A stretch of DNA of 64,000 nucleotides from an uncultured virus (IMG/VR IMGVR_UViG_3300034072_000228) (lineage: Duplodnaviria > Heunggongvirae > Uroviricota > Caudoviricetes), in the IMG/VR virus record IMGVR_UViG_3300034072_000228; one strand, 5' to 3'. Below are positions 1 to 64,000 of this stretch, piece by piece. The notes under the pieces are model-generated. The model was given only the letters and a program-made list of their open reading frames with translations. It ran no database searches and was not told the origin of the DNA. The translations under genes were made by a program, and so were the position numbers. Numbering within the stretch: the stretch's first letter is position 1; each line of letters begins with the position of its first letter.

Positions 1-127
1 CGGTATCAAAGTTAGGGTTGTAAATGGAATCGCCGTGGTAACCACGGCCTTGACGAGGGTCATCTCTATTCATTCTTGCCATGGTCATTTCCTTTCAGAG
101 AGGGCATCAATTTTTGCTTCAAGCCTT
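1..127. repeat. Exact 127-bp terminal direct repeat (1-127 = 63700-63826); indicates a circular or circularly permuted genome of 63,699 bp
   Basis: Base-by-base identity from CGGTATCAAAG to CAAGCCTT; the first mismatch is at 128/63827, and homology continues with substitutions to the window end. Confidence 0.95.
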
Positions 128-336
128 CCAATGCCTGAGTCAAAGCGTTCCATAAGTTTTTCAAGATCCTGCCTAACTTCTGCGCGAGTGATGTGATCAC
201 GGGCAATTTCCTCCCGAGTTCTGTTCAATAGGATCTGGATGCGCTTCTGTTCATCTGAAGCTTGTTTAAGCATGAACATTACCAGGCCCACTAAGAACGA
301 TGTGATTAGATTCCAGACCAGAGCACCCGTTTCCAT
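85..336 (-). CDS. Small phage protein with N-terminal transmembrane helix and coiled coil
   Basis: Hydrophobic N-terminus (ALVWNLITSFLVGLVMFML); a diverged allele at 63784-64000 keeps the reading frame. Confidence 0.8.
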   Translation of the reverse strand: METGALVWNLITSFLVGLVMFMLKQASDEQKRIQILLNRTREEIARDHITRAEVRQDLEKLMERFDSGIGRLEAKIDALSERK

Positions 337-624
337 TTAGCACTTCCATCTGCGTCTTGCCTGACGTAGTCGGCTATTAGGGTCCTTGGCTGCTTCAGGG
401 AAATCCTTCATTTGTCCGGCAGAACGAGCACAAAAAGACTTCCTTCGTGCCGCATCTTTCGGGCCGGGATTATCGCTAGTCACAGCCGTCTTTAGCTTGC
501 TGCCAGGATTAGCTGCACGGTAGGCTTTGACACCTTTCTCCGTCATCCCAGCACCTTGTTTGGTAGGCCGGAAATTGCCAGACTTTACTGACGTAGCAAT
601 CCCCATGCCCTTGGCTTTAGCCAT
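337..624 (-). CDS. Small basic conserved phage protein (DUF6321-like)
   Basis: Motifs GMTEKGVKAYRAANPGSKLKTAV and RRKSFCARS..DPNSRL..ARRRWKC; start moved to the ATG at 624. Confidence 0.7.
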   Translation of the reverse strand: MAKAKGMGIATSVKSGNFRPTKQGAGMTEKGVKAYRAANPGSKLKTAVTSDNPGPKDAARRKSFCARSAGQMKDFPEAAKDPNSRLRQARRRWKC

Positions 625-889
625 AAAACACCGTGACTTTGGCGTTTGACAAGGTGGCGTATGCGCTTGTTTTACACCAAACACCTTGGCCAGGAATAAC
701 CACGTTAAAGGTCTCCCCGTTAGCTACGGTGTTAATGGTGAATAACGTTGTTCCGCCAGACCCGCCATCTTTGATAATCACGCTACCAGCGGAACCTCCT
801 GGTTCAACCACCAACCCGCGAACACGAGTTGGCGTTGCGCTAACAGCCCCAGATGCGGCAAGTGATATGCCGGAGACATCTGTTTGCAT
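617..889 (-). CDS. Small beta-rich putative virion protein
   Basis: Gly/Ser/Thr/Val-rich 90-aa ORF tightly packed in the late operon. Confidence 0.65.
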   Translation of the reverse strand: MQTDVSGISLAASGAVSATPTRVRGLVVEPGGSAGSVIIKDGGSGGTTLFTINTVANGETFNVVIPGQGVWCKTSAYATLSNAKVTVFYG

Positions 890-901
890 GATGCGCTCCT
901 A

Positions 902-1432
902 TTAGCTATCGCTGAAGGGAGTAACGAGGGTGCCAGATCCCAGTAAGTTTCCTTGGACAAGGTACTTGGCAGAAGCAATCGCCGTAAAGGTGATAATCGA
1001 TCCAGCGATACCACCTTTGGTTGTACCGTTTAACGTACAAACATCATTAGAAGCGCCAGAGATGAAGGTCTTGCCATCAGCGCCATCATCAATACCAATA
1101 AACACACCGCCCACGAACTTGTCCGTTCCATCGGTCTGGAAGACCAGCGCAGATGCTGTGGTTTCAACAACGAACGAGTAGGTCGTTCCAATGTTGTTCG
1201 TGCTATTGGGATCGGCGCCAGGGCCGGAGCTGGAAGGATAAGCAGTTGCGATGATGGTCGGTAAGGTAACCACTAAGGTCGCATCGTTAGTTTTGATCAG
1301 GCGGCCAGCATAACCTGCCGTGGTCAAGGTGATGGTGTTGGTGCCATTAGCAAGATTGATAATGCTGTTTGGCCCTTGAGCATAGAAACCGCCCAGCGAA
1401 CGGACTGGACCGTCAAAGGTAGAAATAGCCAT
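902..1432 (-). CDS. Putative virion structural or capsid-decoration protein
   Basis: Thr/Gly-rich protein, GGAG RBS, located downstream of the capsid gene. Confidence 0.65.
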   Translation of the reverse strand: MAISTFDGPVRSLGGFYAQGPNSIINLANGTNTITLTTAGYAGRLIKTNDATLVVTLPTIIATAYPSSSGPGADPNSTNNIGTTYSFVVETTASALVFQTDGTDKFVGGVFIGIDDGADGKTFISGASNDVCTLNGTTKGGIAGSIITFTAIASAKYLVQGNLLGSGTLVTPFSDS

Positions 1433-1512
1433 GTTAACTCCGCGTAGTAGCGCATCCCCATACCGTCTCTACTAAGTCTGCTAGGCCAGTCGGTATGAGT
1501 TAAATCCTAGTA
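1433..1512 (-). ncRNA. Candidate structured cis-regulatory RNA leader
   Basis: Stem 1457-1465/1491-1499; loop segments complementary to flanks (1469-74/1445-50 and 1481-85/1506-10); alternative helix 1497-1503/1434-1440 overlaps the RBS. Confidence 0.45.
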
Positions 1513-1523
1513 ACTGGTTTGTA

Positions 1524-2462
1524 TCAGTTATTGGGGTTGGAGTCAATCCGTTTCTTGCGAGCGGCCATCATTTTCTCCCGCCACACGGGATCGGCCCAAA
1601 GCGCCTTGGCAGCAGCTTTCTTGGCAGCTTTTACTTCTTCACGATTAGCAATCTCTTTGTTATTGGCTGTCTGCGCGGCATGGTAATTAGGATCAGCCCA
1701 CATGGCTTTTGCGATGTCACTAGTCTTTTGCTTGGATTGCTCAGTGTTCCTTGAGCGCTTAATAGCGTCAGTCCTTTTATTGCGTACGGTAGTGTCGGCC
1801 CATGTCTGTTTGCTGGCTTCAGATTTCAGGCTGCGTGCTTCTTCTGTGCCTTGAACTTCTTTTTGCGCCTCGGTCACTTTCTTTACGTAGTCAGGATCCT
1901 GCCAAAGCTTAGATGTTGCTTCGCTCATGGTTTGGCGGAAGACTTCTGTATGAATGAATGCGGCCTTACCTGCTTCACGTCTAGCTATGACTTCAGGATC
2001 TTGCAGGGCTTTGCGTATAGCCGCAATGGTTTGTTCGCGGAATGTTGGGTTAGCCCATCGGCGCTTCTGGCCCTCGCTGTACAGAGCTATCTTCTCAGGG
2101 GTGCTGTTTGCCTCTTTGACTTTGTTTCGCCATTCTTCAGTTCTGATAGCCCCAGACGTTCCCTCGCCCCCGTCGGTAAGATTGAACAGGGTTCCGGTTC
2201 CAAGGTCTCTCCTACCGTACACCTCAATCATCATCATTTCTTCGTAAAAGGCTTCCGCCTCATCAAGGTTGTCTTTGATGATCTCAATAATAGGCTCGCG
2301 CTTCTCCCTTCTAAGCAATGCTAGAAAGGCACCAAAGCCTTTGTTATGGCTAGCCTTTACTTTCCAGTGATACCAGGCCCGATCGCCCGCTCCTTTTCCT
2401 ACGTACACCACCTGCTGGTTCTTGGTAGGCCGTGGGTCTTTGTAGATGTAGACGTAATACAT
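1524..2462 (-). CDS. Free-standing GIY-YIG homing endonuclease with repeated helical C-terminal DNA-binding region
   Basis: YYVYIYKDPR..YVGKG..RAW.H..EAFYEE..I..YGR..L.N.TDGGEG; repeated W(A/Q)DP units; AAGGAG RBS before the ATG at 2462. Confidence 0.85.
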   Translation of the reverse strand: MYYVYIYKDPRPTKNQQVVYVGKGAGDRAWYHWKVKASHNKGFGAFLALLRREKREPIIEIIKDNLDEAEAFYEEMMMIEVYGRRDLGTGTLFNLTDGGEGTSGAIRTEEWRNKVKEANSTPEKIALYSEGQKRRWANPTFREQTIAAIRKALQDPEVIARREAGKAAFIHTEVFRQTMSEATSKLWQDPDYVKKVTEAQKEVQGTEEARSLKSEASKQTWADTTVRNKRTDAIKRSRNTEQSKQKTSDIAKAMWADPNYHAAQTANNKEIANREEVKAAKKAAAKALWADPVWREKMMAARKKRIDSNPNN

Positions 2463-2540
2463 ATTAGCTCCTTGGTTAGTGAGAGCTAATGATAACACAT
2501 GGATGGCAAGATGCAAGTCTATGTACTATTACATACTGCA

Positions 2541-2570
2541 CAAAAGGGAAACCCCGCCGGAGCGGGGTTC
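2541..2570 (-). terminator. Rho-independent terminator after the major capsid gene
   Basis: Minus strand AACCCCGC-TCCG-GCGGGGTT hairpin followed by TTCCCTTTT. Confidence 0.75.
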
Positions 2571-2619
2571 CTGATACAAGGCTAGTAAGGTAATTTCTTG
2601 TTAGAAATCAAGCACTTAC

Positions 2620-3528
2620 TTAGGCGCCTTGGCTGCCGAAGATACCGAGCGGATCCGAGACTCCAAACGAGTAGCGTTCTCTCGCTTTGTATCTGACATT
2701 GCCCGTATCAAAATCGCCATCCATTCCAGTACTCATCGGTGTCCGCACGAAGTGCTTCAGTCCGTTGGGTACATCGGTGGTGAGGAACCAGCCGTTGGTG
2801 TCGGTCAAGAAGTGGTTGATCGTGTAGCCCTCTGGGATCGAACCGTTGTTCTTGATGGCGTTGATGTCGTTGTTGTTAGTACCGACACGGAGTTCGGTTT
2901 CTAACAGACGGGTAGCCACGAACTGGAGGTTCGGAGGAACGATGAGCTTGCGTGGGCGAGCTGCGATCAACAGATCACGTTCGTCGGTCCAAGCTGCGAT
3001 TTGAATGACTGCGTTTTCCAACGAAGTCTCGTTCAAGTCTGCCTGGGTCGCGGGCGTGTTGCTGTTTACACCACCTGATACCAGAGGATGTGATGTGGAG
3101 AACAGGGGTTGTCCATCACCGTATGTAACGGTAGATGCCCATCCGTTGTTCAACACAGCTGCTGCTTTCACCTGCTTGGTGTATGCCATGGCGCGAGCAA
3201 GCGCCTTGGTATAACGTGAGCTGAGCGAGTCGTACAGGTTATCTTCGATTGCCTCTTCGGTAATCGAAAAGCCCATAGCGATCGTCTCATGGGTGTAGCG
3301 AGCAGTCCAAGCTTCCTGTGCGTTGTCATAAGCAATCGCAGAGCCTTCGTTCTTGACCGGGGCGGCCGAGAATCCAGACAGCTTGGTTTCCTCTTCAAAC
3401 GAACGCTCAGAGGTCTCGGTTTCGTAGATCTCTTTGTGTTCTTCGCCATAGCGAGCGTACTCAAGACCGAACAGTGCGTTCAGGCCGGGGAGCAGCTCTT
3501 TCAGTAGTTGTGCGCGTGAAATAGCCAT
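2620..3528 (-). CDS. Major capsid protein (Mu gpT-like family)
   Basis: MAISRAQLLKELLPGLNALFGLEY..DGDFDTGNVRYKARERYSFG; follows scaffold genes and precedes a terminator. Confidence 0.92.
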   Translation of the reverse strand: MAISRAQLLKELLPGLNALFGLEYARYGEEHKEIYETETSERSFEEETKLSGFSAAPVKNEGSAIAYDNAQEAWTARYTHETIAMGFSITEEAIEDNLYDSLSSRYTKALARAMAYTKQVKAAAVLNNGWASTVTYGDGQPLFSTSHPLVSGGVNSNTPATQADLNETSLENAVIQIAAWTDERDLLIAARPRKLIVPPNLQFVATRLLETELRVGTNNNDINAIKNNGSIPEGYTINHFLTDTNGWFLTTDVPNGLKHFVRTPMSTGMDGDFDTGNVRYKARERYSFGVSDPLGIFGSQGA

Positions 3529-3540
3529 TTAAGTTTCCCC

Positions 3541-4218
3541 TTACAGTCCGACTGGGTTGTTGTACGCATGACCACCAGTAACTGTGGAGGTAATGCCGCC
3601 GCTAGATGAAACATACGGTGCATTGAACTTCACAATAACTTCTGGGTAGTACAGAGTACCGCTATAGGTAAATGCCGTATCAGGCACCACATCAACAACT
3701 CGCAACGGTAATGTTGCCGTTACTGCACCGGATGCAATATCCACTGCGTAACGTGAGTCCTTGGTCGTGGTATTCAACGTGTTTGCAACCATCGATACGT
3801 TCAGACCGATGTCTGTGTACGTAAAGCCTGATGTGGTTGAAACGACCGTGGTTCCACTAACACCGCAAACCTGGAACAACTGATCTGGGTCTTCACAGAT
3901 GTAAGCAACAATGTTGGTGTTGCTTGCAATTGCGGTTCCAGAAATCCATGCCTGCGAAAACGTGGGCTGGCCAGTTACAGCAGAAACAAACGTACAGCCC
4001 ATGAACACACCAGCAAAACCAGTGGTAGGAGCAGCCGTCGTTTCGGTACAAACAACAACGCAACCGTTGCTGTCGAACTTCACAGGGTCACCAAAACCGA
4101 TGCTCGATGCGCTGGAGTTTACGATCCGACGCTGACGAGTGGCTCCGGCAAACACCTGACCGCCGATCAAATTGACCGGGCGCAGACCGTATGGGCCTGA
4201 AATCGTCGGGTAAGCCAT
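3541..4218 (-). CDS. Minor capsid or decoration protein
   Basis: PYGLRPV..GVFMGC..DPDQLFQV motifs; directly upstream of the capsid gene. Confidence 0.65.
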   Translation of the reverse strand: MAYPTISGPYGLRPVNLIGGQVFAGATRQRRIVNSSASSIGFGDPVKFDSNGCVVVCTETTAAPTTGFAGVFMGCTFVSAVTGQPTFSQAWISGTAIASNTNIVAYICEDPDQLFQVCGVSGTTVVSTTSGFTYTDIGLNVSMVANTLNTTTKDSRYAVDIASGAVTATLPLRVVDVVPDTAFTYSGTLYYPEVIVKFNAPYVSSSGGITSTVTGGHAYNNPVGL

Positions 4219-4239
4219 TTGAGTTTACTCCAAATGAGG

Positions 4240-4680
4240 TTATCTTTTACCGAATTTGACCTCAGTGCGCCTGTCATTAAACAGTGGCATCCGTGGGTCA
4301 TTTTCGCGCATAAAGTTGCTGTCCACGCTCTTCATCCAGTCGTTGGCTTGTTTCAGGTAATGGGTATTACGCTGATCCACCATCTCCACGGGAGCGCGAC
4401 ACAACATTAATCCACCAATCTCAATATTTCCGGTTTGAGCGCCGGTTGCGAGCAATGCCCGAGTTACTTCTGGATACTCTTCCCATTTGCATGGTTCAAA
4501 TCCATCCTGGTGACGGCTGGCTACATTCCTTGCGTCAGATTGCCCCAGTGTTGAGGTGCGTACCCAACGATGCCTCCAACCATCTCGCGGTAAAGGATCA
4601 GGCAATGAGCTGGGCGGCTTCCATTGCTTCGGACGTTCCGTGGTTTCACGGGTCTGTGCTTCTCTGGATTCGCGGCTCAT
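4240..4680 (-). CDS. Conserved head-module protein
   Basis: WKPPSSLP.P..RWVR..GGLMLC motifs; lies between scaffold and capsid genes. Confidence 0.7.
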   Translation of the reverse strand: MSRESREAQTRETTERPKQWKPPSSLPDPLPRDGWRHRWVRTSTLGQSDARNVASRHQDGFEPCKWEEYPEVTRALLATGAQTGNIEIGGLMLCRAPVEMVDQRNTHYLKQANDWMKSVDSNFMRENDPRMPLFNDRRTEVKFGKR

Positions 4681-5612
4681 ATCTTTCCTTCCATGCGTAG
4701 TTTTGCCACTTGTTTGGCATATTCTTCAAGCGGAACATTCAACCTTCTAGCTGTATTAGCTTCTGAGGCTGTCAGCTTCAGTTTTTTAGGTGGCGAGCTG
4801 CGCGTTGCCGGAGTAACCACCGAAGCAGGAGGCTTTGCTTTTTCCCTTGGCGGCTCCTGATCGCCAAAGTACTCAGGGAATTTCTCCCTTACGCGAGAAT
4901 TGATCTTCTCGTAATACTCATCCGTCAATGCGTAATGTTCGCCATTTTCCCGAGTAAGCTTTTTATGCAGGCCCATGGCGTAAAACGTCATCTCATCATC
5001 TACCCCAGGCTCACCTGACTGACCAAACCATTTATTATTGGCCTTCCAGGTTTCTGCTTTGCGGTCCTGATAAGTATTCTGCTGAACATTATAAGCAGGA
5101 TTTTGTTGCACTGGCAACTCAGGTGCTGCTTGTGGCGGCGCAGGTTTAAAGTTTTTAACCCGGTCAGCCTTCAGCATGGCAATATTTAATGCCTTCTGCG
5201 CCTCTAAAATCCTTTCGGATTCCTGACTATCCAAAGCCTCTTTGTAATTGCGCTCAGCCGTAGATAACTCTTTCTCCGTGGCAAATTGCATCGTTTTTAT
5301 TAACGTGCTTTCACCCGTAGTGAGCTTCTCTTTCAGCTTTGAATTTTCATCCGCAATTTGTTTTGCATAGGCAATCGCCGCCTCACGCTCACGCTGCGCC
5401 TCTTCCTTGGCCCTGCGCTCATCGTGATACCCATGCTTTAAATGCTGGATGCGCTTCTTTACATTATCTGAATACTGTTTAATCTCATCTTCAGGTATTT
5501 CAGATGGATCACCCTTTAATGGCGTGGCATTCCTATCCGCCTCCGGGCGATCGTCAACAATCTCGATCTCCGTTTCGCCCTCTACCTCTACTTCAATTTT
5601 CTCTTCACTCAT
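4677..5612 (-). CDS. Capsid scaffolding protein
   Basis: Acidic N-terminus, long coiled coil, C-terminal ARRLNVPLEEYAKQ; synteny. Confidence 0.7.
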   Translation of the reverse strand: MSEEKIEVEVEGETEIEIVDDRPEADRNATPLKGDPSEIPEDEIKQYSDNVKKRIQHLKHGYHDERRAKEEAQREREAAIAYAKQIADENSKLKEKLTTGESTLIKTMQFATEKELSTAERNYKEALDSQESERILEAQKALNIAMLKADRVKNFKPAPPQAAPELPVQQNPAYNVQQNTYQDRKAETWKANNKWFGQSGEPGVDDEMTFYAMGLHKKLTRENGEHYALTDEYYEKINSRVREKFPEYFGDQEPPREKAKPPASVVTPATRSSPPKKLKLTASEANTARRLNVPLEEYAKQVAKLRMEGKI

Positions 5613-5621
5613 AAATACCCC

Positions 5622-5987
5622 TTATGCGCGGCTATAACCACGAGGATCTTGAACAACACCTTCGATCGTGTCGTCATTAATCAGTCGAAACTCACGACCA
5701 TGGATCTTGAAACGCGTGCCTGAATAAGCACGTACCAATACAAAATCACCTTCCTTGCACCATGGACCCGTTGGAAACTTTGCTGCATCCTTATAGCAAT
5801 CCGGCCCCATCTTTAATACGAATAAAACTACGGTGCTGAACTCTTCAATTTTTGCAAGCGAATCAGGCTTGAATAAACCATTGGCGAATTTATCCTCCAC
5901 CTCTGGTAAAGCGCATAACATCCTATAGCCCGTAGGCTCTGGGAGTTGCGTTGCTTCCGGCTGAGTGTCCTCAGTAATATCAGTCAT
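5622..5987 (-). CDS. groES: GroES/Cpn10-like co-chaperonin
   Basis: PTGYRML..GL..VLKMGP..KEGDFVL..YSGT....G.EFRLINDD.IEGVV matches the Cpn10 pattern. Confidence 0.85.
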   Translation of the reverse strand: MTDITEDTQPEATQLPEPTGYRMLCALPEVEDKFANGLFKPDSLAKIEEFSTVVLFVLKMGPDCYKDAAKFPTGPWCKEGDFVLVRAYSGTRFKIHGREFRLINDDTIEGVVQDPRGYSRA

Positions 5988-6168
5988 CGTATTCCTTCAT
6001 TCGATTGGCAAGGTCTTCATTAATGCGCCTTGCGACCAAAAGACCTTGAATCTGGCCGCAGACGAATTTGTATTCCTCAAAACTCTTCATGCTCCCTTGC
6101 GAGAGTTGTGCTTCTAAATACTCAATATGTTTATCAATCTCTAGCTCTACAGCATCTGAGAAATTCAT
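5980..6168 (-). CDS. Small conserved protein between portal and GroES
   Basis: Overlaps both neighbours; motif SFEEYK..CGQIQGL. Confidence 0.7.
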   Translation of the reverse strand: MNFSDAVELEIDKHIEYLEAQLSQGSMKSFEEYKFVCGQIQGLLVARRINEDLANRMKEYDD

Positions 6169-8567
6169 TTGCCCATCCTCGCCAGTGATTTATCACGTTG
6201 AATATCCGCCGCCTTATCAATCATCTTGGCAGCTATATTCTGCTCAGCAATCTGATTCATACTCTGAATCCGCGCCTCTTCAAGCCTTACCTTGTCCTGC
6301 TGCGCCTGAGCTTTCAACATAATGTCCGCCTGATCCTTCTGCGCCTCACGCTGCTCCTTCTGCTGCTTAAGCTGTAACTCAGCCTGCTGCATCTGAATCA
6401 ATGGATCCTGCGCTTGTTGCTGTGCTTGTATTTGTTGAGCCTCTGCCGTGTGCAGTTGCAACAACTGTTGAGCACCCTTAGCCGCCAACCTTGAGATCTC
6501 CACCTCAAAGTCTTCTGGCAAGGGCTGATCAGGTGGTGGTAATGGCACACCTAACTGCTCTTCTAGCTGCTTGCGGTACAAGAATGCCAAGTGCTCATTA
6601 ATGTGAGCCATGGCCGCTGCCATCATCTGACCACCCATGGGGTTTTGCTGTACCTGCTGGCGCAACATTGGATCCTGTACAGCCGCCATATGTACGGCTA
6701 AATGAGCCTCATGATCCTGATAGATAAATGCCTTAACCGGCTGCATCGTAAGAATCGCCATGTTCTCCGATACCGGATCGCGTGGCTGCTCTGCCTTGGC
6801 AGCAGGGATCAACTTATCAATGTTCTTGATACCCAAGACTTCCAACATGCGCTTATGTAACTCAGGCATGTCATAGATCTGAGGTGCCTGTGCAGCCAGT
6901 TGAAGTACCGCTTGATACTGTGTAACCCGTTGGGCTAATGTCGTCGCATTAGGGTCAGATACTGGTATGACATCCACCATGTCATAGTCAGCCTGCTTGA
7001 CCATCCGGCCGCCAGGTGCATCCACGTCATAGTTATATTCAGTAGGTGCGTAGTCCCTAATAATCGCTGCAAGTAACTTAAACTCCTGCCGCATGGAGTA
7101 ATGAAGCCTTGCCTGCACCGCAGACATAACCTTCAACGTCCTCTCTAATACTGCCAAAGTCGTGCCCACTGGCGTATTCGCGGACAAGTCCGAAATCTGC
7201 ATATCAGCCGTCGCTGCAAACCGGCGACCTTCAGCAACAATCGTTTTGAGTAATTCAAAAAGAACCTGACTTGGTTCTTTGTACGGCAGCGGCAGGATGT
7301 TGTCTCTAATAGAACCAGAAGGTACATCCACATCCCTGAACTCACCCGGCGCAATCGGTGTGTCATCACCTTTGACTCGCAGGCCGCGGGACTTTAATCC
7401 GCCCGGCAAGTTTGATAACGTACCCGCATCCACCAACTGACGGATCAATGACGTACCTGACTTGGCAAAAGCACCTACCAGGTGAATCAATCCAAAGCCA
7501 TAAAACCCAAATCCCGGTATATAGGGGTAATGAACAAAGTGCATCCGCTTGAGTTTTAACGGATCCTCCTCATACCAGTTCCTGCGAATTGCTAGGATTT
7601 TGCTAGTACTTTCATCGATTGTTACCACATAAGGCAGCGCTATTTCCGTGGGGCCGTTTTTGTCTGTGTCCTCAAACCCAGGTAAATCCAGCTCAACGTG
7701 CATCTCAAGAATGCGATACCTGTCATCCATCGTGGCTGACATACCTTCTTCTTCAGCCTTACGCTTCTCCACCTCACTTAATACCGTAGATGGCTCACCT
7801 AAATCCACGTCACGGTAAAACCCTGCGTGTTGTAGCTTCCGTACCTCATTCTGCGTCTTACGCATGACGTGCGTAATCCTCGGCGCCGACCTTAAATCAC
7901 TCGCTCCAAACGGAACCACAATATCTTCTGCCGGGATGAACATAGATACCGGCCTGCCCAATGAAGGATCGTAGTAAACCTTCTTAAATGCCGATCCAGC
8001 CAAAGCCAAGGACCAAAGCATCTTCTCGTGCTCAGGTCTGTACTCCGGCATCTCTTCAGTTAATCGGTAGTTCATGTCATCTTTGACACGCTCTGCCGCA
8101 TCTTCCTTCTCTTTAGTCAGTGATCCAACAATCTGAGTCTTAACCGGCCCCGAGGCAGGAAAAGTCTCCATGATGGATTCCGCTTGGAACCTAACCGCCG
8201 CCTCTGAGAGCAGCGGATAAAACACACCACATGCCCCAGGCCATGGTTCTGTACGCTCCTCGTACTTCAAACCTAGAAGCTTTAGTCCATCAGCATAGGT
8301 ATCTACCCATTCCTTGCGGGATGACTTATCTGTCTCATAATCTTGCATCAGATCACTAGCAATAGACGCCAGATCTCGGTCATCCATGTAATCAGCAAGA
8401 TTGGCATCAAAATCTTCTGGGCTTTCACGCTCAGCTTCAAAGATAATCTCTACGCCATCTGCTGATATAGCCATAGCATCTGGGTTATCAATCTCAATTT
8501 CCACTTCCGTGGGTTCTTCCATGGCGGCATCAAGACCTAATGGCGCAGGATAAAGTGCAGGTTCCAT
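6165..8567 (-). CDS. Portal protein
   Basis: 800 aa directly after terL; PWPGAC..PLLSEAAVRFQA, GSAFKKVYYD, Q-rich C-terminal coiled coil. Confidence 0.9.
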   Translation of the reverse strand: MEPALYPAPLGLDAAMEEPTEVEIEIDNPDAMAISADGVEIIFEAERESPEDFDANLADYMDDRDLASIASDLMQDYETDKSSRKEWVDTYADGLKLLGLKYEERTEPWPGACGVFYPLLSEAAVRFQAESIMETFPASGPVKTQIVGSLTKEKEDAAERVKDDMNYRLTEEMPEYRPEHEKMLWSLALAGSAFKKVYYDPSLGRPVSMFIPAEDIVVPFGASDLRSAPRITHVMRKTQNEVRKLQHAGFYRDVDLGEPSTVLSEVEKRKAEEEGMSATMDDRYRILEMHVELDLPGFEDTDKNGPTEIALPYVVTIDESTSKILAIRRNWYEEDPLKLKRMHFVHYPYIPGFGFYGFGLIHLVGAFAKSGTSLIRQLVDAGTLSNLPGGLKSRGLRVKGDDTPIAPGEFRDVDVPSGSIRDNILPLPYKEPSQVLFELLKTIVAEGRRFAATADMQISDLSANTPVGTTLAVLERTLKVMSAVQARLHYSMRQEFKLLAAIIRDYAPTEYNYDVDAPGGRMVKQADYDMVDVIPVSDPNATTLAQRVTQYQAVLQLAAQAPQIYDMPELHKRMLEVLGIKNIDKLIPAAKAEQPRDPVSENMAILTMQPVKAFIYQDHEAHLAVHMAAVQDPMLRQQVQQNPMGGQMMAAAMAHINEHLAFLYRKQLEEQLGVPLPPPDQPLPEDFEVEISRLAAKGAQQLLQLHTAEAQQIQAQQQAQDPLIQMQQAELQLKQQKEQREAQKDQADIMLKAQAQQDKVRLEEARIQSMNQIAEQNIAAKMIDKAADIQRDKSLARMGK

Positions 8568-8575
8568 CTCGGCTC

Positions 8576-10078
8576 CTAGTAATAAGCAACCTTGCGCCGG
8601 TACATCGGCTCGCGGTCTTCATCATCTGATTGCAGGCTTAAAAAACCACCCGTCCTAAAACGTAATAAAGCTTGGGTCATTGAATCTACAAGGTCATCAT
8701 GCTCCCCAGAAGGGAAAGCCGCCACCTCTTCGATTAACTCATCAGCAAATTTGCGCTCCGGCACCCATATTCGCCCCGACGCAAACAAATCCGATACGGC
8801 ATTTAGCCTCACGATCTTGTCATTACCTTTGGTGGGACTGTATTCACTGACCGGTATACCCATCCTCCGGAGTTCAAAGACCAACGGGCTTCCTGCTGCC
8901 TTGGCTTCAACCAAAAATACATCCGGTTCCCACTCGCGGTAGGTTTCATAAGCCTTCTGTTTAAGCTCTGGGAATTCATATCGGTCCTTAAATGCGTCCA
9001 ACAGGATGATATTCGTTTCTCCTTCCTCTGTCGTCCACACACCCCAGGTCGTACAAGCCGAATAATCCGCCCGGTTATGTTTTAAAAACGCAGTATCCCA
9101 ACTCTGAATCACAAAATCACACTGTGGCGGTCTATCTGCATCCCATCTTTTCCACCATTCACGCTTAACAATCGCACCTTCTTCTGCTGTAGGCTGCTGT
9201 TGATACTGAGCATTCCATTTACCTACCGGCAATTCCTCTTTAAGCGCTAATAATTCCTCTAACTTCCAAAATTCCGGCCAAACAGGTTTTCCCGACGGCA
9301 TAATCGCAGGTAATTCAATAACTTCCCACTCATCACCACCCCTTGTTTGACTCGCTTTAATAACTTGACCCGTTAAATCTCTTAACGACCAACGTGTAGC
9401 GACAATAATAATAGCCCCGCCAGGTTGTAATCGCTGTCTTGGTCCAGATGTATACCACTCATACACCGAATCAAATATATCTGGCTTATGTGCCGCTAAT
9501 TTAGCTTCCTGTTCTGAATGCGGATCATCAATAATTAATAAATCCGCACCTTTACCCGTTACAGAACCACCAACACCAATGGAAAAATACTCACCACCCT
9601 TATTAGTAGCCCATCGCCCAGCAGATTTATTATCTGCCTTGAGCTTCACATCGTTAAATACTTGATTATATTCTTCTGAATCAATTAAGTTTCTAACTTT
9701 ACGCCCAAATCCCACAGCCAATTCAGCAGTATGTGAGGTCTGTATTATCTTTTTATTCGGATTTTTACCCAAAAACCAAGCAGGTAATAAATAACTGGCA
9801 AACTCAGACTTAGTATGTCTAGGCGCCATGTTAATAATCAGACGTTTATTATGTCCATTAACAACATTTTCAAATGCCTTGGCAACTATTTCATGATGCC
9901 TACCCGGTATAAACCCCGGCCACATGCGTTTCACAAACGTCATGAAATCATTTTGCGCCAGGTTCTTAGCATCCTCCCGCTCCAGTTCCTCGATTTCTTG
10001 AAGCAATATCCTCTTCTCATCCTCAGTAAGCAGATGAAGCTTCCCGGCAGCCGCTTTAGCTAACTGCCTAAGATCCAT
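8576..10078 (-). CDS. terL: Terminase large subunit
   Basis: LIINMAPRHTKS (Walker A region), LLIIDDP (Walker B), nuclease motifs QSWDTA and HDDLVDS. Confidence 0.95.
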   Translation of the reverse strand: MDLRQLAKAAAGKLHLLTEDEKRILLQEIEELEREDAKNLAQNDFMTFVKRMWPGFIPGRHHEIVAKAFENVVNGHNKRLIINMAPRHTKSEFASYLLPAWFLGKNPNKKIIQTSHTAELAVGFGRKVRNLIDSEEYNQVFNDVKLKADNKSAGRWATNKGGEYFSIGVGGSVTGKGADLLIIDDPHSEQEAKLAAHKPDIFDSVYEWYTSGPRQRLQPGGAIIIVATRWSLRDLTGQVIKASQTRGGDEWEVIELPAIMPSGKPVWPEFWKLEELLALKEELPVGKWNAQYQQQPTAEEGAIVKREWWKRWDADRPPQCDFVIQSWDTAFLKHNRADYSACTTWGVWTTEEGETNIILLDAFKDRYEFPELKQKAYETYREWEPDVFLVEAKAAGSPLVFELRRMGIPVSEYSPTKGNDKIVRLNAVSDLFASGRIWVPERKFADELIEEVAAFPSGEHDDLVDSMTQALLRFRTGGFLSLQSDDEDREPMYRRKVAYY

Positions 10079-10286
10079 CTTTCTTCCTCACCACCCTAAT
10101 ACTCCTACTCTTTCCAGGCGTCCGCTTCAAATACCCCTGCTTACACAAACTCTTCACAAGCCTATGCACATTACTCTTACTATCCTGTAAGAGCACAAAC
10201 CTAATATCGTCATACGACGGACCAAAGTGGTACAACTCCCACCAAGTCTTCACCGCCAATAAGACCTTAGCCTCCGCCTTCGTCAT
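10068..10286 (-). CDS. LexA-type winged-helix DNA-binding domain protein without a peptidase domain
   Basis: T....VL..GPSYDDI..S.SNVH..V..L...GYL.R.PGKSRSI resembles the LexA N-terminal domain. Confidence 0.75.
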   Translation of the reverse strand: MTKAEAKVLLAVKTWWELYHFGPSYDDIRFVLLQDSKSNVHRLVKSLCKQGYLKRTPGKSRSIRVVRKKDGS

Positions 10287-11005
10287 GGTTTAAACACAGA
10301 CTCCCGCTGCCATAACGTCATCACAATCTTCTCTCCCCGAATAACTGGATCCCCGCTGTGCCTAGCCGACTCCATCGGCACACCATGCCGATCCACATTC
10401 GCAAAACATACCGCACCCCCGCGCCTTGGATTCACCGTCACATCCATCAGTGGAAATGACGTACCACCCCCTTCATCAGCACACTGCAAATAAACCACCA
10501 CCGTTCCATACCGCTGCCCGCCCATGGACGCATACTCCCTACATCCAGGAGAATCATCAAACCAATCCACATGCGGCCTATACTCCTCTCCAACCCCATA
10601 CTTCAATACCTGTAAATTCTCTCCATACTCCATCGGCCACCCAGTCAACTGTGATAACCGCATCTCCATCTCATAAATAAACCTATTCTCAGCCTTACCA
10701 AACGACGTACCCTCACTCGTCCTAGACTCATCCACCTTATCCCCACCCGCACTATTCACCACCTTATTCCTCTTAAACCCCCTCTTATATGACAACCCTA
10801 TCAATACATCACACTCCACATCACTCAACACACTATCCACCACACTCACATCACCAACCCGCGCCACAGACCTAACCGCCCGCGGTCGGTAATCCAAATA
10901 CCTCCAAGCCTCTTTCCCTATCACCCCATACATAACATCCCACAACTGCCTCTTCGTACAACCCCTCTCCAAACCATCCCTAACCCACTCACTCCAATCC
11001 ATCAT
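10283..11005 (-). CDS. Prolyl 4-hydroxylase-like 2OG-Fe(II) dioxygenase
   Basis: SRTS..E.LQVLKY..G.EY.PHVDWF..GGQR..T...YL....GGGT.FP..H.GDPV..GEK; the HxD...H..K signature of P4H. Confidence 0.88.
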   Translation of the reverse strand: MMDWSEWVRDGLERGCTKRQLWDVMYGVIGKEAWRYLDYRPRAVRSVARVGDVSVVDSVLSDVECDVLIGLSYKRGFKRNKVVNSAGGDKVDESRTSEGTSFGKAENRFIYEMEMRLSQLTGWPMEYGENLQVLKYGVGEEYRPHVDWFDDSPGCREYASMGGQRYGTVVVYLQCADEGGGTSFPLMDVTVNPRRGGAVCFANVDRHGVPMESARHSGDPVIRGEKIVMTLWQRESVFKP

Positions 11006-11885
11006 TCAACCTCTTCTGCACCTCATCCCTAGCCTCCTCCCTAGGCTGCCACTCTATCTTCGGCACCTCCCCCATCGTCTCCGCATACCACCGCTTCGGA
11101 TCCTCCCATATCGGCCTCTCCTTTTTTTTCCTACCCCCCGTATGGGAACCCACTCCATCTTCCATGGGGGCCTCTTCCGAGGTAATTCCGCCCATGGGCG
11201 GAATTGTAGACTTTAGTAGGGGGTGGGGGTCTTCGTCGGGGGGATCCAAATTTTTTTCGGTGGGTACGTGTGGATTTGAATATTTATCAGAAGGTACGTG
11301 TGGATTATTGGACCTAGAGTCGCCCCTGCCCGCCCCGCCACTTTGTGCCCCCTCCCCCTGGGTGGGGTCGTGCGCCTCCACGTCGATAACACCTCCTAGC
11401 CTGGCGAGCTTCTCTCTGAGCTTGGCTGTGGTATCGCTTGCGCTTTGGTGCGTGACAACTGACCGAGTCTCGAATGCGCTCACGTCTGCAAGCTGTCCTA
11501 ACATGCGAAGGGCGCCGAGCCGGTCAGAGTCTTTTTTGGCAGTGCGAGCGATATGCTGGAGCTCATCAACAAGGAAATCTCTTATCCGCAAGGGGTTTTG
11601 CGAATACCTCAACCTCTGTATCCCCTCTTGCACAGCGATCGCTTGCTTCACGTCACTTCTCTCTGCTACTCGCCATGCTGCCGTTGTCGTACTGCGTGAG
11701 CTCCCTTGTGGCTCATATGCTTCGATGTAAGCATCTCTCTTACTTGCTCCCTCTGCTATAGCCTGGACAAATTGTTTTTCTTGTGGCGTAAGGCTTAAAC
11801 CCGGCGTAAGCACTTTATCGGCCGGTATGCCCTTCTGTAATGCCTTCAATGCTCTATCAGGCAGTGCTGCCCTTGCGCTTGCCAT
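10989..11885 (-). CDS. terS: Terminase small subunit with long disordered C-terminal extension
   Basis: LTPQEKQFV..G....AY..AY helix-turn-helix and DRLGALRMLG motif; first gene of the packaging operon. Confidence 0.75.
   Translation of the reverse strand: MASARAALPDRALKALQKGIPADKVLTPGLSLTPQEKQFVQAIAEGASKRDAYIEAYEPQGSSRSTTTAAWRVAERSDVKQAIAVQEGIQRLRYSQNPLRIRDFLVDELQHIARTAKKDSDRLGALRMLGQLADVSAFETRSVVTHQSASDTTAKLREKLARLGGVIDVEAHDPTQGEGAQSGGAGRGDSRSNNPHVPSDKYSNPHVPTEKNLDPPDEDPHPLLKSTIPPMGGITSEEAPMEDGVGSHTGGRKKKERPIWEDPKRWYAETMGEVPKIEWQPREEARDEVQKRLNDGLE
11182..11224 (+). repeat. Dispersed 43-bp element, copy 1 (palindrome AATTCCGCCCATGGGCGGAATT plus tail)
   Basis: GT-AATTCCGCCCATGGGCGGAATT-GTAGACTTTAGTAGGGGGT inside terS. 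Confidence 0.9.
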
Positions 11886-11915
11886 GCTTCCCTCATGAGA
11901 ACGAAATAAGAACGC

Positions 11916-11943
11916 ATTATGACCGTTTATCTGCCGTAGTCAA
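11916..11943 (-). promoter_or_regulatory. Possible sigma70 promoter for the terS operon
   Basis: TTGACT-16 nt-CATAAT on the minus strand, 30 nt upstream of the terS ATG. Confidence 0.45.
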
Positions 11944-11993
11944 CCTTACGTCAGCTAGAACCTGCCATTAGTCCATTTATACCCTTTACCCTA

Positions 11994-12022
11994 TTGCATA
12001 CAATATATGACAAGCCTATGAT
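11994..12022 (+). promoter_or_regulatory. Sigma70 promoter for the early plus-strand block
   Basis: TTGCAT-17 nt-TATGAT upstream of a GGAG RBS and the ATG at 12057. Confidence 0.65.
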
Positions 12023-12056
12023 GTATTGCATGTTCAATCACACCCTGGAGCACACC

Positions 12057-12263
12057 ATGACAACCGATCAAACCTTAGCCCTTGCCCGTAAGCATGCCTC
12101 ATGCTCTAGCTCTAGAGCTTGCCTTGCTGATGCTGTACGTGTCCTTGACTCTGAACGCTTTACCTATCCTGAACGCATGCAATATGCCAAGGATTGGGCC
12201 GTTCGCTCCCTTGCTTATTCCGTGGGTGTTTTTCATCCTGATTACCAGAAGGCTACACGCTGA
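12057..12263 (+). CDS. Early hypothetical protein
   Basis: GGAG RBS; first ORF after the promoter; C-terminal SLAYSVGVFHPDY. Confidence 0.7.
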   Translation: MTTDQTLALARKHASCSSSRACLADAVRVLDSERFTYPERMQYAKDWAVRSLAYSVGVFHPDYQKATR

Positions 12264-12333
12264 GAGCATAGCCCATCGCCCGGCGTGCCGGGTTTTGGGG
12301 TGTGCTTTTGCACCATAACCAGAGAGAACCAAT

Positions 12334-12534
12334 ATGAAACGATTGATACACCGCTTAGCCCTGCGCTTTGCACCCTTCACAGTGCGCGTGCTTGGCTCAG
12401 ACCGCACTTATACCCACAAGGCGCACACCTACGCCGATGCACTCTCATGGGCCCAGCAATATCCGGCCGACTGGGGTCGCGTTATTATCTCCGGCCGCTT
12501 TGGTCGCACCATGGCAGAACGGGGGCAAGCATGA
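12334..12534 (+). CDS. Early hypothetical protein
   Basis: GAGAG RBS; ATGA-coupled to the next ORF. Confidence 0.65.
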   Translation: MKRLIHRLALRFAPFTVRVLGSDRTYTHKAHTYADALSWAQQYPADWGRVIISGRFGRTMAERGQA

Positions 12535-12833
12535 GCAAACCTTACACCGCCCGCACATGGCCCGAACGCCTCGCCATCATGAAAGACTTAGAGGCTTGCA
12601 ATTCAATGATGCACCAGGGCCACGTTGGTAACGGCTTTGTCGCTGCCATTGGCCGGGATAGCTTCGCCGTAACCGATCAGGCCATGCGAGCCCATGGCTT
12701 TGAATGCGCCGAGCTTTACAACTTCCCGCTAGGCACTGATAAACCCGCCGAGCACCTACGCCACGACTCCCGCGGCTTTCCTTCTTGCTGCTGGTTACTG
12801 GCTTGGTTCGAGCCGATCGGGGGCCAAGCATGA
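12531..12833 (+). CDS. Early hypothetical protein
   Basis: Start MSKPY at 12531; ATGA overlaps at both ends. Confidence 0.6.
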   Translation: MSKPYTARTWPERLAIMKDLEACNSMMHQGHVGNGFVAAIGRDSFAVTDQAMRAHGFECAELYNFPLGTDKPAEHLRHDSRGFPSCCWLLAWFEPIGGQA

Positions 12834-13024
12834 ACGCCGCACAATGCGCCGCCGTTTATCTTGCCGCCGTCGACTTGGCGCACGCAATCAAATCGCAAAG
12901 GGATTGCGAACCCATGGACGAAAAAGCCTTGTTGTTTACCCTGCAAGATTTGCGCGAAGCCTTCCCAATTATTTCCGATCAGATCGCTTACGTAATCGAA
13001 ACTCTCGACGAGGTGAAGTCATGA
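12830..13024 (+). CDS. Early hypothetical protein
   Basis: Start MNAAQ; ATGA coupling at both ends. Confidence 0.6.
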   Translation: MNAAQCAAVYLAAVDLAHAIKSQRDCEPMDEKALLFTLQDLREAFPIISDQIAYVIETLDEVKS

Positions 13025-13365
13025 TGCTACTGAGCAAAACTTACGAGGTAATCACGCCCGAATCCGCCGAGGATGGCGTAGTTGATCAATCGGGCTTTGA
13101 ATTCGAGCGTGAGCCTTTCAGCTTTAGCGAATTAGTCCAGGCGCTGGAGGATTACTCGCACGTGAGCGATTCAACTTTTGGCGATCACACATGGGCCATA
13201 TCAGAGCCGGAGATCAACTACCGAACCGGCGCCGAAACGGTTTATAGCTTGCACTTCGTTGGGCCCGAGTCAAAGCGTAAGTATTGGCTGAGAGCATTAC
13301 GCAATCGCTTCCGCCCGAAAGTAGAGCCACGCAACCGCGGCCAAATGGCCCTTGATGGGCTCTAA
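13021..13365 (+). CDS. Early hypothetical protein
   Basis: GAGGTG RBS; TYEVITPESAEDG motif. Confidence 0.65.
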   Translation: MMLLSKTYEVITPESAEDGVVDQSGFEFEREPFSFSELVQALEDYSHVSDSTFGDHTWAISEPEINYRTGAETVYSLHFVGPESKRKYWLRALRNRFRPKVEPRNRGQMALDGL

Positions 13366-13531
13366 TCATGCGCCCTATCCCTTTGTGGCAATTCAACCCC
13401 ATCACGGGCTACTGGAAACTGGCTCGCATGTGCGACCCAGCCACAGCGCACCAATGGCTGGCAATTTATCAGCGCGACCATGGCGCCAACTTTATCGAAC
13501 TAACCCACATCAAACCAAAGAGAGCACCAAA

Positions 13532-13696
13532 ATGAACGATTACATCGCACAAGGCTTTAAAAACCGCCGCGACTATCTCGAAGCACTGGCCGAGGAATAC
13601 GACCGCGACAAGGTTTTTATGCTGGCCGCCATGCTTGGCCCTTCCGAGGATTTCGACGGGCTAGTTACCGCCCTTGAGGATGACTCGGACTACTGA
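13532..13696 (+). CDS. Early small acidic phage protein
   Basis: GAGAG RBS; GF.NRRDYL..LAEEY..LA.MLGPSEDFDGLVTALED. Confidence 0.7.
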   Translation: MNDYIAQGFKNRRDYLEALAEEYDRDKVFMLAAMLGPSEDFDGLVTALEDDSDY

Positions 13697-13764
13697 GGTT
13701 TTGACTTTGAGCACTTCGAGGAGTGCTCAGGGGCGCAACTTCACGCCGACAACCGGAGAGAACC

Positions 13765-14208
13765 ATGGAACAACGCAAACAGCAAATAATCGACAGCCTT
13801 TATCGCTGGATCAAACAACGCCCCGGCCTTGAATACGGGAATTACGGCGACCCGACAGCCTACCGCTCAGAAATGCGCGACATCACCAAAGACTTACACC
13901 ACGCCCGCGAAATGCTTGCCTACATTAGCCGCCGGCCTAGCATCACAGCCGACGATTTAATCGAGGCGACCTTCCGCGCTTACAGTGCTCGACTAAGCAT
14001 CCATGAAGGCATCGAACGCGCTGAGGTCGACTACTGCACGGGCCAATACTGGCCCACTGAATATCGCCGCGCTACTTGCGCCGTGCTTGCCTCGGCTATA
14101 TGGCACAAATTCGCTGAGGATATGACCCAACCAGTAACCGGCGACACCATACGCAAGACCGCACGCCGTGAGCTTTCCCGATCTGTCGCGGCCCGGTGGT
14201 TTCGATGA
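13765..14208 (+). CDS. Early hypothetical protein
   Basis: GGAGAG RBS; QRPGLEYGNYG..DYCTGQYWPTEYR. Confidence 0.7.
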   Translation: MEQRKQQIIDSLYRWIKQRPGLEYGNYGDPTAYRSEMRDITKDLHHAREMLAYISRRPSITADDLIEATFRAYSARLSIHEGIERAEVDYCTGQYWPTEYRRATCAVLASAIWHKFAEDMTQPVTGDTIRKTARRELSRSVAARWFR

Positions 14209-14498
14209 ACGCTCGCCCCTTTTTTACTTTCGCCACCCGCGACGAGCCCGAAAGGGCTTTCTTTCGCTTAGTCGACGAGTATCGAGCACGCCACCCGGCC
14301 GGGCTAAGTGGCACGATAGCCGAGAAAAACAGCTTCGAAGTGTTCACGCCACCCAAGACCACTCACCCGCTTTTATTTGCTGCGCAGATGGTCAGCCGTA
14401 GGGATAGACGCATAGCCGACCCATACGGCCCCGCCGGCATGGTTTTATGTGAAGGCGATTTATTGTTTTATGGGCTTGCGATACACTCGCCCGGATGA
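14205..14498 (+). CDS. Early hypothetical protein
   Basis: ATGA coupling to both neighbours. Confidence 0.5.
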   Translation: MNARPFFTFATRDEPERAFFRLVDEYRARHPAGLSGTIAEKNSFEVFTPPKTTHPLLFAAQMVSRRDRRIADPYGPAGMVLCEGDLLFYGLAIHSPG

Positions 14499-14695
14499 AC
14501 CCTTACATCGAGATGAATGAAGGCATGGCCGAGATTCTAGCGGCCTTGCCTGAGCAATTCCAGCATCCCGGAACCGCCGCCGCCGCACTGGCTGCGGCTT
14601 TTGTCGTTCACTGTCGCGCATGGGGTATTGACGACGACACCGCGCAAACGCTTATCAGTGCAGCCCTAGCCGATTACACACTCACGAAGCATTGA
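14495..14695 (+). CDS. Early hypothetical protein
   Basis: ATGA coupling; ends overlapping the convergent primase gene. Confidence 0.5.
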   Translation: MNPYIEMNEGMAEILAALPEQFQHPGTAAAALAAAFVVHCRAWGIDDDTAQTLISAALADYTLTKH

Positions 14696-15448
14696 CCGCA
14701 CCGCACCAAGACCTGATCGCATATGCAAATCATTTGCATCCTCCCCAAGATTTGGACTCATGCACCACAACAAACCGCTCGCCTTCGCCACCCGTTGACC
14801 AGTGCCGCTCTCGTCATGATCCGCCACGATACGCCCGCCCGTAATCTTCGCCACATGCGCCAGATTACCCGCGCTGAAGCACACCACCACCCGCACGTCA
14901 GAAAACCGCAGCGCCGCCTGTACACTTAGCCCGGTAGCATAGCCCTCGACTAGCCACGGATCCCGGCCTCGACCAAGCACGAACACCGCGCCTTTCGCAC
15001 GCGTACCTGGTATGAAGCGCTTTTCACCACTGACTTGGATTCTCTGGGCGCCTACCACCCGCTGCGTGTTTATGTCCCGCATAGGTACGATCAGCTCTTC
15101 ACCAATCACTAGCCCCTTGGCGTCAGGAAATCCCTTGGCTTTTAGATAGGGATGCGTGGCCATGGTCGCCTTATTGATCAGCTCCTGCGCTTGCTTGGCT
15201 GCCCGTGCGTGCTTGATACGCTCTTCACTATCGTCAAAGTATTTGATGAACTGACTGACCTTCTCACCATACCGTGCAAACGATTCCATGGTTGCCCAGT
15301 TCTTCACCACTCCTGAGTTGCCATCAAAGATGTAAGCGCCATTCCTCTTACGTGGCTTATCTACCGTGGGTACGCGATGCCACCGGCCATCAGGTATGGC
15401 ATGGTTGATGATCAGACCATGGGCCTGTGCGTGTGCAACAAAGCTCAT
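14666..15448 (-). CDS. TOPRIM-domain DNA primase-like protein
   Basis: DGRWHRVPT..NGAY, HPYL..KG, LVEGYATGLS, VV.FSAGNL, ADHD.SG.G, DANDL. Confidence 0.85.
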   Translation of the reverse strand: MSFVAHAQAHGLIINHAIPDGRWHRVPTVDKPRKRNGAYIFDGNSGVVKNWATMESFARYGEKVSQFIKYFDDSEERIKHARAAKQAQELINKATMATHPYLKAKGFPDAKGLVIGEELIVPMRDINTQRVVGAQRIQVSGEKRFIPGTRAKGAVFVLGRGRDPWLVEGYATGLSVQAALRFSDVRVVVCFSAGNLAHVAKITGGRIVADHDESGTGQRVAKASGLLWCMSPNLGEDANDLHMRSGLGAVRSMLRECVIG

Positions 15449-15813
15449 GTGTTCTTCTCCTTCAAGGCTTGTTCAATAACTCGGGCAAACTTTTCTTCCG
15501 GCCCCCAGCAACTGTTAAACCCAATCTCCCGATCAATAATTTCTGATACTTCTTCATCCGTCAGCCCAACCCATTCTTTCTTTTGTGGTGCGGTGTACAG
15601 GGGTGACCGACCTTCGCCAGCAGATTTGTAAATGGTTCCACACCCTACTGCATCGAAATGCTCACGCACCTCATCAATCTTTACCCAACCCTCTACTGCG
15701 GTCCAATACTCAAACGGTTCTGTCTCCAGTGCTTGGCAGCAGTGCCCACACCGTGGACATTCAAAATCCAAATAGGACTTGTCCTTCTGGTACATGTTGT
15801 GATCCCCGCTCAT
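15445..15813 (-). CDS. Modular small phage protein with EWVGLTDEE module
   Basis: PLYT.PQ..WVGLTDEE..FAR.IE..LKEKNT; shares its C-terminal module with 20977-21261. Confidence 0.7.
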   Translation of the reverse strand: MSGDHNMYQKDKSYLDFECPRCGHCCQALETEPFEYWTAVEGWVKIDEVREHFDAVGCGTIYKSAGEGRSPLYTAPQKKEWVGLTDEEVSEIIDREIGFNSCWGPEEKFARVIEQALKEKNT

Positions 15814-15986
15814 ACCTTCCCCCCAAGTAATAACCTCAATGAATCCATGACCCAGTACTTCGGGCCCGTCGTTATCCCCGCGGCGATGCGCCAGATCGAT
15901 GACTGCGTTACACCAATCGACTTAGCAATCTGGTGATGCGTCATGCCCCTGGCCTCCAGAGCCCTCACAATTTCCTGTGGCGTCAT
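15810..15986 (-). CDS. Cro/XRE-like helix-turn-helix protein (58 aa, not in the ORF track)
   Basis: Manual translation MTPQEIVRALEARGMTHHQIAKSIGVTQSSIWRIAAG...GGKV; ATGA overlaps at both ends. Confidence 0.75.
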   Translation of the reverse strand: MTPQEIVRALEARGMTHHQIAKSIGVTQSSIWRIAAGITTGPKYWVMDSLRLLLGGKV

Positions 15987-17506
15987 ACCATCCTCCTTGC
16001 AAACTTACTCTTTGCATACTTGATGACCTGCTGCTTGATCTTGTTCTGCGTCACCATCCTGGGCTCCACATGAATAGCCTCGTGGAACTTCCACTTAGGC
16101 CAATCCCCCGTCAAATTCTTGTACTGAGCCTTGGCAAATCGCTCAGCCGCCGCAAGATCCCCGCGCTTTCTGTCCTTGCTGATCTGCACAATCTCCCACC
16201 AAACCAGCCGCTTGTCCGCCATCCAATCAGATGACTTTGTGCCGCCAAACTCCACCATCTGACCCTGCACCGAAAGCACATTGCTCATGGCCCTGCGCTC
16301 TGATCCACACGATGGACACACCCGGCCGCGGAACATGTACCCACAAGCCGTGCACTTGATCTCTGCCTTCTCCTTCTCAGTCGGCTCCTTGCGTACCTTG
16401 GCATCCAGCTTTCCGTCTTCCAGTTCCTGTACACCATGGGCAAATACTTCTACCTGATCCTCCCAGAACCGAGTCAGATTGCCTGCGTGATCTAACCAAA
16501 CCGCAAAGTCCTTTCCCGGATGCGGGCGCATGACCCTGCCCATCTGCTGAATATGGCCTGATAATGATTTTCTATATGGCCTTGCACATACACCGATTTT
16601 AATATCTGTAACATCAAATCCTTTTGCTAATGCTTCACAAGATATTAATCCGATTATCTCGCTGTCTGGTTTTCTGAACTCATCGATTAATTCCCTTCGC
16701 CGTTCGTTATTACCATCCTTATAACTGATCTGCTGAAAGTTATAACCCCTCTGTGCAAACTCTCTGCATAATTCCTCACCGTGTGCAACGGTTGCACTAA
16801 ATACAATGGTTTTAACTGGGCCGCCAAAGTTTTTATTCGTTGCTTGTACCCACTCGGTAACAATATCGCCAACGATCTCAACTCCTTGTTTTTCCATGTC
16901 TTTTTCTGCCCACTCGCCATCGAACTTAACCGCGGCGCCGCGCATATCCATCTCTGACTTCGCTACAAACATTTTAACTGGCACTAACCAACCGTCATTA
17001 ATTAGTTTATCGGTTGTTGTGCTGTTTACTACGTTGCTGAATATCTTTGATAATCCCTTGGTAAATGGCGTAGCAGTTAATCCAACAACAACAGCTTGCG
17101 GGTATTTATTAATAGCATCCGCTACAGATTTAAATACCGTATGGCATTCATCTATAACAATTAGTTTAGGCTCATTATCTATTTTGCGACGCGCTAATGT
17201 TTGTGCTGATATAACCTGCACATATTCATACGGACGCCAACGCCAGTGATCTGCCTGAATGACGCCGTGTGGTACGCCATACCTATCCAGTGTTGTGCTG
17301 GTCTGGTCTACCAGTGATACGCGATCGCATATGAACCAAGCTACATTCTGCTTGGCCCTTGCTTCGTTCAGTAGGTAGCTGGCAGATACAGTCTTGCCTG
17401 CACCCGTGGGCGCCACCAGGATCTGCGATCGATGCCCTTTGCGGACACCATCACGCAGTTCATCCAGTGCTTTGATTTGGTAGTCACGCAGACTTTCGAT
17501 CAGCAT
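15983..17506 (-). CDS. Superfamily 2 DExH helicase with zinc finger (RadD/YejH-like)
   Basis: LRDYQ, APTGAGKT, IDECH, GLTATP, QQMGRVMR, CxxC..CxxC. Confidence 0.9.
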   Translation of the reverse strand: MLIESLRDYQIKALDELRDGVRKGHRSQILVAPTGAGKTVSASYLLNEARAKQNVAWFICDRVSLVDQTSTTLDRYGVPHGVIQADHWRWRPYEYVQVISAQTLARRKIDNEPKLIVIDECHTVFKSVADAINKYPQAVVVGLTATPFTKGLSKIFSNVVNSTTTDKLINDGWLVPVKMFVAKSEMDMRGAAVKFDGEWAEKDMEKQGVEIVGDIVTEWVQATNKNFGGPVKTIVFSATVAHGEELCREFAQRGYNFQQISYKDGNNERRRELIDEFRKPDSEIIGLISCEALAKGFDVTDIKIGVCARPYRKSLSGHIQQMGRVMRPHPGKDFAVWLDHAGNLTRFWEDQVEVFAHGVQELEDGKLDAKVRKEPTEKEKAEIKCTACGYMFRGRVCPSCGSERRAMSNVLSVQGQMVEFGGTKSSDWMADKRLVWWEIVQISKDRKRGDLAAAERFAKAQYKNLTGDWPKWKFHEAIHVEPRMVTQNKIKQQVIKYAKSKFARRMV

Positions 17507-18302
17507 GTTTCTTCCAGTAAAGAACTTGTTTCTTCAGCTCGGCACACTCCCGCTGCCACTTGTCTCGGGCCTCGGTAAGGTTGTCGATCGTGGACTGCAT
17601 CTCTTTCATAACCTGGTAGTGCTCGGTATCCCTGAGTGCTGTAAGGATGGACACTTCCTTGGCCAGCTCTTGGTAGTTATCAAGGATCTCTTGGTACTGC
17701 TCGTTTAGTTCGTCATAAGCCACGCGCAGGGCTTCGTGTTTGTCTTGTGACACAGCTGACTTCAGGACCGGTTTAACGGGCGCTGGCGGCACGTTCTCTG
17801 GTTCCTCCTTGTCTACTGCCTTGATAGCCTCACGAAGGCTCATAGCCCCTTTCTTGACCTTCTCTATCACTTCCTTGTCGCCGGACTGCACAACCTTCTT
17901 GGCCCGCTCTACCGACCGCTCACCCACCCCGGCACGCTTAGCCATCTCTTTGGAAGTAATTCCGCCCATGGGCGGAATTTGATACTTTCGTAGGGGGGTA
18001 CCCACACCTGTCCATGTACTGCAAGTGACCACGGCCATGGCTTTTTGTGCTGGCGATAAGTGTCTTCGGTGCAGGTTCAGGTCCATGACATAGGACACAG
18101 GGTCTTGGCCATCAAACTCATGGAAGGATGGATTGATGTCTAGTTGTAAGCAAGCTTTGAATCGATGCCAGCCGTCCAAAATCTTGTTCTCGTACGTCGT
18201 TATAGGTTCACGCTGCCCATGGGCTTTGATGGATTCCAATAGGTCTTGGAAGTCCTCATCGGGCATGTCAGGGAATGCTGCTGATAACTGGTGTCTTTCC
18301 AT
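17484..18302 (-). CDS. parB: ParB-like protein (ParB N-domain, helix-turn-helix, coiled coil)
   Basis: L.ESIK.HGQ.EPI..ILDGWHR..AC..NL.RRHLS..Q; HTH KEMAKRAGVGERSVERAK. Confidence 0.85.
   Translation of the reverse strand: MERHQLSAAFPDMPDEDFQDLLESIKAHGQREPITTYENKILDGWHRFKACLQLDINPSFHEFDGQDPVSYVMDLNLHRRHLSPAQKAMAVVTCSTWTGVGTPLRKYQIPPMGGITSKEMAKRAGVGERSVERAKKVVQSGDKEVIEKVKKGAMSLREAIKAVDKEEPENVPPAPVKPVLKSAVSQDKHEALRVAYDELNEQYQEILDNYQELAKEVSILTALRDTEHYQVMKEMQSTIDNLTEARDKWQRECAELKKQVLYWKKHADRKSA
17956..17998 (+). repeat. Dispersed 43-bp element, copy 2
   Basis: GT-AATTCCGCCCATGGGCGGAATT-TGATACTTTCGTAGGGGGG inside the parB-like gene. Confidence 0.9.
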
Positions 18303-18322
18303 ATTTCTCTCTTAGTTGTTAA

Positions 18323-19296
18323 CGATCGATTACTTTGGTGCTCTTTGCTACTTTGACTCACTCTCATGCCATGGCTCTCTTCTTACTGGTGGTTCGTTCG
18401 GGTGAAATGGCTCTCTCGTGCCTAATGACTCACTCACTTGGGTTGGTGCTATCGGGGTACATGGTTCGTTCCGCTTCTTTGGTGCTCTCTTGCGTTTTTG
18501 ACTCACTCTGAAATCATGGTGCTCTCGCGATCTCTGGTTCGTTCTCTACTCGTGGTTCACTTTGGTCTTATGACTCACTCTCTTTCGGTGGATCTCTCAC
18601 AAACTGTGGTTCGTTCTGGCAGATTGGTTCCCTCTCTTTTTCTGACTCGCTCGGCCGAATTGGTGCTCTTGGCCAACTTGGCTCACTTCCCTTCCTTGGT
18701 CCTCTCGGGGTTAGTGGTTCGTTCCGTTTTTTTGGTGCTCTCGTTGCCGCTGACTCACTTGCCTTTATTGGTTCTCTCGCGGGGAATGGTTCGTTCTCGA
18801 CCTTTGGTCCTCTCTTTCTGAATGACTCGTTCTCGTGATTTGGTTCTCTTGATCGACATGACTCACTCTATCAACAGTAAAACTTTTAGTGGTCTTGGTT
18901 CGTTAAATAGTTATGGTGCTCTCACATCCAATGACTCACTCACTAACTTTGGTTCTCTTCCCGTTGTTGGTTCGTTCGTTGAAGTTGGTTCTCTCGACAT
19001 GCTTGACTCGTTCCACGACGATGGTGCGCTTAGCTCATGTGACTCGTTTGCCTGGGATGGTTCTCTCCTGTGTGCTGACTCGTTCGATTTCCTCGGTTCT
19101 CTCGATGCTCGTGACTCGTTCGAGCGAATTGGTTCTCTCGATCTTTTTGACTCGTTCATCTCATTAGGTGCTCTTCACAAAAATGACTCGTTCGAAATCA
19201 TTGGTTCTCTCAAGCGCCTTGACTCGTTCCTTCTGTATGGTTCTCTCAGCTACGGTGACTCACTCAGTCCATTTGGTTCTCTCCAAGTTCGCGGTT
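18323..19296 (-). ncRNA. TIGR-like (tandem interspaced guide RNA) array of 27 units of 36 nt
   Basis: 18-nt periodicity of two alternating ~10-nt repeats (sense GAGAG(A/C)ACCA and GAACGAGTCA/GAGTGAGTCA/GAACGAACCA) separated by variable 8-9-nt spacers; 974 bp = 27x36+2; begins at the stop codon of a Nop-domain gene. Confidence 0.9.
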
Positions 19297-20089
19297 AAAC
19301 AGGTGATGGTATGAAATGAGCATGGCCCAAGTGTGCAATCGGGTAAGGCAATGGCGGCTTCGTACCAAAGTGAGCTTCATACCAAGCGCCATGGAGATGG
19401 CTAAGGAAGAGCTTCACCGCATACCTTCTTGCTCGTGCATCAATCTGACCTGGTGGCAAGACACCATTGGATAGGTGCTTGTAAGCCTCAGTCGTCTTGG
19501 CTACTTTCTCTTTGAGTGTGGCTGCCAGCTCCTTGTTATCGCCACGCTCATTACGTTCAATCTCAAAGTTCTTACGCCCCCGGTATACATGACCATAGTA
19601 GCAGTCATCACGGCCAGAGAATTTCATAAAGGATTGACCAGCCTTCCAGCAAAGCGTCTTCAGCCCTGCATTCCATGGGCGCTTCTGTCCCTTCTCCCAT
19701 TTGCTTGTGGGATCTAATCCAGCATAGCGCCAAATATGTCCAACAGTAGGAGCCTTCTCAATATCAATGTGCGCTAACAGCCCCGCGGAAATGACCGGGC
19801 CGATGCCGACAATCTCACGCATCCATGCGCCCATCATGTGGTTCTGTGTGTAAACATCTAACGCCTTCTTGATCTGCCCTTCCAGCCCTTCTGATTGGGC
19901 CGCCAGCCAGCCGATCACAGCGTTAGGCTCATGCGATTCGTCCAGCGCCCGGACTTGGTTCGTGGAACGCTTACGGTCTTCTTGGGCGATGTAGTAGTAA
20001 TCGACCAGAAATCTTGCCTCGTCATCAGACAGGTTCGTGGCTGCGACTTTAAGGTCCTTGGTCAGTTTCATGATTGGTTCTAGGTTCAT
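19295..20089 (-). CDS. tasA: TasA-like Nop-domain RNA-binding protein (IS110 C-terminal-like, no RuvC or HNH domain)
   Basis: N-terminal coiled coil, IVGIGPVISAGLLAHI..HIWRYAGLDP, PWN..LKT, ARRYAVKLFL; no DEDD domain; abuts the dual-repeat array. Confidence 0.85.
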   Translation of the reverse strand: MNLEPIMKLTKDLKVAATNLSDDEARFLVDYYYIAQEDRKRSTNQVRALDESHEPNAVIGWLAAQSEGLEGQIKKALDVYTQNHMMGAWMREIVGIGPVISAGLLAHIDIEKAPTVGHIWRYAGLDPTSKWEKGQKRPWNAGLKTLCWKAGQSFMKFSGRDDCYYGHVYRGRKNFEIERNERGDNKELAATLKEKVAKTTEAYKHLSNGVLPPGQIDARARRYAVKLFLSHLHGAWYEAHFGTKPPLPYPIAHLGHAHFIPSPV

Positions 20090-20325
20090 AGTGTTCTCGC
20101 TAGGTTGAATGGATCGTGCCAACTAAATTCTTTATAGGTGTAAAGCAACTGGTTAAATCTCATGGGATGCTTGGTTGCTACAACACATCCCAGCCCTACT
20201 AAAACTCTCATACGCTCTGCCGCTGTGGTTCTGCTCACGCCAAAGTGTTTTGCTACTTGCTCCGATGTAAAAGGTTCTTTTTGTTCCTTGGCCCATGCTA
20301 GATATGTCTCATCGATTGGTTTCAC
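20086..20325 (-). CDS. Winged-helix/HTH protein
   Basis: GTG start with GGAG RBS; FTSEQVAKHFGVSRTTAAERMRVL. Confidence 0.65.
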   Translation of the reverse strand: MKPIDETYLAWAKEQKEPFTSEQVAKHFGVSRTTAAERMRVLVGLGCVVATKHPMRFNQLLYTYKEFSWHDPFNLARTL

Positions 20326-20560
20326 TGTCTCCCCTTGCTCGTATGGCTTCAGCGCACATCGCTGCAAGCCCCTTTGTGTAATACTTTTGAAAAACTTCTT
20401 GCCGTTCCTCGCACACCTTCGCACACGCCTCACGCTCATGTGCTGCAACAAGTGCGGCGAAGCGTTCAAACACAGGGGCAAGATCACGCTCAACCCATGT
20501 CATATGGTCAAACATTGCACCAGCCTCTCTCGCCATCTTGATAATGTCGTCTCGGTTCAT
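20309..20560 (-). CDS. Small phage protein, IIKMAREA/HEREACAK paralog 1
   Basis: Shares modules with 20557-20787 and 21258-21464. Confidence 0.75.
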   Translation of the reverse strand: MNRDDIIKMAREAGAMFDHMTWVERDLAPVFERFAALVAAHEREACAKVCEERQEVFQKYYTKGLAAMCAEAIRARGDSETNR

Positions 20561-20787
20561 TGCTCACTCCTTGCTCTGATGGCTTGCGCCTCCATATCAC
20601 GCACTAAGTCCATAAGCTCGTTAGCACCATTTTTTCTTGATTCAATCAGCTTTGCACACGCCTCACGCTCATGTGCTGCGACAAGTGCGGCGAAGCGTTC
20701 AAACGATTCAAGGTTTGCGCCCATGTATGAGACTGGGTTAAAACCAGCCTCTCGCGCCATCTTGATAATGTCGTCTTTATCCAACAT
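20557..20787 (-). CDS. Small phage protein, IIKMAREA/HEREACAK paralog 2
   Basis: GGGGAG RBS before MLDKDDIIKMAREAG. Confidence 0.75.
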   Translation of the reverse strand: MLDKDDIIKMAREAGFNPVSYMGANLESFERFAALVAAHEREACAKLIESRKNGANELMDLVRDMEAQAIRARSEQ

Positions 20788-20980
20788 TCTTCCCCTCCGG
20801 CTCGTGCGTACATGCGTTTTCGTAGTCAATAACGTCCTGCAACCGATAGCGAATCAATCCACCCAACTTCATGTACCGAACCCCTTTTTTGAAAGACCGG
20901 TCACGTTCCAGTGTTGCTTCGCTGATCTTCCATCGGGTAGCAAGCTCCACTTGCGTTATGAATTGGTCCGATGCGGTCAT
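20777..20980 (-). CDS. Excisionase/AlpA-like HTH DNA-binding protein
   Basis: TQVELATRWKISEATLERDR..YMKLGGLIRYRLQDV..YE. Confidence 0.75.
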   Translation of the reverse strand: MTASDQFITQVELATRWKISEATLERDRSFKKGVRYMKLGGLIRYRLQDVIDYENACTHEPEGKNVG

Positions 20981-21261
20981 GTGTTTTTCTCCTTCAGTTT
21001 GGCTTCGATGGCTTTTCCGATGTCTTGAGCGTCGTTTATTGATGCTTCCCCCATTTCATCGCAGTATTTGTTCCAGATGTCGTCAATCTCGTCCTCCGTC
21101 AGCCCAACCCATTCTCGCTTCTCTGCCTCTGCGATGGCTTCACGCAATGCCTTAATTGTTTTATCTACGTCAATGTTTTCTTCAAGCATCCAAAGCTTTT
21201 GATCCAAAGGCTCAAAAGAATCCAGCACCTCCAATGCCTGCCTCATTGCTTCTATACTCAT
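20977..21261 (-). CDS. Modular small phage protein with EWVGLTEDE module
   Basis: MSIEAMRQALE..EWVGLTEDEI..AIEAKLKEKNT. Confidence 0.7.
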   Translation of the reverse strand: MSIEAMRQALEVLDSFEPLDQKLWMLEENIDVDKTIKALREAIAEAEKREWVGLTEDEIDDIWNKYCDEMGEASINDAQDIGKAIEAKLKEKNT

Positions 21262-21464
21262 TGCTCACCCCTTGCTCTGATGGCGACCGCTATTTCGCGG
21301 TAGTCATACGCCCATACCTCACCGTCAAACAACTTCGCACATGCCTCACGTTCATGCTCGGCAACAAGGGCGGCGAAGCGTATTACAGAGCCCAATGGAT
21401 TTTCGTCAGACCCGTAAACTAGTTGAGCCTCTCTCGCCATCTTGATAATGTCTTCTTTGTTCAT
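21258..21464 (-). CDS. Small phage protein, IIKMAREA/HEREACAK paralog 3
   Basis: MNKEDIIKMAREA..FAALVAEHEREACAK..AIRARG. Confidence 0.75.
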   Translation of the reverse strand: MNKEDIIKMAREAQLVYGSDENPLGSVIRFAALVAEHEREACAKLFDGEVWAYDYREIAVAIRARGEQ

Positions 21465-21586
21465 CAGAAAGGTGCCTCTTCAATAGGTTCGGCCGGCACG
21501 GGTTGCTTCTCAAGCACCTCACCGTCTTCACAGTAGTGGTACTTAAATGGCCATTTATCGCCAAGCTGTTTGATGATTTCGTCCAT
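21464..21586 (-). CDS. Small hypothetical protein (40 aa)
   Basis: AAGGAG RBS; MDEIIKQLGDKWPF..EEAPF; TGATG coupling to the next gene. Confidence 0.55.
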   Translation of the reverse strand: MDEIIKQLGDKWPFKYHYCEDGEVLEKQPVPAEPIEEAPF

Positions 21587-21949
21587 GGTTATCTCCTTGT
21601 CGGTAGGAGTATTTAACCACAGTTTTATGCGTTTGTGCATACCGTTCGTCAGGTCGATGAGCGGCGGAATCTAATTTCTAGAACATTTGCGGAATAGCGT
21701 CCCCAGGGGTGAAGCACGGGGTTCACCCTCGCCCGAAGAGGCGCACTTGATGCCTCCTCCAGCGCAGCCGGAGCCAGCGATTCCTTCCATGTGCACGCTG
21801 TCTTCACCACTGTCGCGCACGTGTTACCCAGTCCCTCGCTGAAAGGCTGGACGGCGATATCGGGGGTTAGCGATACACCGGTGTTCTGCTCCACGCAGCC
21901 CATGCAGGCCCTTGCTATCGGATGGAGTCCGGTTATCGCCGCTGAATGC

Positions 21950-22047
21950 AAAAAGGCCGCTTACTGCTGCTCTCGGTAGCAGAACCCGAGTCTTGCAACA
22001 AGGGTCGAGAGCATGAGTAAACGGCCTTCCATAACATTGTCTGCTAC
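21950..22047 (-). ncRNA. C4-antisense-like or attenuator RNA in the leader of the replication operon
   Basis: Long bulged stem AAGGCCG..CGGCCTT with a T-tract; its internal loop TCTGCTAC is complementary to an upstream GTAGCAGA. Confidence 0.5.
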
Positions 22048-22108
22048 GACAACAACTTCATGATAACATAACTTCACAGCTAAGTCCATGGCTGTGTCTC
22101 CTGGTTGT

Positions 22109-22312
22109 TTAGACCTTTCCCCGGCCACCCTCGCCGGGGTTTTTTTTGAGCCACATACTGAATGCTTGTGTATCAGCGAGTAGCTTCATGGACCTGATCT
22201 GCAACTCCAGGGCCGTTCGCTCTGCCACCTCATGCCGGATCTGTAACTTCACTGACTGGGGTATTGATTCGATCATGTCGTTCACGATCGCCTTGCGTAT
22301 ACGTGGATCCAT
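22109..22312 (-). CDS. Hypothetical protein
   Basis: 67-aa ORF with GAGG RBS. Confidence 0.5.
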   Translation of the reverse strand: MDPRIRKAIVNDMIESIPQSVKLQIRHEVAERTALELQIRSMKLLADTQAFSMWLKKNPGEGGRGKV

Positions 22313-22697
22313 GGGTCATCCTCATTGTTGCTATTGCTACCTCAAACGATACCTGCATCCAATCATTCTCATCAAATGGCCCTTGGCCGCCCCACACCAC
22401 CAGAAACACACTGATCGGTAAATACACATCCCAGTACCTCGCATGATTCCTTCGATGGAATAGGATCGGCATCAGCCCATCCTTCCATGCACTGGTAAGA
22501 GCCTGCCGCTGCCATGCACGCCAGTCGGGATTCTCGGCTCGCTTCACTTCCACCGCCCAACCCCATACTTTCATATCATAACCACCCGCCGCGGCTTGGT
22601 CATAATTCAGTTTGACTTGGAAATCCAATGCCTGCGAAATCAGTTTGGCTACTTCCAACTCCCCGCGCCGGCCCTTCTGTCTGCTATTGATTGCCAT
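22230..22697 (-). CDS. PD-(D/E)XK Holliday-junction resolvase-like nuclease
   Basis: NSRQKGRRGELE..YD....AVEVKR..W..QA..P....RRN; AGGAGG RBS. Confidence 0.8.
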   Translation of the reverse strand: MAINSRQKGRRGELEVAKLISQALDFQVKLNYDQAAAGGYDMKVWGWAVEVKRAENPDWRAWQRQALTSAWKDGLMPILFHRRNHARYWDVYLPISVFLVVWGGQGPFDENDWMQVSFEVAIATMRMTHGSTYTQGDRERHDRINTPVSEVTDPA

Positions 22698-22720
22698 TGG
22701 TCGGATACCTCCTATGTATA

Positions 22721-22750
22721 TTGCCATATATTGTGAACATAGGTTACCAT
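22721..22750 (+). promoter_or_regulatory. Possible sigma70 promoter for the recombination block
   Basis: TTGCCA-18 nt-TACCAT in an AT-rich divergent intergenic region. Confidence 0.4.
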
Positions 22751-22769
22751 TCTTTCACTGGAGAACACA

Positions 22770-23357
22770 ATGACTAACCTACCACTCATCCCTGAACAAC
22801 GCATCTTACTGGCGGCCATCAACACCGCCATCTTTGATACCTGTAAGCAGCCCATCCTCGCAGGTGAATTGCTTACTAAGTCCAAGAAGCACAAGGACTA
22901 CAAGCTACATACCGATGCACGTACTGCCTTCCAGTTCATCTTTAGTGATGGGCTGGCGAACTTCTGTAACTGGCTGCCGCTTGATCCTGACTGGTTACGC
23001 AAGAAGCTTCTTGACTACATGTTTTACGACGGGCCTAAGAAGCCAACCGCCAAGGACGTTGTGATTCGTGTGGACGACATGCAGCGCAGGCATTTCCGTA
23101 TCAATTACAAACTGTACAAACTGGAGAAAGAACCATGCTGGACATCACCGGAAGAAGAAAACCAAGAGCTACCCATCAAGCAGGTCATATCGCGCTTAGA
23201 CCAGAAAGGCCGCGTATTGGAAGTCGTTACGTCCGGCCGGCCCCTAAGTGGCAAACAGAAATCCCGCCAGACCAGCTCTGGATCCAGCGCGTTTACCTCA
23301 ATGAGCCCGTCTCAGACTGGACCTGGCACGGACGATGGTCAGGCGCCCTCCGAGTAG
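22770..23357 (+). CDS. Hypothetical protein
   Basis: GGAG RBS; PEQRILLAAI..AI.D; the 3' part overlaps the next ORF. Confidence 0.6.
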   Translation: MTNLPLIPEQRILLAAINTAIFDTCKQPILAGELLTKSKKHKDYKLHTDARTAFQFIFSDGLANFCNWLPLDPDWLRKKLLDYMFYDGPKKPTAKDVVIRVDDMQRRHFRINYKLYKLEKEPCWTSPEEENQELPIKQVISRLDQKGRVLEVVTSGRPLSGKQKSRQTSSGSSAFTSMSPSQTGPGTDDGQAPSE

Positions 23358-23434
23358 TACTGATCATGGCCCTTGTATTTATTTTCTACCACGCCGGCCG
23401 ATGGGTACATGCCGGTATGCCCACGGGATATTGA
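23135..23434 (+). CDS. Hypothetical membrane protein
   Basis: GGAG RBS; C-terminal transmembrane helix. Confidence 0.55.
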   Translation: MLDITGRRKPRATHQAGHIALRPERPRIGSRYVRPAPKWQTEIPPDQLWIQRVYLNEPVSDWTWHGRWSGALRVVLIMALVFIFYHAGRWVHAGMPTGY

Positions 23435-23435
23435 G

Positions 23436-23660
23436 ATGCTGGCATCAGAACTTATTCAAAAGCAGATCGATGCACTCAAGGAAGTGATCACTAAGCTTGA
23501 GCGACTCAAGGAAGACGTGGAACCCATGAAGATTGATGAAGCAGAAGAGCTATGGGATTCGATTGACATGGATACCTTGAAGAATGCTCACAACTTTGGC
23601 GACTTCATGGAGATTGTCAGGCGGGTATCTGCTTACTACAGCATAGGAGTGAAGCGATGA
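23436..23660 (+). CDS. Hypothetical protein
   Basis: Start MLASELIQ directly after the previous stop; ATGA coupled to the next gene. Confidence 0.6.
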   Translation: MLASELIQKQIDALKEVITKLERLKEDVEPMKIDEAEELWDSIDMDTLKNAHNFGDFMEIVRRVSAYYSIGVKR

Positions 23661-23872
23661 GCAAGACCAAGTACGCCTTCCCGCATGAAGTCGGCCACTT
23701 GCATGAGCCAAACACAGCAGGGCTCACAATGCGTGATTATTTCGCCGCGGCCGTGATCACAGGCATCTTTTCAGGCAAGTGGGGGCAGGTCCCATCACAA
23801 AAGCCAGAGGTTGCCTTTGCAGATATTGCTTACCTTGTGGCGGACGAGATGCTTAAACGGAGGGAGCGATGA
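23657..23872 (+). CDS. Conserved small phage protein (AFP..GLTMRDYFAA family)
   Basis: AFP..GLTMRDYFAA..AY.VADEML motif. Confidence 0.75.
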   Translation: MSKTKYAFPHEVGHLHEPNTAGLTMRDYFAAAVITGIFSGKWGQVPSQKPEVAFADIAYLVADEMLKRRER

Positions 23873-24015
23873 ACCATGAGCGATGGTTATACGAAGCCAT
23901 CCTCGCGGCAGAGGACGTTATGTTCTGGATTCACCGTTACCTTGAGGCGCCTAACCCAGAAGTACTACAGCTTTTACAGGCGGCTATGGAAAAGTTTGAA
24001 GAGAGTAAGCCATGA
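23869..24015 (+). CDS. Small hypothetical protein (48 aa, not in the ORF track)
   Basis: MNHERWLYEAIL...; ATGA overlaps at both ends. Confidence 0.55.
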   Translation: MNHERWLYEAILAAEDVMFWIHRYLEAPNPEVLQLLQAAMEKFEESKP

Positions 24016-24881
24016 ACATCACCAATAAATACAACCTGCCCGACGTTCTCATGCGGTTTGCTCGCAATAAGAACTACTCCAAGGGCGATGCCAAGCTATC
24101 TGTCACTGAGCTTATCGACAGCCCACGGGTCGTGGCACTCAAGCACAAGCACTTTGATGAGATGGAACAGGACGTATCCGATACCGTGTTCAGTCTATTC
24201 GGTACGGCTGTCCATCACATCCTTGAGAAGTTCTCAGAACAAGATGTCATCACTGAGCAGCGGTACTTCAAGGAGATTAATGGCTGGAAGATCTCTGGTG
24301 CAATCGACCGCCAGGTTGTCACGCCCCATGGACGGATCATCGAGGACTGGAAAGTTACGAGCAGTTTTGCAGTCATGCAAGGTAAGATTGAATGGGAGCA
24401 CCAGCTTAACTGCTACGCCTATCTTGCCCGTGCCCATGGTCACAATGTCGTCGGTCTAAAGATCAATGCCATCGTTAGGGACTGGGCTCGCAGGAACGTA
24501 GGCCGCCAAGCAGATTACCCAGAAGCACCGATCGTACAGATTGATGTACCCCTGTGGACCTACGAAGAACAGTCGGCTTTTATCAAGAGCCGCATCGCAC
24601 TTCATGCCGCCACAATCATGGACGATCCGCCACTGTGTACACCCGATGAGCGATGGGCTAAGCCTGAAACATGGGCCATCATGAAACCAGGGGCCAAGCG
24701 AGCGCTGAAAGTATTTCTGCTTGAGCAAGAAGCAAAAGATGCAGTAAAGCCAGGACAGGAGATCGTTCACCGCCCCGGCGCTAATACAAGATGTACAAGT
24801 TTTTGTGATGTTAAACAGTACTGTGATTTTGGTAGACAACTAGGAGAAGCAAGTGAAGCAGATAGCATCAGCGCTAGTTAA
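24012..24881 (+). CDS. PD-(D/E)XK RecB/Cas4-like exonuclease
   Basis: GTAVH.ILE, ISG.ID, IEDWKVTS, QLNCY, C-terminal C..FC.V..YC. Confidence 0.85.
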   Translation: MNITNKYNLPDVLMRFARNKNYSKGDAKLSVTELIDSPRVVALKHKHFDEMEQDVSDTVFSLFGTAVHHILEKFSEQDVITEQRYFKEINGWKISGAIDRQVVTPHGRIIEDWKVTSSFAVMQGKIEWEHQLNCYAYLARAHGHNVVGLKINAIVRDWARRNVGRQADYPEAPIVQIDVPLWTYEEQSAFIKSRIALHAATIMDDPPLCTPDERWAKPETWAIMKPGAKRALKVFLLEQEAKDAVKPGQEIVHRPGANTRCTSFCDVKQYCDFGRQLGEASEADSISAS

Positions 24882-25488
24882 AGCGCAAAGGGAATTCGGC
24901 CCTGCGCTGAAGACCAGCACCAATCCTCATTTCAGGTCTAAGTACGCAGACCTTGCAGCGTGTGTTGAAGCAGTCATCGATGCACTGAACAACAACGGCA
25001 TCTTCCTCATGCAGATGACGCATGAAACGCCTGATGGCGCCATGGCAGAGACCGTGTTTGTCCATGAGAGCGGAGAAATGCTTTCAGCCGGTAAGTTATT
25101 TTTCCCGGCCAGCAAGCACGATGCACAGGGCTATGCCAGCTCGCTTTCGTACGTACGTCGATACTCACTCATGGCAGCTTGCGGTATTGCACCGGAAGAT
25201 GATGACGGTAACGCAGCATCTAAGCCAGCACCAAAGCCCCCAAAAGTTGAGGCTAAACCTGAGTCCAAGGTAGAAGCTAAGCCGGTAGAAACGAACGCAG
25301 GTGTAGCTGAGTTCGCCATGAATATGTTTACCGAGTTCTTACCCGAGGCTAAGAGTGAGCAAGAACTTAATGCTTTCTGGAAAGAAAACAAAGACGCAGT
25401 AAACAAAATCAAAGCCCACGATGAATCGCTGTACGTGGAGCTATTAGCCAAGTTCAAAGCACGCAAGGATCAGATCAATGGAAACTAA
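24853..25488 (+). CDS. erf: ERF-family single-strand annealing protein
   Basis: ALVKAQ..NPHFRSKYADL..HESGE..QGYASSLSYVRRYSL..GIAPEDDDGN. Confidence 0.9.
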   Translation: MKQIASALVKAQREFGPALKTSTNPHFRSKYADLAACVEAVIDALNNNGIFLMQMTHETPDGAMAETVFVHESGEMLSAGKLFFPASKHDAQGYASSLSYVRRYSLMAACGIAPEDDDGNAASKPAPKPPKVEAKPESKVEAKPVETNAGVAEFAMNMFTEFLPEAKSEQELNAFWKENKDAVNKIKAHDESLYVELLAKFKARKDQINGN

Positions 25489-25759
25489 ATACTACGACTC
25501 AGCCAACCTATTCAGCCCCAGGGTAAAGACCGATCGTTCACCTGACTTCCGCGGCGACGTGGAACTATCTGCTGAGCTATGCGCTTACATCACCAACAAA
25601 GTCAAGCATGGTGAGACGCCTAAGCTATCCCTATCCATGTGGACTAAGCAGGGCCGCAGCGGTGAATACTTCAACTGCAAAGTACGCCAAGGTTGGGAGC
25701 AAGAAGAGTCAAAGAAAGCGCCCGCCCCTCCAGTTGACGACAGCGACATTCCATTTTGA
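25478..25759 (+). CDS. Putative single-stranded DNA-binding protein
   Basis: PDFRG..S.W.K; acidic C-terminal DDSDIPF; follows erf. Confidence 0.7.
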   Translation: METKYYDSANLFSPRVKTDRSPDFRGDVELSAELCAYITNKVKHGETPKLSLSMWTKQGRSGEYFNCKVRQGWEQEESKKAPAPPVDDSDIPF

Positions 25760-26220
25760 CCATGAAGAAGATCAGACGGCGGCGGCCGATTAAGCGCACC
25801 AACTACAGGCTTACCGACCAAGACAAAGAGCAGCTAACCATCATGTATTACGAGGGCTATCACCCGATCGAAATAGCTGAGGTTATGAAGATCTCTGACA
25901 AGACGGCTTATAAGTTCTGCTCTGATAGATTCGCCCCGGTCAATAATGGATGGACAAGAGGTGCTCCTAGTATTGAAGAGCGCGACCTGATCATGCAAAG
26001 GCATAGCATGGGCGTATCTTTGTCTATGCTAGCCAGTGCTCATCGCAGGCCTGTATGGGTTATCAATCGGATCGTTAACCCAAAGCCAGCAGGTATTGCA
26101 TCCATCGAAGGTGCACCGGTTCATGCAAAGCCAGGAGAGATCTTTACAGTTCCACCTCAACCATCCTTCCTCGAAAAGGTAGGCAGCTTCTTTAGGAGGT
26201 TACTCGGTGGATCCAATTAA
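25756..26220 (+). CDS. HTH-containing protein
   Basis: EIAEVMKISDKTAYK plus a second HTH-like segment. Confidence 0.6.
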   Translation: MTMKKIRRRRPIKRTNYRLTDQDKEQLTIMYYEGYHPIEIAEVMKISDKTAYKFCSDRFAPVNNGWTRGAPSIEERDLIMQRHSMGVSLSMLASAHRRPVWVINRIVNPKPAGIASIEGAPVHAKPGEIFTVPPQPSFLEKVGSFFRRLLGGSN

Positions 26221-26629
26221 CTTTGAATGCGTCAAGGTATCCCTGCGTCAGAACAAAGAAGGTTTTATGCTGACACTGGCTATCCATCCAGATGATCTCA
26301 ACCAAGACCTTGTGCGTGACTTTGTAGGCTCACGTTACGCCGTGGCCATGGTTCGGATTGGTGAAGATGAGCAACCCTATGTCAGGCCAAAGGTCAGCAG
26401 CTTTGTGCAGACCGCAGGTATCTTGGCTAAAGATCCTGAGTTCCAACGCTGGTGCGTAGCTACCGGGTGGTGCTTCTCTCACTCTGAGGATGATGCTGCA
26501 CGGGCTATATGCGAGGCACTGAACATCGAGTCCCGATCAGAACTAGCTTCCAATACAGAAGCGCAAGGCGCATTGATTGATTTGCGTAAGGAGTTTGAAG
26601 AATGGAAGCAAAGTACAAACGAAAGCTAG
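26207..26629 (+). CDS. Conserved hypothetical protein
   Basis: AGILAKDPEFQRW..IESRSEL..N.EA. Confidence 0.7.
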   Translation: MDPINFECVKVSLRQNKEGFMLTLAIHPDDLNQDLVRDFVGSRYAVAMVRIGEDEQPYVRPKVSSFVQTAGILAKDPEFQRWCVATGWCFSHSEDDAARAICEALNIESRSELASNTEAQGALIDLRKEFEEWKQSTNES

Positions 26630-26934
26630 TGCCTTACCAAGTCTACCTGCGGCCCGACCAAGTTGAGAAGCTACGCGAGAAACCCGGCATGGCTTCAGAG
26701 CTTGTAAGGCAGGCGATTGATACGATCGGTGAAGCCCCTCTTGATTATCATGAGGGCTACCGTCAGGGTTTCGTAAAAGCCCAGACGGTTATTACCAAAT
26801 CCACCAAGGGGAATGCCATCACCGTATTTGGCAAGACCCTTAGTGATCTTATGTGTGATGAACTACAGGAACATATTGATGGATTATTCGGGCCACTTGA
26901 TCAAAGCAGACCAACTGATGAATCGCGTGTATGA
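26602..26934 (+). CDS. Hypothetical protein with ribbon-helix-helix-like N-terminus
   Basis: YQVYL..QVEKL..SELVRQAID. Confidence 0.6.
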   Translation: MEAKYKRKLVPYQVYLRPDQVEKLREKPGMASELVRQAIDTIGEAPLDYHEGYRQGFVKAQTVITKSTKGNAITVFGKTLSDLMCDELQEHIDGLFGPLDQSRPTDESRV

Positions 26935-27073
26935 CCTTTGCCAGAACAATGACTACATGACCGCCATGGAGCTTTGCCTGGAGGCTATTACAGAAATCAA
27001 GATGGCTTACAACGTGTTAAATCATTACAGTCAGCACAAGGACCAAATGATTGGTATATGGGAGAACAAATGA
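26876..27073 (+). CDS. Hypothetical protein
   Basis: Start MDYSGHL; ATGA coupled to the next gene. Confidence 0.55.
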   Translation: MMDYSGHLIKADQLMNRVYDLCQNNDYMTAMELCLEAITEIKMAYNVLNHYSQHKDQMIGIWENK

Positions 27074-27324
27074 AATCATGTCCGCCCTGCCACGGGGAAT
27101 GTAACCAAGGTCGGATCTGTCCGGCAAGGATCAGTCCAGCCTTTTCATCATGGGTTAAATGGCGCAAAAGAAAAAAAGAAACCATTTCCGTAAGCTATCT
27201 TCATTTCCTTATGTCTATTTCCGGAAGATCATACAGGGCGGGTTATGACGCTGGCATGGATGACGCTAAGAAAGTTGTTAAGAGCGGTGAAGAGTGGAAG
27301 CTTTGGGATAATGACCAAGCATGA
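27070..27324 (+). CDS. Hypothetical protein with Cys-rich N-terminus
   Basis: GGAG RBS; CPPC.G.CNQGR.CPAR. Confidence 0.65.
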   Translation: MKSCPPCHGECNQGRICPARISPAFSSWVKWRKRKKETISVSYLHFLMSISGRSYRAGYDAGMDDAKKVVKSGEEWKLWDNDQA

Positions 27325-27560
27325 ATAGCTACCCGACAGACATTAAATTTGAAGAGGACTGGATCGCACGTAAGCTTTGGGATCGCTGTATGCAATACAA
27401 AAAACGATACCCAGGATTTGATGCAGAAAGATTTTTTAAGGACGCATCAACGTGGACTAGAGCACAGCAACGTAGAGCGCCTTACATGACTGACAAAGAT
27501 ATTCAAACGTGGGGTAGGCACAGAAGATTCAATCAAGGTATGAGCAGGATCAATGACTAA
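27321..27560 (+). CDS. Hypothetical protein
   Basis: ATGA coupling. Confidence 0.55.
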   Translation: MNSYPTDIKFEEDWIARKLWDRCMQYKKRYPGFDAERFFKDASTWTRAQQRRAPYMTDKDIQTWGRHRRFNQGMSRIND

Positions 27561-27843
27561 AAAAGCTGATAAAGCGCACATGGATCGCGTCGCAAGTATT
27601 GGGTGCATCCTGTGCAAACACCTAGACCTTGGAGCGACCCCTGCTCAGATCCACCACATCCGGGAAGGCCAAGGTATGAGCCAGAGGGCTAGCAACTTTC
27701 TGGTGGTTCCTTTGTGCCCAACCCACCATACCGGAAGCCCTGGCGTCCATGGCCTTGGCGAGAGAGGGTTCTATACCCGCTATAAGCTTAGCGAGTTAGA
27801 CCTTCTTGCCATGACCTTGGAAGTACTTCAATCCTCTAAGTAA
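27553..27843 (+). CDS. Ref/DUF968-like HNH-type nuclease
   Basis: GCILC..AQIHH...G.G..PLCPTHH. Confidence 0.75.
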   Translation: MTKKADKAHMDRVASIGCILCKHLDLGATPAQIHHIREGQGMSQRASNFLVVPLCPTHHTGSPGVHGLGERGFYTRYKLSELDLLAMTLEVLQSSK

Positions 27844-30800
27844 ACTGTCTTCTCAAGCAACTCAGGGCGCTTGGCGCTAACAATAATCCCTTTCTCAGCA
27901 CGCTCTGACATCCGCTCACGTTGAGCAAACGAACGCTTGATCTTCTTTTCATCAATTTCATTACCAGGATTCTTGCTGCTGTATCGGATGATCTGCTCAC
28001 CAATATCATCCATCTCTTCATAGTCACCGCTCTTGTAAGCTAAGAACAGTTTTGACAGGAGCCTTTGCTCACGCTGAGCCAGTTGCTTATCAAGACTCTT
28101 AATCTCGCCCATGGCCTCGTAGCCACGCTGAAGATCCTGTGGCGTAAAGCCAAGTGACTGAGCAAAGACTCCCCACAACCCTACGTTTGGTACGATTGGA
28201 TCGCCACGCAAGGTTGTCGCACCCTCATGGTAGAACCTCCAGGCTTTGAAGAAGTCCTTCACAACAGGTGGTGACATCTCTTCCATACCTCTTGCGTAGT
28301 GACCTTCATTGATCTTCTTGATGCCACCAGCCACGTTAAGAACAATGCCTGCCGCCGGCCCAAGCATGTCGATCAGCATATTCTTGGCCCACTCCTCCTC
28401 ATCCTTAGCCATGGCGTCATCACGGAACCAGAGTCCATTGAGGTTAGCAAACCTGCTTACATCAACTTGTAAGATCTCTGACATTGGTCCTTTACTCAGC
28501 GCCCGTGACACGTTGTCACCAAACGCATTTGCCATAGCAACCTTTAGTTCTAGGCTGAAGTCATAAGGATCGTCTTCATCATCAAAGATAAGGTTCATAA
28601 CGCCTTCAATGATGTAGTAAAACGGCAGACCTTCATAACCTGCAAAGAGCGCTGTCATGCCCATAACACCAGTCAGACGCTTCCTTGCAGCTTTCTTGAT
28701 CCTTGTTAGTTCATCGTACTCACGCTTGGCAGCATATCGTTCATCCTCTGATAGACCTTTGTCTTGCGACTTCAGTAGCAGTGCATTCAACTCACGCGTA
28801 TTGGGGAGAGAATCCTTAATTGCCTGTGCGATGAAGGCTGTCATCTGCTGCGCGTAGTTCTTGAACTGTAGCGTTACCTGTGCAATCGGATGACGTAAGA
28901 ACCTAGCCTTAGTTTCTTTTGCATACTCAAAATGAATCTGGCGAATCATTTCTCTTGCGAGCTGTATCGTCTGGGCTTTATTCATCCCCTTGGATTGAGC
29001 AAGCCTAACCACTGCAAGTGCTGTAACTTGGCGGTTTGCAATTTCTGCCAGATTAAATCCATAACCAAGAATCATGGACGCCTTGTCAAGGACGCCCAAC
29101 GACTTTGACTTAAGGATGCTCTTAAAGCCGGTCGCATATAAACCACTCGGGCGTTCAGCTAAACCAGCCAAGGAAAGCGTTTGAGTCTGATTTGTCAGGC
29201 CTTCAAGCTCTGACATGATTTCGGCTTCTTCCTTAAGCTTTGCAGATCCACTCGCCTTGGCTTGTTTTTCTAACATGCCTATCAGGTCATACTGCGCCGT
29301 GCCTTTTTTCCTCGATGACTTTAAATCTGAAAAGGCTTTGAAGATTTCCTTGCTTGCCCTTGCAAACGAAACATCAAACTCACCTGCAAGTGTTGGTATC
29401 CCAATGACCGGCGTTTGGATTAAGTTACCAAGAGCAGAAGCAGGAGCGGTCAAGTAATACAAAAACGCAAAGTTTGTAATCTTTGACCAAACTGGGTGCA
29501 CATCCTTTGGATTGCTGAAGTCAGAATGCTGTGCCTTCAACTCCTGCAAGTAACGGTCACGGGCAATATTCCTTACACCCTTTTGTGAATCAGAGTACCG
29601 CTGCGCCTCACTGATGATGGCATCTAGCGTGGGGCCATACTCCATTCTTGCTAGGTTGTACGCACTATGGAATGCTGAATCAGCAAATGCACGGCGCATA
29701 TCAAGCGTAGCACCGGCAACCTTCTTGGCGTGAATAAAGTTCTTCTGTACAGACAACTCAGGAAGCATGGACAGGTAAGCCTGATACACATCATCCTTAA
29801 GCCTGTTCTTCAAATCCATCGCCCGGCCAGCGGAGTCTGAAAGCGTTGGCTGATCAGTCTTATCGATGGCAGCAAAGATCTTATTGATGAAGGCAGACTT
29901 GATGACGCCCTCGGTGAAAAGCTCTTTGGTATCTACACCACTCTTGAGGTTGATGATCTTGCCGCTTGCTACATCCTTGGCAATACTTTCCTCATGCTTG
30001 CGAAGGTCGGCCAAGGATTCAAACATCTCTTGGTACGGTTTCGTCCCGCCATTAGGTAGTTTGATGTTGTAAGCAATAAAGTACTGACCAAACCTGCTAA
30101 GAGGAAAATACGGACCTTCGCTTTCAAACTTCTGGAACTCATAGTCCAACTCACGCAAACTCTTGGCGCGTTCATTAACGTCCGTGATCTTGGTGGTGAT
30201 GATCCTCTTAAGAATCTCCCTCTTATCATTAAGCTGTTTCTTGTAGAAATCACGAAGCTCCTTGAAGATCGTTTCGCCTTCCGTGCCCTTGATCATCTCC
30301 CAGTTCTTACGGAAAGATTCACTCTTGATCTTTGCTTCTTTCTCAGGAATCGTTGGGTCAATGCCTGACATACGGGCGTCTAGGATTACCTTATCTAACG
30401 CTTCACCCAGCTTAGGATTTTTGTCAGCCCACTGGTCCCACTTCTCACGAAGCTTGCTTGCGGTGGTCAGTTTTTTATCCCTCTCTACCATCATCTGGTT
30501 TAGCACATCGTAATACTGACGTACCTGCGGCAGGTCTTTCTTGGCTAGCTCTGCAATCTGTCTGAGGTTCAGGAACTGCAATAACGTCTGAGCGTTATCT
30601 GCCGTCGCATCCTTAACGTATTGACCAAGCTTTTCCTTGGCAGCCGCAAAGGACGGCGTGTCCTTGATCATCGTATCCATGGACTTCATGCCTTCAGCAG
30701 GCGTGTCATCAATCTTGTCTACGGCGTTGAATAGATCTTGCTGCTCTTGTGGAGATAGATCCTTACCGGCGTCAGTTAATCCTTCAACGCTACGGCGCAT

Positions 30801-33800
30801 GTATTGGATTTCAGTGTCGCTTGGCTCTAGCTGATCTTTCATGAACAAAGCCATCTGGTCCTTCACACCCAGTGGCTTAGCTTCTACGCGTACAGGGGCT
30901 ATGTCTTTGACACTAGCCGTAACCTTATCCATGTACTGCTTAAAGGTTTCATTAGGCAGGTACTTTTGATTGCGTACCTTGGCGTAAAAGGATTTCAGTG
31001 CATCTGCAAGACGCTTGAAGAACCTCTCTACTACCGTCAGTGGCTTCTCGGATGTCGTTGCCCAACGTGATACTTGGTCTGCGTACCACTCGCCAAAGCT
31101 CTTCCAATAAGGAGTTAGATCCTCAAACTTGGTCTTCTCTCCGGCCTGCGTAGTCTTCCCAACACCTCGCGCCCGCATGGACTCGATGTAATCCTTGGCC
31201 GATTTGCCCTTAGAGGAATTCAGAAACTTATCAAACTCATCACGTATGGAACGCTGCGTTGCAAGATCTGCATTCCTGAATGACTCACGCTCATGGATGT
31301 GGCCAAGCTCATGGGCCAATGTCTCTAGCATCCGCGTAACTGATGCGTCCTTGGTAAAGGCTATGTAGTAATTACCATCGGGCATCTTCCTCATAGACCC
31401 AAGGTCATCACTAAGCGCAGCCGAACCGATCGTGCGATGCGGCCCTGTGAACTTACCGCGATTGGCAACTATATCGTCCATGGTTGTGACATAGACGCCC
31501 TGAGGAATCTTAAGAAGTTTCTTCCATCCTGCAATCACACCAGCCAGTTCTGGCGATATGCTTTGCGACATTGCGACACCATCGGCATCAAACTTGATGA
31601 ATGGTGATTTGTCATGCAGAGCTTTGTCTTTCTTTTCAAGCGCTTCCTTGGCCGCAACTAATCTCGCCTTTTGAGGCGCATTGATTAAATTGCCTGTGTA
31701 ATTCTCTACGTCTGTGCGCGAACGGAAAGACCCATTGGCAACTACGTAAACAGGGTCGCCGGTTAGTAAGGCATGTGCCCGGATGAGTGCAAGATCCCCG
31801 TCCTGCCACACCACAACCCCACCCAAATTATCTGCATGAGTTTGCGATGTTTTAGACTGGCCTGCCGTAGCCTTCATCATCGGCTGTGCACGGCGCTCTT
31901 CCAGGTCAGCTAGCGCCTGCTCTATCTCTTGCCGGTTCTCTTGGAAGTACGCATAAGCCTCATCTGTATCAGGCAACGTCTTGTCCATCATCTGCTCGGC
32001 ATAAGACTGAGGCGTATAGGCTACTTCAACTCTGGCAGCTTCACGTTCAGGTCTGGCAGCTTCGCTAGGTTCAGCAACTCGTTCTTCGCCTTCGGGGATA
32101 GCTTGTTCCACTTGCTCATAAACAACTCTTTGCTCATCGGCAGCTTCCGCGGCTTCAAGATTGGCTTCAAGTTCACTGCGAAACTCCCTAATCATGGTTA
32201 ACACTTCGTCTAGCTTGAGATCTAAATCAGCAAGCTCAGCCTTCGTTGTATCGCTTACATAATCAAAATTCAGGATGCGGTCTTTGAGGTACTCAACCGC
32301 CTCGTTTTGCTTCATCTTCTGGTCAAAGACATCCGCTCTATCAACCGCTACAGATGAGTATTCACCAAGCCATGGGTCCAAGAGCCCGCTCACAACAGCC
32401 TTATCAAGGTTCTTGTCAGACTGTGTTTTGCGTATATCCGCCACGTCCTTGGCGCTTACTCCAGCCTTCTTGAGCGCATTCAGGAATGTATCGCCTTGTG
32501 ACTTACGCTTGCGCTCCCTAGCCTCGACAGCTTCCTTTTGTGTCGCTAGTTCACCAGCCTGCTTCTCTAGTTCAGCTATCTGCTCTGTGATCCTTTGATC
32601 CTCTTCGCTTAACGGCGCCGGACCTTCCATGGGAGGAGGCTCAACAAACTCTGGCGGCCCTACCACTTGTTCAGCAACTGCTGGCGGCGCTGCTAACTGA
32701 AGCGTTTCTGATGGCGGCACAGGAATGCTTGTCTCGGCAGATGGCGCTGCTTTTTGAGTAGGTTGCACAGCAGCCGCCTGCTCTTCCCCTAATCTCTTTT
32801 CTATTGCCGGTGCATTGTTGGCGTAAAACTGCTGATCCTCGGGTGTTGTACGAGGAACACCAGCCATAATGTCCGCAACAAATTGCTCGAAATACTTCTG
32901 GTCAACCGGTGTTTCTGTGAAGATTTCGGGCGGCACTTGATAGCCAACACTTGAAGGAGTTGGCGTAAGTGCTTGATCTGTAACGGGTGGGGGGGTAATT
33001 CCGCCCACGGGCGGAATTTGATACTTAAGTAGGGGGTCTGTCGTTTCAGGCTGTGTAACTTGTGGCTCAGCAACAGTGGCTTGCTGAGGTGGCGCGGGTT
33101 GTTCAACAGGCTGTTCAACAGGCATACCGAGACGCTGTATACCTCTGCCAGCCGCACCTAATGCGCCACCGCTTATGGTTCCTGTAAGGCCAGCCTCGAA
33201 ATATTCCCGCAGCCGCTTTGGCGAAAAGAGTTCGTAGTTTTCATCAACATACTTGACTGCAACATTTGACAAAAACTCCTGAGCCGCCTCAGTTAAACCT
33301 TCTTTGGGCGCCGTCTTAGCAGCAGCTAGTCCGATGTCTTTGGCAGCTTCTTTAAATCCAGCACGCTTGGTCATTTCTTCAACCATCTTGGCGCGACCAA
33401 ATCCACCAAGCTTGTTTAGGAATGATGCAGGTGCAACAAGATCAAGGAATGTCTGAAAACTTGCTGCGACAGATGCGACACCTGGACGTAGCTGACCGGT
33501 TTCTTCAAGAACCTTGGAGAATGTTTCAGGAGCGTTTAGCGCGTAGCCTCCAGCACCAGCCCCACCAAGGGCAGCTCGTTGGGTGACTTGGGCAGCACGT
33601 GCAGCGCCAGCAGATTCAGCAGCCGCAGAAGACAAACCTCTGGCAAGGGCAGCTTCTGTAGCAGAGGCTCCAGCCCGTGCAGCAAGACCTCGCGCACCGG
33701 CAGCAGCAACTCCTCCAGGTAAAAGCATAGCAAGTCCATAAGGCAAGGCCTCCGCAATACGCTCATAACCAAAGCCAAGAGCGGATAAAGGACCCGTCAC

Positions 33801-34118
33801 ATCCTCTGAGGACTGATACATACGGGGAAGCCTTTCCTCCCGTTCTGCATATTCCTGCTTGGCTTCTTCCATCAGGCCACGTGCGGCAACATCTTGGCCG
33901 ATCGCAGCAAGCCCCATGGCGGGCAACTCTTTGCGGATGGACGTACCGATATTCTCAAATGTTCTCTGAATCGGGCGGAATGCTACTTGGGATGTGGAAT
34001 ACTGAGGCTCCTGCCCGTATTCCATCTGCATACCGCGAATGATGTTTTGGTAATCCTGTGGTTTTAAACCTTCAGGAAGTCTTACCGCACCATACCCAGG
34101 AACATTAAAGACTGGCAT
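27828..34118 (-). CDS. Large polyvalent or ejection protein with zincin metallopeptidase and PLxRFG-type region
   Basis: 2096 aa, last gene of the virion operon; LAHELGHIHE..EWYADQ; YFPLSRFG. Confidence 0.75.
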   Translation of the reverse strand: MPVFNVPGYGAVRLPEGLKPQDYQNIIRGMQMEYGQEPQYSTSQVAFRPIQRTFENIGTSIRKELPAMGLAAIGQDVAARGLMEEAKQEYAEREERLPRMYQSSEDVTGPLSALGFGYERIAEALPYGLAMLLPGGVAAAGARGLAARAGASATEAALARGLSSAAAESAGAARAAQVTQRAALGGAGAGGYALNAPETFSKVLEETGQLRPGVASVAASFQTFLDLVAPASFLNKLGGFGRAKMVEEMTKRAGFKEAAKDIGLAAAKTAPKEGLTEAAQEFLSNVAVKYVDENYELFSPKRLREYFEAGLTGTISGGALGAAGRGIQRLGMPVEQPVEQPAPPQQATVAEPQVTQPETTDPLLKYQIPPVGGITPPPVTDQALTPTPSSVGYQVPPEIFTETPVDQKYFEQFVADIMAGVPRTTPEDQQFYANNAPAIEKRLGEEQAAAVQPTQKAAPSAETSIPVPPSETLQLAAPPAVAEQVVGPPEFVEPPPMEGPAPLSEEDQRITEQIAELEKQAGELATQKEAVEARERKRKSQGDTFLNALKKAGVSAKDVADIRKTQSDKNLDKAVVSGLLDPWLGEYSSVAVDRADVFDQKMKQNEAVEYLKDRILNFDYVSDTTKAELADLDLKLDEVLTMIREFRSELEANLEAAEAADEQRVVYEQVEQAIPEGEERVAEPSEAARPEREAARVEVAYTPQSYAEQMMDKTLPDTDEAYAYFQENRQEIEQALADLEERRAQPMMKATAGQSKTSQTHADNLGGVVVWQDGDLALIRAHALLTGDPVYVVANGSFRSRTDVENYTGNLINAPQKARLVAAKEALEKKDKALHDKSPFIKFDADGVAMSQSISPELAGVIAGWKKLLKIPQGVYVTTMDDIVANRGKFTGPHRTIGSAALSDDLGSMRKMPDGNYYIAFTKDASVTRMLETLAHELGHIHERESFRNADLATQRSIRDEFDKFLNSSKGKSAKDYIESMRARGVGKTTQAGEKTKFEDLTPYWKSFGEWYADQVSRWATTSEKPLTVVERFFKRLADALKSFYAKVRNQKYLPNETFKQYMDKVTASVKDIAPVRVEAKPLGVKDQMALFMKDQLEPSDTEIQYMRRSVEGLTDAGKDLSPQEQQDLFNAVDKIDDTPAEGMKSMDTMIKDTPSFAAAKEKLGQYVKDATADNAQTLLQFLNLRQIAELAKKDLPQVRQYYDVLNQMMVERDKKLTTASKLREKWDQWADKNPKLGEALDKVILDARMSGIDPTIPEKEAKIKSESFRKNWEMIKGTEGETIFKELRDFYKKQLNDKREILKRIITTKITDVNERAKSLRELDYEFQKFESEGPYFPLSRFGQYFIAYNIKLPNGGTKPYQEMFESLADLRKHEESIAKDVASGKIINLKSGVDTKELFTEGVIKSAFINKIFAAIDKTDQPTLSDSAGRAMDLKNRLKDDVYQAYLSMLPELSVQKNFIHAKKVAGATLDMRRAFADSAFHSAYNLARMEYGPTLDAIISEAQRYSDSQKGVRNIARDRYLQELKAQHSDFSNPKDVHPVWSKITNFAFLYYLTAPASALGNLIQTPVIGIPTLAGEFDVSFARASKEIFKAFSDLKSSRKKGTAQYDLIGMLEKQAKASGSAKLKEEAEIMSELEGLTNQTQTLSLAGLAERPSGLYATGFKSILKSKSLGVLDKASMILGYGFNLAEIANRQVTALAVVRLAQSKGMNKAQTIQLAREMIRQIHFEYAKETKARFLRHPIAQVTLQFKNYAQQMTAFIAQAIKDSLPNTRELNALLLKSQDKGLSEDERYAAKREYDELTRIKKAARKRLTGVMGMTALFAGYEGLPFYYIIEGVMNLIFDDEDDPYDFSLELKVAMANAFGDNVSRALSKGPMSEILQVDVSRFANLNGLWFRDDAMAKDEEEWAKNMLIDMLGPAAGIVLNVAGGIKKINEGHYARGMEEMSPPVVKDFFKAWRFYHEGATTLRGDPIVPNVGLWGVFAQSLGFTPQDLQRGYEAMGEIKSLDKQLAQREQRLLSKLFLAYKSGDYEEMDDIGEQIIRYSSKNPGNEIDEKKIKRSFAQRERMSERAEKGIIVSAKRPELLEKTVYLED
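32995..33037 (+). repeat. Dispersed 43-bp element, copy 3
   Basis: GT-AATTCCGCCCACGGGCGGAATT-TGATACTTAAGTAGGGGGT. Confidence 0.9.
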
Positions 34119-35813
34119 TTATTGGGCACCTCTTCTTGCGTATGCTTGCACCTGTTCATTTGACGGAGTAAAGATGCCAGCCTGACCAGGGAATCCAAAC
34201 ATCTGCGCGTAACGGCGAATGACGGCTTCTTGCTCCGCACGCATTTTGTCGCCAAGGCTTGGCTTTCTTTCGTTCGTTTTTGGATCAATCTTTCCAGGCT
34301 CTCGCCAGTTTTCCGGGACGCTGCCGCCAATTCCTGTGCCGCCAAAGCCAAGTGTAGGTTTAGCCATCGCCTCATATTTATCTTGAATTGCCTTGATTTC
34401 AGCTTGAACTTGAGGCATCTGAAAAATCTCACGAATTTCTTTAGAAGCCTGAAGCGGGTTAATTGGTTTTTCACCCGTTCCTTTTGGTTGCATAGCTCTG
34501 GCCAATCCCATGCCAACCTCAAGAGGCATCATGGCCTGATCTTGTTGTAGCTTCTGAGCTTGAAGTCTATAAGTACGCTCTTCTTTTGCTGCTCTCTCTG
34601 CCGCATCGTAATCACCACGGCGTACCGCATCTTGATACTTTGCATGGGCCAACTGTGCCTGCAACGAAGCTTGTTGCATTGCACGATTCTCTGCGCCCAT
34701 GGACTTCTTAACATCCTCACCGGCTTGTAGCCCACTAGCTAAACCAGATAAGAAGTTGCGGTCCTTACTTCCCATCATAGCTAAAGCTATCTGGCGATTA
34801 GCTGCTTTATCTATATCTTGCTTAGATGCTTGTTGACCATAGAACTGCTTAAGCTGTTCCATGATTGGAGATATTTGATCAGGGAATCGCTTCTGCCGTT
34901 CGTCATACAGCGTTCCGGCACGGGCTGCAGTTTCTGCCGCAAGTTCTGGCTGAATCTGTGGAACGCCAGCCAAACCCTTTTTACCCATAGCTATAATCTG
35001 CTCAATACCCATAGGTGGGGGCGCAGCAGGGGCTTGCTGCATAGGAATAACAGCTTGTCTTTGCGGGGGCTGTTGTGCACTTTGCTGCTGTTGTGAAGGC
35101 TGTTGAGGCGCTGGTATTTCACCTCTTTCCCTACGCAATGCGTCATAGTATGGTGTCATGCTACTTCTATCGCCGCCGTAGTATGACTCTGGCAAGTATG
35201 GGATATTTACACCCATGGCACGCAAAGGCCTTGTTATTGCTGACTCAGCCGCACCGCCTATCGCTCTGAAAGGTAAAGAGCCAATATCCATAGCAGCAGC
35301 ACCAACAGACCTCATGCTTTCTGCCATGGCCTCCCTATCCCTTCTTTTCCTTTCCTCATCATCCTCTTTGGTTCCGCCAACCAAGTCACCTCCTTTAAAG
35401 GCGACAATACCACCACCAGCCATACCCTGTGGAGCAACTGCACCTAATCCAACCTGTGGTTGCATTTGCGGTTGCATTTGCGGTTGCATTTGTTGCATTT
35501 GTGGTTGCTGCGACGGAGCCATCTGCATAGGCTGTGGCTCTTGCGGTGCATTCATACCAGGCGGCATCATGGGCATCGTCGGCGCCATGGACTCAGCCAG
35601 TTGTGCAACTACAGGCTTATTGGGCTTTTGCGCTCTCTGGTTGTACCGCTTACGCATGTCATCCCGGCGAGCCATTTCCGCCGCGGCAAAGATCGCTAGC
35701 TTAGGATCTTGTGCGTATTTAGGTAGCATCTGATCAGGCACTGACTTAAACATCTCCATAGCCTCAAGGATATTGACATCCCCACCAAGGCCGGTATTTG
35801 CTTGTGCGAACAT
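34119..35813 (-). CDS. Putative internal virion or ejection protein
   Basis: Q/A-rich helical protein with MAGGGIVAF motif; synteny. Confidence 0.65.
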   Translation of the reverse strand: MFAQANTGLGGDVNILEAMEMFKSVPDQMLPKYAQDPKLAIFAAAEMARRDDMRKRYNQRAQKPNKPVVAQLAESMAPTMPMMPPGMNAPQEPQPMQMAPSQQPQMQQMQPQMQPQMQPQVGLGAVAPQGMAGGGIVAFKGGDLVGGTKEDDEERKRRDREAMAESMRSVGAAAMDIGSLPFRAIGGAAESAITRPLRAMGVNIPYLPESYYGGDRSSMTPYYDALRRERGEIPAPQQPSQQQQSAQQPPQRQAVIPMQQAPAAPPPMGIEQIIAMGKKGLAGVPQIQPELAAETAARAGTLYDERQKRFPDQISPIMEQLKQFYGQQASKQDIDKAANRQIALAMMGSKDRNFLSGLASGLQAGEDVKKSMGAENRAMQQASLQAQLAHAKYQDAVRRGDYDAAERAAKEERTYRLQAQKLQQDQAMMPLEVGMGLARAMQPKGTGEKPINPLQASKEIREIFQMPQVQAEIKAIQDKYEAMAKPTLGFGGTGIGGSVPENWREPGKIDPKTNERKPSLGDKMRAEQEAVIRRYAQMFGFPGQAGIFTPSNEQVQAYARRGAQ

Positions 35814-36560
35814 TTATAGGCCTCCGTACAAGAGACGCGCCAATCCTAACCCTTGGGTTAGTGGATTGCCTGAAGATTGATAGGCCGACTGAGAAGCGTA
35901 CCCCGGCAGGCCAAAAATAATATCCCGGTATTGAGCCACTTGCTGCGCCGGATAATTACGCTGACGCTCAAACTCTTGGTACATCGCATCCAAATCTCTC
36001 TGGCGGCGTGCCTCATCAGAAAGACCAAGTTGCTGCAAGGTCTGAGCCTTTTGCATCTGGTTCTGCAAGTCTTGCTGATACAACTGACCCGCTTGATTAA
36101 ATGCCTGCTGTGAACCCTGCATCTGGATATTAGAAAGATTGGTGCCTAAGTTCTTCATCAGCTCCGATTCCATGATCGCCTGACGTGAACCACCATAAGC
36201 ACCACGAGCAGCCGCATTACTTCTTAAAGACTGTAGACCGGAGCCGTATTCTTGTACGGCTTTCTGCTTGGCGACATCCGTAACCGCCTGTTGGTACGGA
36301 TTCATGTAAGCCTGCATGACGCCTACATCTTGGCCGCCAATCTTTAATTGCCCCAAGAGGCCTGGAGACTGCGCCACTTGCTGAGCGGCTTCTGCACCTT
36401 GCTGGTATAGCGGTGCTGTTTCAGCATACCGTGGCATTTGGTAAGCCGTGTATGGGGTATATGCAACCTGTTGTCCCATCCGGTACAGATCAGATATGTA
36501 CGGGAGTTGGAACTCCGGTGGCATTTGGGTTACTGTTTGCGACGGGCCGCCCATGCTCAT
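35814..36560 (-). CDS. Putative internal virion or ejection protein
   Basis: YMNPYQQAV..GAYGGSRQAI.E motifs. Confidence 0.7.
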   Translation of the reverse strand: MSMGGPSQTVTQMPPEFQLPYISDLYRMGQQVAYTPYTAYQMPRYAETAPLYQQGAEAAQQVAQSPGLLGQLKIGGQDVGVMQAYMNPYQQAVTDVAKQKAVQEYGSGLQSLRSNAAARGAYGGSRQAIMESELMKNLGTNLSNIQMQGSQQAFNQAGQLYQQDLQNQMQKAQTLQQLGLSDEARRQRDLDAMYQEFERQRNYPAQQVAQYRDIIFGLPGYASQSAYQSSGNPLTQGLGLARLLYGGL

Positions 36561-36910
36561 TTGGACACCTCTTCCATCAAAGTTACTGATTTCAATCGTT
36601 GCGGGTATATTTTCTGCCAGCCCGGACGCCCTTGCAACGTGATGGCATCACAGTCTGCTTGCTTGGCAAACATTCGTATATACGTCACGATATGTTTGAT
36701 CTCTTCAAGATCCCCTCCAGCAAGCCACACATTACATATCTTCTTGCGCGGGTACTGCCTTACCTCTGTCACTAGCGCACAATCCTTGCCGGGCCAGAAT
36801 TGCGCCTTACCTGTTTGTATAGCTTCTAACACATCCTCTAGGGAAAACAAATTGCCTGCTTGATCCAAAGCCGCTTGAATCCATGCACTGCAACGCTCCC
36901 ATTCATTCAT
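36557..36910 (-). CDS. GNAT-like tail-module protein
   Basis: G.AQFW..VTE..YP..WLAGGDL..GRPGW. Confidence 0.65.
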   Translation of the reverse strand: MNEWERCSAWIQAALDQAGNLFSLEDVLEAIQTGKAQFWPGKDCALVTEVRQYPRKKICNVWLAGGDLEEIKHIVTYIRMFAKQADCDAITLQGRPGWQKIYPQRLKSVTLMEEVSK

Positions 36911-37932
36911 CTTGGCATAGCCGATTCAGCCTTTACCTCTGGCGGCTGTTTGCTTGTGCCATGTCTGGCCTGACGAATCTTTTTCATCATGGCGTACAGC
37001 TTCTTTGCACCTGCATTTGATGAACCATTACCAAGATCAGCCACGACATCCGCAGGAACCACAAACTCACCATCTGCCAAACGCGCCGGTTGCTTGTTGT
37101 TAATCGTTGCAGGGATGCTGTCAGACATACCATCACCGCCACCTCTTAAGTAACGACCAGCCGCCATGTAAACATCGCCACCTTGGTTGTAACCTCCACC
37201 ACCATAACCAACCATGATGTCATCAACAGAACCGCCTGTGGCGCCTGCAACAACTTCATCCCCAGACGGCGCTGGAGCAGGTGCAGGTGCAGGGGCAGGT
37301 GCAGGGGCAGGTGCAGGAGCGGGTGTTGGAGAATGGGTTGCATAAGTAAATGGCGTGATTGTTAACGGCTTATACAGTGATGCAAGACCTGCCTCATACC
37401 CAGCCCTTCCACTAGCAATTTGCTCTGGTGTTGGGCCATACCGTTTTGCAGCTTCAGTAGCGTCAAACTGAAATGGATTGGGATTAAAGAACAATGGCAT
37501 CCCCACCATGGGCCGGTAAATGTTTTGCCCTGAAGCTGATTTCTCGGGCGCCGGCTGTGGAGGCATGAGCGGTGCAGTTAATGCACGGTTATATATAGGC
37601 GCTGACTTATATTCAGGAGCTTTGATGGTTGGTGCTTTTTGTTGCGTCAGAGCTGCTGCCAATGCACCAAGGCCGAGAGCAAGACCAGCGCCAGTGCCAT
37701 TAGTTCCCTGCGTACCTAAGACGGAACGCAGCACGTTTTTCCAAATAGATGAGCCCTCAGAACCAAGTCCAATAGATTGTTCAATCTCTGCATTCGTTGG
37801 GCTTGTACCGCCAGCAGGTATTGTGCTTGGGTCTATCCCAATTAATCGCCAAAAATCTTCGTCATCCGCTGCGGTAACAGTCGTTGAATCACCTTGTGGC
37901 GCCATATTGGCTAATAATTCATCTTCTGACAT
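36907..37932 (-). CDS. Virion-region protein with (PA)n tract and GDGMSDSIPA domain
   Basis: G.GDGMSDSIPA..ARLADGEFVVPADVV..LGNGSS.AGA. Confidence 0.7.
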   Translation of the reverse strand: MSEDELLANMAPQGDSTTVTAADDEDFWRLIGIDPSTIPAGGTSPTNAEIEQSIGLGSEGSSIWKNVLRSVLGTQGTNGTGAGLALGLGALAAALTQQKAPTIKAPEYKSAPIYNRALTAPLMPPQPAPEKSASGQNIYRPMVGMPLFFNPNPFQFDATEAAKRYGPTPEQIASGRAGYEAGLASLYKPLTITPFTYATHSPTPAPAPAPAPAPAPAPAPAPSGDEVVAGATGGSVDDIMVGYGGGGYNQGGDVYMAAGRYLRGGGDGMSDSIPATINNKQPARLADGEFVVPADVVADLGNGSSNAGAKKLYAMMKKIRQARHGTSKQPPEVKAESAMPR

Positions 37933-37943
37933 AACTAGCTCCG

Positions 37944-38588
37944 TTATGGAGGTGTAGGCCGGGGGTCCGGCAAGGGAGATATGAAGTTTACCGCCATAAC
38001 ACTTGACGGTATACCGGGATGAGGTGATGTTGCCGCCTCTGCATCTAACCGCACATTAGTATCTGTTGTTGCTATTTCTAACTCAAGATATTCACCGGCA
38101 GCAAGATCAATATTAAAGTTCCAACTAACTTCCATATATTCATTATTAGAAGATAATGTATACGCATGGGTCGAATAACCAATGTTTATACCGTTTCTTT
38201 TAATCCAGATATATACGTTTTTTGCACTGGAATTAGTACTTAATAACTGACCAGAATACTGGAAGTTATATATGCCATCGATCGTAACTTCTATTCTTGA
38301 TGTACTTCCTGACTGTAAAGCCACCGCATTATTTAAATAAGTGGCATTAAATACAACCGGATAAGCAGTACCGGTTGCAGCAAATGTCTGGTCTACAGTA
38401 TTAAAAAATAATCCATTCGGGCAATCAACGTACTGTCCACCATTTGGTCCTAATAAATACTGCGTGGCATGGCTCAACCGATTAAAGTACAAACGCAGGA
38501 CGTTATTAAGCTGCTCCTGATATTGAGGATTCCATTCCTGCGGTGCGTATGGCAGGTTAGGCGGCTGAGGACTATCTAGGTATCTCAT
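37944..38588 (-). CDS. Virion structural protein
   Basis: Follows the tail nozzle gene; beta-rich C-terminus. Confidence 0.65.
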   Translation of the reverse strand: MRYLDSPQPPNLPYAPQEWNPQYQEQLNNVLRLYFNRLSHATQYLLGPNGGQYVDCPNGLFFNTVDQTFAATGTAYPVVFNATYLNNAVALQSGSTSRIEVTIDGIYNFQYSGQLLSTNSSAKNVYIWIKRNGINIGYSTHAYTLSSNNEYMEVSWNFNIDLAAGEYLELEIATTDTNVRLDAEAATSPHPGIPSSVMAVNFISPLPDPRPTPP

Positions 38589-40732
38589 GCACCACGTCCT
38601 GTAGCTTTTCCGTCCGGCCTGATGTCCAGTCTAGGCGAGCCTAGCTGCCAAGCGCTGCCAAGATCCGTAGATTCAACTTTAAAGATCAACTGACGCCCAC
38701 GGACCCTTGTATAAATCTGCCCCGTAAACTGCTCAATCACCGCCGTGGATGTTCTGGTTACCGCAGCAGAACTACTCCCGCCCTCTGATTGTGGACTGTT
38801 ATACCCGGAACCAGAGTTCATCATAGGTATTAAGGTCATCGTGACACTTGGATTTGTGTTCGTACTACTTGTCCCGCTAAAGGTAATGTCAGGCAGGATG
38901 CGCCATACAAACCCTATGTTGTGACCATCTTGAATATCAAACTCAGCCGATTCAATGTAAGCCGTAATCGGTACCGGTATACCACTGGTATTGTCATCAT
39001 TGCCAAACTCATGGTTCACTAGGTTGTTACTGTAAGTAGCCGCCTGCGGGTAATCACGCAACCCTGCGTCGAACCATGCCGTTCGTGCCATCGTTCCGTA
39101 GTACCAGATTCGCTCCATGTAGTTGTACACCACATACCGATCAATGGTCGTAGAGCCTTGTGAGGCATAGAACCACCATACCTCATTAAAGCCCTCAATA
39201 GTCCCTGAGAAATAAGCCAAGTATTGCGTACTATTTATGTCTTGGAATACATATTTACGCAGGTCACAGTTAAGTGTCTGTACCCGCCCGTCATACATGT
39301 AGAACTTATCAACACCCATCCAATAAACAATCCCAGATGCTACCGATGCTGCATTTGGCCCAACGATGGATATGTTGTCTGCTAATAACTGAGCACCCCA
39401 TACCAGTGGCGCTCCAAGGTATTGCAAGGAATACAAGGATGTATCGGTCCAGACTAGAATCTCTTGCCTAGTCTGTATAGCCGCAATGATCTTTGACCCA
39501 TGGGATAGACGTAATGAGCCGGCCTGGTTAACCGCAGTCGGCGTCCAGTCGGTTATTGACTCCTGATCCGCCCAGCGTATGAGCATGGGGTCTTGCACAT
39601 CTGATAGGTAATCGTTAGCGCCTAAGCAAAATACAAACCGATACACATCAGATACAAACACAAGGTTCTGTACTACTGGAGGATTGCTCGCACCTGGTAA
39701 TGTCTCAATACTTACGCCACGCGTACCTAGGCCGTTTGTTGCGTCCCAGTAATAAACACCGCCGCCGCGAGGAGCAAACACAAGATCCTCGCCAAAGTTC
39801 ATGGCCGACCATAGTCTCAGCGCATCCGGTATAAACGTGCCGACACCACCGAACTTCCCTGCCCCCCAAGCACCTGCGCCAAATCCAACCTGCGCCACTT
39901 GATCTTCCGGCCCGATGGTAATTTGATACGTAGCACGTACAGCAGACCCACCACCTGTTGTAGTTGATGACGCATTGGTACTGGCATTGACGGTAAAGCT
40001 ATTCGTATCAATAACGGTGATCGTGAACTCACCATTCATATCCACGTTGGCAAAGGTAGACGCCCCAGAGAAGGTAACGTAATCACCCGTCTGGCCGCCA
40101 TGACCAGTTGCCGTTACCGTAACAACATTGCTACCACTGGTTGTCGCAAATGGATCTGTACCAAGTAACCGACCATTAATGTAATACGTGGCTGTTACTG
40201 TGCCGCCACCCGTTGCAGAAGATGAAGCTGATGTAGTGACCGTAATGACATAGGTATTAGCATCCGTAATGGATGTAATCGCATGTCTTGTATTGATCTC
40301 CGCCGCAGGTATACCACCAACCGCTGAAGATCCTGTGAAGTAAACAATAGATCCAGCCTGTGCGCCATGGTCGGTATCGCTTACCGAGATCGTGTTTTGC
40401 CCGTTGGTCGTGGTAAACGGATTGGTTAACGTGGCTGAATAGGTGTACTGACGGATCGGTGTAATGTCGTTGTATACACCACCACTCTCAATGTAATACT
40501 TAGCGCTGGTGCCACAACCCATGAGATTGTTAGCTGTTAGCGTTACCCAGTTCCATAATGACCTGCAAGTACCTAAGAATGTATTGGATGAAATCCTCGC
40601 CCAGCCGCCAATCTTTTCTGGCGTGCCCTGACGAAATCGCACCTTGTCAGAGACATACCAACCGCTCTCAGAAGTATAGCGGGTATTTTCTCGGTTGACG
40701 CCAGGTCGATTAAGGATCTTTTGTAAAGGCAC
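38585..40732 (-). CDS. Tail tubular protein B / stabilization (nozzle) protein
   Basis: PG.NRENT..W...DKVRFR.G.PEKIGGW; DPMLIRW.DQE; two internal Thr-rich insert repeats. Confidence 0.75.
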   Translation of the reverse strand: MPLQKILNRPGVNRENTRYTSESGWYVSDKVRFRQGTPEKIGGWARISSNTFLGTCRSLWNWVTLTANNLMGCGTSAKYYIESGGVYNDITPIRQYTYSATLTNPFTTTNGQNTISVSDTDHGAQAGSIVYFTGSSAVGGIPAAEINTRHAITSITDANTYVITVTTSASSSATGGGTVTATYYINGRLLGTDPFATTSGSNVVTVTATGHGGQTGDYVTFSGASTFANVDMNGEFTITVIDTNSFTVNASTNASSTTTGGGSAVRATYQITIGPEDQVAQVGFGAGAWGAGKFGGVGTFIPDALRLWSAMNFGEDLVFAPRGGGVYYWDATNGLGTRGVSIETLPGASNPPVVQNLVFVSDVYRFVFCLGANDYLSDVQDPMLIRWADQESITDWTPTAVNQAGSLRLSHGSKIIAAIQTRQEILVWTDTSLYSLQYLGAPLVWGAQLLADNISIVGPNAASVASGIVYWMGVDKFYMYDGRVQTLNCDLRKYVFQDINSTQYLAYFSGTIEGFNEVWWFYASQGSTTIDRYVVYNYMERIWYYGTMARTAWFDAGLRDYPQAATYSNNLVNHEFGNDDNTSGIPVPITAYIESAEFDIQDGHNIGFVWRILPDITFSGTSSTNTNPSVTMTLIPMMNSGSGYNSPQSEGGSSSAAVTRTSTAVIEQFTGQIYTRVRGRQLIFKVESTDLGSAWQLGSPRLDIRPDGKATGRGA

Positions 40733-40735
40733 GGC

Positions 40736-41317
40736 TCACCTCATTAAGGCAGCTTCAGCAGCACGTCGGCGCGTGAGGCCAGGAAGGACTCGACCCGATG
40801 CCTTATTCCATAACAAGCACTGATCGGCTGCACCATCCCAATCTCCCGCATCAATACGCTTTTTAAACGTGGAAACCCGATAGTTCCCTAGGCCACAATT
40901 GTAGACCCAGCTAGTCACAGCGGCAATGCGCCTTGGTAGTGCAGTTTGAATCTTGGGTGAAAGCTTTACCAGACCTCGGACAAAATACTCCACATGATGG
41001 TCCAAGGCGTCTTCGCACTGCTCCATTGTCCAGATGGTGCCGGGATTAATGTCTGGTCCGGTGGCTCCCCAACCGATTGTCCAGGGATGTCCTCTGGTTC
41101 CGGGGTCGGGATAGGCTTGGACTCGTCCGTCAGGCAGGCGTCTTGCTAAACCTTCAAAGGGTTTGATCAGATGCTCCTTGGCTATCTGCTTCGCGGCGTC
41201 CAAGGAGTTCAAGGATTCTTCTGTTTTGCTCGGCAATGATTCGTCGCTGCTCTTCAATGAACCGTAATTGCGCCTCAACATCTGCACGTATTCTGACAAG
41301 TTCAATGAATTGCTCAT
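40736..41317 (-). CDS. Endolysin, GH24 lysozyme (start uncertain, possibly TTG at 41203)
   Basis: FEG..AYPDP..WTIGWG.T; YN.G.G..ST..W.KA.GRVLPGL.RRR.AE. Confidence 0.9.
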   Translation of the reverse strand: MSNSLNLSEYVQMLRRNYGSLKSSDESLPSKTEESLNSLDAAKQIAKEHLIKPFEGLARRLPDGRVQAYPDPGTRGHPWTIGWGATGPDINPGTIWTMEQCEDALDHHVEYFVRGLVKLSPKIQTALPRRIAAVTSWVYNCGLGNYRVSTFKKRIDAGDWDGAADQCLLWNKASGRVLPGLTRRRAAEAALMR

Positions 41318-41320
41318 GGT

Positions 41321-41806
41321 TCATGTCTTACGGTATTTTTCTAAGCTTCTTGAAACAAACCAGTACGTAAGTACCATCGTGAACAGACCAAAATCGTCCT
41401 CGTCCCAGCACTTGGTTACAACTTCAGTCCATGCCGCACCCGTCTGAAATGCCATAACAATCGCAGCCGCCTTGACTGACGCATACATAAAGAAGAGACA
41501 CCAAGTGATGCCCGGACGAACCAGCGCCGAGATAGCAGCCACCATTGGGCCCGCTGCTTTAGCCGTTTCAGCCTGCTCTTGAAACGCGCTTTTGATGGTA
41601 TCCAGTTGTTGAACCGAGTAGTCAACATACTTTTCCTCCACCTTAAATTCGCCACGCAGCTTCTCTAGGTCGGTCTGCAACCGGAACATGGACAGCTCAT
41701 GCTGCCGCTCGTTCTTCTTATCAAGGAATTTAAGGATCTCTGGGGCGATACGAAAAATACCGCCAACCACCGATCCCAATAAGCCACCTGATAGAAGATC
41801 AAACAT
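41321..41806 (-). CDS. Holin-like membrane protein
   Basis: Multiple hydrophobic segments, VRP.IT and YWF..R motifs; upstream of the endolysin. Confidence 0.65.
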   Translation of the reverse strand: MFDLLSGGLLGSVVGGIFRIAPEILKFLDKKNERQHELSMFRLQTDLEKLRGEFKVEEKYVDYSVQQLDTIKSAFQEQAETAKAAGPMVAAISALVRPGITWCLFFMYASVKAAAIVMAFQTGAAWTEVVTKCWDEDDFGLFTMVLTYWFVSRSLEKYRKT

Positions 41807-41808
41807 GA

Positions 41809-42444
41809 TTACTGAGGCGCGGCAGGATTGATGACCACCGGATTAACCACTTCAGGTCGCACCACAGTTGGGTTGACAATTACAGGCTTCTCGGTAGTGA
41901 TCACTTTAGGATCAAGCACAACAGCTTTTTCAGTCGTGACAACTGTTGGTGTATGGGTGTTATCGGTTGTAGTAGTGGTTGTCGTGGTTATGTTTGCTGC
42001 TGGCGCTTGGATCTTGCCAGCGATACTCGCAAAGGTGTCATTGGTACTTCTTGCAGTCATAACTGACGCATTGCTTACCGTCTGCTGTATGGCTACGTTA
42101 CCCCTAACCTGCTCAATACCTAACGCGACTTGTCTGTTTATGCCGTATATCTGAGCAATCGACGGGAGAATGGTTGCAATCGCTTGCAGGGTCGTCTCGC
42201 CTGCTGATTTTGGCGGTGCGATCTGTTGCTGTGGTTGGTTAGGTTGCCCAAGCGCCATGCTCATAACGGCAGCGACTTTGGCCGCAGCATCACCTGTAGA
42301 TGCAATTGCTGCCATTGCTTTGTACTTTTCACTCTCAGCTTGTGCGCGAGCTTGAGCAATCTTTACATTAGCCTCGGCATAACCATCGTAATTTGTAGCG
42401 CAGCTTGCGAGAAGCAGGGGTGTAATCAGTAAGAGCTTTTTCAT
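41809..42444 (-). CDS. Putative lipoprotein
   Basis: MKKLLLITPLLLASC signal peptide with lipobox. Confidence 0.7.
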   Translation of the reverse strand: MKKLLLITPLLLASCATNYDGYAEANVKIAQARAQAESEKYKAMAAIASTGDAAAKVAAVMSMALGQPNQPQQQIAPPKSAGETTLQAIATILPSIAQIYGINRQVALGIEQVRGNVAIQQTVSNASVMTARSTNDTFASIAGKIQAPAANITTTTTTTTDNTHTPTVVTTEKAVVLDPKVITTEKPVIVNPTVVRPEVVNPVVINPAAPQ

Positions 42445-42459
42445 AATTACTCCATGTAA

Positions 42460-43185
42460 TTAAAACGGACTAGACCCAGAAACAATAACGCCAGAGTTAG
42501 TCACCGTCCATGGGCCACCACCATTAGCCACGCTATTATCTTTTACAGTTGATGACTGGCATGTAAGCATCTTGGTTGTTGCTTGTGCAGTCAATGGGCT
42601 TGTAGGAACTGTGGCACTTGAAAACGATGAGCCAAGATTGAAACGTAAGTTGCTGATCTTTCCGTCAAGAAACCGAGTGGTTTGAACAGTGCCGTTTCCA
42701 ACTGATGGCGTAATTGTTGAACCGCTTGTAATCGTCCCAGATATGGATGCCGAAGCACCTTGTGAAGAACCAACAAATACACGAACCACACCAGAAGAAA
42801 GCCTAGACACAGCAATGTATGTCCACGTTGACAGTGACACGGCTATTGATGATGTCGCAGTTGTTGATCCGCTTGTTGTCGGGTAATTATTCCTAACAAA
42901 CGCAGGCTGACCTGATGAGTTGATATAAAACTGTATTCGTTGAGGCTGCGAGCTACCTGTGCCGTATCCAAAGTCTAGGATTGGGGCGGTTGTTGCCGGG
43001 TAAGAGTCTAAATAAACAAAGCACTCAATACTGAATTGCTGGGTTCCAATAGCAAACGATGACGATGCAGGGTAAGTAAAGTATGACGAGCCATTAAAAT
43101 CGTACGAATACTCGCCTTCAATAATCCCGCCTCCACCTCCTACACCCAGAGGTCTAGCCGCACCAAATGCTGAAAGAATCGGCAT
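42460..43185 (-). CDS. LamG/ConA-like lectin-fold tail protein
   Basis: F.IECFVY..W.YIAVSR..G.ISNLR. Confidence 0.75.
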   Translation of the reverse strand: MPILSAFGAARPLGVGGGGGIIEGEYSYDFNGSSYFTYPASSSFAIGTQQFSIECFVYLDSYPATTAPILDFGYGTGSSQPQRIQFYINSSGQPAFVRNNYPTTSGSTTATSSIAVSLSTWTYIAVSRLSSGVVRVFVGSSQGASASISGTITSGSTITPSVGNGTVQTTRFLDGKISNLRFNLGSSFSSATVPTSPLTAQATTKMLTCQSSTVKDNSVANGGGPWTVTNSGVIVSGSSPF

Positions 43186-43751
43186 TATGCGTACCTTGCC
43201 TGGCTAGCAAAAACTGTAAACGAACCACTCCCTGTCTTGATAAGCGTATAGCTGTAAACGTCTACGCTATTAGCATTGCCTGCACTGGGGGCCGATCCAC
43301 CTGACCATTTAGGCGTAACACTTGTACCGTCTACCGTAACCGCTGAGTTGTAATAAGCCGTCCCGCCTTGTGTCACAAGATGCGTAATCGTGACACTCTG
43401 CCCTGTAGACATGATGCTGTTTAGGGCTACTGAGCTTGACCCACGGATGTTAAGCGTCCAGTTGGCTGAAGCATTGCTTGTGTAGTACAGGATCGATTGT
43501 GTGGATACATCAAAGTTAACCGTACCTGTTGCCGCTGTCGCTGCTATCGTGACCGTCTCTGCGGCGGCGGATAACGTTAACTCCATCACAGACCCTGATA
43601 CGCCAAGCGCCAGGGTATTTGCAAACGACACGTTTTGGCTTGAGTCAATACTTAACCCTGTCACGCCATTCGTCTGAAGGTTTAACTCATTAGAGTTATC
43701 GCCCGTAGCGACGATGCCAATCCCTGCCGTGGCGTTGATGGTATTAGCCAT
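43185..43751 (-). CDS. Tail fibre-like protein
   Basis: Thr/Ser-rich; KWSGG.AP..D.YS. Confidence 0.65.
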   Translation of the reverse strand: MANTINATAGIGIVATGDNSNELNLQTNGVTGLSIDSSQNVSFANTLALGVSGSVMELTLSAAAETVTIAATAATGTVNFDVSTQSILYYTSNASANWTLNIRGSSSVALNSIMSTGQSVTITHLVTQGGTAYYNSAVTVDGTSVTPKWSGGSAPSAGNANSVDVYSYTLIKTGSGSFTVFASQARYA

Positions 43752-44103
43752 TTATTTCTACCCAGTTTGTAGTTGCCTCATCCCACGAATACATCTTGCC
43801 GTCTGTTGGCATCGCTACTGGAGCCTCCCACTGAGCGTCTGCGTTGAGAAGCCAGCTAGCAAAAGGCTTAGGAGGAACAAATGCGTCGATGTCTGCTCGG
43901 TAGGTATAACCAATCCCTGCGTAGTTCTTCCTAATATTGCCGTTGTAGCTGGTCTGCTTCCAGGTTCCACCGAGAATCTTCTCAAGATGAGCAGCACCGA
44001 TGTGTTCTTTCTCGACACCGCTAGCGTCTGCCATATCTTTATTGTCAACAACCACAACTTGAGTAACAACATTGTTCTCGTCGATTTTGGCGTAATGGCC
44101 CAT
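43744..44103 (-). CDS. Conserved tail-module protein
   Basis: HYAKIDENNVV..WKQTSYN..RKNYAGIG..DAF.PPKP. Confidence 0.7.
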   Translation of the reverse strand: MGHYAKIDENNVVTQVVVVDNKDMADASGVEKEHIGAAHLEKILGGTWKQTSYNGNIRKNYAGIGYTYRADIDAFVPPKPFASWLLNADAQWEAPVAMPTDGKMYSWDEATTNWVEING

Positions 44104-44720
44104 CATGCCTCCAATTTCAATCCGGTTAAATCCATTTCTTCCCCAACAACACCAACAGGGAAGGTATTAAAACTAAGTGAGATTCTTGTGTCCTCGCCTT
44201 TGACCTCTGGAACCATGTGCGTGAGCGAGGAAGGAAAGAGAATCAGCCTGCCTGCATAAGCCTCAAACCACCAGCTTTCAGAGTTATACGGGTTCCACTG
44301 GTCAGGAGGAAACTTGATCTGCTGCCAGCCATCCTTGTAGAAGTAAATCCGATCATCAGGGTTGGTCTGCACATAAAACACACCTGAGATGTAGCTATTA
44401 GGATGTGCGTGTTTGTGATGGTATTGCCCTGGGTTGCTGTAGTTGCACCAGCTTTGAGTAACCCTTAGTGATACATTGTGCTTGGGATTGACTGTGTTTT
44501 TGAAGTAATCCGATACCGCATCTTCAATGAACGAACGAAGTGAGGTAAGCGCAGGATCACGCAAGACAAAGTTGTTCGTAGACGTGGTGTTACCCATGTT
44601 GGGTCTTGTTGGCAGTTCACGGATGAAAAACAATTCCTCATCGCTCAGAGGTCGGCCAAGCTCTGCAAAGCCTACAGGGATGGGGAATAAGTTATGCAAC
44701 TGCACGTTCAAATTCCTCAC
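44103..44720 (-). CDS. Putative 2OG-Fe(II) oxygenase (TIGR02466-like); start uncertain
   Basis: LFP.P..SW.N....H..H.HPNS.ISGVFY..LILFPS.L.H.V..RISLSFN. Confidence 0.85.
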   Translation of the reverse strand: MRNLNVQLHNLFPIPVGFAELGRPLSDEELFFIRELPTRPNMGNTTSTNNFVLRDPALTSLRSFIEDAVSDYFKNTVNPKHNVSLRVTQSWCNYSNPGQYHHKHAHPNSYISGVFYVQTNPDDRIYFYKDGWQQIKFPPDQWNPYNSESWWFEAYAGRLILFPSSLTHMVPEVKGEDTRISLSFNTFPVGVVGEEMDLTGLKLEA

Positions 44721-44946
44721 GGGCTATGCCCATCTCTTTTAACTGCTCGTCGGTGTAGATCGTTGGAATGCTGTCCTCAAACTCTTTGATCTTGTCAATG
44801 ACCCAATACACTTCTTCAATGCTTGGGCATGGCCGTGGATCGTCCCACCGTGTAAACACGTTGTTTGATATTTCCCACTTCGCACCGGGACGAAGCAAGT
44901 GCATGGCTGTATCGATGCCTAGGAAGCGATATGTTTTTGTAGTCAT
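44692..44946 (-). CDS. XkdW-like small tail-associated protein
   Basis: A...LRPGA.W..W.DPRP.PS.EE. Confidence 0.6.
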   Translation of the reverse strand: MTTKTYRFLGIDTAMHLLRPGAKWEISNNVFTRWDDPRPCPSIEEVYWVIDKIKEFEDSIPTIYTDEQLKEMGIAREEFERAVA

Positions 44947-44947
44947 G

Positions 44948-46675
44948 TTATTGATTGATTTTGATGATTACGATACCGGAGCCGCCTTTACCACCAGCAC
45001 CACTACCTCCTGCACCACCACCGCCACCGCCGCCTGTATTATCCGTACCGGCAGTTCCCGTTGCGCCAGACGTTGAACCGGCATTCCCACCACCGCCCTT
45101 TTGAGATGTTGTAGACGTTCCACCACCTAAGCCGCCGGTTCCAGTAAATGATCCACCGCCACCTCCCCCGGAGTAATAAACCGTAGATCCCGTTATTGTT
45201 GAAGTGCTAGCTACACCACCATCACCACCGTTTGTTGCCCCTGCGGTTCCTGCGCCGCCAGCGCCACCGCCACCACCAGAGCTATAACTAGGCGCTCCAC
45301 CCCCATTACCACCGCTATTTCCTTGCCCAGAAGGGCTTGTTGAAGCAGAACCTCCTGTTGTTGTTGGAGGGTTTATCGCCTGCCCAAATCCGCCACCTCC
45401 AGAACCACCACTTCCGGCTGATGCGTTTGGACTTGTTGTTGCTCCGCTCCCACCGCCTTCTGATGTAACGGTGTCAAATACGCTATTACCTCCTTTACCG
45501 GACGCCACTCCAGATGATCCAGCCGTTCCACCAGCCCCAACTGTTATCGTGTATTCAGTGCTAGCACTAACAGGATGAGCGCTGCCAGTTCTAAATCCTC
45601 CAGCCCCACCACCACCTGCTCTGTCATAACCCCCACCCCCACCACCCGCAACCACAAGGTAGTCAACAGAGGTCACACCCGTAGGACATTTCCACTTAGT
45701 CGTGCCTTTGAATACAAAGACGGTTTGGCTAGGTACGGTGTACTTGAGGATAACAATGCCGGAGCCGCCACCCACAGCCGTAGTACTAAAAGACGCGCCG
45801 CCGCCGCCGCCACCGGTATTTGCTGAACCCGCCGTTGGATTTTGTAAAACTGAACCAGAATTACCTGAGTAAGCTCCGTTTCCACCACCACCTTTTTGAT
45901 CTGATGGGCTTGACACCCCTCCACCAAGACCGAAAGCATTCTTTACTGGCCCTGTGTAACTATTAGGTCTTGCACCACCACCGCCACCGCCAGCATAGTA
46001 AGTTGTGGCCCCAGTAATGGTTGTTGATAAGGCCGTACCACCATCTCCAGCTTTACCAAAATTTGATATTCCATCAACTGTTGCGGTTCCATTAGCGGCT
46101 TGTCCCGCACCGCCTGCTCCACCGCCACCGCCCCCTACATAATTAGCGTATGAACCTCTATCTATTGATCCAACGCCTCCAGAATTACCCTGAGACGGCG
46201 CATCGGTTGAAGTTCCTGTTACTTTGTTACCAATACCTGCTGCTGGTGGCCCTGAGTCAGACCCTCCAGATCCCCCGCCCGAACCTCCGTTAATGCCAGC
46301 TCCGTTATAAGTCCCGCCGTAGCCGCCACCCTGTGAAGTTAGCGTAGAAAACGGAGATGGCCCTGCAATGGATGATGTAGATCCATTTGTACCGCCGCTT
46401 GCGCCCCCCGCCCCGACAGTGATGGTGTAATCTTGTCCTGCGGTTACCGAAACACCTGTTCCAGTACGAAAACCACCAGCGCCACCTCCACCGCCCCCTG
46501 CTGGGTTTGTAGCTGATCCTCCACCTCCACCAGCCACTACCAAATACTCAACCTCTGTCACCCCAGTAGGGCATGTCCACGTTGAGGTAGCCGTAAAGGT
46601 TTGGACGACGGTGTATCCACCACCACCGCCACCAGCAAATACTTGTCCAATTAGGACAGACAAAATACCTGTCAT
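44948..46675 (-). CDS. Glycine-rich tail fibre protein with two tandem domains
   Basis: Two copies of W.CPTGVT.V.YLVVAGGGGG..GGSGIVI. Confidence 0.8.
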   Translation of the reverse strand: MTGILSVLIGQVFAGGGGGGYTVVQTFTATSTWTCPTGVTEVEYLVVAGGGGGSATNPAGGGGGGAGGFRTGTGVSVTAGQDYTITVGAGGASGGTNGSTSSIAGPSPFSTLTSQGGGYGGTYNGAGINGGSGGGSGGSDSGPPAAGIGNKVTGTSTDAPSQGNSGGVGSIDRGSYANYVGGGGGGAGGAGQAANGTATVDGISNFGKAGDGGTALSTTITGATTYYAGGGGGGARPNSYTGPVKNAFGLGGGVSSPSDQKGGGGNGAYSGNSGSVLQNPTAGSANTGGGGGGASFSTTAVGGGSGIVILKYTVPSQTVFVFKGTTKWKCPTGVTSVDYLVVAGGGGGGYDRAGGGGAGGFRTGSAHPVSASTEYTITVGAGGTAGSSGVASGKGGNSVFDTVTSEGGGSGATTSPNASAGSGGSGGGGFGQAINPPTTTGGSASTSPSGQGNSGGNGGGAPSYSSGGGGGAGGAGTAGATNGGDGGVASTSTITGSTVYYSGGGGGGSFTGTGGLGGGTSTTSQKGGGGNAGSTSGATGTAGTDNTGGGGGGGAGGSGAGGKGGSGIVIIKINQ

Positions 46676-47328
46676 GACACGTTCCCAGAAACCACGCAAA
46701 CCGTACCCGAGATAAATAGAATCGTAGCTACACCCCTTGTTGCTAGCGTCATCGTGGCTTTGTCTGTATCCGTTCCTGCTATGTAAGCCGTCGTTATCGA
46801 CATCGTTAGCGTGATGGATGAAGATGAGTTATTAAAGATAACCACCACATCGCCAGCAGCAAATGTTGCATCGGGTACGGTCTGGCCTGCACTCACCGAT
46901 AGCAACTTACCAACATCGCCAACTACAAGCGTATTGGTTGCATTGCTAGATACAGGCACATTCCTAAACCCAACTGGATTCGTACCATCTACCGTACAAC
47001 TTGATAGCGTTCCAGACGATGGTGTACCTAAAGCACCGTTAAGCGGCACTGCTCCAATCGTGTTGTAGCTAATCGTTTTAGCCGCAGAACCATTGAACGT
47101 AGCTCCTGACGCATCACCAGCGCCACCGCTGTTCATGGTCAAGGCATTAGACGTTGTGCCACCTACGGTTGCAAAACTCAGCGTTCCTGAACCGTCGGTG
47201 ACTAATCCTTGCCCGTTCGTTCCATCTGTACCAGGAAGCGTGAACGTTGTGTTAGAAGAGGTGTTGGCAGACTGAAACGTCGTCGTCCCAGTGCCACTTG
47301 CATTACCTTGGAATTTGATCTTACTCAT
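46672..47328 (-). CDS. Tail fibre-like protein
   Basis: TLP.TDGTNGQ.L.TDGSG.LSF; GALGTPSSG repeat shared with the upstream fibre. Confidence 0.75.
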   Translation of the reverse strand: MSKIKFQGNASGTGTTTFQSANTSSNTTFTLPGTDGTNGQGLVTDGSGTLSFATVGGTTSNALTMNSGGAGDASGATFNGSAAKTISYNTIGAVPLNGALGTPSSGTLSSCTVDGTNPVGFRNVPVSSNATNTLVVGDVGKLLSVSAGQTVPDATFAAGDVVVIFNNSSSSITLTMSITTAYIAGTDTDKATMTLATRGVATILFISGTVCVVSGNVS

Positions 47329-47337
47329 CTCGCTTCC

Positions 47338-49974
47338 TTAACCTAAAATCATCCAGGCTTGGCCCGTACCAACAGTAACCGAATATCCTGCCGCTACTGT
47401 TACAGGTGACACTGATAACCCATTTGTATTACTTGTGAATGTGTAGTTCTGGCTAATCACAATCTGTGACTCAAGAACCGGGCCACCTGAACCACCCCCA
47501 CCTCCAGAAGCCCATGTAAGCTGCCCCGTGCCATCCGTCTGCAAGAAGTAACCCGCAGAACCATAATCCGTCGGGAATGTGTAAGTCTGCGTTGACGTTG
47601 TGGCTGCATTACTTGGTTGAATACGCAGCGTCATCGTGCCAGAACCTGCGTCGTTAGACTGAAGCTCTAAGTAACCCGATGTACCAGCACCTGTATTAGC
47701 CGTAATCTGTGCATAACCAACAAATGATGCCTGACCAATATCAGTAATCGTTGCACTTGAATTCTGTATAACCTTGCCCGTGGTTGAATCAAACCTGGCA
47801 ATTGCATTATCCGTAGAACTTGCAGGCCCAGTGACATCACCGCCAGCCGCCAAGGTCGCATACTCTAAACCCGTGGCAGATCCATTCACACGCAAGTACT
47901 GGTTAGCCGTACCTAGTGCAGATAATCCTGTACCGCCATTACTGTAATTCAGCGTTCCAGTAACACCTGTTGCAAGCGGCAACCCCGTGGCATTTGCCAA
48001 ACCTATTGAAGATGGCGTACCTGCATCGCCTTCATAAAGAACAACACCGCCAGTAGTCCCTACCGTCAAACCTAAAGCCGTGGATACACCCGTACCAAGA
48101 CCCGATACACCGGTTGTGATTGGTAATCCCGTGGCATTAGTTAACGTACCTGTACTTGGCGTACCCAAAGCACCGTTAAATAATACCGGCGCTCCTGCTG
48201 TACCAACTGACTGGCCTAGAGCCGTCGCAATACCAGAACCCAACCCACTAACACCCGTAGATATGGGAAGGCCAGTCGTGTTAGTCAACGTACCGGATGA
48301 TGGCGTACCTAACGCACCACCAGGCACGATGTAATCTGTACCTGCAACCGCTGCACTCACTACACCCGTAGTACCTTTCAGGATGCCTGACAAGGTAGAG
48401 TTAGTAATGAGTTTTCCTGTAGTCCCGCTAAAAACTGGGAGTTGTCCGTTTGTTGAACTTGCCGGTCCAACAACATCACCAACGCCTACAGCCGCACCAT
48501 ATTCCAGCGCCGTACCACCGCTATTAACTCTCAGTACTTGCCCAGCCGTACCAAGTGCCGTAAGACCCGTGCCACCCGATGTAATAGGCAGCGCCGTACC
48601 AGAGTAAGTAAGTGTCAGGGTACCTGCGCCAGTAACCGGCGATCCCGATACCGTGAACATGGCAGGTGCTGATATACCCACCGAGGTAACCGTACCTACA
48701 CCAACCACCGAACCCCACTTCACGCCATAAGGCTCCGTGGAATCAGCAATAAGTACTTGCGTATCTGTACCTACAGGAAGTCTGACATTATCGCTTCCCG
48801 TATTAACAATTAAATCACCCTTGGTGGTCGTCGGTGCTAGCGCATCAAAAGCTGATGTCTTGTCGGCCTGCCCTGTACCACCAGCCGTGATTGCTAACGT
48901 ACCGCCTAGCGTGATGGTCCCGGATGTAGTAATCGGCCCGCCAGAAGTCGTAAACCCTGTACTACCACCAGATACGTTAACCGACGTAACTGTTCCCGAT
49001 CCAACAGTTGCATACTCAAGCCCCGACGCACCTGAGTTAACCCGCAATACCTGCCCCGCGGTCCCTAGTGAATTAAGCGCCGTACCACCATTGGCAATAG
49101 GTAATGTCCCTGTTACACCCGTAGACAACGGCAACGCAGTTGCATTCGTTAGCACCGCCGCAGCTGGCGTACCTAGATTAGGCGTTACAAGCGTAGGACT
49201 TGTCGCAAATACTAATGATCCAGTGCCTGTGTCATCAGATATAACGCCCCGTAACTGGTCAGACGTTGTTGATGCAAAGACCGATAAATTGTCTTGCGTA
49301 TAAGCAACCGTACCACCTGCCCCAAACGCAGCCGATGATCCATCCGTACCCGTGAAAGTCAGGGTATTGCTAGCCGTTAAGGTCTTACCATCCGCTACGG
49401 TAAGCGTAGATCCCGTGGCCGGAGAAGTGATTGTTACTTTGTTGTACTTACCTGCTGTGATGTCACCAGTCGTATCAGCAATCGTGGCGGCTGAATTCTG
49501 TATTAACTTACCTGATGTACCGTCATACCGAGCAATTGCATTATCAGTCGCAGACGCAGGACCATTCATCCCCGCAAAGGCGTAATCCGATCCATCCCAA
49601 TAAACAACAGCAGCAGCACCTGCTGTAATGGTTACGCCCGTGGTGGCAGAAGCCTTGATAACAACACTTCCATCCGATGCGTTGTTAACCAAATACCAGC
49701 TACGGCTTGTTGAGCCGCCCGGTGCAATAACATTTCTTGATGTACCAGGCGTACCCGTTACATTTAAGATGGCATAACGTGCTTGGTTGCTTGCCGATCC
49801 ATCACCGTTGGTTAACGTGATATTCCCAGATGTAACGTCTAGCGTTACCGATCCGGCAACCGCAACATCCACAGGCGACGTAAGCGCATCGTTGATGGTC
49901 GTGCCCCAAGTTCCATCCTCTGTACCATTAACAGGCTGGGCTAACTTAAGTAGCGTTGTGTAATTGATGGTCAT
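47338..49974 (-). CDS. Long tail fibre protein
   Basis: Repeats GPASSTDNAIARFD, LGTPSSGTLTNATGLP..TGV.G and GTAGQVLRVNSG. Confidence 0.85.
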   Translation of the reverse strand: MTINYTTLLKLAQPVNGTEDGTWGTTINDALTSPVDVAVAGSVTLDVTSGNITLTNGDGSASNQARYAILNVTGTPGTSRNVIAPGGSTSRSWYLVNNASDGSVVIKASATTGVTITAGAAAVVYWDGSDYAFAGMNGPASATDNAIARYDGTSGKLIQNSAATIADTTGDITAGKYNKVTITSPATGSTLTVADGKTLTASNTLTFTGTDGSSAAFGAGGTVAYTQDNLSVFASTTSDQLRGVISDDTGTGSLVFATSPTLVTPNLGTPAAAVLTNATALPLSTGVTGTLPIANGGTALNSLGTAGQVLRVNSGASGLEYATVGSGTVTSVNVSGGSTGFTTSGGPITTSGTITLGGTLAITAGGTGQADKTSAFDALAPTTTKGDLIVNTGSDNVRLPVGTDTQVLIADSTEPYGVKWGSVVGVGTVTSVGISAPAMFTVSGSPVTGAGTLTLTYSGTALPITSGGTGLTALGTAGQVLRVNSGGTALEYGAAVGVGDVVGPASSTNGQLPVFSGTTGKLITNSTLSGILKGTTGVVSAAVAGTDYIVPGGALGTPSSGTLTNTTGLPISTGVSGLGSGIATALGQSVGTAGAPVLFNGALGTPSTGTLTNATGLPITTGVSGLGTGVSTALGLTVGTTGGVVLYEGDAGTPSSIGLANATGLPLATGVTGTLNYSNGGTGLSALGTANQYLRVNGSATGLEYATLAAGGDVTGPASSTDNAIARFDSTTGKVIQNSSATITDIGQASFVGYAQITANTGAGTSGYLELQSNDAGSGTMTLRIQPSNAATTSTQTYTFPTDYGSAGYFLQTDGTGQLTWASGGGGGSGGPVLESQIVISQNYTFTSNTNGLSVSPVTVAAGYSVTVGTGQAWMILG

Positions 49975-50064
49975 ACTGTCACCACCTGAGTCCAAGTCGT
50001 CGTTACGCCAGGAGTAATACCTCCCCAGCTAGCCGTTTGCGTCGTTGTGATTGTTGTCCACATA

Positions 50065-50493
50065 CTAAGCAATCCTTAATACAGCATTTGTTGCGTCTGC
50101 CGCCGGGAAGGTAATCACAAGATTCTGTGCTGACTTCGTGATATTCACCCCGAAGTTTAATACTGCAACCGACCGATTACCATTGGTTGAGTTATAAATT
50201 AACCCGCCATTGGTCGTCAATGTCACGTTTGTGAATGTTGCCGTGTCAAAAGACCAGTACGCAGTAGTTCCTTGAAAGGTTGGCGTGATGTTTGTGAGGG
50301 TAATTCCGCCGGCCGAATAATTGGCTCCACTGGATTCACCCGCTGCGGTGTAAGCAGTCGTTGAGGCACCGAGATCCGCGTTGGCGGTGTATAAGGCCAG
50401 CTTAAAGACATCGCCCGTCCCCGTTGTAAAGTTATGCAAGCCCTGAGCCAACTCAACTTTGAAGCTTGTTGTCAGGGTTTGTATGATCGCCAT
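50065..50493 (-). CDS. Virion structural protein
   Basis: TSFKVEL..G.HNF..FKLALYT..YSAGG..LIYN. Confidence 0.75.
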   Translation of the reverse strand: MAIIQTLTTSFKVELAQGLHNFTTGTGDVFKLALYTANADLGASTTAYTAAGESSGANYSAGGITLTNITPTFQGTTAYWSFDTATFTNVTLTTNGGLIYNSTNGNRSVAVLNFGVNITKSAQNLVITFPAADATNAVLRIA

Positions 50494-51164
50494 TACACCA
50501 CCTTATCCCTAACCTGCCCAGACCTGTAAGCATCCTGACGGTCAAGACCATCACCAAGACGCTTAGCAAGGATAAGCGCTTCTTTATACCGGTTAGTTAC
50601 ATTTTGGATTAAGTCTGGCTCACCCTTCAAGAATGTATAAGCCTCTACCAGACATCCATAAAGCAATACTGAATCAAAGTTATCGCTCAGCCACGTTGTA
50701 TTTGTATCCGTATCCGTGACAGCAATAGACGTTGGATAGTAAAAGTAATGCAGCTCTACACTGTAAGCAGCATCTGGCGTTGGGCCTAAAAGAAATACCC
50801 ACTCTTTCTCATCCGTGGAATCTGGTCCGAATATGGCATAGCAATAAGGCTCACCAGTATTGCCAGATCCCGTGGGCGCGGGAAAAGCCTCACGGATAAA
50901 GTTCACATCCTTGTTGAGCAAGTACTTGTAAGAACCTGCCGCATCAATCACTGCTATTGAATAAGGGGCTAAGAAATCCGTAGGCGCCTGTAAGTAGCGA
51001 TTGTTAATCGTACAGGTTCCAGTCACGTTCTTACGTAGCGATGGAAACTGTATCGTATTGAAGATCCGCTGCTCAGCTTGTTTGGCAAACGTCTGAAGTG
51101 ATGTCGTATCAAACGTCGTTTCACAATAATCTTGTATCGCAGTCTTAAGCTCGCCCCAATTCAT
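50493..51164 (-). CDS. Head-tail adaptor / tail tubular protein A-like
   Basis: LKTAIQDY.E..QAEQRI..PTPD..Y.VELHY..LLYG.L.EA. Confidence 0.75.
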   Translation of the reverse strand: MNWGELKTAIQDYCETTFDTTSLQTFAKQAEQRIFNTIQFPSLRKNVTGTCTINNRYLQAPTDFLAPYSIAVIDAAGSYKYLLNKDVNFIREAFPAPTGSGNTGEPYCYAIFGPDSTDEKEWVFLLGPTPDAAYSVELHYFYYPTSIAVTDTDTNTTWLSDNFDSVLLYGCLVEAYTFLKGEPDLIQNVTNRYKEALILAKRLGDGLDRQDAYRSGQVRDKVV

Positions 51165-51173
51165 GATGGCTCC

Positions 51174-51434
51174 TTAAGCCATTGGCCCTCGGCACATCGT
51201 ACCTTTAGTCGCAGCCCCGGCTCCGCGCATTTTAATGCCAGATGTCTTAACCTGGTTATTAGGATTCATAGCCACACCATGCGTGGGCTGCCAATCTTTA
51301 ACCATGTTATAGGGCATTTCCTTACCCGGATTGGGCGATGCAACCACCTTGGCGCCGGTCATCGTATGCGGCTCTGCGTAAACAGACGCCGATCCAACTT
51401 CCTTGCCACCAACCTTCATTGAGTACTTAGCCAT
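51174..51434 (-). CDS. Small basic virion-region protein
   Basis: C-terminal MRGAGAATKG..RGPMA. Confidence 0.7.
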   Translation of the reverse strand: MAKYSMKVGGKEVGSASVYAEPHTMTGAKVVASPNPGKEMPYNMVKDWQPTHGVAMNPNNQVKTSGIKMRGAGAATKGTMCRGPMA

Positions 51435-51437
51435 GGA

Positions 51438-51608
51438 TTACCCCTGGTTACGTGCACGGGCAACATTACGCCCCATCTTCTTCATCATCTCTGATGTAGG
51501 ACCACCCTTACGCATCTTGGTTAAAGGCTTACCTGGGTGCATGGCTTTTTCATGCTTGTGTACCGCAGCAGCCGCGGTCTTTTTGTCCTGCTTGATGTCG
51601 TCTTTCAT
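51438..51608 (-). CDS. Small basic protein (56 aa, not in the ORF track)
   Basis: MKDDIKQDKK..HKHEKAMHPG..MRKGG..GRNVARARNQG; AGGAG RBS; fills the gap exactly. Confidence 0.7.
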   Translation of the reverse strand: MKDDIKQDKKTAAAAVHKHEKAMHPGKPLTKMRKGGPTSEMMKKMGRNVARARNQG

Positions 51609-51616
51609 GTCGGCTC

Positions 51617-52042
51617 CTAAGATACAGTGACACTGTTCAACAATGCTTGACCCACAAGATGGTTAGGGGTCATGCCGTAATCGTATGATCTTGCACCGCC
51701 AACAGGGTTGAAGCCCCACTCGATCGTTCGGCTTCCTTCTAGCGGAACACCCGTATAAAGCGGGTTAGTTCCTACCGTGTTGTTCGTCTGCATCCCGTTG
51801 TAGCCTGACTGGTAATACGAATTGGAATCGGGACGGGGATTCCGTACGGCCTGCGGATCGTCCACGGGCCACATTCCTAACTGCAACTGCGGCTGATCAG
51901 GATTCCAGCACTCAGGACATGCCAATATATTGACATTTTTTGTCTTAATTACCAAGTCCTTGAGTTGCTTAAGTTTATACCGAAATCCGCAGATATCACA
52001 CTGCGCTATGGCAAACTTACCAGATGCAAATTTATTGGGCAT
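51617..52042 (-). CDS. Zinc-ribbon-containing conserved protein
   Basis: CDICGFRY..CPECW.PDQPQ..DPQA.RNPRPD. Confidence 0.75.
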   Translation of the reverse strand: MPNKFASGKFAIAQCDICGFRYKLKQLKDLVIKTKNVNILACPECWNPDQPQLQLGMWPVDDPQAVRNPRPDSNSYYQSGYNGMQTNNTVGTNPLYTGVPLEGSRTIEWGFNPVGGARSYDYGMTPNHLVGQALLNSVTVS

Positions 52043-52523
52043 TTTCTGTCCAATGGGGTTGAGCTGGCTCTTTCATAGATGCCCTTATTTCTTGCAACAT
52101 CTTTCTCATGTCAAGCCTTGCTTGCATAACTTCATCTGGTATTGGATTTGACTGGTTGCCGTATTTCTTTCCGTTTGGGTCTCGTATTGGATATTTCAAC
52201 GCCACGGAAATTTGTTCATGTTTTACTACTGTGTACTGATGGATTTGGCTTAAAAACTCCATCGCCAAGTCGTTTTTTACTCCCCACCTATATTGAACAG
52301 ACCATCTTCTGCCATTTGGCGTACGATCTCTGCTCGCTACAATTTTCCCGCCAAACCAGTTCATCAGTAACTCTAAGCATGGCACATTTGTTTGGCTAAC
52401 CTGAGCATGAAGTACAGTTCTTATGCCATGTCTACATCTATCATTTTTTGCTAGCTCAACAATGACGCATCCTTCGCCGTCAAAGAAACCAGCGGCCCAA
52501 GCTAATTGTGTTGGTGTAGGCAT
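52032..52523 (-). CDS. Free-standing LAGLIDADG homing endonuclease
   Basis: LAWAAGFFDGEGCV..VSQT..L...FGG.I..Y.W..FL..I..Y..VK. Confidence 0.85.
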   Translation of the reverse strand: MPTPTQLAWAAGFFDGEGCVIVELAKNDRCRHGIRTVLHAQVSQTNVPCLELLMNWFGGKIVASRDRTPNGRRWSVQYRWGVKNDLAMEFLSQIHQYTVVKHEQISVALKYPIRDPNGKKYGNQSNPIPDEVMQARLDMRKMLQEIRASMKEPAQPHWTENAQ

Positions 52524-52524
52524 T

Positions 52525-53499
52525 TTAGTACCCGCCTGATCCCAAAAATCCCTGCCTCGGTACAAACCTAATCGGCGCCTTCTCACGGTCTTCATCTGCC
52601 GCTAACTGCCATGCCTCATCATACTGAGCCTTCAGCATAGCCATGCGCTCTAACCCGCCTTCCACTTTCATGGATAGCTTATAAGCTAATCCGGCAATCA
52701 AAGCCTCTTGGAATCTGAATGGGATGTCTTCCACATTCACACCATTCCCTGCGTCTTGCAACCTTCTCATCCGCCAATAAACAAGCGTGTAATAAGGTGT
52801 CGTAATCGATCCTTGATCCGGGGCCGGCCAAACCGTGACATTTGGAAACTTGGTATTACTTACCGCATCACCCGCTGTATGCGATGCAGCCGTTGTATTG
52901 TTCTGTCCACGCACCACATTATCAAGCGTTGCATAGGCCGAAACACCAGTCGCCACATTCTCGGCTTGGGTTGAAGTACCGTAGTAATAAACCGTCTCCG
53001 TGCCAATGTTTGCATATCCTGCATATGGTATCCCCGTGAGGCTAGACATCGGTATTGACGTATCAGAGGATGTAATGTTGGCTGCAAGCGTTCCAGTAAA
53101 GACATAAGTTTGACCACCCTGCCTGTCAATGTAGATCTGAATAGGCCGCCCCGTGGCAAGCTTGTTGGGGATGGTTGAATAAGTACTAACGGAGATTCTG
53201 CTGATATTAATATCCGTCTGGTTCTGGCTTTCCCCTGTTCGGATAATCGTTTCAACAAGATCAACTGTATTAATCGGTAACGGGTAGGTAATCTGATTGG
53301 CATAGAGCTGAATAGCACCTTGCTCCATGGTCCATAAATTTATCCCACGGTTTGCAAACTCGGTAAGCAAAAGATTAAGCGAGCGTCTGGCCGTCCGTAA
53401 ATCATAGCCAGACCTTAATTCCCTGCCGCAGCGTTCGTACGCTTCCTCAACAAGCTCATTTAAGTTTGGGTTAAAACTTGTGGTACCGGAGGTGGTCAT
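52525..53499 (-). CDS. Head-tail connector/adaptor-like protein
   Basis: EEAYERCG..SGYDLRTARRSLN..NRG.NLW..IPFRF..L.AGLAY. Confidence 0.75.
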   Translation of the reverse strand: MTTSGTTSFNPNLNELVEEAYERCGRELRSGYDLRTARRSLNLLLTEFANRGINLWTMEQGAIQLYANQITYPLPINTVDLVETIIRTGESQNQTDINISRISVSTYSTIPNKLATGRPIQIYIDRQGGQTYVFTGTLAANITSSDTSIPMSSLTGIPYAGYANIGTETVYYYGTSTQAENVATGVSAYATLDNVVRGQNNTTAASHTAGDAVSNTKFPNVTVWPAPDQGSITTPYYTLVYWRMRRLQDAGNGVNVEDIPFRFQEALIAGLAYKLSMKVEGGLERMAMLKAQYDEAWQLAADEDREKAPIRFVPRQGFLGSGGY

Positions 53500-53501
53500 G
53501 A

Positions 53502-53750
53502 TTACCTCTTAGCTGTCAGCGCCGACTTGCGAAATGCTTCTGCCGTGGGCGCACCTTTAGCACCAGGCTTTCTCATTTTCTCACCCGATCCTGCCGCAAT
53601 ACGCTTACGCTTGGCATTAATATTGGCGTATAACCCGACCTCGCCGCCCTGCGCAAACTGCATAAAGTCGGTGTTATCACGTCGGGATTTTAATTTGGCC
53701 TTGGGCATTTTGGAAGGGTTGATATCCCCCATTCCCCTGCTTTTCATCAT
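53502..53750 (-). CDS. Small basic virion-region protein
   Basis: SRGMG.I.PSK..FAQGG..GLYANI.AKR.R..GSGEKMRK.G.KGAP. Confidence 0.7.
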   Translation of the reverse strand: MMKSRGMGDINPSKMPKAKLKSRRDNTDFMQFAQGGEVGLYANINAKRKRIAAGSGEKMRKPGAKGAPTAEAFRKSALTAKR

Positions 53751-56700
53751 ATAAATCTCCCATCAGGGCGCCTATGCCATAGGGTAAATATGGATCTAAT
53801 GGGCGCAGGTAATTAGGATACGGCATTTGGAAACTTCCTGAAAGCTCAGGGGGCGGTACAACAGGCAATTCCCATGGGGGCGGTGGAGGTTGTGTTGGCG
53901 GTGTCGTAACAACTGGCGGAATAACCGGTGGATTTACTACCGGAGGCCTAACTACAGGACCTCCACCAGTTGGAACAGTTGCGGTGTTGATCGTTGTGTC
54001 AGGAACGCCCACTGTTGGAATTTGAAGATCTACAGGAGGCACTCCGCTGGTTGGGGGGCCAAGATCTATGGGCGGAACACCGCCGGGAGGAACAAGATCT
54101 GCCGGCGGGACGTCTCCGGTTGGTATTATTCCGCTAGGAGGGAATAGCTCACCAACAGGTGGTGATACCGATGTATTAATTGTCGAAATATTTAGATCTG
54201 GTGGTGGTATGTCTGGGAAGGGTATGGTATCAATTGGCGGGTATATGCCGCCCGGTGGTTGCAAACCTTCTGGCCGACTTTCTGTTTCTAATTCTAGTTT
54301 GATTGGCGTCCCGTACGCCTCCCCAGTTGCTCCGTTGAAAAATAAATCACCACCAACAACTGGTTTAATCCCTGAAATTCCTACAATTTGTGGGTTACCC
54401 ATACCTGTTGTAACAAAAGCAGTTTGATTCAACGGATCAATACTTTGCACAGTGCCGACTAAAATATCAGGCAACGCCGTGTTAATCGTGGTCTGTCCTG
54501 ATGCTGTATTTAACGGAACATATGACGGCATTTGCACCGTAGAAAGCGTGGAAGGACTCGTGACGGGAACATACTGCTGGAAGCCGTTTTCGTCTATTGT
54601 TTTTTGTACTTGTGTTGCTACACCCTCGCCCATAACAACCTGGCTGCCTGGATTCAACGACGTAGCGCTTGACACACTAGACGCCGGGACAAAAGCTAGT
54701 GTTCCGTTGTTTGTTATGACAATAGAGCCTTTGTCGTTTGACGACACGACCGTACCAATATCAATAGGCCCATTTAAAGCGTTGATATTGATAGATTCAG
54801 CCAGCTTGGTTGACAATAAAGCTGTTAAACCACCTGTATTTTGTAAAGCGGCTATTGCCTCTGGGTCGGCTTGAGTTAGCAAATTCAACGCATTATTTTG
54901 GATTTGCGTAGCATCAATCGTGTTAGGCGTTCCGTCGGCCATCGTTACATTGAATTTGTTCCCATCCAGATTAACGCTATTAACGGTATATCCTTGGCTT
55001 TCGTTATCAAAAACCAAGTCAAATATCGTTTCCGTTGGCAAGCTTATTGAAAACTCATTGTTTACCGGCCCTTTATCGTCGCCTACTACAGTTGCTGTTG
55101 GCTGGTTTGCAATAGACTCTAATAAGATTGGCTGACCTTGATTGTTTGTGATTGGCTTATTATCTGGGCCAGTAAGCAGACCAACGGTTTGTACTACTGG
55201 CGTGACATCCAAGACGTCCTCAATAGTCTTATCAAATCCTTTTCTTGACATTTCATCGGCGTACTCAATGGTTATTACCCCAAGATTTGCCGCTCTTGAT
55301 GCGGCATACGCACCCCCGCCAAGACCTAAAGCTATATTTGTTGCGCCAAATACGATCTCCATTTGAGATGCTACTAATTCTGCTAACTCTTGGGCGTTCT
55401 GTGGAGTTGTGTCTGTGATGCCATGAATCTTGTCATTGGCAATTTGTAGAGCCGTTGTAACACCCTCCGCCACCTGCTCTACACCGTTTATTTTGGCCCA
55501 AGTGCCAACCATGTCTTTAATTTGCTGCTTGCTTGCATTCGCAGGTAGGCTTGCGTACCCATTCACTAGGCTATCCCTTATTGCAACTGATGTGCCAGGA
55601 GCCGCGCCTTTTAAAGAGCTTAAAAGAAACTTATTTCCTACCCATTCGCCAATATATTCAGCAACACCAGAACCTAGAGTTCTTGTTAGATTGTCTACAT
55701 CTGACAAACCCCTAACTTGGCCGTCCCTAAACGTATCGTTCATTGCCACTATGGTCGGTGCTATTGCGCTTGACCAAGCGGTTCCCCCGCTTAATAAAAT
55801 TGATAAGCCAGAAAGAACGCCGGACGACACAGCAAGTGTTTTTTCTACATCAGGGCTTGTAGCAGCAATATTTCGTGCTGCAAAAAAGGCATCTCTTGAA
55901 GCCTCTCCAACGCGTTCCGCCGCTTCGGTTTGATTTAATCCACGAAGCACGCCTTCAACAAATGTTGCCCCGGTTCCTCCGACTGCCATAGCCATGTGGC
56001 CCAAACCGGCAAGATACGGACTTCCTGCTGCCGAGTAAGAATTTAACGGGGCTTCTGTTGGCTGTTTATAAGCCGCGCTAGTAGCTACGATTCCAGCACG
56101 CGTTGACATATCTGAAGCTCTTGCAGCAGCAATATTGTAGGCAGATGCGTTCAGTTGATTTGCAGAACCTGTTTTACTAATCAACTCATTAGCTGCTATT
56201 ACATAACTGCGATAGTCTTCTGGGTCTTTACCGCCCCCTGCCGCTTGGAATCCTTGTAACGTGTACATACCATTAGCTGCTCGCGCTTGCGGTACATCAG
56301 TCGAACCTGGGACTTCCACGCCCGTTGTAGGCGCCTTTGGCGATATTTCATTGCCTCTGTAATCGTAGGTTTTACCGTTAAGCTCGTATCCAGTTACTCC
56401 GCCTTTCGCATTCGTAATTAACGTAGCTTCTTTTGATATTCTGTACTCATTACCTTGGGCGTCTTTCAATACTGTTTTTCCTAGATCACCCTCATAAAAC
56501 TTACCACCATAGCTAAATGAGGCACCTTTTCCGTATGCTAATTCAGCCATCTCCCTAGCTTGCTCAAGCGTCGGTGCACGATCAATCAGCATGGCTTCTA
56601 GCTGGGCTTGATTGAGGTTGTAGTAATCCAAGGCACCTGTTCTTTGCGCCTCTCTTATTTGCGCAATCGCATCTTTATTGGCAAGCTGGCCAACACCCGT

Positions 56701-59700
56701 ATCTTCTGCCTCTGTACCGGCCATCTTTGAAAGCGCCGCCGGATCTCCGCTAATCAGCGCCTGTGCAAACTGAAGTGCGTTGTCATATCCGGCATATTCA
56801 TCAACACCAGTGACCGGTTTTGACATATCCGTTGAAATCATCTCACCGGGAGGTCTAACAATCCCCGTCGTTGCCACTTCGCTACCAAGTTCGGTCTCGT
56901 TAATGTCCCTAAATAACGCCTCACCTTGGATGGTTTCAGTCCTTGGTGTACTCGTTAACACCTCTTTCTGTACAGTATCCAAACCAGATAGATCAACAGC
57001 CGGGGGCTTTTGTGCGGTATTTGTAGCAGCAGCAGTTGATAAACTCTGGAAAACGTCCTGATTTCTCATGACAAAATTAACAACGCCCGCCGGGTTTTGT
57101 GCAAGGCTCGCTATATTTTTGCCTCCAGAAGCCACCGTTTCAATCAAAAGCCTTGCTTGAGGTGCTGTAAGCGCACCACCACTTGCGTCAACAATTGTGC
57201 CGATGACCGTAGGCTTAACACCTGCCAAAGCCATTTGACCTAAATCTATCTCACCCGTAGATATAAGTTGCGTTACAGCATTACCCACCGCGCTAGAAAC
57301 TCCAGTAGGCAACCCAGTAGTAATCGAATTAACCGCATTGGCCGTTAACTGACCCATGACAGGCGCAACACCGCCGGTTATGAAACCTTTCTCAAAATCA
57401 CCGCCGGTTAATTCAGATACCGTACCGTTGTATATGCCATTCACAATAGCCGTGGCCGCATAACCAGCCACTGAAGCAGGTATGCCCGCCGCCATCAGTG
57501 ATCCTGTTAGACCCGTCCCGCCAAGAGCGGCCTGAGCTACAGCACCCTCTACACCAGCAACAGCCGCCGGTGCCGCCCCAATCAGTTGTGGAAGTATCTG
57601 TGGCGCAAGGATTGATGCGCCAAATGCAACCAATGTTGATATTGTCTTTTTGTCTGATGTATCTGTAAACGTCGTGCCAAATACAGGCTTACCAGAATCA
57701 TCAACTGAGAAGCTATATACAGTTCCGCCTTTTCCAGTATAAGTTGCTCCTAAGCTTGGCGCCTCTTCACCAGTCTCTGGATCGATTAACTTGGTAACTT
57801 TGGTTTCGGTTGGCGGGCCGGCCTCTACGTTGTAATCAAGCTCAGTTACTTCAGTAGGCTTGTACTTGCTTAGTTCTGATACATCCTTAATACCAGCGTT
57901 CAACAAACCTCTCGCAATATCAATTGCCACCTGGTCAAATGTCGTGGGCTCCTTACCCTCTGGGAATAGCTTCTTGGCTTCGTTGTAATCAAAGCCAACG
58001 CTTTCACCAGATGTTTTATAAACACCGCCGCTTGAGTTTTTGAGGTCAAAGTTTTGCTTGACTTGATTTGCAAGGTTTAACAAATCATTTGCCGAGTACT
58101 GCTTTCCTTTGTAATCAGTCAACTTGACATCGCTAAGGCCTGTTTTGAACTCCTCTTCCTTAACGTAATTTTGCAGCCCAGTTAATAGATCTGAACGCTT
58201 ATCTTCTGTGCCAATGTAATTGACCACATTGGATAAATCCATGTTGTTTTTCGATGCAAAATCAACAATCTCACTGTATGAAAGCTGCTTATCTTCACCG
58301 GCAGCTGTTTGTAAACCTTCAATAATTGGCTTGTCAGCCACGTACTTCTGCAAACCTGCTAATAGTTCGGGCTGTTTATCTGCCGCACCTATGTATTTAA
58401 CTATATCCTCAAGCGTAAAGTTATTAGCAGTCGTGTAATTAAGTATCTCGTCATACGATAATTGTTTATCAGACCCGGCAGCTGTTTGTAGCCCCTCGGA
58501 TATTTGTTTATCAGTATTGTATTTTGTTAATGCTTCTGGCGTTACATTAATTGCCTTGGCTACATCTGCAATAGGTATTTTGTTTTGATTCGCATATTCC
58601 AGGGCCGCATCAAATGTTATTTTTCCGTCTTTATCTGCAAAAGTCTTAAGGCCGTTAAGTATTGATTCTGTTGTTGGCGCAGCAGTTGTTTTAACTGGCT
58701 CTTCCGCTATTGCCTTTCCTGCCGTGCTTATTCGATTCCATTGATTATATCCAACCGGTCCAACCGCTTTTTCAAATAAAGTTTGAATTTGCGAGTCTGA
58801 TAGACCTTTTGATAAAAGTCTTGCGTATTCCTTGCCCCAAGCTTGTTCAGATGTTTGTGTTTCCGTCCATTCGCTCGGTCCGGTGCTAGGTGCGGTACTT
58901 GCAGGAGGTGTAGTAGTTTTCTGGCTTAAAAAGTCACTAACTTCCTGTACCGTATAGCCAGTAGCACTTGCGAGTTGTTCGTTGGTTACACCGTATTGAT
59001 TTTTGTAGTTGTTTATCTCAACAGACTTCTGAGCATCTGTAAGGTCCGTCCGCTTCATAATGCCTTGCGTGAAGGCTTGCATATAGATCGGACTTTTATA
59101 ATCTATGACGGGTGTTCCCTGCTCCTTAACAGTTGCCACGGTTGACGTTGGCGTAGCTTGTGGATAGGCTTTTATTGATTGAGCACCCGTCCAATTCCCG
59201 TACTCGTCTTTTCCAAAAATGCGATTGATCTGATCGTATTCTGCTGGCGTACTTGCGTAATACCTTGCGTATCCAGCAAGCTCCTCCATGGTCATACCAA
59301 GCGCTGCGGCACTCTCACCTTCGCTTAATTCATTCCTCTCTATCCTGTCCATGACTGCTTTGACCGCAGCCTTTGGGTCAGTCCCCACTCTTCCAAAGAA
59401 ATCACCCTTGACCGAGTCCATTTGGACTTGGTTCATTCTTTCTTCTTTGGTATACGGCATCCCAGTTACAGGATCTCTGCCGTAAGGTGCATTTGCGTTC
59501 AAGTTTGCCTGCTCCGCTGTTAGTGCGGCAAACTCATTAAGCGCGCCTTTGTGGATTATCTGTTTTCCATCCACGCCTTCTACTAAAACATAGTTACTTC
59601 TGTCATCAAGAATTTTTTGTATATCGCTTGGTGATATACCAGTAGCATGTGATGCAAACCCTATTAAATCGCTATCCGATAACCCATACTCTCTTTGTAT

Positions 59701-62226
59701 GTTTAATAATCTAGCGCTATCTGAATAAAGCCATTTTTGGGCATCTTCATTTAATAAATAATCCGATCTGATGGTACTTAATATACCAAGCGCGTTCCTT
59801 TGCTGCGGCGTCAGTTTTTCTGGATCATATCCATAGTACCCATCCTTGACGTAGGTACTGTGCATCTCACTGTAAGGTATATCTGTACCCTCTACAAATG
59901 TACCGAATTTACCGCCAGCCTCCTCAAACTTTCTTTGATTATCTAGCAGCGTTGCAACTTTAGAACCAGCGTCAGGATCGTAAAAGTATTGACCCTGACT
60001 TGATCCAACAGCACGTATTGGTTTACCTGTTACGGGGTCATATCCAACAAAAGAACTAATGCGATATAACTCGTTTACATTTTCGCCTGTTATTGGCTTG
60101 CCTGATACATCTAAAAAGACTGTGTTCGCAGCAGCTTCCGCATCTGACTGACGACTGCCAATAACACTTCCCAATAGTTGCTGCGTCGTCATCCCTGGCT
60201 GATACAAGTTCGCAATCTCAGCTTGAGCTCCATAGCTTGTACCTAGTCCGGCCTTGGTGTAAGCGCTTATAAATGCTTGCTTATCTGCCTCTGGTATTTC
60301 ATTAAACCTGGTTCTGTCGTATGCGCTATCCGCTAGCGCCGCATCTAATTCATAAAGCCCTGTAGCGTCTGAACTTGTTAGGTAATTCTGTATTGCCTGC
60401 TCTCGGCTAATAGGATTTAAAAGCCTAGATACTTGATCGTCTGAGAAACCCGTGGCGGTTGCTAAATCTTTTTCGGATAACTTGTTTTGCTGTAAATACG
60501 TTTTAATGCTTGCCGCTTGCTCACCTATATTTTTGTCTTCGCTTGCAAGCACTCCATTAACAAATGTCTTAAGCTGATTTAATTCTTTGCCTGTTTTATA
60601 CTCTGTAATTGTATTTGCATTTACACCTAAATAAGTAGCCAACTCATCAATCGTCATATCCCTATCGTCAGCAAAATCGAGTGCTGCGTCATAGGTAATT
60701 TTCCCGCTTGAATCGGCTAAGGCATTTAACCCTGTCCTGATACTTGAATCTTTTACATAATCGGTGATTGCTTTTGGTGTTACGCCTAAATAACCTGCTA
60801 GCTGGTCATTACTTAGGTTATTTGTTCTTGCGTAATCAAGAGCTGCATCAAAACTAATCTTGCCATCAGTTCCGGCAAGTGCATTTAATCCGTCACGAAT
60901 ATCGGTCGTATTAATTGATTGCGTAACCTTATCTGCCGCAATCCCAAACATGCTGTTTAGTGACTTACTGGGGTCAATCCCGTTGTCTCTTAGGTTGTCA
61001 GCAATATAGTCCAAATTGCTTGACACCAAACTTGACATCTCAGCTGGCGTTTTGCCAAAGAACTTAGCTAAATTCTCTGGGGATACCTGACCTTGAGATG
61101 CCGCTCTGATCGCATCCGCAAGATCTACTGACGTTACATCCTTACCGTCAACCTTTTTTGTTGTGGCTAGCCTATTTAACGCTAACCTGTCGTCTTCATA
61201 ATTTAGGCTGTCAACAATCTGCTGCGGCGTTGTGTCTTTGAATTTACCTTCTAGCGCATTAGCAACTGCTTGAAATGACAGATTGTTGTTGTTTGCGTAG
61301 TTAACAAGCGCTTCATAAGTAATGGAGCCGGATGTCGGTATGAGCGCTGTTATTTCAGAAACTATCGTGTCTTTTGTTTTTCCAGAAGCAGCATACTGTT
61401 TGTTTACACGCGTGTACTCGCTCTCTGGCAAACCCATCGCCTGTTCATACTCGGCAATTGCTTTTGGTGTTGCTGCAAGTGTTGATTTTGCTTGAACTGC
61501 TTCGTATCCGCCGTATTGATTAAATTCACTTGTCGGTACACCTCCAGTCATCGCCCTATACATTAGGTCGTTAGCGATCCCTGTAGTGACAGTAGGGGGT
61601 GGTGGCGGTGGTGGCGGTGGTGGCGGTGGAGCTTTATTAATACGCGTGTATTCGCTCTCCGGAAGGCCCATCGCTTTTTCATATGCAGCGATTGAATTGG
61701 GTGTCTCTGTAAGCGTTGATTTTGCGCGTAAAGCATCCCACCCGCCGTATCTATCAAGCTCACTTGTCGGCACGCCTCCTCCGACCATCATCCTATACAT
61801 TAGGTCGTTGGCAATATCTACCGTTAGCGTTGGGGGTGGCGGAGGCGGCGGCGGAGGCGGCGGCGGCGGAGGCGGCGGAGGTGGAGGTGGAGGTGGAGGT
61901 GGAGGTGGAGGTGGAGGTGGAGGTGGAGGTGGAGGTGGAGGGGGTGGAGGTGGCGGTGGAGGTGTTTGGGCAGCGATACGAGCAGCTTCTTGGTCAACTG
62001 CTGCTTGCCGCTCAGCCAAAAGTCTGGCGGCTTCTTGTTCGGCGGCCTGTCTATCAGCCGCCAGAATAGCTTGGTAAGTTGCGTCTAATTGTTTTTGTGA
62101 TTCGTTTACATTGTTTAAAGACGCAGCCGCCTGTGGACTATTTGCGCCAAAATATTCAACTGCTAAAAAATACGTCCCAATAGCAGAGTTGAGAGAATTT
62201 TGGGCTATTTCTAACGAAGACGCCAT
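53677..62226 (-). CDS. Giant (2849 aa) repeat-containing protein of unknown function
   Basis: Uninterrupted 8.5-kb ORF co-oriented with the late genes; poly-Pro runs and internal repeats. Confidence 0.85.
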   Translation of the reverse strand: MASSLEIAQNSLNSAIGTYFLAVEYFGANSPQAAASLNNVNESQKQLDATYQAILAADRQAAEQEAARLLAERQAAVDQEAARIAAQTPPPPPPPPPPPPPPPPPPPPPPPPPPPPPPPPPPPPPPPPPPPPTLTVDIANDLMYRMMVGGGVPTSELDRYGGWDALRAKSTLTETPNSIAAYEKAMGLPESEYTRINKAPPPPPPPPPPPPTVTTGIANDLMYRAMTGGVPTSEFNQYGGYEAVQAKSTLAATPKAIAEYEQAMGLPESEYTRVNKQYAASGKTKDTIVSEITALIPTSGSITYEALVNYANNNNLSFQAVANALEGKFKDTTPQQIVDSLNYEDDRLALNRLATTKKVDGKDVTSVDLADAIRAASQGQVSPENLAKFFGKTPAEMSSLVSSNLDYIADNLRDNGIDPSKSLNSMFGIAADKVTQSINTTDIRDGLNALAGTDGKISFDAALDYARTNNLSNDQLAGYLGVTPKAITDYVKDSSIRTGLNALADSSGKITYDAALDFADDRDMTIDELATYLGVNANTITEYKTGKELNQLKTFVNGVLASEDKNIGEQAASIKTYLQQNKLSEKDLATATGFSDDQVSRLLNPISREQAIQNYLTSSDATGLYELDAALADSAYDRTRFNEIPEADKQAFISAYTKAGLGTSYGAQAEIANLYQPGMTTQQLLGSVIGSRQSDAEAAANTVFLDVSGKPITGENVNELYRISSFVGYDPVTGKPIRAVGSSQGQYFYDPDAGSKVATLLDNQRKFEEAGGKFGTFVEGTDIPYSEMHSTYVKDGYYGYDPEKLTPQQRNALGILSTIRSDYLLNEDAQKWLYSDSARLLNIQREYGLSDSDLIGFASHATGISPSDIQKILDDRSNYVLVEGVDGKQIIHKGALNEFAALTAEQANLNANAPYGRDPVTGMPYTKEERMNQVQMDSVKGDFFGRVGTDPKAAVKAVMDRIERNELSEGESAAALGMTMEELAGYARYYASTPAEYDQINRIFGKDEYGNWTGAQSIKAYPQATPTSTVATVKEQGTPVIDYKSPIYMQAFTQGIMKRTDLTDAQKSVEINNYKNQYGVTNEQLASATGYTVQEVSDFLSQKTTTPPASTAPSTGPSEWTETQTSEQAWGKEYARLLSKGLSDSQIQTLFEKAVGPVGYNQWNRISTAGKAIAEEPVKTTAAPTTESILNGLKTFADKDGKITFDAALEYANQNKIPIADVAKAINVTPEALTKYNTDKQISEGLQTAAGSDKQLSYDEILNYTTANNFTLEDIVKYIGAADKQPELLAGLQKYVADKPIIEGLQTAAGEDKQLSYSEIVDFASKNNMDLSNVVNYIGTEDKRSDLLTGLQNYVKEEEFKTGLSDVKLTDYKGKQYSANDLLNLANQVKQNFDLKNSSGGVYKTSGESVGFDYNEAKKLFPEGKEPTTFDQVAIDIARGLLNAGIKDVSELSKYKPTEVTELDYNVEAGPPTETKVTKLIDPETGEEAPSLGATYTGKGGTVYSFSVDDSGKPVFGTTFTDTSDKKTISTLVAFGASILAPQILPQLIGAAPAAVAGVEGAVAQAALGGTGLTGSLMAAGIPASVAGYAATAIVNGIYNGTVSELTGGDFEKGFITGGVAPVMGQLTANAVNSITTGLPTGVSSAVGNAVTQLISTGEIDLGQMALAGVKPTVIGTIVDASGGALTAPQARLLIETVASGGKNIASLAQNPAGVVNFVMRNQDVFQSLSTAAATNTAQKPPAVDLSGLDTVQKEVLTSTPRTETIQGEALFRDINETELGSEVATTGIVRPPGEMISTDMSKPVTGVDEYAGYDNALQFAQALISGDPAALSKMAGTEAEDTGVGQLANKDAIAQIREAQRTGALDYYNLNQAQLEAMLIDRAPTLEQAREMAELAYGKGASFSYGGKFYEGDLGKTVLKDAQGNEYRISKEATLITNAKGGVTGYELNGKTYDYRGNEISPKAPTTGVEVPGSTDVPQARAANGMYTLQGFQAAGGGKDPEDYRSYVIAANELISKTGSANQLNASAYNIAAARASDMSTRAGIVATSAAYKQPTEAPLNSYSAAGSPYLAGLGHMAMAVGGTGATFVEGVLRGLNQTEAAERVGEASRDAFFAARNIAATSPDVEKTLAVSSGVLSGLSILLSGGTAWSSAIAPTIVAMNDTFRDGQVRGLSDVDNLTRTLGSGVAEYIGEWVGNKFLLSSLKGAAPGTSVAIRDSLVNGYASLPANASKQQIKDMVGTWAKINGVEQVAEGVTTALQIANDKIHGITDTTPQNAQELAELVASQMEIVFGATNIALGLGGGAYAASRAANLGVITIEYADEMSRKGFDKTIEDVLDVTPVVQTVGLLTGPDNKPITNNQGQPILLESIANQPTATVVGDDKGPVNNEFSISLPTETIFDLVFDNESQGYTVNSVNLDGNKFNVTMADGTPNTIDATQIQNNALNLLTQADPEAIAALQNTGGLTALLSTKLAESININALNGPIDIGTVVSSNDKGSIVITNNGTLAFVPASSVSSATSLNPGSQVVMGEGVATQVQKTIDENGFQQYVPVTSPSTLSTVQMPSYVPLNTASGQTTINTALPDILVGTVQSIDPLNQTAFVTTGMGNPQIVGISGIKPVVGGDLFFNGATGEAYGTPIKLELETESRPEGLQPPGGIYPPIDTIPFPDIPPPDLNISTINTSVSPPVGELFPPSGIIPTGDVPPADLVPPGGVPPIDLGPPTSGVPPVDLQIPTVGVPDTTINTATVPTGGGPVVRPPVVNPPVIPPVVTTPPTQPPPPPWELPVVPPPELSGSFQMPYPNYLRPLDPYLPYGIGALMGDLYDEKQGNGGYQPFQNAQGQIKIPT
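61831..61962 (-). repeat. Poly-CCN tract encoding 44 consecutive prolines
   Basis: 132 nt of Pro codons, including (GGAGGT)n on the plus strand; a second run of 12 Pro at 61594-61629. Confidence 0.9.
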
Positions 62227-62240
62227 CGTTCAACCAACTA

Positions 62241-62531
62241 TTAAGCGCAACCGCCTTTGTTCATCTTGACCATCTTTCCCTTGGTCTTTCCTTTTGTAGC
62301 TACACCATTGATACTAGGCGCGGCTGTTTTTACAGCACCCATTTTCTTGGGCATGACCGCACCACCATCTTTATAGCCAGCCATCTTCTTTGCAGGTTTC
62401 TTTTCCATTGATCTTTGCTCCGATAGTCCAATTGCAATCGCTTGCTTAGGGTTAGTTACTTTCTGGCCCGAGGAAGACTTAAGTTTACCTTCCTTGAACT
62501 CTTTCATTACGACGCCTACCTTGTCTTTCAT
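62241..62531 (-). CDS. Small basic virion-region protein
   Basis: KV..VM.EFK.GKL.SSSG.KVTNPKQAIAI.LSE; YKDGG and MNKGG. Confidence 0.75.
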   Translation of the reverse strand: MKDKVGVVMKEFKEGKLKSSSGQKVTNPKQAIAIGLSEQRSMEKKPAKKMAGYKDGGAVMPKKMGAVKTAAPSINGVATKGKTKGKMVKMNKGGCA

Positions 62532-63481
62532 ATATACCTTCCGCGGGTCTTGCCACGCTTTGCAATACCATCACCACGGCTAGAAGCAGATCCTACCTTA
62601 CCGCCGCGCTTCATACCCATCTCAATCACATCATCACTACGGCTGGATCCGCCAAGCTGTCTACGCTTATTAGCTTGTGTCTCAAGCCTTGCTTTACCCA
62701 TGTTCTTTTCAAATGGAAGCCGACCGCGTGGTGACTCTAACTGAGGCATGGACTCACGGCGCTTTACCAAGTCCTTCCCTTTGGCGGCAAGTTCTCCACC
62801 TCTTGTAGCCAAATCACCGCCACGGATAGCTACCTCAGCACTCTTTGCAGCTTTTTGTGGTACCGTAAGAGCTTTTGCCGCCTCCTGCGGAATCCTTGGC
62901 TCAACCCTGGCTTTTGCTGCTTGCGGTGCTAGCTTAGCTGCTAGTCCAGCCCCGGCAGCTTTTAGACCCTTCAATAACGGTCCACCTACAAGATTCATCT
63001 CTGGCGTCACGCGCTCAATGGGCTTGTCATAAGCTTTCAGCCGCTCAATCTCAGCCTTTACATCTTTCTTATCAGAAGGTTTGATCTCTGCTTTAGGCGC
63101 TGCTTTAGGTGCCGCCCTAGGAGTTTCTGCCTTTACCGCGGGTTTTGTTGCAGTCTTTGTAGGCGCACGGCTAAATCCTGCTGTGCTTGGCTCAACTAAC
63201 TCTGTATCACCTTTTGCCTCTATACGGGGTTTAGTCATGATAGGGCTAGGCGTGGCAACACTTGTTTCGGCCCGTGGGCCTCTTAGCATCGCCTGGTCCA
63301 TGGCCGCAGCATCTCGTGCCTCGCGCATGGCAATTCCCATGGCACGGTCTTTGTCTGCGCCACCTGACATTACCGCTTCACCAGAACTAGAGCGAACAAT
63401 CTCTCCGCTGCTATCCCTTAGCGGCTCCCGATCAATATCCGGAATATCACCGCCCTCTTGGAACCGCCTGCGCTTCTTCAT
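62528..63481 (-). CDS. Ala/Lys-rich virion-region protein
   Basis: FQEGG and MKRGG; C-terminal RGDGIAKRGKTRG. Confidence 0.75.
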   Translation of the reverse strand: MKKRRRFQEGGDIPDIDREPLRDSSGEIVRSSSGEAVMSGGADKDRAMGIAMREARDAAAMDQAMLRGPRAETSVATPSPIMTKPRIEAKGDTELVEPSTAGFSRAPTKTATKPAVKAETPRAAPKAAPKAEIKPSDKKDVKAEIERLKAYDKPIERVTPEMNLVGGPLLKGLKAAGAGLAAKLAPQAAKARVEPRIPQEAAKALTVPQKAAKSAEVAIRGGDLATRGGELAAKGKDLVKRRESMPQLESPRGRLPFEKNMGKARLETQANKRRQLGGSSRSDDVIEMGMKRGGKVGSASSRGDGIAKRGKTRGRYI

Positions 63482-63484
63482 ACT

Positions 63485-63527
63485 ACCCCCTACTTTAGTA
63501 GCAAATTCCGCCCATGGGCGGAATTAC
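63485..63527 (-). repeat. Dispersed 43-bp element, copy 4 (inverted relative to copies 1-3)
   Basis: Minus strand GT-AATTCCGCCCATGGGCGGAATT-TGCTACTAAAGTAGGGGGT; fills the intergenic gap. Confidence 0.9.
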
Positions 63528-63787
63528 TTCATCTTGATCATCGTGCCTTTGGTCTTACCGCGCTTTGCACATCCATCAGCAGCGGTTACATAGCCACCAT
63601 TCTTGAACATCTTGCCAAGGTTGGGACGCTTGTCTAGCTTACGCAGCTTCTCATCTTCCATCTGCTGCTGCATAGCACCGCTTTCTTTGACCGTGGGGAC
63701 GGTATCAAAGTTAGGGTTGTAAATGGAATCGCCGTGGTAACCACGGCCTTGACGAGGGTCATCTCTATTCATTCTTGCCATGGTCAT
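63524..63787 (-). CDS. Small virion-region protein
   Basis: FKNGG; C-terminal ADGCAKRGKTKG; its 5' end is repeated at 1-88. Confidence 0.75.
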   Translation of the reverse strand: MTMARMNRDDPRQGRGYHGDSIYNPNFDTVPTVKESGAMQQQMEDEKLRKLDKRPNLGKMFKNGGYVTAADGCAKRGKTKGTMIKMK

Positions 63788-64000
63788 TTCCTTTCAGAGA
63801 GGGCATCAATTTTTGCTTCAAGCCTTGCAAAGCCAGCGTCAAAGCGTTCACAAATCTTTTCCATGTCTGCGCGAACTTCTGCGCGAGTGATGTGATCACG
63901 GGCAATTTCCTCCCGAGTTTTGTTCAATAGGATCTGGATGCGTTTCTGTTCATCTGAAGCTAGTTTCAACATAAACATCACCAGACCCACAAAGAATGAT
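63784..64000 (-). CDS. Diverged allele of the gene at 85-336 (5'-truncated by the window end)
   Basis: Colinear with 85-301; in frame, with many synonymous changes. Confidence 0.8.
   Translation of the reverse strand, partial: SFFVGLVMFMLKLASDEQKRIQILLNKTREEIARDHITRAEVRADMEKICERFDAGFARLEAKIDALSERK

Follow-up and report, generated by a model that had tools for sequence, protein, structure and literature searches.

A dispersed 22-bp palindrome as the predicted site of a ParB-family protein in a TIGR-bearing tailed phage

Results and Discussion

A 22-bp palindrome present at four places in the genome of an uncultured tailed phage is best explained, with a probability that we put at about 0.75, as the specific site of the phage's own ParB-family protein, and the four sites may act as landmarks that operate without ParA. 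The sites, their conserved positions, their uniformity within a genome and their covariation with the helix-turn-helix (HTH) of the protein are observed directly by computation, and binding is predicted from these sequence comparisons. The window, i.e. the whole stretch of 64,000 nucleotides analysed here (IMG/VR record IMGVR_UViG_3300034072_000228), represents a tailed phage of about 63 kb. No near relative of it at the DNA level was found in the phage collection; by TerL, the nearest isolates, at 47-57% identity, are Pelagibacter phages HTVC027P/023P and Planktothrix/Synechococcus phages.

The repeated element

A scan of the whole window found the palindrome AATTCCGCCCATGGGCGGAATT without mismatch at 11184-11205, 17958-17979 and 63504-63525, and with one central mismatch (CACG) at 32997-33018, while none of 100 dinucleotide-preserving shuffles matched it. 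Each palindrome belongs to a 43-bp unit made up of a GT prefix, the palindrome and a tail (..ACTnnnGTAGGGGG), with sharp borders at which the similarity between copies ends abruptly on both sides. Four such copies, three of them within genes and one of these with a single central mismatch, had been described in the original prediction, and all of this was confirmed. Copy 1 (11182-11224, plus strand) is a perfect palindrome, antisense within a minus-strand gene for a 298-aa protein at the TerS position (10989-11885), where it is read as HPLLKSTIPPMGGIT. The earlier label “terS” for this gene was not confirmed, as the protein has no family match and the name draws only on its place beside TerL. 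Copy 2 (17956-17998, plus strand) lies within the ParB-like gene (17484-18302) and supplies the codons of a disordered loop, residues 102-116, directly before the HTH. Copy 3 (32995-33037, plus strand) falls in a P/Q/T-rich linker of a 2096-aa protein encoded on the minus strand (27828-34118), whose C-terminal part is DarB-like and which also has an LPD39 domain. Copy 4 (63485-63527, minus strand) is inverted and intergenic, between genes 63524-63787 and 62528-63481; it provides the TAA stop codon of the former, upstream gene, and its G-run lies 4 nt ahead of the ATG of the latter, downstream one.

Copies 1-3 are antisense in minus-strand genes and share one reading frame, so that three unrelated proteins do carry a common peptide (HPLLKSTIPPMGGIT, TPLRKYQIPPMGGIT, DPLLKYQIPPVGGIT), as had been noticed. 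Direct reading of the sequence shows stop codons in three of three frames in the plus orientation of the element and in one of three in the opposite orientation. The common orientation of the coding copies is therefore forced, and chance would give them a common frame in one case out of four.

The tail, 19 nt long and oriented, forms a module of its own. Its motif is confined to the neighbourhood of the palindrome, with four exact matches and a lone two-mismatch match elsewhere that is within chance. We also asked whether tigRNAs might target the tail, which at about 18 nt would correspond to two spacers; no spacer matched it beyond chance, the best being one 9-mer with one mismatch where we estimate that about 0.5 are expected. 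Rfam has no match to the element. Between 10.5 and 19.5 kb, a search with consensus promoters picked out five promoter-like sites against 7.8 expected, none of them beside copy 1 or copy 2. Up to about 80 bp from copy 2, where the palindrome is single and without iterons, the sequence shows no AT-rich tract, and the GC-skew profile of the window is monotonic, tracks gene strand and gives no origin signal.

The ParB-like protein and its operon

The proposed reader of the palindrome is a ParB-family protein of 272 aa (17484-18302, minus strand), here called TasParB. It has an N-terminal ParB/Srx domain (with DGWHR and LNLHRR), followed by a disordered loop, an HTH with one helix at residues 117-124 and a second at 128-140, and, in its C-terminal part, a coiled coil (186-271). 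The HTH codons, for residues 117-140, occupy 17883-17954 on the minus strand and include those for the recognition-helix residues R129 (position x2) and E132 (x5). By sequence, the family assignment is weak: PHROG ParB-like families match the window protein at 1.7e-13 and 3.5e-13, TIGR00180 does so with 23 bits (4.2e-5) against a cut-off of 58, and Pfam ParB_N recognises 13 of 23 relatives, though not the window protein. The best Foldseek matches are all Spo0J, Noc, ParB or KorB (1vz0, 7nfu, 6t1f), with E-values from 2.4e-3 and a probability of 1.00. In the AlphaFold2 model, the second HTH helix (128-140) begins with x1-x5, while the residues encoded by the element form a loop whose pLDDT is below 50. 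In an alignment to Noc 7ng0, which has an E-value of about 1, GERRWR corresponds to GWHRFK and ENLQR to LNLHR; DGWHR and LNLxRR are invariant among the 23 relatives.

No ParA/SopA-type ATPase was found among the 67 window ORFs against PHROGs, or among the 35 of these also compared with Pfam, and PF13614 is absent from all four related phage records, including the 100%-complete G002, whereas the control genomes were positive in 14 of 14 cases. As no ParA was found, this is not a classical partition system. The description “parS-like” in the original prediction therefore holds in part: a ParB-family protein accompanies a palindromic site, but neither the window nor the complete relative has a ParA, and GERR appears to be replaced by GWHR.

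On the minus strand, the gene order is tasA (19295-20122), a dual-repeat TIGR array (18336-19283), the ParB-like gene, an SF2 helicase and a primase. The 275-aa TasA-type TIGR-associated protein has no room for an N-terminal nuclease domain; it matches NF052498 (Nop-type domain) with 218 bits (cut-off 100, E = 1.3e-64) and is present in four of four relatives. PHROGs label it “transposase”; because this is the conserved TasA, an IS or transposon origin is ruled out. The array has about 26 units of 36 nt, interrupted by a 27-nt break at 18869-18895, with alternating 10-nt repeats and 8-9-nt spacers, and from repeats that end in CCA/TCA on the minus strand we infer that this is its strand. What had been taken for neighbouring ORFs at 18438-19298 is instead this guide-RNA array, with TasA at 19295-20122. 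According to passages of Faure et al. 2025 (PMC12045711), TIGR-TasA operons contain a parB-like gene (“TasParB”) with tasA and a dual-repeat array, the latter with two alternating 8-12-nt repeats, spacers of about 9 nt and a 36-nt unit. In 46 of 129 loci, the region upstream of the ParB gene shows a 36-nt autocorrelation signal.

The SF2 helicase (ResIII/Helicase_C, RadD/XPB-like; 15983-17506, minus strand) overlaps the end of the ParB-like gene, and a Toprim-domain primase-like protein (14666-15448, minus strand) is the last gene of the same operon. The pair of ParB-like and SF2-helicase genes is retained in distant relatives, the helicase being the ORF downstream of the ParB-like gene in 36 of 60 distinct cases (73 of 104 loci), and this link reaches beyond TIGR-bearing phages. 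A predicted complex of the two proteins scored 0.00, which bears neither way. Spacer pairs compared with the own and related genomes in any orientation gave 5 matches against 2.7 expected; with opposite strands required, there were 10 against about 3.7 over six genomes, each genome lying within the shuffle range.

Distribution of the element

Exact matches to the element in IMG/VR viral contigs lie, in 15 of 15 cases, within the same four gene contexts. Among 185,579 species genomes there are only two matches, both tail-less; the element is therefore not a host repeat, and a host-derived origin is ruled out. Related phages carry it at the same four positions, with 4-5 sites per genome, and the palindrome version is specific to the lineage yet uniform over the 4-5 sites of one genome: CCGCCCATGGGCGG in the window, CCGCCAGCTGGCGG at four sites in G002, TAATTACGCCACGTGGCGTAATTA at 4-5 sites in G003-5 and AACTCCGCCACGTGGCGGAGTT at four sites in G006. 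The ParB-like proteins of the lineages with conserved site positions are about 63-92% identical to that of the window. Nearly all perfect palindromes of at least 16 bp in the window and its relatives belong to the element family, where 0.3-0.85 would be expected per genome. When versions are pooled, conservation of the tail (0.86-1.00) is clearly above that of most flanks (0.45-0.91), whereas that of the palindrome (0.81-0.92) is not, because versions differ between lineages.

Sites have also been gained or lost, as in the Erf linker, which has one in G003 and G006 and none in the window. In type-C phages, the tail and flank of the terS copy (..CTTTCGTAGGGGGTACCC) are those of the ParB copy in the lineage of the window, which indicates copy-and-paste between sites. 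No multi-copy palindromes were found in five more distant ParB-like phage records (G007-G010 and G012), where the palindrome is single-copy; its dispersal is therefore clade-specific. Among 62 ParB-like genes of less than 50% identity, 15 have a pre-HTH palindrome with a half-length of at least 9; for control windows the count is 19 of 599, which gives an odds ratio of 9.7 (p = 3e-8).

Covariation of palindrome and HTH

In 47 unique ParB genes from 62 loci, the half-site bases at ±6/7 covary with position 5 of the recognition helix (x5) and those at ±4/5 with position 2 (x2). Glu occupies x5 in 34 of 34 sites with CC..GG at ±7/6 and in 0 of 13 other sites; Arg occupies x2 in 41 of 41 sites with GC..GC at ±5/4 and in one of six others. 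As site and HTH are encoded only about 12 codons apart within one gene, the raw association is inflated by linkage. On the well-supported branches of a tree built with loop and HTH masked, five of five independent contrasts for x5 run in the same direction, as do 3-4 of 4 for x2, with none opposite, the sign test for five of five being at its floor (p = 0.0625). The covariation with the HTH that had been proposed as a check is thus positive in relatives. Near-identical sister pairs, hand-chosen and with L140, L019 and L109 each used twice, have x5 or x2 among the few changes that separate them (3/170, 14/147, 9/253, 5/256 and 3/165 compared positions). The x2 rule is seen again in a group about 37% identical, where GAT half-sites go with Ala (L169, L178) and GGC with Arg (L183). 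There is one exception, L112, which has CCGTCC sites yet Arg at x2, and the relation of the ±9 base to the last residue of HTH helix 2 is weak (one of two contrasts).

The covarying bases also alter loop residues of ParB itself, and coevolution within the protein is excluded only because the other sites of a genome follow the same version: all sites of a genome have the version that fits its ParB. The palindrome centre and the tail track no HTH residue, so that uniformity within a genome needs another cause, e.g. gene conversion or a second factor. The pairings Arg-G, Glu-C and Gln-A agree with the usual amino acid-base preferences. In ParB/Noc, a few HTH residues are reported to be enough to switch specificity (PMC7383237). 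Given the covariation, the palindrome is very probably the binding site of the ParB-like protein; the covariation, together with the uniformity of sites within a genome, supports the original suggestion of a binding or loading site for it.

Alternative explanations

The palindrome might instead act as a hairpin in RNA or single-stranded DNA (terminator, processing signal, mRNA stabiliser or cruciform), independently of ParB. Every copy can fold a 9-bp stem (z-scores of -2.1 to -3.8 against shuffles), relatives have compensatory changes in the arms, and copy 4 has an intercistronic location of the kind in which hairpins are common. However, the central tetranucleotides, CATG, AGCT, ACGT and AATT in the four versions, are each self-complementary, which fits a duplex dyad and not a hairpin loop; in imperfect copies C.A is as frequent as G.T on either strand, which gives no preference for a transcribed strand; relative to their genes, three copies run antisense and one sense; the stem is not followed by a T-run, and no Rfam family matches. 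A hairpin would also leave the covariation with HTH residues unexplained, and we consider it very improbable. It is only marginally easier to credit that the site belongs to another phage protein, namely the TerS-position protein (pac-like), the 135-aa HTH protein at 20086-20493 or the 122-aa protein at 15445-15813. Copy 1 does lie in the gene at the TerS position, pac sites often lie in terS, and several small putative DNA-binding proteins are 30-50% identical between the window and G002 and could carry specificity. Yet the TerS-position protein is constant in its first 57 residues, save for two positions, over three palindrome versions (four distinct rows), which makes it an unlikely reader, whereas the changes in the ParB HTH are few, specific and chemically sensible, and distant relatives without the context of the other genes also have a palindrome in the ParB-like gene.

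Sharp 43-bp borders, in-frame location within disordered linkers of unrelated proteins, gain and loss of sites, and the sharing of tail and flank between sites would all suit a selfish miniature palindromic insert of the Rickettsia palindromic element or MITE type that has spread into linkers and is merely tolerated. The copying is also compatible with a site for ParB, and repeats of the selfish type have many variable copies, also in the host, whereas here there are only 4-5 per genome, at positions conserved across lineages and with none in host-type genomes. No transposase is present, since the protein so labelled is the conserved TasA, and the HTH covariation argues for selection on recognition; a selfish origin is thus highly unlikely. 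Nor do we give much credence to a plasmid prophage with true centromeres, to which the ParB-like protein would bind and which a ParA would move, although a ParB-family protein with palindromic sites that it is predicted to bind would be expected of them and phage N15 offers a precedent. The IR sites of N15 are scattered among phage genes. As in the window, there are four separate palindromic sites for a ParB-family protein in a phage genome, IR1-4, which are bound by SopB (passages of 10.1101/862136). N15, however, has SopA and is a linear plasmid prophage, and neither feature is seen here: the window (67 ORFs) and four relatives have no ParA/SopA-type ATPase, no integrase, protelomerase or repressor module was recognised among the 67 window ORFs, and GERR appears to be replaced by GWHR.

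Comparison with known systems

Chromosomal and plasmid ParB-parS systems (Spo0J, Noc, ParB) likewise combine a ParB/Srx domain and an HTH with a palindromic site, and one parS of B. subtilis lies inside spo0J. The phage system differs from them in the absence of ParA, a site of 22 rather than 16 bp, GWHR/LNLHR apparently in place of GERR/ENLQR, a long C-terminal coiled coil, and the location of three of four sites in coding linkers. In the origins of lambda (O/ori) and SPP1 (G38P, with oriL in gene 38 and a distant oriR), the origin is inside the initiator gene. The arrangement here is similar, with a site in the linker-coding part of the gene of its presumed binder, a helicase next to it and further distant sites, but the palindrome stands alone where those origins have iterons, an AT-rich unwinding tract is missing beside the ParB copy, and the helicase is SF2 rather than DnaB-type. 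To our knowledge, a ParB-family initiator would be new.

KorB of RK2 is a ParB-family protein with multiple dispersed palindromic operators that acts at a distance (passages of PMC11790492), and thus KorB-OB shares with our phage a ParB-family binder and dispersed palindromes on a mobile genome. In the account given there, KorB is a CTP clamp with KorA as its partner and also serves partition, whereas in the phage protein the CTP motif seems to have diverged, and most of the proposed sites lie within genes. We know of no KorA-like partner for the window protein. Cluster O mycobacteriophages have multi-copy 17-bp dyad-symmetric repeats and a protein with a ParB-like domain, without parA, and in the passages considered the repeats are predicted to be bound by a dimer and to serve some purpose other than the control of promoters (PMC4351075). 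Those repeats differ in sequence, have an NNN spacer, and are linked to no reader protein in these passages.

Among the closest counterparts is TasParB of Faure et al. 2025, which, in the passages concerned, has the same operon order, the array between the genes, predicted C-terminal dimerisation and a phage host; those passages of PMC12045711 give no DNA site or function for it. In the literature searched, the name TasParB was met only in that study. What we propose beyond it is a cognate palindrome with its positions, the residues that would recognise it, and a conserved association of the gene with that of an SF2 helicase.

Proposed mechanism

We suggest that TasParB forms a dimer through its C-terminal coiled coil, each HTH reading one half-site, such that Arg129 (helix position 2) would read the G:C pairs at ±4/5 and Glu132 (helix position 5) the C:G pairs at ±6/7, while neither residue would read the central 4 bp. 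One site lies in the gene of the proposed binder itself, just before the HTH codons, and the rest are in disordered linkers or between genes, the coding copies taking the one frame that gives a Pro/Gly-rich peptide, which makes the DNA signal compatible with coding. Site sequence and protein specificity may have changed together in separate lineages, while ectopic copying between sites would keep the copies of a genome alike. The landmarks would be parS-like without ParA, and the protein would serve the co-transcribed machinery.

If TasParB does bind these sites, it may, as we tentatively suppose, mark them as the places at which the adjacent SF2 helicase and primase start or are loaded in replication. 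It is less likely that the protein works with the TasA-tigRNA complex, somewhat less so again that it is a regulator or organiser like KorB or Noc, and improbable that it has a role in plasmid-type partition. A more speculative suggestion, which we think rather unlikely, is that the palindromes are the missing cis element of TIGR-TasA/TasParB, i.e. 4-5 landmarks of “self” through which TasParB cooperates with the TasA-tigRNA complex and the SF2 helicase. The phage chromosome might then be coupled to RNA-specified DNA targets, perhaps for tethering, exclusion of competitors or guided control of replication, and the lineage-specific versions of site and HTH could be incompatibility or identity types among co-infecting relatives.

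Conclusions

TIGR-Tas was described in 2025, and in passages of that report the natural role of nuclease-free TasA and its ParB-like partner is left open (PMC12045711). The element offers a handle on these systems in the form of a predicted DNA site for TasParB, the residues that would read it, natural variants in specificity and four mapped positions. It also suggests that a DNA signal predicted to bind protein can be maintained inside coding sequence, in disordered linkers and in the single frame that gives a Pro/Gly peptide, and that a family of sites and its reader can drift together across a virus lineage. The conserved pairing of ParB-like protein and SF2 helicase, together with the palindrome that the ParB gene contains, hints at a widespread, uncharacterised module for DNA transactions in phages.

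Gene content of the window

Annotation of the window (67 open reading frames scanned against PHROG and 35 against Pfam) describes a tailed phage with a large terminase, portal, major head protein, endolysin and tail proteins, which also encodes an Erf-type annealing protein, an exonuclease, a RusA-like resolvase, a primase-like Toprim protein, an SF2 helicase, a ParB-like protein and two giant proteins. The INPHARED collection contains no near relative at the DNA level, and the best matches of its TerL are 47–57% identical. The giant protein of 2849 aa (53677–62226) carries short HTH_3/HTH_26/HTH_31-like segments near residues 519–547, 574–604 and 1074–1109, an unusual feature in so large a protein, presumably virion-associated. 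Orthologues in relatives are only ~30% identical. Four genes are probably recent insertions. A 2OG-Fe(II) oxygenase between the TerL and TerS-position genes (10283–11005), an HNH endonuclease (52032–52595) and a 211-aa ORF (41809–42444) have no counterpart in five related phage records (G002–G006), among which a homing-endonuclease-like gene (1524–2516) is common only to G005.

A dispersed palindromic element

The 64-kb window carries four copies of a 22-bp palindrome, three exact and one with a central mismatch. The palindrome is matched in none of 100 dinucleotide-preserving shuffles, and the four predicted copies are confirmed at 11182–11224, 17956–17998 and 32995–33037 (plus strand) and 63485–63527 (minus strand). 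Alignment of the four regions gives a unit of ~43 bp with sharp borders: GT, the palindrome, four to six variable bases and then a tail, ACTnnnGTAGGGGG, found in the window only next to the palindrome. Copies 1–3 lie antisense within minus-strand genes, namely the 298-aa TerS-position gene (10989–11885), the ParB-like gene (17484–18302) and a giant 2096-aa gene (27828–34118), and are read in one common frame as (H/T/D)PL(L/R)K(S/Y)(T/Q)IPP(M/V)GGIT. Translation bears out the claim that three unrelated proteins contain IPP(M/V)GGIT. The orientation of these copies is forced, as the opposite one has stops in all three frames; only the common reading frame is left to chance, as a mild coincidence. 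Copy 4 is intergenic, with the upstream gene taking its stop codon from it and its G-run just ahead of the next start codon. The original label of terS for the gene carrying copy 1 is not borne out, since the 298-aa protein has no family match in PHROG, Pfam and NCBIfam profile scans. This copy is flanked (11131–11140 and 11225–11247) by C- and G-runs, CCTACCCCCC upstream and GGGGGTGGGGG..GGGGGG downstream, plus T8/T7 tracts, and a terminator-like hairpin lies nearby on the plus strand at 11227–11247.

Distribution and lineage-specific versions

An exact scan of IMG/VR found 15 loci, all with the tail and all in the same four contexts (TerS-position gene, ParB-like gene, giant gene and the same intergenic spot). 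A scan of prokaryotes (one genome per species, 185,579 species) gave only two matches, tail-less and in unrelated contexts, which rules out a host repeat family. Protein-guided searches added 11 ParB loci and 54 TerS-position loci, and an element profile search found diverged versions at corresponding places in relatives. The proposed motif scan of the genome and its relatives has thus placed the element at the same contexts in lineage-specific versions.

Among the five larger records obtained, G002 (63,090 bp, rated complete) has five element matches that represent four sites, because its termini (1–166 and 62925–63090) overlap by 166 nt with one mismatch. The contig end lies ~1–20 nt past the element in the giant gene, suggesting that the assembly is circular or permuted and was opened next to the repeat. 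The palindrome version is genome-specific and uniform over all sites of a genome: AATTCCGCCAGCTGGCGGAATT in G002, TAATTACGCCACGTGGCGTAATTA in G003–G005 and AACTCCGCCACGTGGCGGAGTT in G006; the version with C>A at ±7 is TAATTACGCC. The tail is missing from some copies in G003–G006, and an additional site, absent from the window, lies in the Erf-gene linker of G003 and G006. Perfect palindromes of at least 16 bp number three to five per genome against 0.3–0.85 expected, and nearly all come from the element family. Other perfect palindromes, ACCTCAAGCTTGAGGT, CGTGCAACGTTGCACG and the 22-bp TCTTTCAGAAGCTTCTGAAAGA, recur at conserved places in relatives (G003 9317–9332; G004 8916–8931 and 18510–18525; G005 6286–6301 and 16429–16444; G006 26496–26517) and may be sites for other proteins.

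The ParB-like protein

A search of 5.8 billion proteins returned 219 relatives of the 272-aa ParB-like protein at E ≤ 1e-10, the best 120 of which were aligned. In closer relatives the loop before the helix-turn-helix (HTH) always contains a peptide of the type (I/T)(P/T/V/R)(P/S)x(G/D)(G/V/T/R)(I/V), i.e. the translated palindrome, and each variant of it tends to occur with certain residues where the following helix begins. The AF2 model (mean pLDDT 69.6) has the element-encoded residues 97–114 disordered, HTH helices at 117–124 and 128–140, and two long C-terminal helices (186–271). All top Foldseek matches are to Spo0J, Noc, ParB and KorB (~170 columns, E from 2.4e-3). In alignment with Noc, GWHRFK stands in place of GERRWR and LNLHR in place of ENLQR, and motifs of the GWHR and LNLHR types are invariant in 23 relatives. 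Support for ParB family membership at the sequence level is weak but consistent.

Covariation of palindrome arms with the recognition helix

DNA of 80 metagenome and 63 viral ParB loci was collected with the alignment as query, and an ORF with the LDGxHR motif was found in 138 of the 152 sources examined. The 62 that pass the HTH pattern and carry a 22-bp dyad with at most three mismatches comprise 47 unique proteins; the other 76, mostly distant homologues and truncated genes, were excluded from the counts. Half-sites are numbered outward from the dyad centre, and the HTH is written MAK[h2]AGVG-x1-x2-(S/T)-(V/I)-x5-RAK, where x1–x5 lie at the start of the recognition helix, the second HTH helix of the AF2 model.

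The residue x5 (E132 in the window protein) is Glu for all 34 sites with C,C at -7,-6 and for none of the remaining 13, where it is Gln (ACGCC, GTGCC, TGGCC), Ser, Thr, Val or Asp. Likewise, x2 (R129) is Arg for 41/41 sites with G,C at -5,-4; for the six sites lacking these bases it is Lys, Thr, Ala or Ser in five and Arg in one (locus L112). Arg with G, Glu with C and Gln with A are classical amino acid-base preferences. On a maximum likelihood tree of the proteins with loop and HTH masked, x5 changes with the arms in all five independent contrasts on well-supported branches (seven on all branches), and x2 does so in three to four of four with none opposite, the few contrast pairs setting a floor of 0.0625 on the sign test. 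Sister loci differ at few compared positions, with the covarying residue among them each time (L119/L138, 3/170; L126/L019, 3/165; L021/L109, 5/256; L020/L019, 9/253; L125/L140, 14/147); the products of chance are ~1e-6 per residue, for pairs that are hand-picked and use three sequences twice. The x2 rule extends to a group ~37% identical to the window protein, where ..CCCGAT.. occurs with Ala (L169, L178) and ..CCCGGC.. with Arg (L183). The base at ±9 is weakly related to h2, and neither the palindrome centre nor the tail varies with an HTH residue.

The arm bases that change also alter loop residues of the ParB-like protein itself, as coevolution within the protein would have it. However, the other sites of a genome share its arm version, which argues for DNA recognition: all sites of G003–G005 have A at ±7, and the site in the TerS-position gene of L032 is of the GTGCC version. 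The TerS-position protein itself does not vary with the version, its N-terminal 57 residues being alike but for two variable positions across three versions (four distinct rows). The covariation check proposed with the original prediction is therefore positive, and the palindrome is supported as the probable binding site of the ParB-like protein.

The palindrome as a probable duplex dyad and possible copying of the tail

A hairpin would be the alternative to a site read in duplex DNA, and the stems of the element copies are modest, with no T-run following them in the four window copies and no family match in Rfam. Arm changes among relatives are symmetric, and the tetranucleotide at the centre stays self-complementary in four different versions (CATG, AGCT, ACGT and AATT), which favours the duplex because a hairpin loop needs no such complementarity. 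Among imperfect copies, the strand on which a mismatch would be G.T varies. Taken together, these features lead us to read the palindrome as a putative duplex dyad for a dimeric protein.

Across versions, no part of the element is better conserved than the tail (mean pairwise identity 0.86–1.00). Its reading frame within the TerS-position gene takes two forms by lineage, PLLK in the window and PYES in the G003 type, owing to a one-base difference in the spacer, and the tail is therefore either maintained as DNA sequence or restored by copying. Tail and flank are common to the G003-type TerS copy and the window-type ParB copy, and sequence comparison points to possible copy-and-paste between sites, which would also explain the uniform palindrome centres.

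The TIGR-TasA locus

The window holds a complete TIGR-TasA locus, overlooked in the original prediction. The 275-aa protein at 19295–20122, a "transposase" in PHROGs, matches the NCBIfam TIGR-Tas effector model at 218 bits (cut-off 100), and this TasA is conserved in all relatives. The stretch between the TasA and ParB-like genes is a non-coding dual-repeat TIGR array (18336–19283) of ~26 units of 36 nt in two blocks, with a 27-nt gap at 18869–18895; plus-strand ORFs at 18438–18821 and 18822–19298 are artefacts of the array. The same gene arrangement is described by Faure et al. 2025 (PMC12045711), who named the gene tasParB; the text consulted gives no site or function for TasParB, and the supplement of that paper may bear on novelty. 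The name has no use in the other literature searched.

An array signal lies 5' of the ParB gene in 46 of 129 loci, essentially the close clade and one distant relative. By contrast, the ParB-like gene is directly followed by that of the same SF2 helicase in 36 of 60 distinct cases (73 of 104 loci), an adjacency that extends to array-less relatives at 33–45% identity. A palindrome of half-length at least 9 precedes the HTH in 15 of 62 distant ParB-like genes (including L143, 57% identical) against 19 of 599 control windows (p = 3e-8), and a multi-copy palindrome is absent from the distant records examined. Array spacers have no convincing match to the element tails or the phage genome. Adjacent spacer pairs gave slightly more near-matches on opposite strands over the window and G002–G006 than shuffled spacers, 10 in total against ~3.7, with each genome within the shuffle range; one example is at window 37060–37080. 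In some close relatives (L019, L118) a cytosine-methyltransferase-like gene (start MKYLSVCSGIEAA...) lies between the ParB-like and helicase genes. In L111 and one more locus, the helicase P-loop APTGAGK runs directly into CLAKDTPIL..., resembling an intein within the Walker A motif.

Proposed function

Computation supports a model in which a dimeric ParB-family protein would read the palindrome arms at four to five fixed places of the phage chromosome, including one inside the gene that encodes it; the outcome of this predicted binding is the part of the model that we infer. A ParB-family protein with a palindromic site is a known kind of pair, and Cluster O mycobacteriophages (PMC4351075) are comparable in having an unexplained palindrome set plus a ParB-like protein. 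To our searches, four aspects are not in print: the absence of ParA, sites embedded in coding linkers, readable covariation, and the link to TasA/TIGR and an SF2 helicase.

No ParA was found in ORF scans of the window or in the related records, and a classical partition role is therefore unlikely. A site within the binder's own gene, followed by helicase and primase, recalls the phage initiators lambda O and SPP1 G38P; unlike these, the region near copy 2 has no iterons and no AT-rich tract. The shared operon and array suggest that the ParB-like protein may act jointly with the RNA-guided TasA complex, but it could just as well be a KorB- or Noc-like organiser.

What the first reader, a model, noticed from the sequence alone, without database searches (positions are those of the whole stretch)
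14666..20089. TasA-like gene and guide array coupled to a ParB-like gene inside the replication operon
Seen in sequence: the order tasA > array > parB-like > SF2 helicase > Cro-like HTH > small ORF > TOPRIM primase lies on one strand. Only 20 nt separate the array end from the parB ATG, downstream genes overlap, and I see no terminator. Inference: a nuclease-free RNA-guided DNA binder could recruit the ParB-like protein (possible RNA-guided partitioning, tethering or silencing of competing genomes). Guide processing would also cut the polycistronic mRNA just upstream of the replication genes. No ParA or integrase was recognised in the genome.
Basis: partly seen in the sequence, partly recalled or inferred. 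Interest (0 to 1): 0.82.

Follow-up and report, generated by a model that had tools for sequence, protein, structure and literature searches.

The report
Phage TIGR-TasA cassette beside ParB replication genes
A phage carries a nuclease-free RNA-guided DNA-binding system (TasA with 26 guide units) directly in front of its ParB-helicase-primase replication genes; this pairing is already published, and here the two parts look separable rather than partnered.

Summary
On the minus strand lie tasA (20089..19295), a 26-unit dual-repeat TIGR array (19283..18336), a ParB-like gene (18302..17484), an SF2 helicase, a small HTH gene, a small ORF and a Toprim primase. The downstream genes overlap and no terminator was found. 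TasA matches solved TasR/TasH by sequence and fold and keeps the Tyr/His guide-processing motif. The ParB-like protein has the ParB fold and the GxxRxxA motif.

The pairing is not new. Faure et al. 2025 (Science) describe tasA operons with a parB-like gene, "tasParB". Their Table S1 lists a protein identical to this TasA from Met12.

- ParB-helicase-primase occurs without tasA in many relatives, including a syntenic one, a 95%-complete record and cultured Acidovorax phage AP1.
- tasA plus array occurs without ParB in 26 of 28 TasA clusters, and in 8 loci of this TasA's own cluster at 80% identity or more.

No guide targets were found in the phage or in 1.9 Mb of sampled phage DNA.

Best reading: an accessory TIGR-TasA cassette sits upstream of a native replication module and is co-transcribed with it. 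Real coupling remains possible, at about 0.2.

The parts
20086..20493 (-). 135-aa HTH protein directly upstream of tasA. Its stop overlaps the tasA ATG as ATGA.
   Evidence: ORF. Weak HTH_11/HTH_20 Pfam hits and PHROG transcriptional regulator hits. Homologues precede tasA in L001-L007.
19295..20089 (-). tasA: a nuclease-free Nop-domain TIGR-associated protein, 264 aa from the ATG at 20089. The ORF extends to a TTG at 20122, giving 275 aa.
   Evidence: Sequence hits to solved TasR 9mty (E 1.4e-11) and TasH 21kl (E 2.4e-9). AF2 model pLDDT 86.7, and its 10 best PDB matches are all TasH/TasR. PHROG 4285 at 4e-50. Pfam finds only Transposase_20. Y260 and H267 are conserved and match the SpTasH Y289/H296 motif.
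18336..19283 (-). Dual-repeat TIGR array: 27 edge and 26 loop repeats of 10 nt and 52 spacers of 8 nt (two of 9 nt), making 26 units of 36 nt in three sub-arrays set off by 1-nt shifts.
18300..18335 (-). Array-to-parB junction. It looks like a decayed terminal unit whose edge-like GAGAGAAAT serves as the ribosome-binding site context of parB. It is conserved in all tasA-linked relatives.
   Evidence: comparing the 80 nt upstream of parB in 11 tasA-linked and 12 tasA-less loci.
17484..18302 (-). ParB-like protein, 272 aa: N-terminal ParB/Srx domain with DGWHRFKA (GxxRxxA), an HTH, and a long C-terminal coiled coil.
   Evidence: PHROG ParB-like families. D43, G44, R47 and A50 are invariant in 27 sequences. 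AF2 model pLDDT 79.4, with top matches Spo0J, ParB, Noc and KorB.
15983..17506 (-). SF2 (ResIII/DEAD-like) DNA helicase, 507 aa. Its start overlaps parB by 23 nt.
   Evidence: Pfam ResIII 1e-21 and Helicase_C. PHROG 16 DNA helicase 1.6e-71.
15810..15986 (-). 58-aa HTH (Cro/Xre-like) protein.
   Evidence: 100% identical in L001-L007.
15445..15813 (-). 122-aa ORF of unknown function. This slot is variable among relatives.
14666..15448 (-). Toprim-domain DNA primase, 260 aa.
   Evidence: Pfam Toprim_3. PHROG 2249 DNA primase 1.7e-32.

Best explanation
Two separable modules lie side by side in one early operon of a phage of about 64 kb that has no integrase.

(1) tasA and its 26-unit dual-repeat TIGR array form a self-contained TIGR-TasA system. 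The array is transcribed. A TasA dimer cuts the transcript inside each edge repeat with its C-terminal Tyr260/His267 pair and keeps 36-nt tigRNAs. Each tigRNA pairs its two 8-nt spacers with opposite strands of a 16-bp DNA site. With no nuclease domain, the complex binds and blocks DNA. The likely use is repression or exclusion of other DNA in the infected cell. The targets are unknown.

(2) The ParB-like gene is the first gene of the phage's own ParB-helicase-primase replication module. It is not a dedicated TasA partner.

In this lineage the cassette sits directly upstream of parB. The replication genes are therefore probably read from the same transcript, and guide processing would leave a parB mRNA that begins about 38 nt before its ATG.

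Shown here: homology, folds, array anatomy, motif conservation and synteny. Inferred: transcription, processing, DNA binding, repression and the RNA-level consequence for parB.
For: TasA identity:
- Sequence hits to solved TasR and TasH.
- All 10 best fold matches are TasH/TasR.
- No nuclease domain is found.
- The Tyr/His pair has the same 7-residue spacing and LGH context as SpTasH Y289/H296.

Array: 36-nt units with alternating 10-nt repeats. This matches the published TIGR definition, read as passages of PMC12045711.

Published function. FpTasA binds 36-nt RNAs (passages of PMC12045711). TasA represses transcription (abstract and passages of bioRxiv 10.64898/2026.09.09.750476).

ParB belongs to the replication module:
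- Of the 69 loci fetched with the helicase, 19 have a ParB homologue directly upstream of the helicase with no tasA or TIGR-like array in the up to 6 kb held on either side of the helicase: L050, L052-L059, L061, L062, L066-L071, L077, L079, L081 and L085.
- L050 is syntenic with the window on both sides. It goes from the homologues of window genes 22109-22727 straight to parB, about 0.5 kb in place of 3.8 kb.
- Record G006, 95% complete, has no TasA, while four positive controls matched.
- Cultured Acidovorax phage AP1 has overlapping ParB-like, helicase and primase genes. It is not among the 3 of 50,697 phage records that match TasA.

The cassette is mobile:
- 57 non-redundant TasA loci fall into 28 clusters at 80% identity or more.
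- A ParB neighbour is seen in 2 clusters.
- The window's own cluster holds 10 ParB-linked loci, 8 ParB-less loci and 1 truncated locus.
- Record G008 (100% complete, terminal repeats) has TasA and an array but no ParB_N match.
- ParB proteins with and without a tasA neighbour share one architecture with no added domain.

Operon: overlapping genes, no terminator, and a conserved 33-nt junction.

Guide turnover: only 9 of 47 parsed spacers are shared with L001, whose TasA and ParB are 98% identical. This fits guides aimed at changing outside targets.
Against: - Faure et al. 2025 state that tasParB is consistently found in operons with tasA and that the operon is conserved while the flanks vary. 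I could not read their fig. S14, so a wider recurrence than I saw is possible.
- A second lineage, L140-L142 (TasA 70% identical), also has a ParB-helicase-primase module next to tasA, but divergently oriented.
- My survey covers the 80 best of 424 TasA-like stretches in one viral collection. It looked at no more than 2 upstream and 3 downstream neighbours, plus any ORFs lying between tasA and its arrays.
- Many records are fragments.
- No target was found, so the blocking function is unproven for this system.
- Repression was shown for stem-loop-type TasA, not for a dual-repeat TasA.
- Co-transcription rests on the absence of signals in a simple scan.
Confidence: 0.65

Rival explanations
1. 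True functional coupling, the reader's idea and the open reading of tasParB. The TasA-tigRNA complex marks 16-bp sites and recruits or loads the CTP-switch ParB-like clamp there. ParB then spreads and silences, tethers or partitions the target DNA, or hands it to the helicase and primase.
For: - A published tasA-tasParB operon association (passages of PMC12045711).
- The tasA-array-parB order and the 33-nt junction are conserved in every tasA-linked relative that reaches that far: L001, L002 and L004-L011, 10 of 10.
- A second lineage has a ParB module beside tasA (L140-L142).
- ParB keeps the GxxRxxA motif and the ParB/Noc/KorB fold.
- No ParA is present, so classical partition is unlikely.
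Against: - Each partner occurs without the other, even at 84-87% TasA identity and in near-complete genomes.
- ParB is translationally coupled to the helicase both in this window (23-nt overlap) and in tasA-less phage AP1 (4-nt overlap).
- No lineage-specific domain appears in either protein.
- In L140-L142 the two genes are on opposite strands.
- All co-oriented cases belong to one phage lineage, so they count as one event.
Confidence: 0.2
2. RNA-level coupling only. The array acts as a processing switch for the replication genes. TasA cleavage at the last edge repeat separates and stabilises or destabilises the parB-helicase-primase mRNA, so TasA level tunes replication timing. Guide function is secondary.
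For: - No terminator or promoter-like site lies between the array and parB.
- The junction is only 33 nt and is conserved.
- The Tyr/His processing motif is kept.
- The decayed terminal edge repeat supplies the parB ribosome-binding context.
Against: - Relatives express the same module without any array.
- A 26-unit array whose spacers turn over quickly is not needed for one cleavage site.
- The same cassette sits before unrelated genes elsewhere.
Confidence: 0.08
3. Self-directed guides. The tigRNAs target the phage's own genome, for example its origin or promoters, to regulate its own replication or transcription.
For: TasA proteins can repress transcription (bioRxiv 10.64898/2026.09.09.750476). 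The cassette sits in the early or replication region.
Against: - In the window outside the array, no composite site matches exactly and only 2 match with one mismatch, one in a two-strand geometry and one in a same-strand control.
- At up to 3 mismatches the two-strand geometries give 26 and 37 sites. The same-strand controls give 28 and 51, and wrongly paired spacers give similar numbers.
- Spacer content differs greatly between near-identical phages.
Confidence: 0.04
4. The repeat region is not a guide array. It would instead be a coding repeat, a CRISPR array or an iteron set.
For: The 36-nt period equals 12 codons, and mechanical ORFs of 82-158 aa run through the region on both strands.
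Against: - Two 1-nt register shifts break every frame.
- Two alternating 10-nt repeats with 8-nt spacers do not fit CRISPR.
- The region lies 11 nt after a Tas gene and is present after 18 of 23 TasA homologues with the same repeat motif.
- A protein identical to this TasA from Met12, and its close relatives, are in the published Tas protein table.
Confidence: 0.01

Closest known systems
Dual-repeat TIGR-TasA systems with tasParB (Faure et al. 2025, Science, PMC12045711)
   Same: A solo Nop-domain TasA. An adjacent array of alternating edge and loop repeats of 10 nt in 36-nt units. A parB-like gene in the same operon with the array between the two genes. Close relatives of this TasA, and a protein identical to it from Met12, are in the paper's Table S1.
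   Different: Nothing in kind. Added here: this ParB heads a ParB-helicase-primase module that exists without TasA, and this TasA cassette exists without ParB. The word 'helicase' does not occur in the paper's main text. Its fig. S14 could not be read.
SpTasH (Salicola phage CGphi29) and TaTasR, the solved TIGR nucleases (PDB 9w03, 9w04, 21kl, 9mty)
   Same: The Nop domain and coiled coil match, with Foldseek E of 2e-6 to 8e-5. The C-terminal Tyr/His processing motif is kept.
   Different: This protein has no HNH or RuvC domain, so it can bind DNA but not cut it. Its spacers are 8 nt, against the usual 9 nt.
TasA and dead-TasR transcriptional repressors (Xu et al. 2026, bioRxiv 10.64898/2026.09.09.750476)
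   Same: A nuclease-free Tas protein that binds DNA through its guide RNA and represses transcription. This is the most likely mode of action here.
   Different: Those tested proteins use stem-loop arrays and lack the Tyr/His loop. This system is a dual-repeat type and keeps it.
ParB-helicase-primase module of Acidovorax phage AP1 (OM049504.1) and IMG/VR relatives
   Same: A ParB-like protein of about 270 aa, then an overlapping SF2 helicase, then a primase, in an early operon. AP1 identities to the window are 30% for ParB and 39% for the helicase.
   Different: AP1 and many relatives have no tasA and no array upstream.
CTP-dependent ParB-family clamps (ParB/Spo0J, Noc, KorB)
   Same: The N-terminal ParB fold, the GxxRxxA motif and an HTH.
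   Different: No ParA and no identified parS. The C-terminal part is a long coiled coil. The gene context is replication, not partition.
Nuclease-free CRISPR interference (type IV and type V-M), named as an analogy in Faure et al. 2025
   Same: An RNA-guided DNA binder without cleavage, carried by a mobile element and thought to act against competitors.
   Different: An unrelated protein fold, dual 8-nt spacers that read both DNA strands, and no PAM.

Membership tests
TIGR-Tas, subtype TasA, dual-repeat | Nop-domain protein homologous to characterised Tas proteins | tested here: met
   phmmer against PDB: TasR 9mty E 1.4e-11, TasH 21kl E 2.4e-9. The AF2 model's 10 best PDB matches are all TasH/TasR.
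TIGR-Tas, subtype TasA, dual-repeat | No N-terminal HNH or RuvC nuclease domain | tested here: met
   264-275 aa. Pfam finds only Transposase_20. The model is all-helical with no extra domain. The alignment to TasH starts after its HNH part, with query residue 103 against TasH residue 145.
TIGR-Tas, subtype TasA, dual-repeat | Adjacent array of two alternating 8-12 nt repeats with short spacers, in units of about 36 nt | tested here: met
   27 edge and 26 loop repeats of 10 nt and 52 spacers of 8-9 nt, starting 11 nt after the tasA stop.
TIGR-Tas, subtype TasA, dual-repeat | C-terminal Tyr/His pair for guide processing | tested here: met
   H267 is invariant and Y260 is at 90% or more in 50 sequences. 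The spacing and LGH context match SpTasH Y289/H296. This is a motif match only; activity was not tested.
TIGR-Tas, subtype TasA, dual-repeat | Array transcribed and processed into 36-nt tigRNAs bound by the protein | not testable with these tools
   Only contigs from RNA libraries were available. They show neither ends nor strand.
TIGR-Tas, subtype TasA, dual-repeat | Guide-dependent binding of a DNA target | tested here: inconclusive
   No target was found above control geometries in the window, in 1.14 Mb of relatives, or for 1,646 pooled spacer pairs in 1.88 Mb. The host is unknown.
tasParB operon as a dedicated two-protein system | parB-like gene in one operon with tasA and the array | tested here: met
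tasParB operon as a dedicated two-protein system | The partners co-occur, so neither is commonly found without the other | tested here: not met
   ParB-helicase-primase occurs without tasA. tasA plus array occurs without ParB in 26 of 28 clusters and in 8 loci of the window's own cluster.
tasParB operon as a dedicated two-protein system | Physical TasA-ParB interaction | not testable with these tools
   It needs a pull-down or two-hybrid assay. See Tried and rejected for the prediction job.
ParB/Srx superfamily (CTP-switch ParB-like proteins) | N-terminal ParB fold with the GxxRxxA motif | tested here: met
   D43, G44, R47 and A50 are invariant in 27 sequences. Foldseek hits Spo0J, ParB, Noc and KorB at E 4e-5 to 1e-3. 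The Pfam ParB_N match in close relatives is below the cut-off, and this protein had no Pfam hit at E 0.01.
ParABS partition system | ParA ATPase partner and parS sites | tested here: not met
   No ParA-like family in the PHROGs scans of 59 of 63 window ORFs of 90 aa or more. parS sites were not searched.
CRISPR-Cas | One repeat of 23-50 nt with spacers of similar size, and cas genes | tested here: not met
   Two alternating 10-nt repeats with 8-nt spacers. No cas effector or adaptation gene was identified. The only Cas-related PHROG hits are secondary to exonuclease assignments, e.g. window 24012-24878.

The most novel reading that the evidence does not exclude
TasA-tigRNA complexes act as programmable stand-ins for parS. 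At each 16-bp guide-matched site they load the CTP-switch ParB-like clamp. The clamp then spreads and silences a competing phage or plasmid, or brings the phage's helicase and primase to chosen DNA. This would be RNA-guided ParB loading, a coupling of two DNA-targeting principles that has no described precedent.
Probability: 0.12. Interest if true: 0.85.

Novelty: already known. Interest (0 to 1): 0.3.

Why it matters
What nuclease-free TasA does in nature, and what its published link to ParB-like genes means, are still open. In the held library only the original paper mentions tasParB.

This window adds context that lowers the odds of a dedicated partnership. The ParB is the head gene of a ParB-helicase-primase replication module that lives on without TasA, and the TasA cassette moves between phage backbones without ParB.

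If the pairing did prove functional, it would be a new way to load a ParB clamp by RNA guide. If it does not, the locus remains a clean natural example of a long, fast-changing TasA guide array set in an early phage operon. That makes it useful for testing guide processing inside a polycistronic RNA.

Tried and rejected
- Complex prediction of TasA with ParB, one copy each with alignments A3 and A2. The verdict was 'no answer', score 0.00, and the controls were not run. This is no evidence either way.
- Self-target search of the 26 units in the window with four joining geometries and gaps of 0-2. Nothing above controls.
- The same search in 1.14 Mb of related loci. The one-mismatch hits were 5 in-unit and 11 cross-unit. 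Eight of the cross-unit hits are one conserved primase site found with wrongly paired spacers. About 16 would be expected by chance across both sets.
- Pooled search with 1,646 spacer pairs from all parsed arrays against 1.88 Mb. There were 10 exact hits in two-strand geometries for loop-centred pairs against 9 in same-strand controls, so no signal.
- Collection-wide target scans were not made. A 16-nt site is expected many times by chance in collections of that size, and the host is unknown.
- Tandem Repeats Finder saw only 2.3 units because the copies are under 70% alike. The array was parsed by hand-set register instead.
- blastn of the 7-kb region against 50,697 phage records gave one 156-nt match, so no close cultured relative exists there.
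- The supplementary files held as text contain no 'ParB'. The supplementary PDF with fig. S14 is too large to read.
- RNA libraries. Four runs of one study hold contigs 90-99% like parts of tasA, the array and parB. One 344-nt contig in X4 joins the parB start region to array units, skipping 278 nt of this window's array. These are contigs, DNA carry-over cannot be excluded, and no ends or strand are shown, so this is not used as evidence of transcription. Bins without cover are not interpreted.
- The coding-repeat and CRISPR readings of the array were rejected (see Rival explanations).

Full report
**What is there.**
All features of the finding lie on the minus strand. Read 5' to 3' they are:
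- a 135-aa HTH gene (20493..20086);
- tasA, whose ORF runs from a TTG at 20122. Homologues start at the position of the ATG at 20089. That ATG overlaps the upstream stop as ATGA;
- a repeat array (19283..18336);
- a ParB-like gene (18302..17484);
- an SF2 helicase (17506..15983, overlapping parB by 23 nt);
- a 58-aa HTH gene, a 122-aa ORF and a Toprim primase (15448..14666), each overlapping the previous gene by 4 nt.

Pfam and PHROGs support the helicase, HTH, primase and ParB-like calls. A simple scan found no minus-strand terminator-like site anywhere in 14400-21400. It found no promoter-like site between the array and parB.

**The array.**
- Set in register, the region holds 27 edge repeats (consensus GAGAGAACCA; the one at 18887 is degenerate) alternating with 26 loop repeats (GAACGAGTCA, GAGTGAGTCA or GAACGAACCA).
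- The repeats are separated by 52 spacers of 8 nt (two are 9 nt). That makes 26 units of 36 nt.
- Two 1-nt register shifts break every reading frame, so the mechanical ORFs through the region are artefacts.
- The edge motif occurs 22 times in the window, 19 of them in the array, against about 2 expected. The loop motif occurs 23 times, 22 of them in the array. None of 100 shuffles came near either count.
Those 33 nt look like one more, decayed unit whose edge-like GAGAGAAAT abuts the ATG.

**What the proteins are.**
- TasA matches the solved TasR (9mty, E 1.4e-11) and TasH (21kl, E 2.4e-9) by sequence.
- An AlphaFold2 model (pLDDT 86.7) has TasH or TasR as all ten best PDB matches, followed by IS110-family recombinases.
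- Pfam finds no nuclease domain.
- SpTasH processes its guides with Y289 and H296 (passages of PMC13421893). I checked that numbering on the phage's own gene.
- This TasA has Tyr260 and His267 with the same 7-residue spacing and the same Leu-Gly-His context. H267 is invariant and Y260 is at 90% or more in 50 relatives.
- The ParB-like protein has the GxxRxxA motif as DGWHRFKA. D43, G44, R47 and A50 are invariant in 27 sequences.
- Its model (pLDDT 79.4) shows a ParB N-domain, an HTH and a long C-terminal coiled coil. The best PDB matches are Spo0J, ParB, Noc and KorB.

**What is already in print.**
- Faure et al. 2025 (PMC12045711; I read passages of the main text and Methods) define TIGR arrays, TasA, TasR and TasH. 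[quoted passage not shown] Arrays lie upstream, downstream or between the two genes, and the authors modelled two TasA with two TasParB.
- Their Table S1 lists close relatives of this TasA and one protein identical to it from Met12.
- Xu et al. 2026 (bioRxiv 10.64898/2026.09.09.750476; abstract and passages) show that TasA and dead TasR repress transcription, and that the Tyr/His loop marks dual-repeat systems.
- Two searches of the held library, for 'tasParB' and for 'TIGR-Tas' with 'ParB', find only the Faure paper.
- The supplementary PDF with fig. S14 could not be read. I therefore cannot say which loci it shows or whether a helicase-primase context appears there. The word 'helicase' is absent from the main text.

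**Is ParB tied to TasA?**

Starting from TasA:
- 24 close viral loci were fetched.
- tasA-array-parB-helicase-primase is kept in L001, L002 and L004-L011. L003, L005 and L024 are cut at a contig end. All of these belong to one lineage with TasA at 83% identity or more.
- L012-L023 (51-87% identity) have tasA, and 18 of the 23 full loci have the same-motif array. None has a homologue of this ParB.

Starting from the helicase (69 loci):
- 19 loci have a ParB homologue directly upstream of the helicase with no tasA or TIGR-like array in the DNA held: L050, L052-L059, L061, L062, L066-L071, L077, L079, L081 and L085.
- L050 is syntenic with the window on both sides. It passes from the homologues of window genes 22109-22727 to parB within about 0.5 kb, where the window has 3.8 kb of small genes, tasA and the array.

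Whole-record searches with positive controls:
- The 95%-complete record G006 has ParB-helicase-primase and no TasA.
- The 100%-complete record G008, with terminal repeats, has TasA and an array but no ParB_N match.

Cultured phages. Acidovorax phage AP1 has overlapping ParB-like, helicase and primase genes after an Xre-type regulator. It is not among the only 3 of 50,697 phage records that match TasA.

Wider profile scan. It kept the 80 best of 424 TasA-like stretches.
- Removing identical proteins left 57 loci in 28 clusters at 80% identity or more.
- PHROGs scans of up to 2 upstream and 3 downstream neighbours, plus any ORFs between tasA and its arrays, covered 139 and 62 proteins. A local ParB profile was also run.
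- A ParB neighbour turned up only in the window's lineage (10 loci) and in L140-L142. In L140-L142 ParB-helicase-primase lies on the opposite strand, divergent from tasA.
- Inside the window's own cluster, 8 loci at 84-87% identity have the cassette followed by a DUF3310-type 'nucleotide kinase' gene and no ParB.
- Other contexts include terminase, RecE or exonuclease VIII, SSB, a DNA polymerase, a helicase without ParB (L156) and an integrase.
- ParB proteins with and without a tasA neighbour share one architecture.

What remains in favour of coupling is the published statement, the second (divergent) adjacency and the conserved junction.

**The guides.**
- Each unit should read a 16-bp site, with one spacer on each strand (passages of PMC12045711).
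- I tested both two-strand joining orders, both same-strand orders as controls, gaps of 0-2, and wrongly paired neighbouring spacers as a further control.
- No signal above controls appeared in the window, in 1.14 Mb of related loci, or for 1,646 spacer pairs from all parsed arrays against 1.88 Mb.
- The array changes much faster than its flanks. The window shares 9 of 47 parsed spacers with L001, whose TasA and ParB are 98% identical. The shared spacers lie in colinear blocks of 1 to 3, and some neighbouring spacers differ by single bases.
- This fits guides aimed at changing outside targets more than fixed self-regulation. The targets remain unknown.

**Phage context.**
- PHROGs scans covered 59 of 63 window ORFs of 90 aa or more: 54 and 5.
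- They show head, portal and terminase genes, an exonuclease with an Erf-type annealing protein, RusA, an endolysin, tail and ejection proteins, a 2,096-aa DarB-like protein and a 2,849-aa ORF.
- No integrase or ParA was hit. A ParB without ParA in such a phage argues against classical partition.

**Mechanism and odds.**
- Best reading, 0.65: a self-contained TIGR-TasA cassette makes 36-nt guides and binds DNA without cutting it. It sits upstream of the phage's own ParB-helicase-primase module in one early transcript. Guide processing at the last edge repeat would then set the 5' end of the parB mRNA about 38 nt before the ATG.
- Real TasA-ParB coupling: 0.2.
- RNA-level coupling alone: 0.08.
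- Self-targeting: 0.04.
- Not a guide array: 0.01.
- Shown: homology, folds, motifs, array anatomy and synteny. Inferred: transcription, processing, DNA binding, repression and any effect on parB.

**Verdict.**
The system and its ParB neighbour are already published, and this protein is already catalogued. Interest is 0.3.

Noticed in passing
window 18336-19283 compared with L001 5432-6455: Guide content turns over far faster than the flanking genes. Only 9 of 47 parsed spacers are shared with a relative whose TasA and ParB are 98% identical. The shared spacers lie in colinear blocks of 1-3, and some neighbouring spacers differ by single bases. One block (AGTTGGCC, ATTCGGCC, GAAAAAGA) recurs in at least five arrays (window, L002, L004, L005, L006), and its first two spacers also occur in L001.
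   Followed up: partly
window 12322-12336, 13520-13534, 13756-13767 (+ strand): The only three exact edge-repeat matches outside the array (GAGAGAACCA or GAGAGCACCA) each lie 0-4 nt before an ATG of a plus-strand ORF. They look like ribosome-binding contexts, and the parB ribosome-binding site is edge-like too. Three hits are within chance for the window (about 2 expected).
   Followed up: partly
window 20309-21464 (- strand): Tandem family of small paralogous genes (83, 90 and 68 aa, all with ...DIIKMAREAG...FAALVAAHEREACAK...) upstream of tasA, with 58-nt and 34-nt direct repeats at 95-97% identity. Homologues are scattered in many related loci. The whole block is missing in the syntenic relative L050.
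   Followed up: partly
L015 6001-6936; also L016-L018: TasA of this lineage (314-316 aa) carries an insertion of about 50 aa between the conserved SKW and EKG residues (window positions 140-145). The insert is absent from the other aligned TasA proteins and may be an extra small domain in a loop.
   Followed up: no
L140 1424-7010 (same in L141, L142): A second arrangement: primase, helicase and a ParB-like gene (phrog_1033, E 3.4e-18) on one strand, with tasA (70% identical) and an array of about 1.2 kb diverging from them on the other strand, followed by a Mom-like gene.
   Followed up: partly
window 27831-34118 and 53680-62226 (- strand): Two giant ORFs. One is a 2,096-aa protein with a DarB-like antirestriction match (E 9.5e-91). 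The other is a 2,849-aa protein with only faint HTH-type matches.
   Followed up: no
window 18868-18905 and 18489-18508: The array is three sub-arrays joined by a degenerate edge (AAAAGTTTTA at 18887) and by two 9-nt spacers, each of which shifts the register by 1 nt.
   Followed up: yes
window 17400-20200, runs X1-X4: Four aquatic metatranscriptome runs of one study hold contigs 90-99% like parts of tasA, the array and parB, with many joints inside the array. This points to co-occurring strains with different guide sets.
   Followed up: partly

Follow-up and report, generated by a model that had tools for sequence, protein, structure and literature searches.

We analysed a 64,000-nucleotide stretch of DNA from an uncultured virus of the Caudoviricetes (IMG/VR IMGVR_UViG_3300034072_000228), referred to here as the window. 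Inside a tailed-phage replication module (helicase, primase), the minus strand of the window carries a gene for a Nop-domain protein, an array of short alternating repeats and several neighbouring genes, listed here from the 5' end of that strand:

20086..20493, minus strand: small helix-turn-helix (HTH) gene directly upstream of tasA; its stop codon overlaps the tasA start (ATGA).
19295..20089, minus strand: tasA, encoding a solo-Nop TIGR-associated protein of 264 aa, assigned from sequence, profile and fold matches to TasR and TasH.
18323..19297, minus strand: dual-repeat TIGR array of 27 units, assigned from the repeat parse, statistics, covariation and same-type arrays beside 36 of 36 related tasA genes.
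18869..18895, minus strand: unit 12 of the array, atypical in its degenerate loop repeat (AAAAGTTTTA at 18887) and its 9-nt spacer B.
17484..18302, minus strand: tasParB-like gene, 272 aa, assigned from PHROGs, homologue annotation and fold.
15983..17506, minus strand: superfamily-2 DNA helicase gene (Pfam ResIII 1e-21 plus Helicase_C; phrog_16 DNA helicase 1.6e-71).

The original prediction, made from the sequence by a model, had described a 27-unit dual-spacer array on the minus strand, starting at the TAA of the 19295..20089 gene, and our parse recovered the same layout. Over 975 nt (19297 to 18323), 27 loop repeats alternate with 26 full edge repeats, giving 53 ten-nucleotide repeats, and a half edge stands at each end. 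The repeats are spaced by 18 nt, except in two places where the spacing is 19 nt. The loop repeat consensus is GAGAG[A/C]ACCA and that of the full edge repeat is GA[AC/GT]GA[GT/AC]CA; 49 of the 53 repeats agree with their consensus at 9 or more of 10 positions. Each unit runs in the order half edge, spacer A, loop repeat, spacer B, half edge. The unit length of 36 nt given earlier holds for 25 of the 27 units and fails for the other two, which measure 37 nt, and the expected set of about 54 spacers of 8-9 nt resolves into 52 spacers of 8 nt and two of 9 nt. The array opens with the 5' half edge TAACCG, which includes the tasA stop codon, and closes with the 3' half edge GATCG; the original prediction gave these as AACCG and GATCG. 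Both ends carry truncated edge repeats. No terminator-like site follows the array, and the ATG of the ParB-like gene, on the same strand as tasA, lies 21 nt past the last half edge.

The periodicity of the array is far beyond chance. Its identity at a lag of 36 nt is 0.519, whereas 500 shuffles gave 0.282 +/- 0.015 and none of 605 other 975-nt windows exceeded 0.346. Matches to the degenerate repeat consensus at 9 or more of 10 positions number 51 in the 975-nt sense strand of the array, versus 186 in the remaining 126,050 nt of both strands. Tandem Repeats Finder alone detected just 2.3 copies (18768-18849), because the spacers of the array are unrelated to one another. DNA sequencing of a second sample yielded a contig with no differences across the array (records 29 and 30), so the array is no one-off assembly artefact. 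An Rfam search returned nothing relevant, and a scan for promoters and terminators found sites no more frequently than in shuffles.

The product of 19295..20089 is, judged from its sequence and predicted structure, a nuclease-free solo-Nop Tas protein. In a phmmer search of the PDB its best matches were TasR (9mty, E 1.2e-11) and TasH (2.4e-9), with IS621 at just 0.064; a profile search against the PDB gave E-values of 3.3e-16, 3.1e-12 and 9.8e-4, the first two for TasR and TasH. An AlphaFold 2 model (pLDDT 88.3, pTM 0.84) comprises a coiled-coil hairpin (helices 22-51 and 57-83), a Nop/helical domain and a C-terminal tail bearing Y249 and H256. A comparison of the fold with Tas and IS110 proteins had been proposed as a check on the original prediction, and it came out in favour of a Nop fold: the ten best Foldseek matches are all TasH or TasR complexes with tigRNA and DNA (E 7e-7 to 2e-5, TMq 0.57-0.65, 231-258 columns); the recombinases IS621 and ISCro4 rank next. 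By Foldseek, the Tas-like fold spans about 250 of the 264 residues. The motif named in the original prediction, GIGPV..LL..I..WRYAGL.P, is present in the protein. The earlier statement that RuvC/DEDD and HNH domains are lacking is likewise upheld, since the only Pfam match is Transposase_20 (residues 91-130), with no HNH or RuvC domain found by Pfam; the HNH-bearing N-terminus of SpTasH is unmatched in a MAFFT alignment (A3); and the open reading frame can extend to 275 aa at most, which leaves no room for a nuclease domain. Searches of 50,697 phage records gave no megablast match to the locus, while tblastn with TasA hit 82 records, all distant (below 60% identity, best 28%).

The C-terminal tail carries a putative processing site. 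The segment PY249PIAHLGH256 of TasA aligns with LY289VQEKLGH296 of SpTasH, sharing the motif Y-x4-LGH. In SpTasH, Y289 and H296 are described as the catalytic residues of pre-tigRNA maturation (PMC13421893), and a preprint (10.64898/2026.09.09.750476) reports the Y/H dyad as conserved in dual-repeat systems. Among 30 homologues of TasA, H256 is invariant and Y249 is at least 90% conserved.

The repeats of the array pair with each other in a regular pattern. Every one of the 25 internal units shows two Watson-Crick pairs, with compensatory changes, that join positions 7-8 of one edge repeat to positions 3-4 of the edge that follows; these 3-8 and 4-7 pairs lie between consecutive edges in all 25 units, yet self-complementarity is seen in just 8 of 25 edge repeats. 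The last unit keeps one of its two inter-edge pairs. Over all 37 arrays compared, both pairs are kept in 717 of 831 units, with four main pair types. In the second half of the window's array, the edge variants GAACGAACCA and GAGTGAGTCA alternate with the inter-edge pairs preserved, a natural compensatory-mutation experiment that supports pairing of the two ends of each processed tigRNA. Loop repeats form only the 3-8 pair, which closes a 4-nt loop in 26 of 27 cases, and this difference between loop and edge agrees with the edge/loop distinction that Faure 2025 describes for TasR. Edge and loop repeats alike have (G/A)A as their first letters and CA as their last, and edge repeats end with TCA or CCA. 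The box D equivalent of the window's array is (G/A)A(G/A), whereas TasR arrays have UG; section 8 of Faure 2025 allows such divergence of the box letters if they covary. At the level of sequence, the inter-edge covariation fits 36-nt RNAs that would be cut within the edge repeats.

The ParB-like gene immediately after the array, which the original prediction had missed, was identified from PHROG and fold evidence. Its product has a ParB/Srx-type N-terminal domain, an HTH domain and a C-terminal coiled coil, and matches PHROG ParB-like families with E-values of 1.7e-13 and 3.5e-13. Among 120 homologue matches listed, 17 carry PF02195 and three are named ParB/Spo0J in their source. Its AlphaFold 2 model (pLDDT 80.6) has Spo0J, ParB-CDP, Noc and KorB as top Foldseek matches, while Pfam assigned no family at an E-value of 0.01, and relaxing the limit to 10 brought up nothing relevant. 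A predicted complex of TasA with the ParB-like protein gave no answer (score 0.00, mark 0.32) and weighs neither way. The helicase gene shares 23 nt with the end of the ParB-like gene and follows it in 10 of 10 related loci that have a ParB-like gene, and the two genes are probably in the same transcript. On the other side of tasA, the small HTH gene matches Pfam HTH families weakly, all under the curated cut-offs (HTH_11 E 4.6e-4), and PHROG transcriptional regulator families at E 3e-4. It occupies the same place in related loci L001-L004, L006 and L008, and partly in L005, and is probably the first gene of the tasA operon. Three metatranscriptomic runs, drawn from two studies, contain contigs that match portions of related arrays, tasA and the ParB-like gene; such contigs are blind to strand, ends and level and may reflect DNA carry-over, and we therefore did not count them as evidence of expression.

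Of the related viral loci, 36 extend to the 3' end of tasA; every one of them carries an array of the same type, and in 10 of the 36 a ParB-like gene follows it. The arrays hold 8-65 units, which places the 27 units of the window in the middle of the range and does not support the earlier description of a large guide set. Spacers turn over quickly while the repeats persist: the window's array shares only 11 of 53 spacers with a locus whose TasA is 98% identical, and spacers are almost wholly replaced between phages with 92-98% identical flanking genes. Units 8 and 18 recur exactly in six other arrays each and form conserved "core" guides. Within a unit, spacers A and B are unrelated (mean distance 5.95, versus 5.93 in re-paired controls), and the units of the window's array are unrelated to each other (mean nearest-neighbour distance 8.33, null 8.30); this array accordingly has neither palindromic targets nor recent duplications. 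Separately, we observed near-duplicate units two positions apart in related arrays.

The original prediction had proposed a paired-spacer target search in both orders, and the searches we ran returned no target in the window, in related phage DNA or, for units 8 and 18, in viral_contigs. The 27 guides were searched in two arrangements, spacer A with the reverse complement of spacer B and the reverse complement of spacer A with spacer B. In the 64-kb window there was no target at one mismatch or fewer with gaps of 0-2 or 0-4; the 10 matches at two mismatches lie near a rough chance estimate of about 5 and were counted as chance. With arrays masked, 338 kb of DNA from related phages contained no exact target for any of the 629 distinct units of all arrays, compared with 0-2 for re-paired controls. 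In viral_contigs, the unit 18 guide had 33 matches, spread evenly over gaps of 0, 1 and 2 and including one group of four homologous coding-region sites, and the unit 8 guide had 40 matches, many of them at the starts of genes, which fall into 30 unrelated groups; we read both sets as chance. A 16-nt target is not identifiable in databases of such size without a known host.

We weighed three other accounts of the repeats. They could act as DNA, as centromere- or iteron-like sites for the ParB-like protein or a replication protein, with the adjacency to tasA secondary. Plasmid and phage centromeres and iterons typically consist of short, closely spaced direct repeats, and the gene immediately downstream of this array encodes a ParB-like protein with an HTH domain, the setting being a replication module with a helicase and a primase. 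Its consistent partner, however, is tasA, which the array follows in 36 of 36 related loci, whereas a ParB-like gene is present in only 10 of 36; in close relatives the array begins within the stop codon of tasA. Strand-specific compensatory changes from one edge to the next (25 of 25 units) suit an RNA and would be meaningless for a protein-binding DNA site, and the repeats closely resemble those listed in Faure 2025 (Table S1) for the SpTasH array, which belongs to a tigRNA-guided system. We give the DNA-site account a very slight chance.

A protein-coding array has still less to recommend it, and we regard it as barely conceivable. It would place a protein of 12-residue repeats in the plus-strand frames 18438-18821 and 18822-19298; these frames, of 127 and 158 codons, share one reading frame with a single stop between them and cover most of the array, and the 36-nt period is a multiple of three. 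Arrays with spacers shuffled between fixed repeats produce open frames just as long, the longest stop-free stretch of the actual array being 154 codons against 143.8 +/- 38.5 in shuffles, 97 of 300 of which reach 154, and 14 of 15 segments of related arrays are likewise shuffle-like (for the remaining one, an L026 segment, just 18 of 300 shuffles attained the observed length). The two 37-nt units shift the frame, spacers are replaced almost completely between phages with near-identical flanks in a manner unlike protein evolution, and no codon-position pattern of substitution was seen between related arrays. Coding selection on the array, which the original prediction had named as evidence against itself, thus finds no support. 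Alternatively, the locus could be a decaying relic in which TasA and the array are recognisable and no longer work. The first half edge reads AACCG in the window and AACCA in relatives, the loop of unit 12 is degenerate, and the last unit has lost an inter-edge pair. Against decay, the tasA frame is intact and 98% identical to its relatives, with the catalytic Y/H pair and all invariant Nop residues kept; both pairs persist in every internal unit and nearly all repeats hold to the consensus; and the odd unit 12 is retained in six related arrays, which does not look like random decay. We consider a relic improbable, with only a slim chance of being correct. With a Nop/Tas fold, no nuclease, a dual-repeat array with truncated edges and a phage context, the locus agrees with the earlier reading of an intact TasA locus on a phage.

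The locus is of a type already described. At least three entries in Table S1 of Faure 2025 ("all TIGR systems") carry a protein identical to the window's TasA, which makes the locus a known one; it is real and correctly interpreted, already catalogued, and adds no new kind of system. Faure 2025 describes tasA-tasParB operons with a dual-repeat array of 10-nt repeats between the two genes, and the position of the ParB-like gene right after the array assigns the window's locus to this type. Both have a solo-Nop tasA and a parB-like gene in one operon, an array between them and variable flanks, and we could establish no difference between the two from the sections of that paper available, whose text leaves unsaid which loci were inspected by hand and assigns TasParB no function. 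The "typical" arrays described there have a terminator-like site, unlike the window's array, which agrees in this respect with the variant that places the array between tasA and tasParB.

One close, structurally characterised system is SpTIGR-TasH (PDB 9w03, 9w04, 21kl), which is likewise carried by a phage, Salicola phage CGphi29. In its array, 10-nt repeats and 8-nt spacers are arranged in the same way and the repeats are very similar (Faure 2025, Table S1), and SpTasH shares with the window's TasA the Nop fold (Foldseek E 7e-7, TMq 0.65) and the Y-x4-LGH processing motif, at an identity of only 34% over 83 residues. In SpTasH, tigRNA guides direct DNA cleavage (Faure 2025, section 7), and the N-terminal HNH nuclease of TasH cuts both DNA strands; the window's TasA lacks this domain, and binding without cleavage would be expected. 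FpTIGR-TasA of Flavonifractor plautii resembles the window's locus in its solo-Nop TasA and downstream dual-repeat array. FpTasA binds 36-nt RNAs cut mid-edge (Faure 2025, section 5), and its C-terminus has the same Y-x4-LGH pattern (Table S1 there). It differs in its 9-nt spacers (18 nt in total), its repeat sequences and its bacterial contig, and a ParB partner is not mentioned in the sections available. The role of such loci is less obscure than the original prediction had it: a 2026 preprint reports that MbTasA, also nuclease-free, is a guide-dependent repressor of transcription that binds its target DNA, leaving the "unknown role" to apply in part. MbTasA may belong to the stem-loop type, unlike the dual-repeat type of the window.

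Two other identities were considered and set aside. The bridge-RNA recombinases IS110/IS621 share with TasA an RNA-binding Nop-like C-terminal domain (Transposase_20; Foldseek E 1.2e-2, TMq 0.45), and IS621 aligns through this domain only. They combine a DEDD/RuvC-like catalytic domain with a single bridge RNA, whereas TasA has no such domain by Pfam or fold and is accompanied by a guide array; the label "transposase" (phrog_4285 and one NCBI record) is, on this analysis, a misnomer. A CRISPR array would have a single repeat of about 23-50 nt, spacers of comparable length and cas genes close by, in place of two alternating 10-nt repeats with 8-nt spacers. Among the neighbours tested we found no Cas families except a Cas4-like PD-(D/E)XK exonuclease match at 24012-24881; that gene is part of an Erf recombination module.

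Taking sequence, structural models and analogy together, we consider it very probable that the locus is a functional TIGR-TasA system of the dual-repeat, TasA-TasParB operon type. We infer RNA processing, RNA binding and DNA binding by TasA from TasH and TasR, relatives at about 22-34% identity. By analogy with relatives, the HTH gene, tasA, the array, the parB-like gene and the helicase gene would be transcribed as one minus-strand RNA. A TasA dimer would bind each unit through the common repeat ends (GA... and ...CA, equivalents of box D and box C), and the C-terminal Y249/H256 dyad would cut the precursor inside each edge repeat, needing no metal ions, to release 27 different 36-nt tigRNAs. 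Each tigRNA would direct the dimer to double-stranded DNA, with spacer A (8 nt) pairing to one strand and spacer B (8 nt) to an adjacent stretch of the other. With a nuclease absent, stable binding would block transcription or replication of the target; analogy leads us to lean towards this outcome, in which target DNA is bound and repressed and stays uncut. An accessory role for the ParB-like protein, during DNA binding or subsequent to it, is probable.

We also entertain, as a long shot, the idea that TasA-tigRNA complexes serve as programmable loading sites for a ParB-like clamp, in which the 27 guides would replace a fixed parS by marking many sites on the target genome, where the clamp would load and spread. 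If true, this would be an RNA-guided ParB system capable of silencing, compacting or mis-segregating host, rival phage or plasmid DNA. As part of the same long shot, with tasA, the array and then the parB and helicase genes sharing a transcript, cutting of the array by TasA would also sever that transcript and tune expression of the downstream replication genes. Among TIGR subtypes, the nuclease-free TasA with a ParB-like partner is the least understood; the locus is a clean and complete natural instance of it in a recognisable phage genome, and the 36 related arrays of graded divergence offer a handle on how TIGR guides are gained and what they target.

The locus consists of the following features:

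19295-20089 (-): tasA, encoding the solo-Nop protein P0001 (264 aa)
18323-19297 (-): guide array
17484-18302 (-): ParB-like gene, starting 21 nt past the array end

Read from the TAA at 19297-19295, the minus strand lines up in 36-nt rows, and a chain parser recovered 53 ten-nt repeats on this strand at 18-nt spacing, with 27 loop repeats (GAGAG[A/C]ACCA) alternating with 26 full edge repeats (GA[AC/GT]GA[GT/AC]CA). The first loop repeat is preceded by a spacer and, ahead of that, by the half edge TAACCG, which includes the tasA stop codon; at the 3′ end of the array, a spacer separates the last loop repeat from the half edge GATCG, whose final base is 18323. The parse gives 27 units with 54 spacers, 52 of 8 nt and two of 9 nt, the same counts as in the original prediction, which had also placed an opening half edge over the stop codon and a closing GATCG. 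One loop repeat, at 18887, is degenerate. The repeat pattern is far above chance, with 51 near-consensus repeats in the 975-nt array versus 186 in the other 126 kb (both strands), and a lag-36 identity of 0.519 versus 0.282 ± 0.015 in shuffled sequence and at most 0.346 elsewhere in the window. A DNA run of a second sample yielded contigs with the identical array sequence.

The tasA ORF spans at most 275 aa, and its start codon is overlapped by the stop codon of the upstream gene. The only Pfam match of P0001 is Transposase_20 (residues 91-130, E = 1.8e-4). Against PDB sequences, P0001 matched TasR (9mty; phmmer E = 1.2e-11, profile E = 3.3e-16), TasH (2.4e-9 and 3.1e-12), and IS621 (0.064 and 9.8e-4). 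An AF2 model calculated with 30 homologues was confident (pLDDT 88.3, pTM 0.84). It consists entirely of helices, and residues 22-83 form a long hairpin. The original prediction had proposed a comparison with Nop and TasR folds; in Foldseek searches, each of the ten best PDB matches of the model was a tigRNA- and DNA-bound complex of TasH or TasR (E = 7e-7 to 2e-5, TMq 0.57-0.65, ~250 columns), followed by the bridge-RNA recombinases IS621 and ISCro4. In an alignment with SpTasH, an HNH-bearing Tas of a Salicola phage, the HNH-bearing N-terminus had no counterpart in P0001. The short ORF, this unmatched region and the single Pfam match bear out the predicted absence of a nuclease domain. Because there is no room for such a domain in addition to the Tas fold, P0001 is TasA. 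In our MAFFT alignment, a subgroup of TasA proteins of 312-325 aa (L025, L031, L032, L033, P0024, P0097) has ~50 extra residues inserted directly behind the conserved Nop-domain motif DPTSKW.

Over the latter half of the array, edge repeats switch alternately between GAACGAACCA and GAGTGAGTCA, an alternation that resembles noise when viewed by itself. We modeled the RNA as spanning mid-edge to mid-edge, with positions 7-8 of the upstream edge opposite positions 3-4 of the next. Consecutive edges then form two Watson-Crick pairs in 25/25 internal units, while only 8/25 edge repeats are self-complementary; by eye, the first unit also pairs (AC with GT) and the last retains one of its two pairs. 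Across all 37 arrays, both pairs are kept in 717/831 units, as GT/AC (485), AC/GT (108), GC/GC (91), or AT/AT (33). In the loop repeats, positions 3 and 8 pair alone, closing a 4-nt loop in 26/27. This is the pairing architecture described for TasR, where a box pair forms in both edge and loop repeats and an extra covarying edge pair (PMC12045711, Fig. 6G legend) joins different edge repeats of one processed tigRNA (PMC12045711). Such compensation between edges points to a functional minus-strand RNA that is cut within the edge repeat.

In SpTasH, pre-tigRNA maturation is reported to be metal-independent and catalyzed by Y289 and H296 in the flexible C-terminal region (PMC13421893). Counting from the end of TasH translated from the Salicola phage record, we located both in ...PLYVQEKLGHTG..., and MAFFT aligned ...LPYPIAHLGHAH... 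of TasA there, placing Y249 on Y289 and H256 on H296. Among 30 homologues, H256 is invariant and Y249 is conserved in at least 90%. The TasA tail has low pLDDT in the model, as expected for a flexible loop. The alignment and conservation of these residues make it plausible that TasA processes its own precursor.

On the plus strand, two open frames (127 and 158 codons) lie over the array, and coding selection on the array had been named as evidence that would count against a guide array. We shuffled the spacer letters 300 times with the repeats fixed, and found no sign of such selection: the longest stop-free stretch is 154 codons, versus 143.8 ± 38.5 in shuffles, 97/300 of which reach 154. Segments of related arrays resembled their shuffles in 14/15 cases, and one L026 segment was longer (18/300 shuffles reach the observed length). 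We rejected a protein-coding array, as the open frames match the shuffle expectation and spacers are almost wholly exchanged between phages with near-identical flanking genes. The exceptional L026 segment has an open frame of 171 codons.

The ParB-like gene was absent from the original description. Its product has no Pfam match, and matches PHROGs ParB-like partition families (E = 1.7e-13 and 3.5e-13). PF02195, the ParB-like nuclease domain, occurs in 17/120 listed homologues, and 3/120 have ParB/Spo0J in the source name. The AF2 model (pLDDT 80.6) matches Spo0J (E = 9.8e-6), ParB bound to CDP, Noc, and KorB in Foldseek, with a long C-terminal coiled coil beyond the ParB-matching part. This gene follows the array in 10/36 related loci, with a helicase gene next in all ten; in some other loci, an unrelated 80-aa ORF follows instead. 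The window is a tailed-phage genome encoding the large terminase, portal, major head protein, virion proteins and endolysin, together with a helicase, a primase, and an Erf and exonuclease recombination module. No integrase was found among the window ORFs tested. Other ORFs include:

53677-62226 (-): 2849 aa, scattered HTH-like matches only
27828-34118 (-): 2096 aa, C-terminal part matching DarB-like antirestriction (phrog_10089, E = 9.5e-91)
1524-2516 (-): homing-endonuclease-like, adjoining the major head gene
10283-11005 (-): 2OG-Fe(II) oxygenase-like, adjoining the terminase gene

Table S1 of Faure 2025 (PMC12045711) contains three entries whose protein sequence is the same as P0001 from end to end, so the locus is already catalogued as a TIGR system; the table also lists relatives from several source datasets of the related loci. 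Further literature cited here includes the preprint of Guan et al. (10.64898/2026.08.11.744272).

Beyond the locus anatomy, we infer the mechanism from relatives. The nuclease-free FpTasA binds 36-nt RNAs cut at mid-edge (PMC12045711), and SpTasH matures its own precursor (PMC13421893); the TasA precursor would likewise be cut at mid-edge into 36-nt guide RNAs. In published relatives, the spacers of a guide pair with neighboring target stretches, one on each strand, and gaps of 1-2 bp are tolerated; TasA guides would do the same. The published cut positions and 3′ overhangs imply that one target strand would read 5′-spacer A + reverse complement of spacer B-3′. At its target, TasA would bind DNA and repress transcription, as nuclease-free MbTasA does reversibly in E. 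coli (10.64898/2026.09.09.750476).

Neither the window nor related phage DNA yielded a natural guide target, and database-wide scans with two conserved guides gave chance-like matches only. The Xu et al. preprint describes natural TIGR targets as generally not yet determinable, for the same reason as here (10.64898/2026.09.09.750476). The sole clustered match was an exact two-spacer target of unit 18, with a 2-bp gap, in homologous viral coding regions of L042, L049, L052, and L072 that are 74-79% identical, within a conserved ...YLAQLAEAEFHKV... peptide. A single chance match passed down among these relatives is the most likely explanation.

Scanning viral contigs revealed 37 loci whose TasA identity is 48-100%. 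The same array type accompanies tasA in each of the 36 loci that extend to its 3′ end, mostly downstream of the gene and upstream in some. In close relatives, the tasA stop codon lies within the first half edge (GTTTAACCA). The wider family comprises 6,438 proteins at E ≤0.001 in a 5.8-billion-protein collection; cultured phages yielded only distant relatives, and two relatives of 70-72% identity lie on Candidatus Propionivibrio aalborgensis assembly contigs. Related arrays range from 8 units, in one ended by its contig end, to 65, so that the 27 units of the predicted "large" guide set stand as a count but are mid-range in size. Published TIGR arrays have "most often 5 to 15" units (PMC12045711), and 65,635 tigRNAs in 4,126 dual-repeat arrays correspond to ~16 each (10.64898/2026.09.09.750476). 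The largest array of our set, L026:4858-7158, is made up of three adjoining chains with ~65 units (130 half-units) in total.

With the locus that has a 98% identical TasA, the window array has 11/53 spacers in common; with other loci it has 0-6. Unit-level alignment showed few collinear conserved units amid unrelated blocks: units 8 and 18 each recur exactly in six other distinct arrays, unit 6 recurs with at most two mismatches in eight, and 17/27 units are found in the window array alone. Unit 12 (18869-18895 (-)) combines the degenerate loop repeat AAAAGTTTTA, whose counterpart in relatives is GATAGTTTTA, with a 9-nt spacer B. Unlike most normal units, it is kept with at most two mismatches in six related arrays (L001, L002, L003, L005, L006, L008), and may be no guide but an element of another kind, such as one for processing or regulation.

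Near-duplicate units, with 0-2 mismatches in 16 nt, occur at a distance of exactly two positions in several related arrays (downstream of tasA in L003, L006, L008, L015, L016, and L033, and in L040:3759-3966). In the last of these, a six-unit array on a Propionivibrio contig, spacer B is the same in units 2 and 4, and spacer A differs by 1 nt. The pattern is a hint of array growth through copying of 72-nt two-unit blocks that then diverge. In such growth, the alternating edge variants would stay paired.
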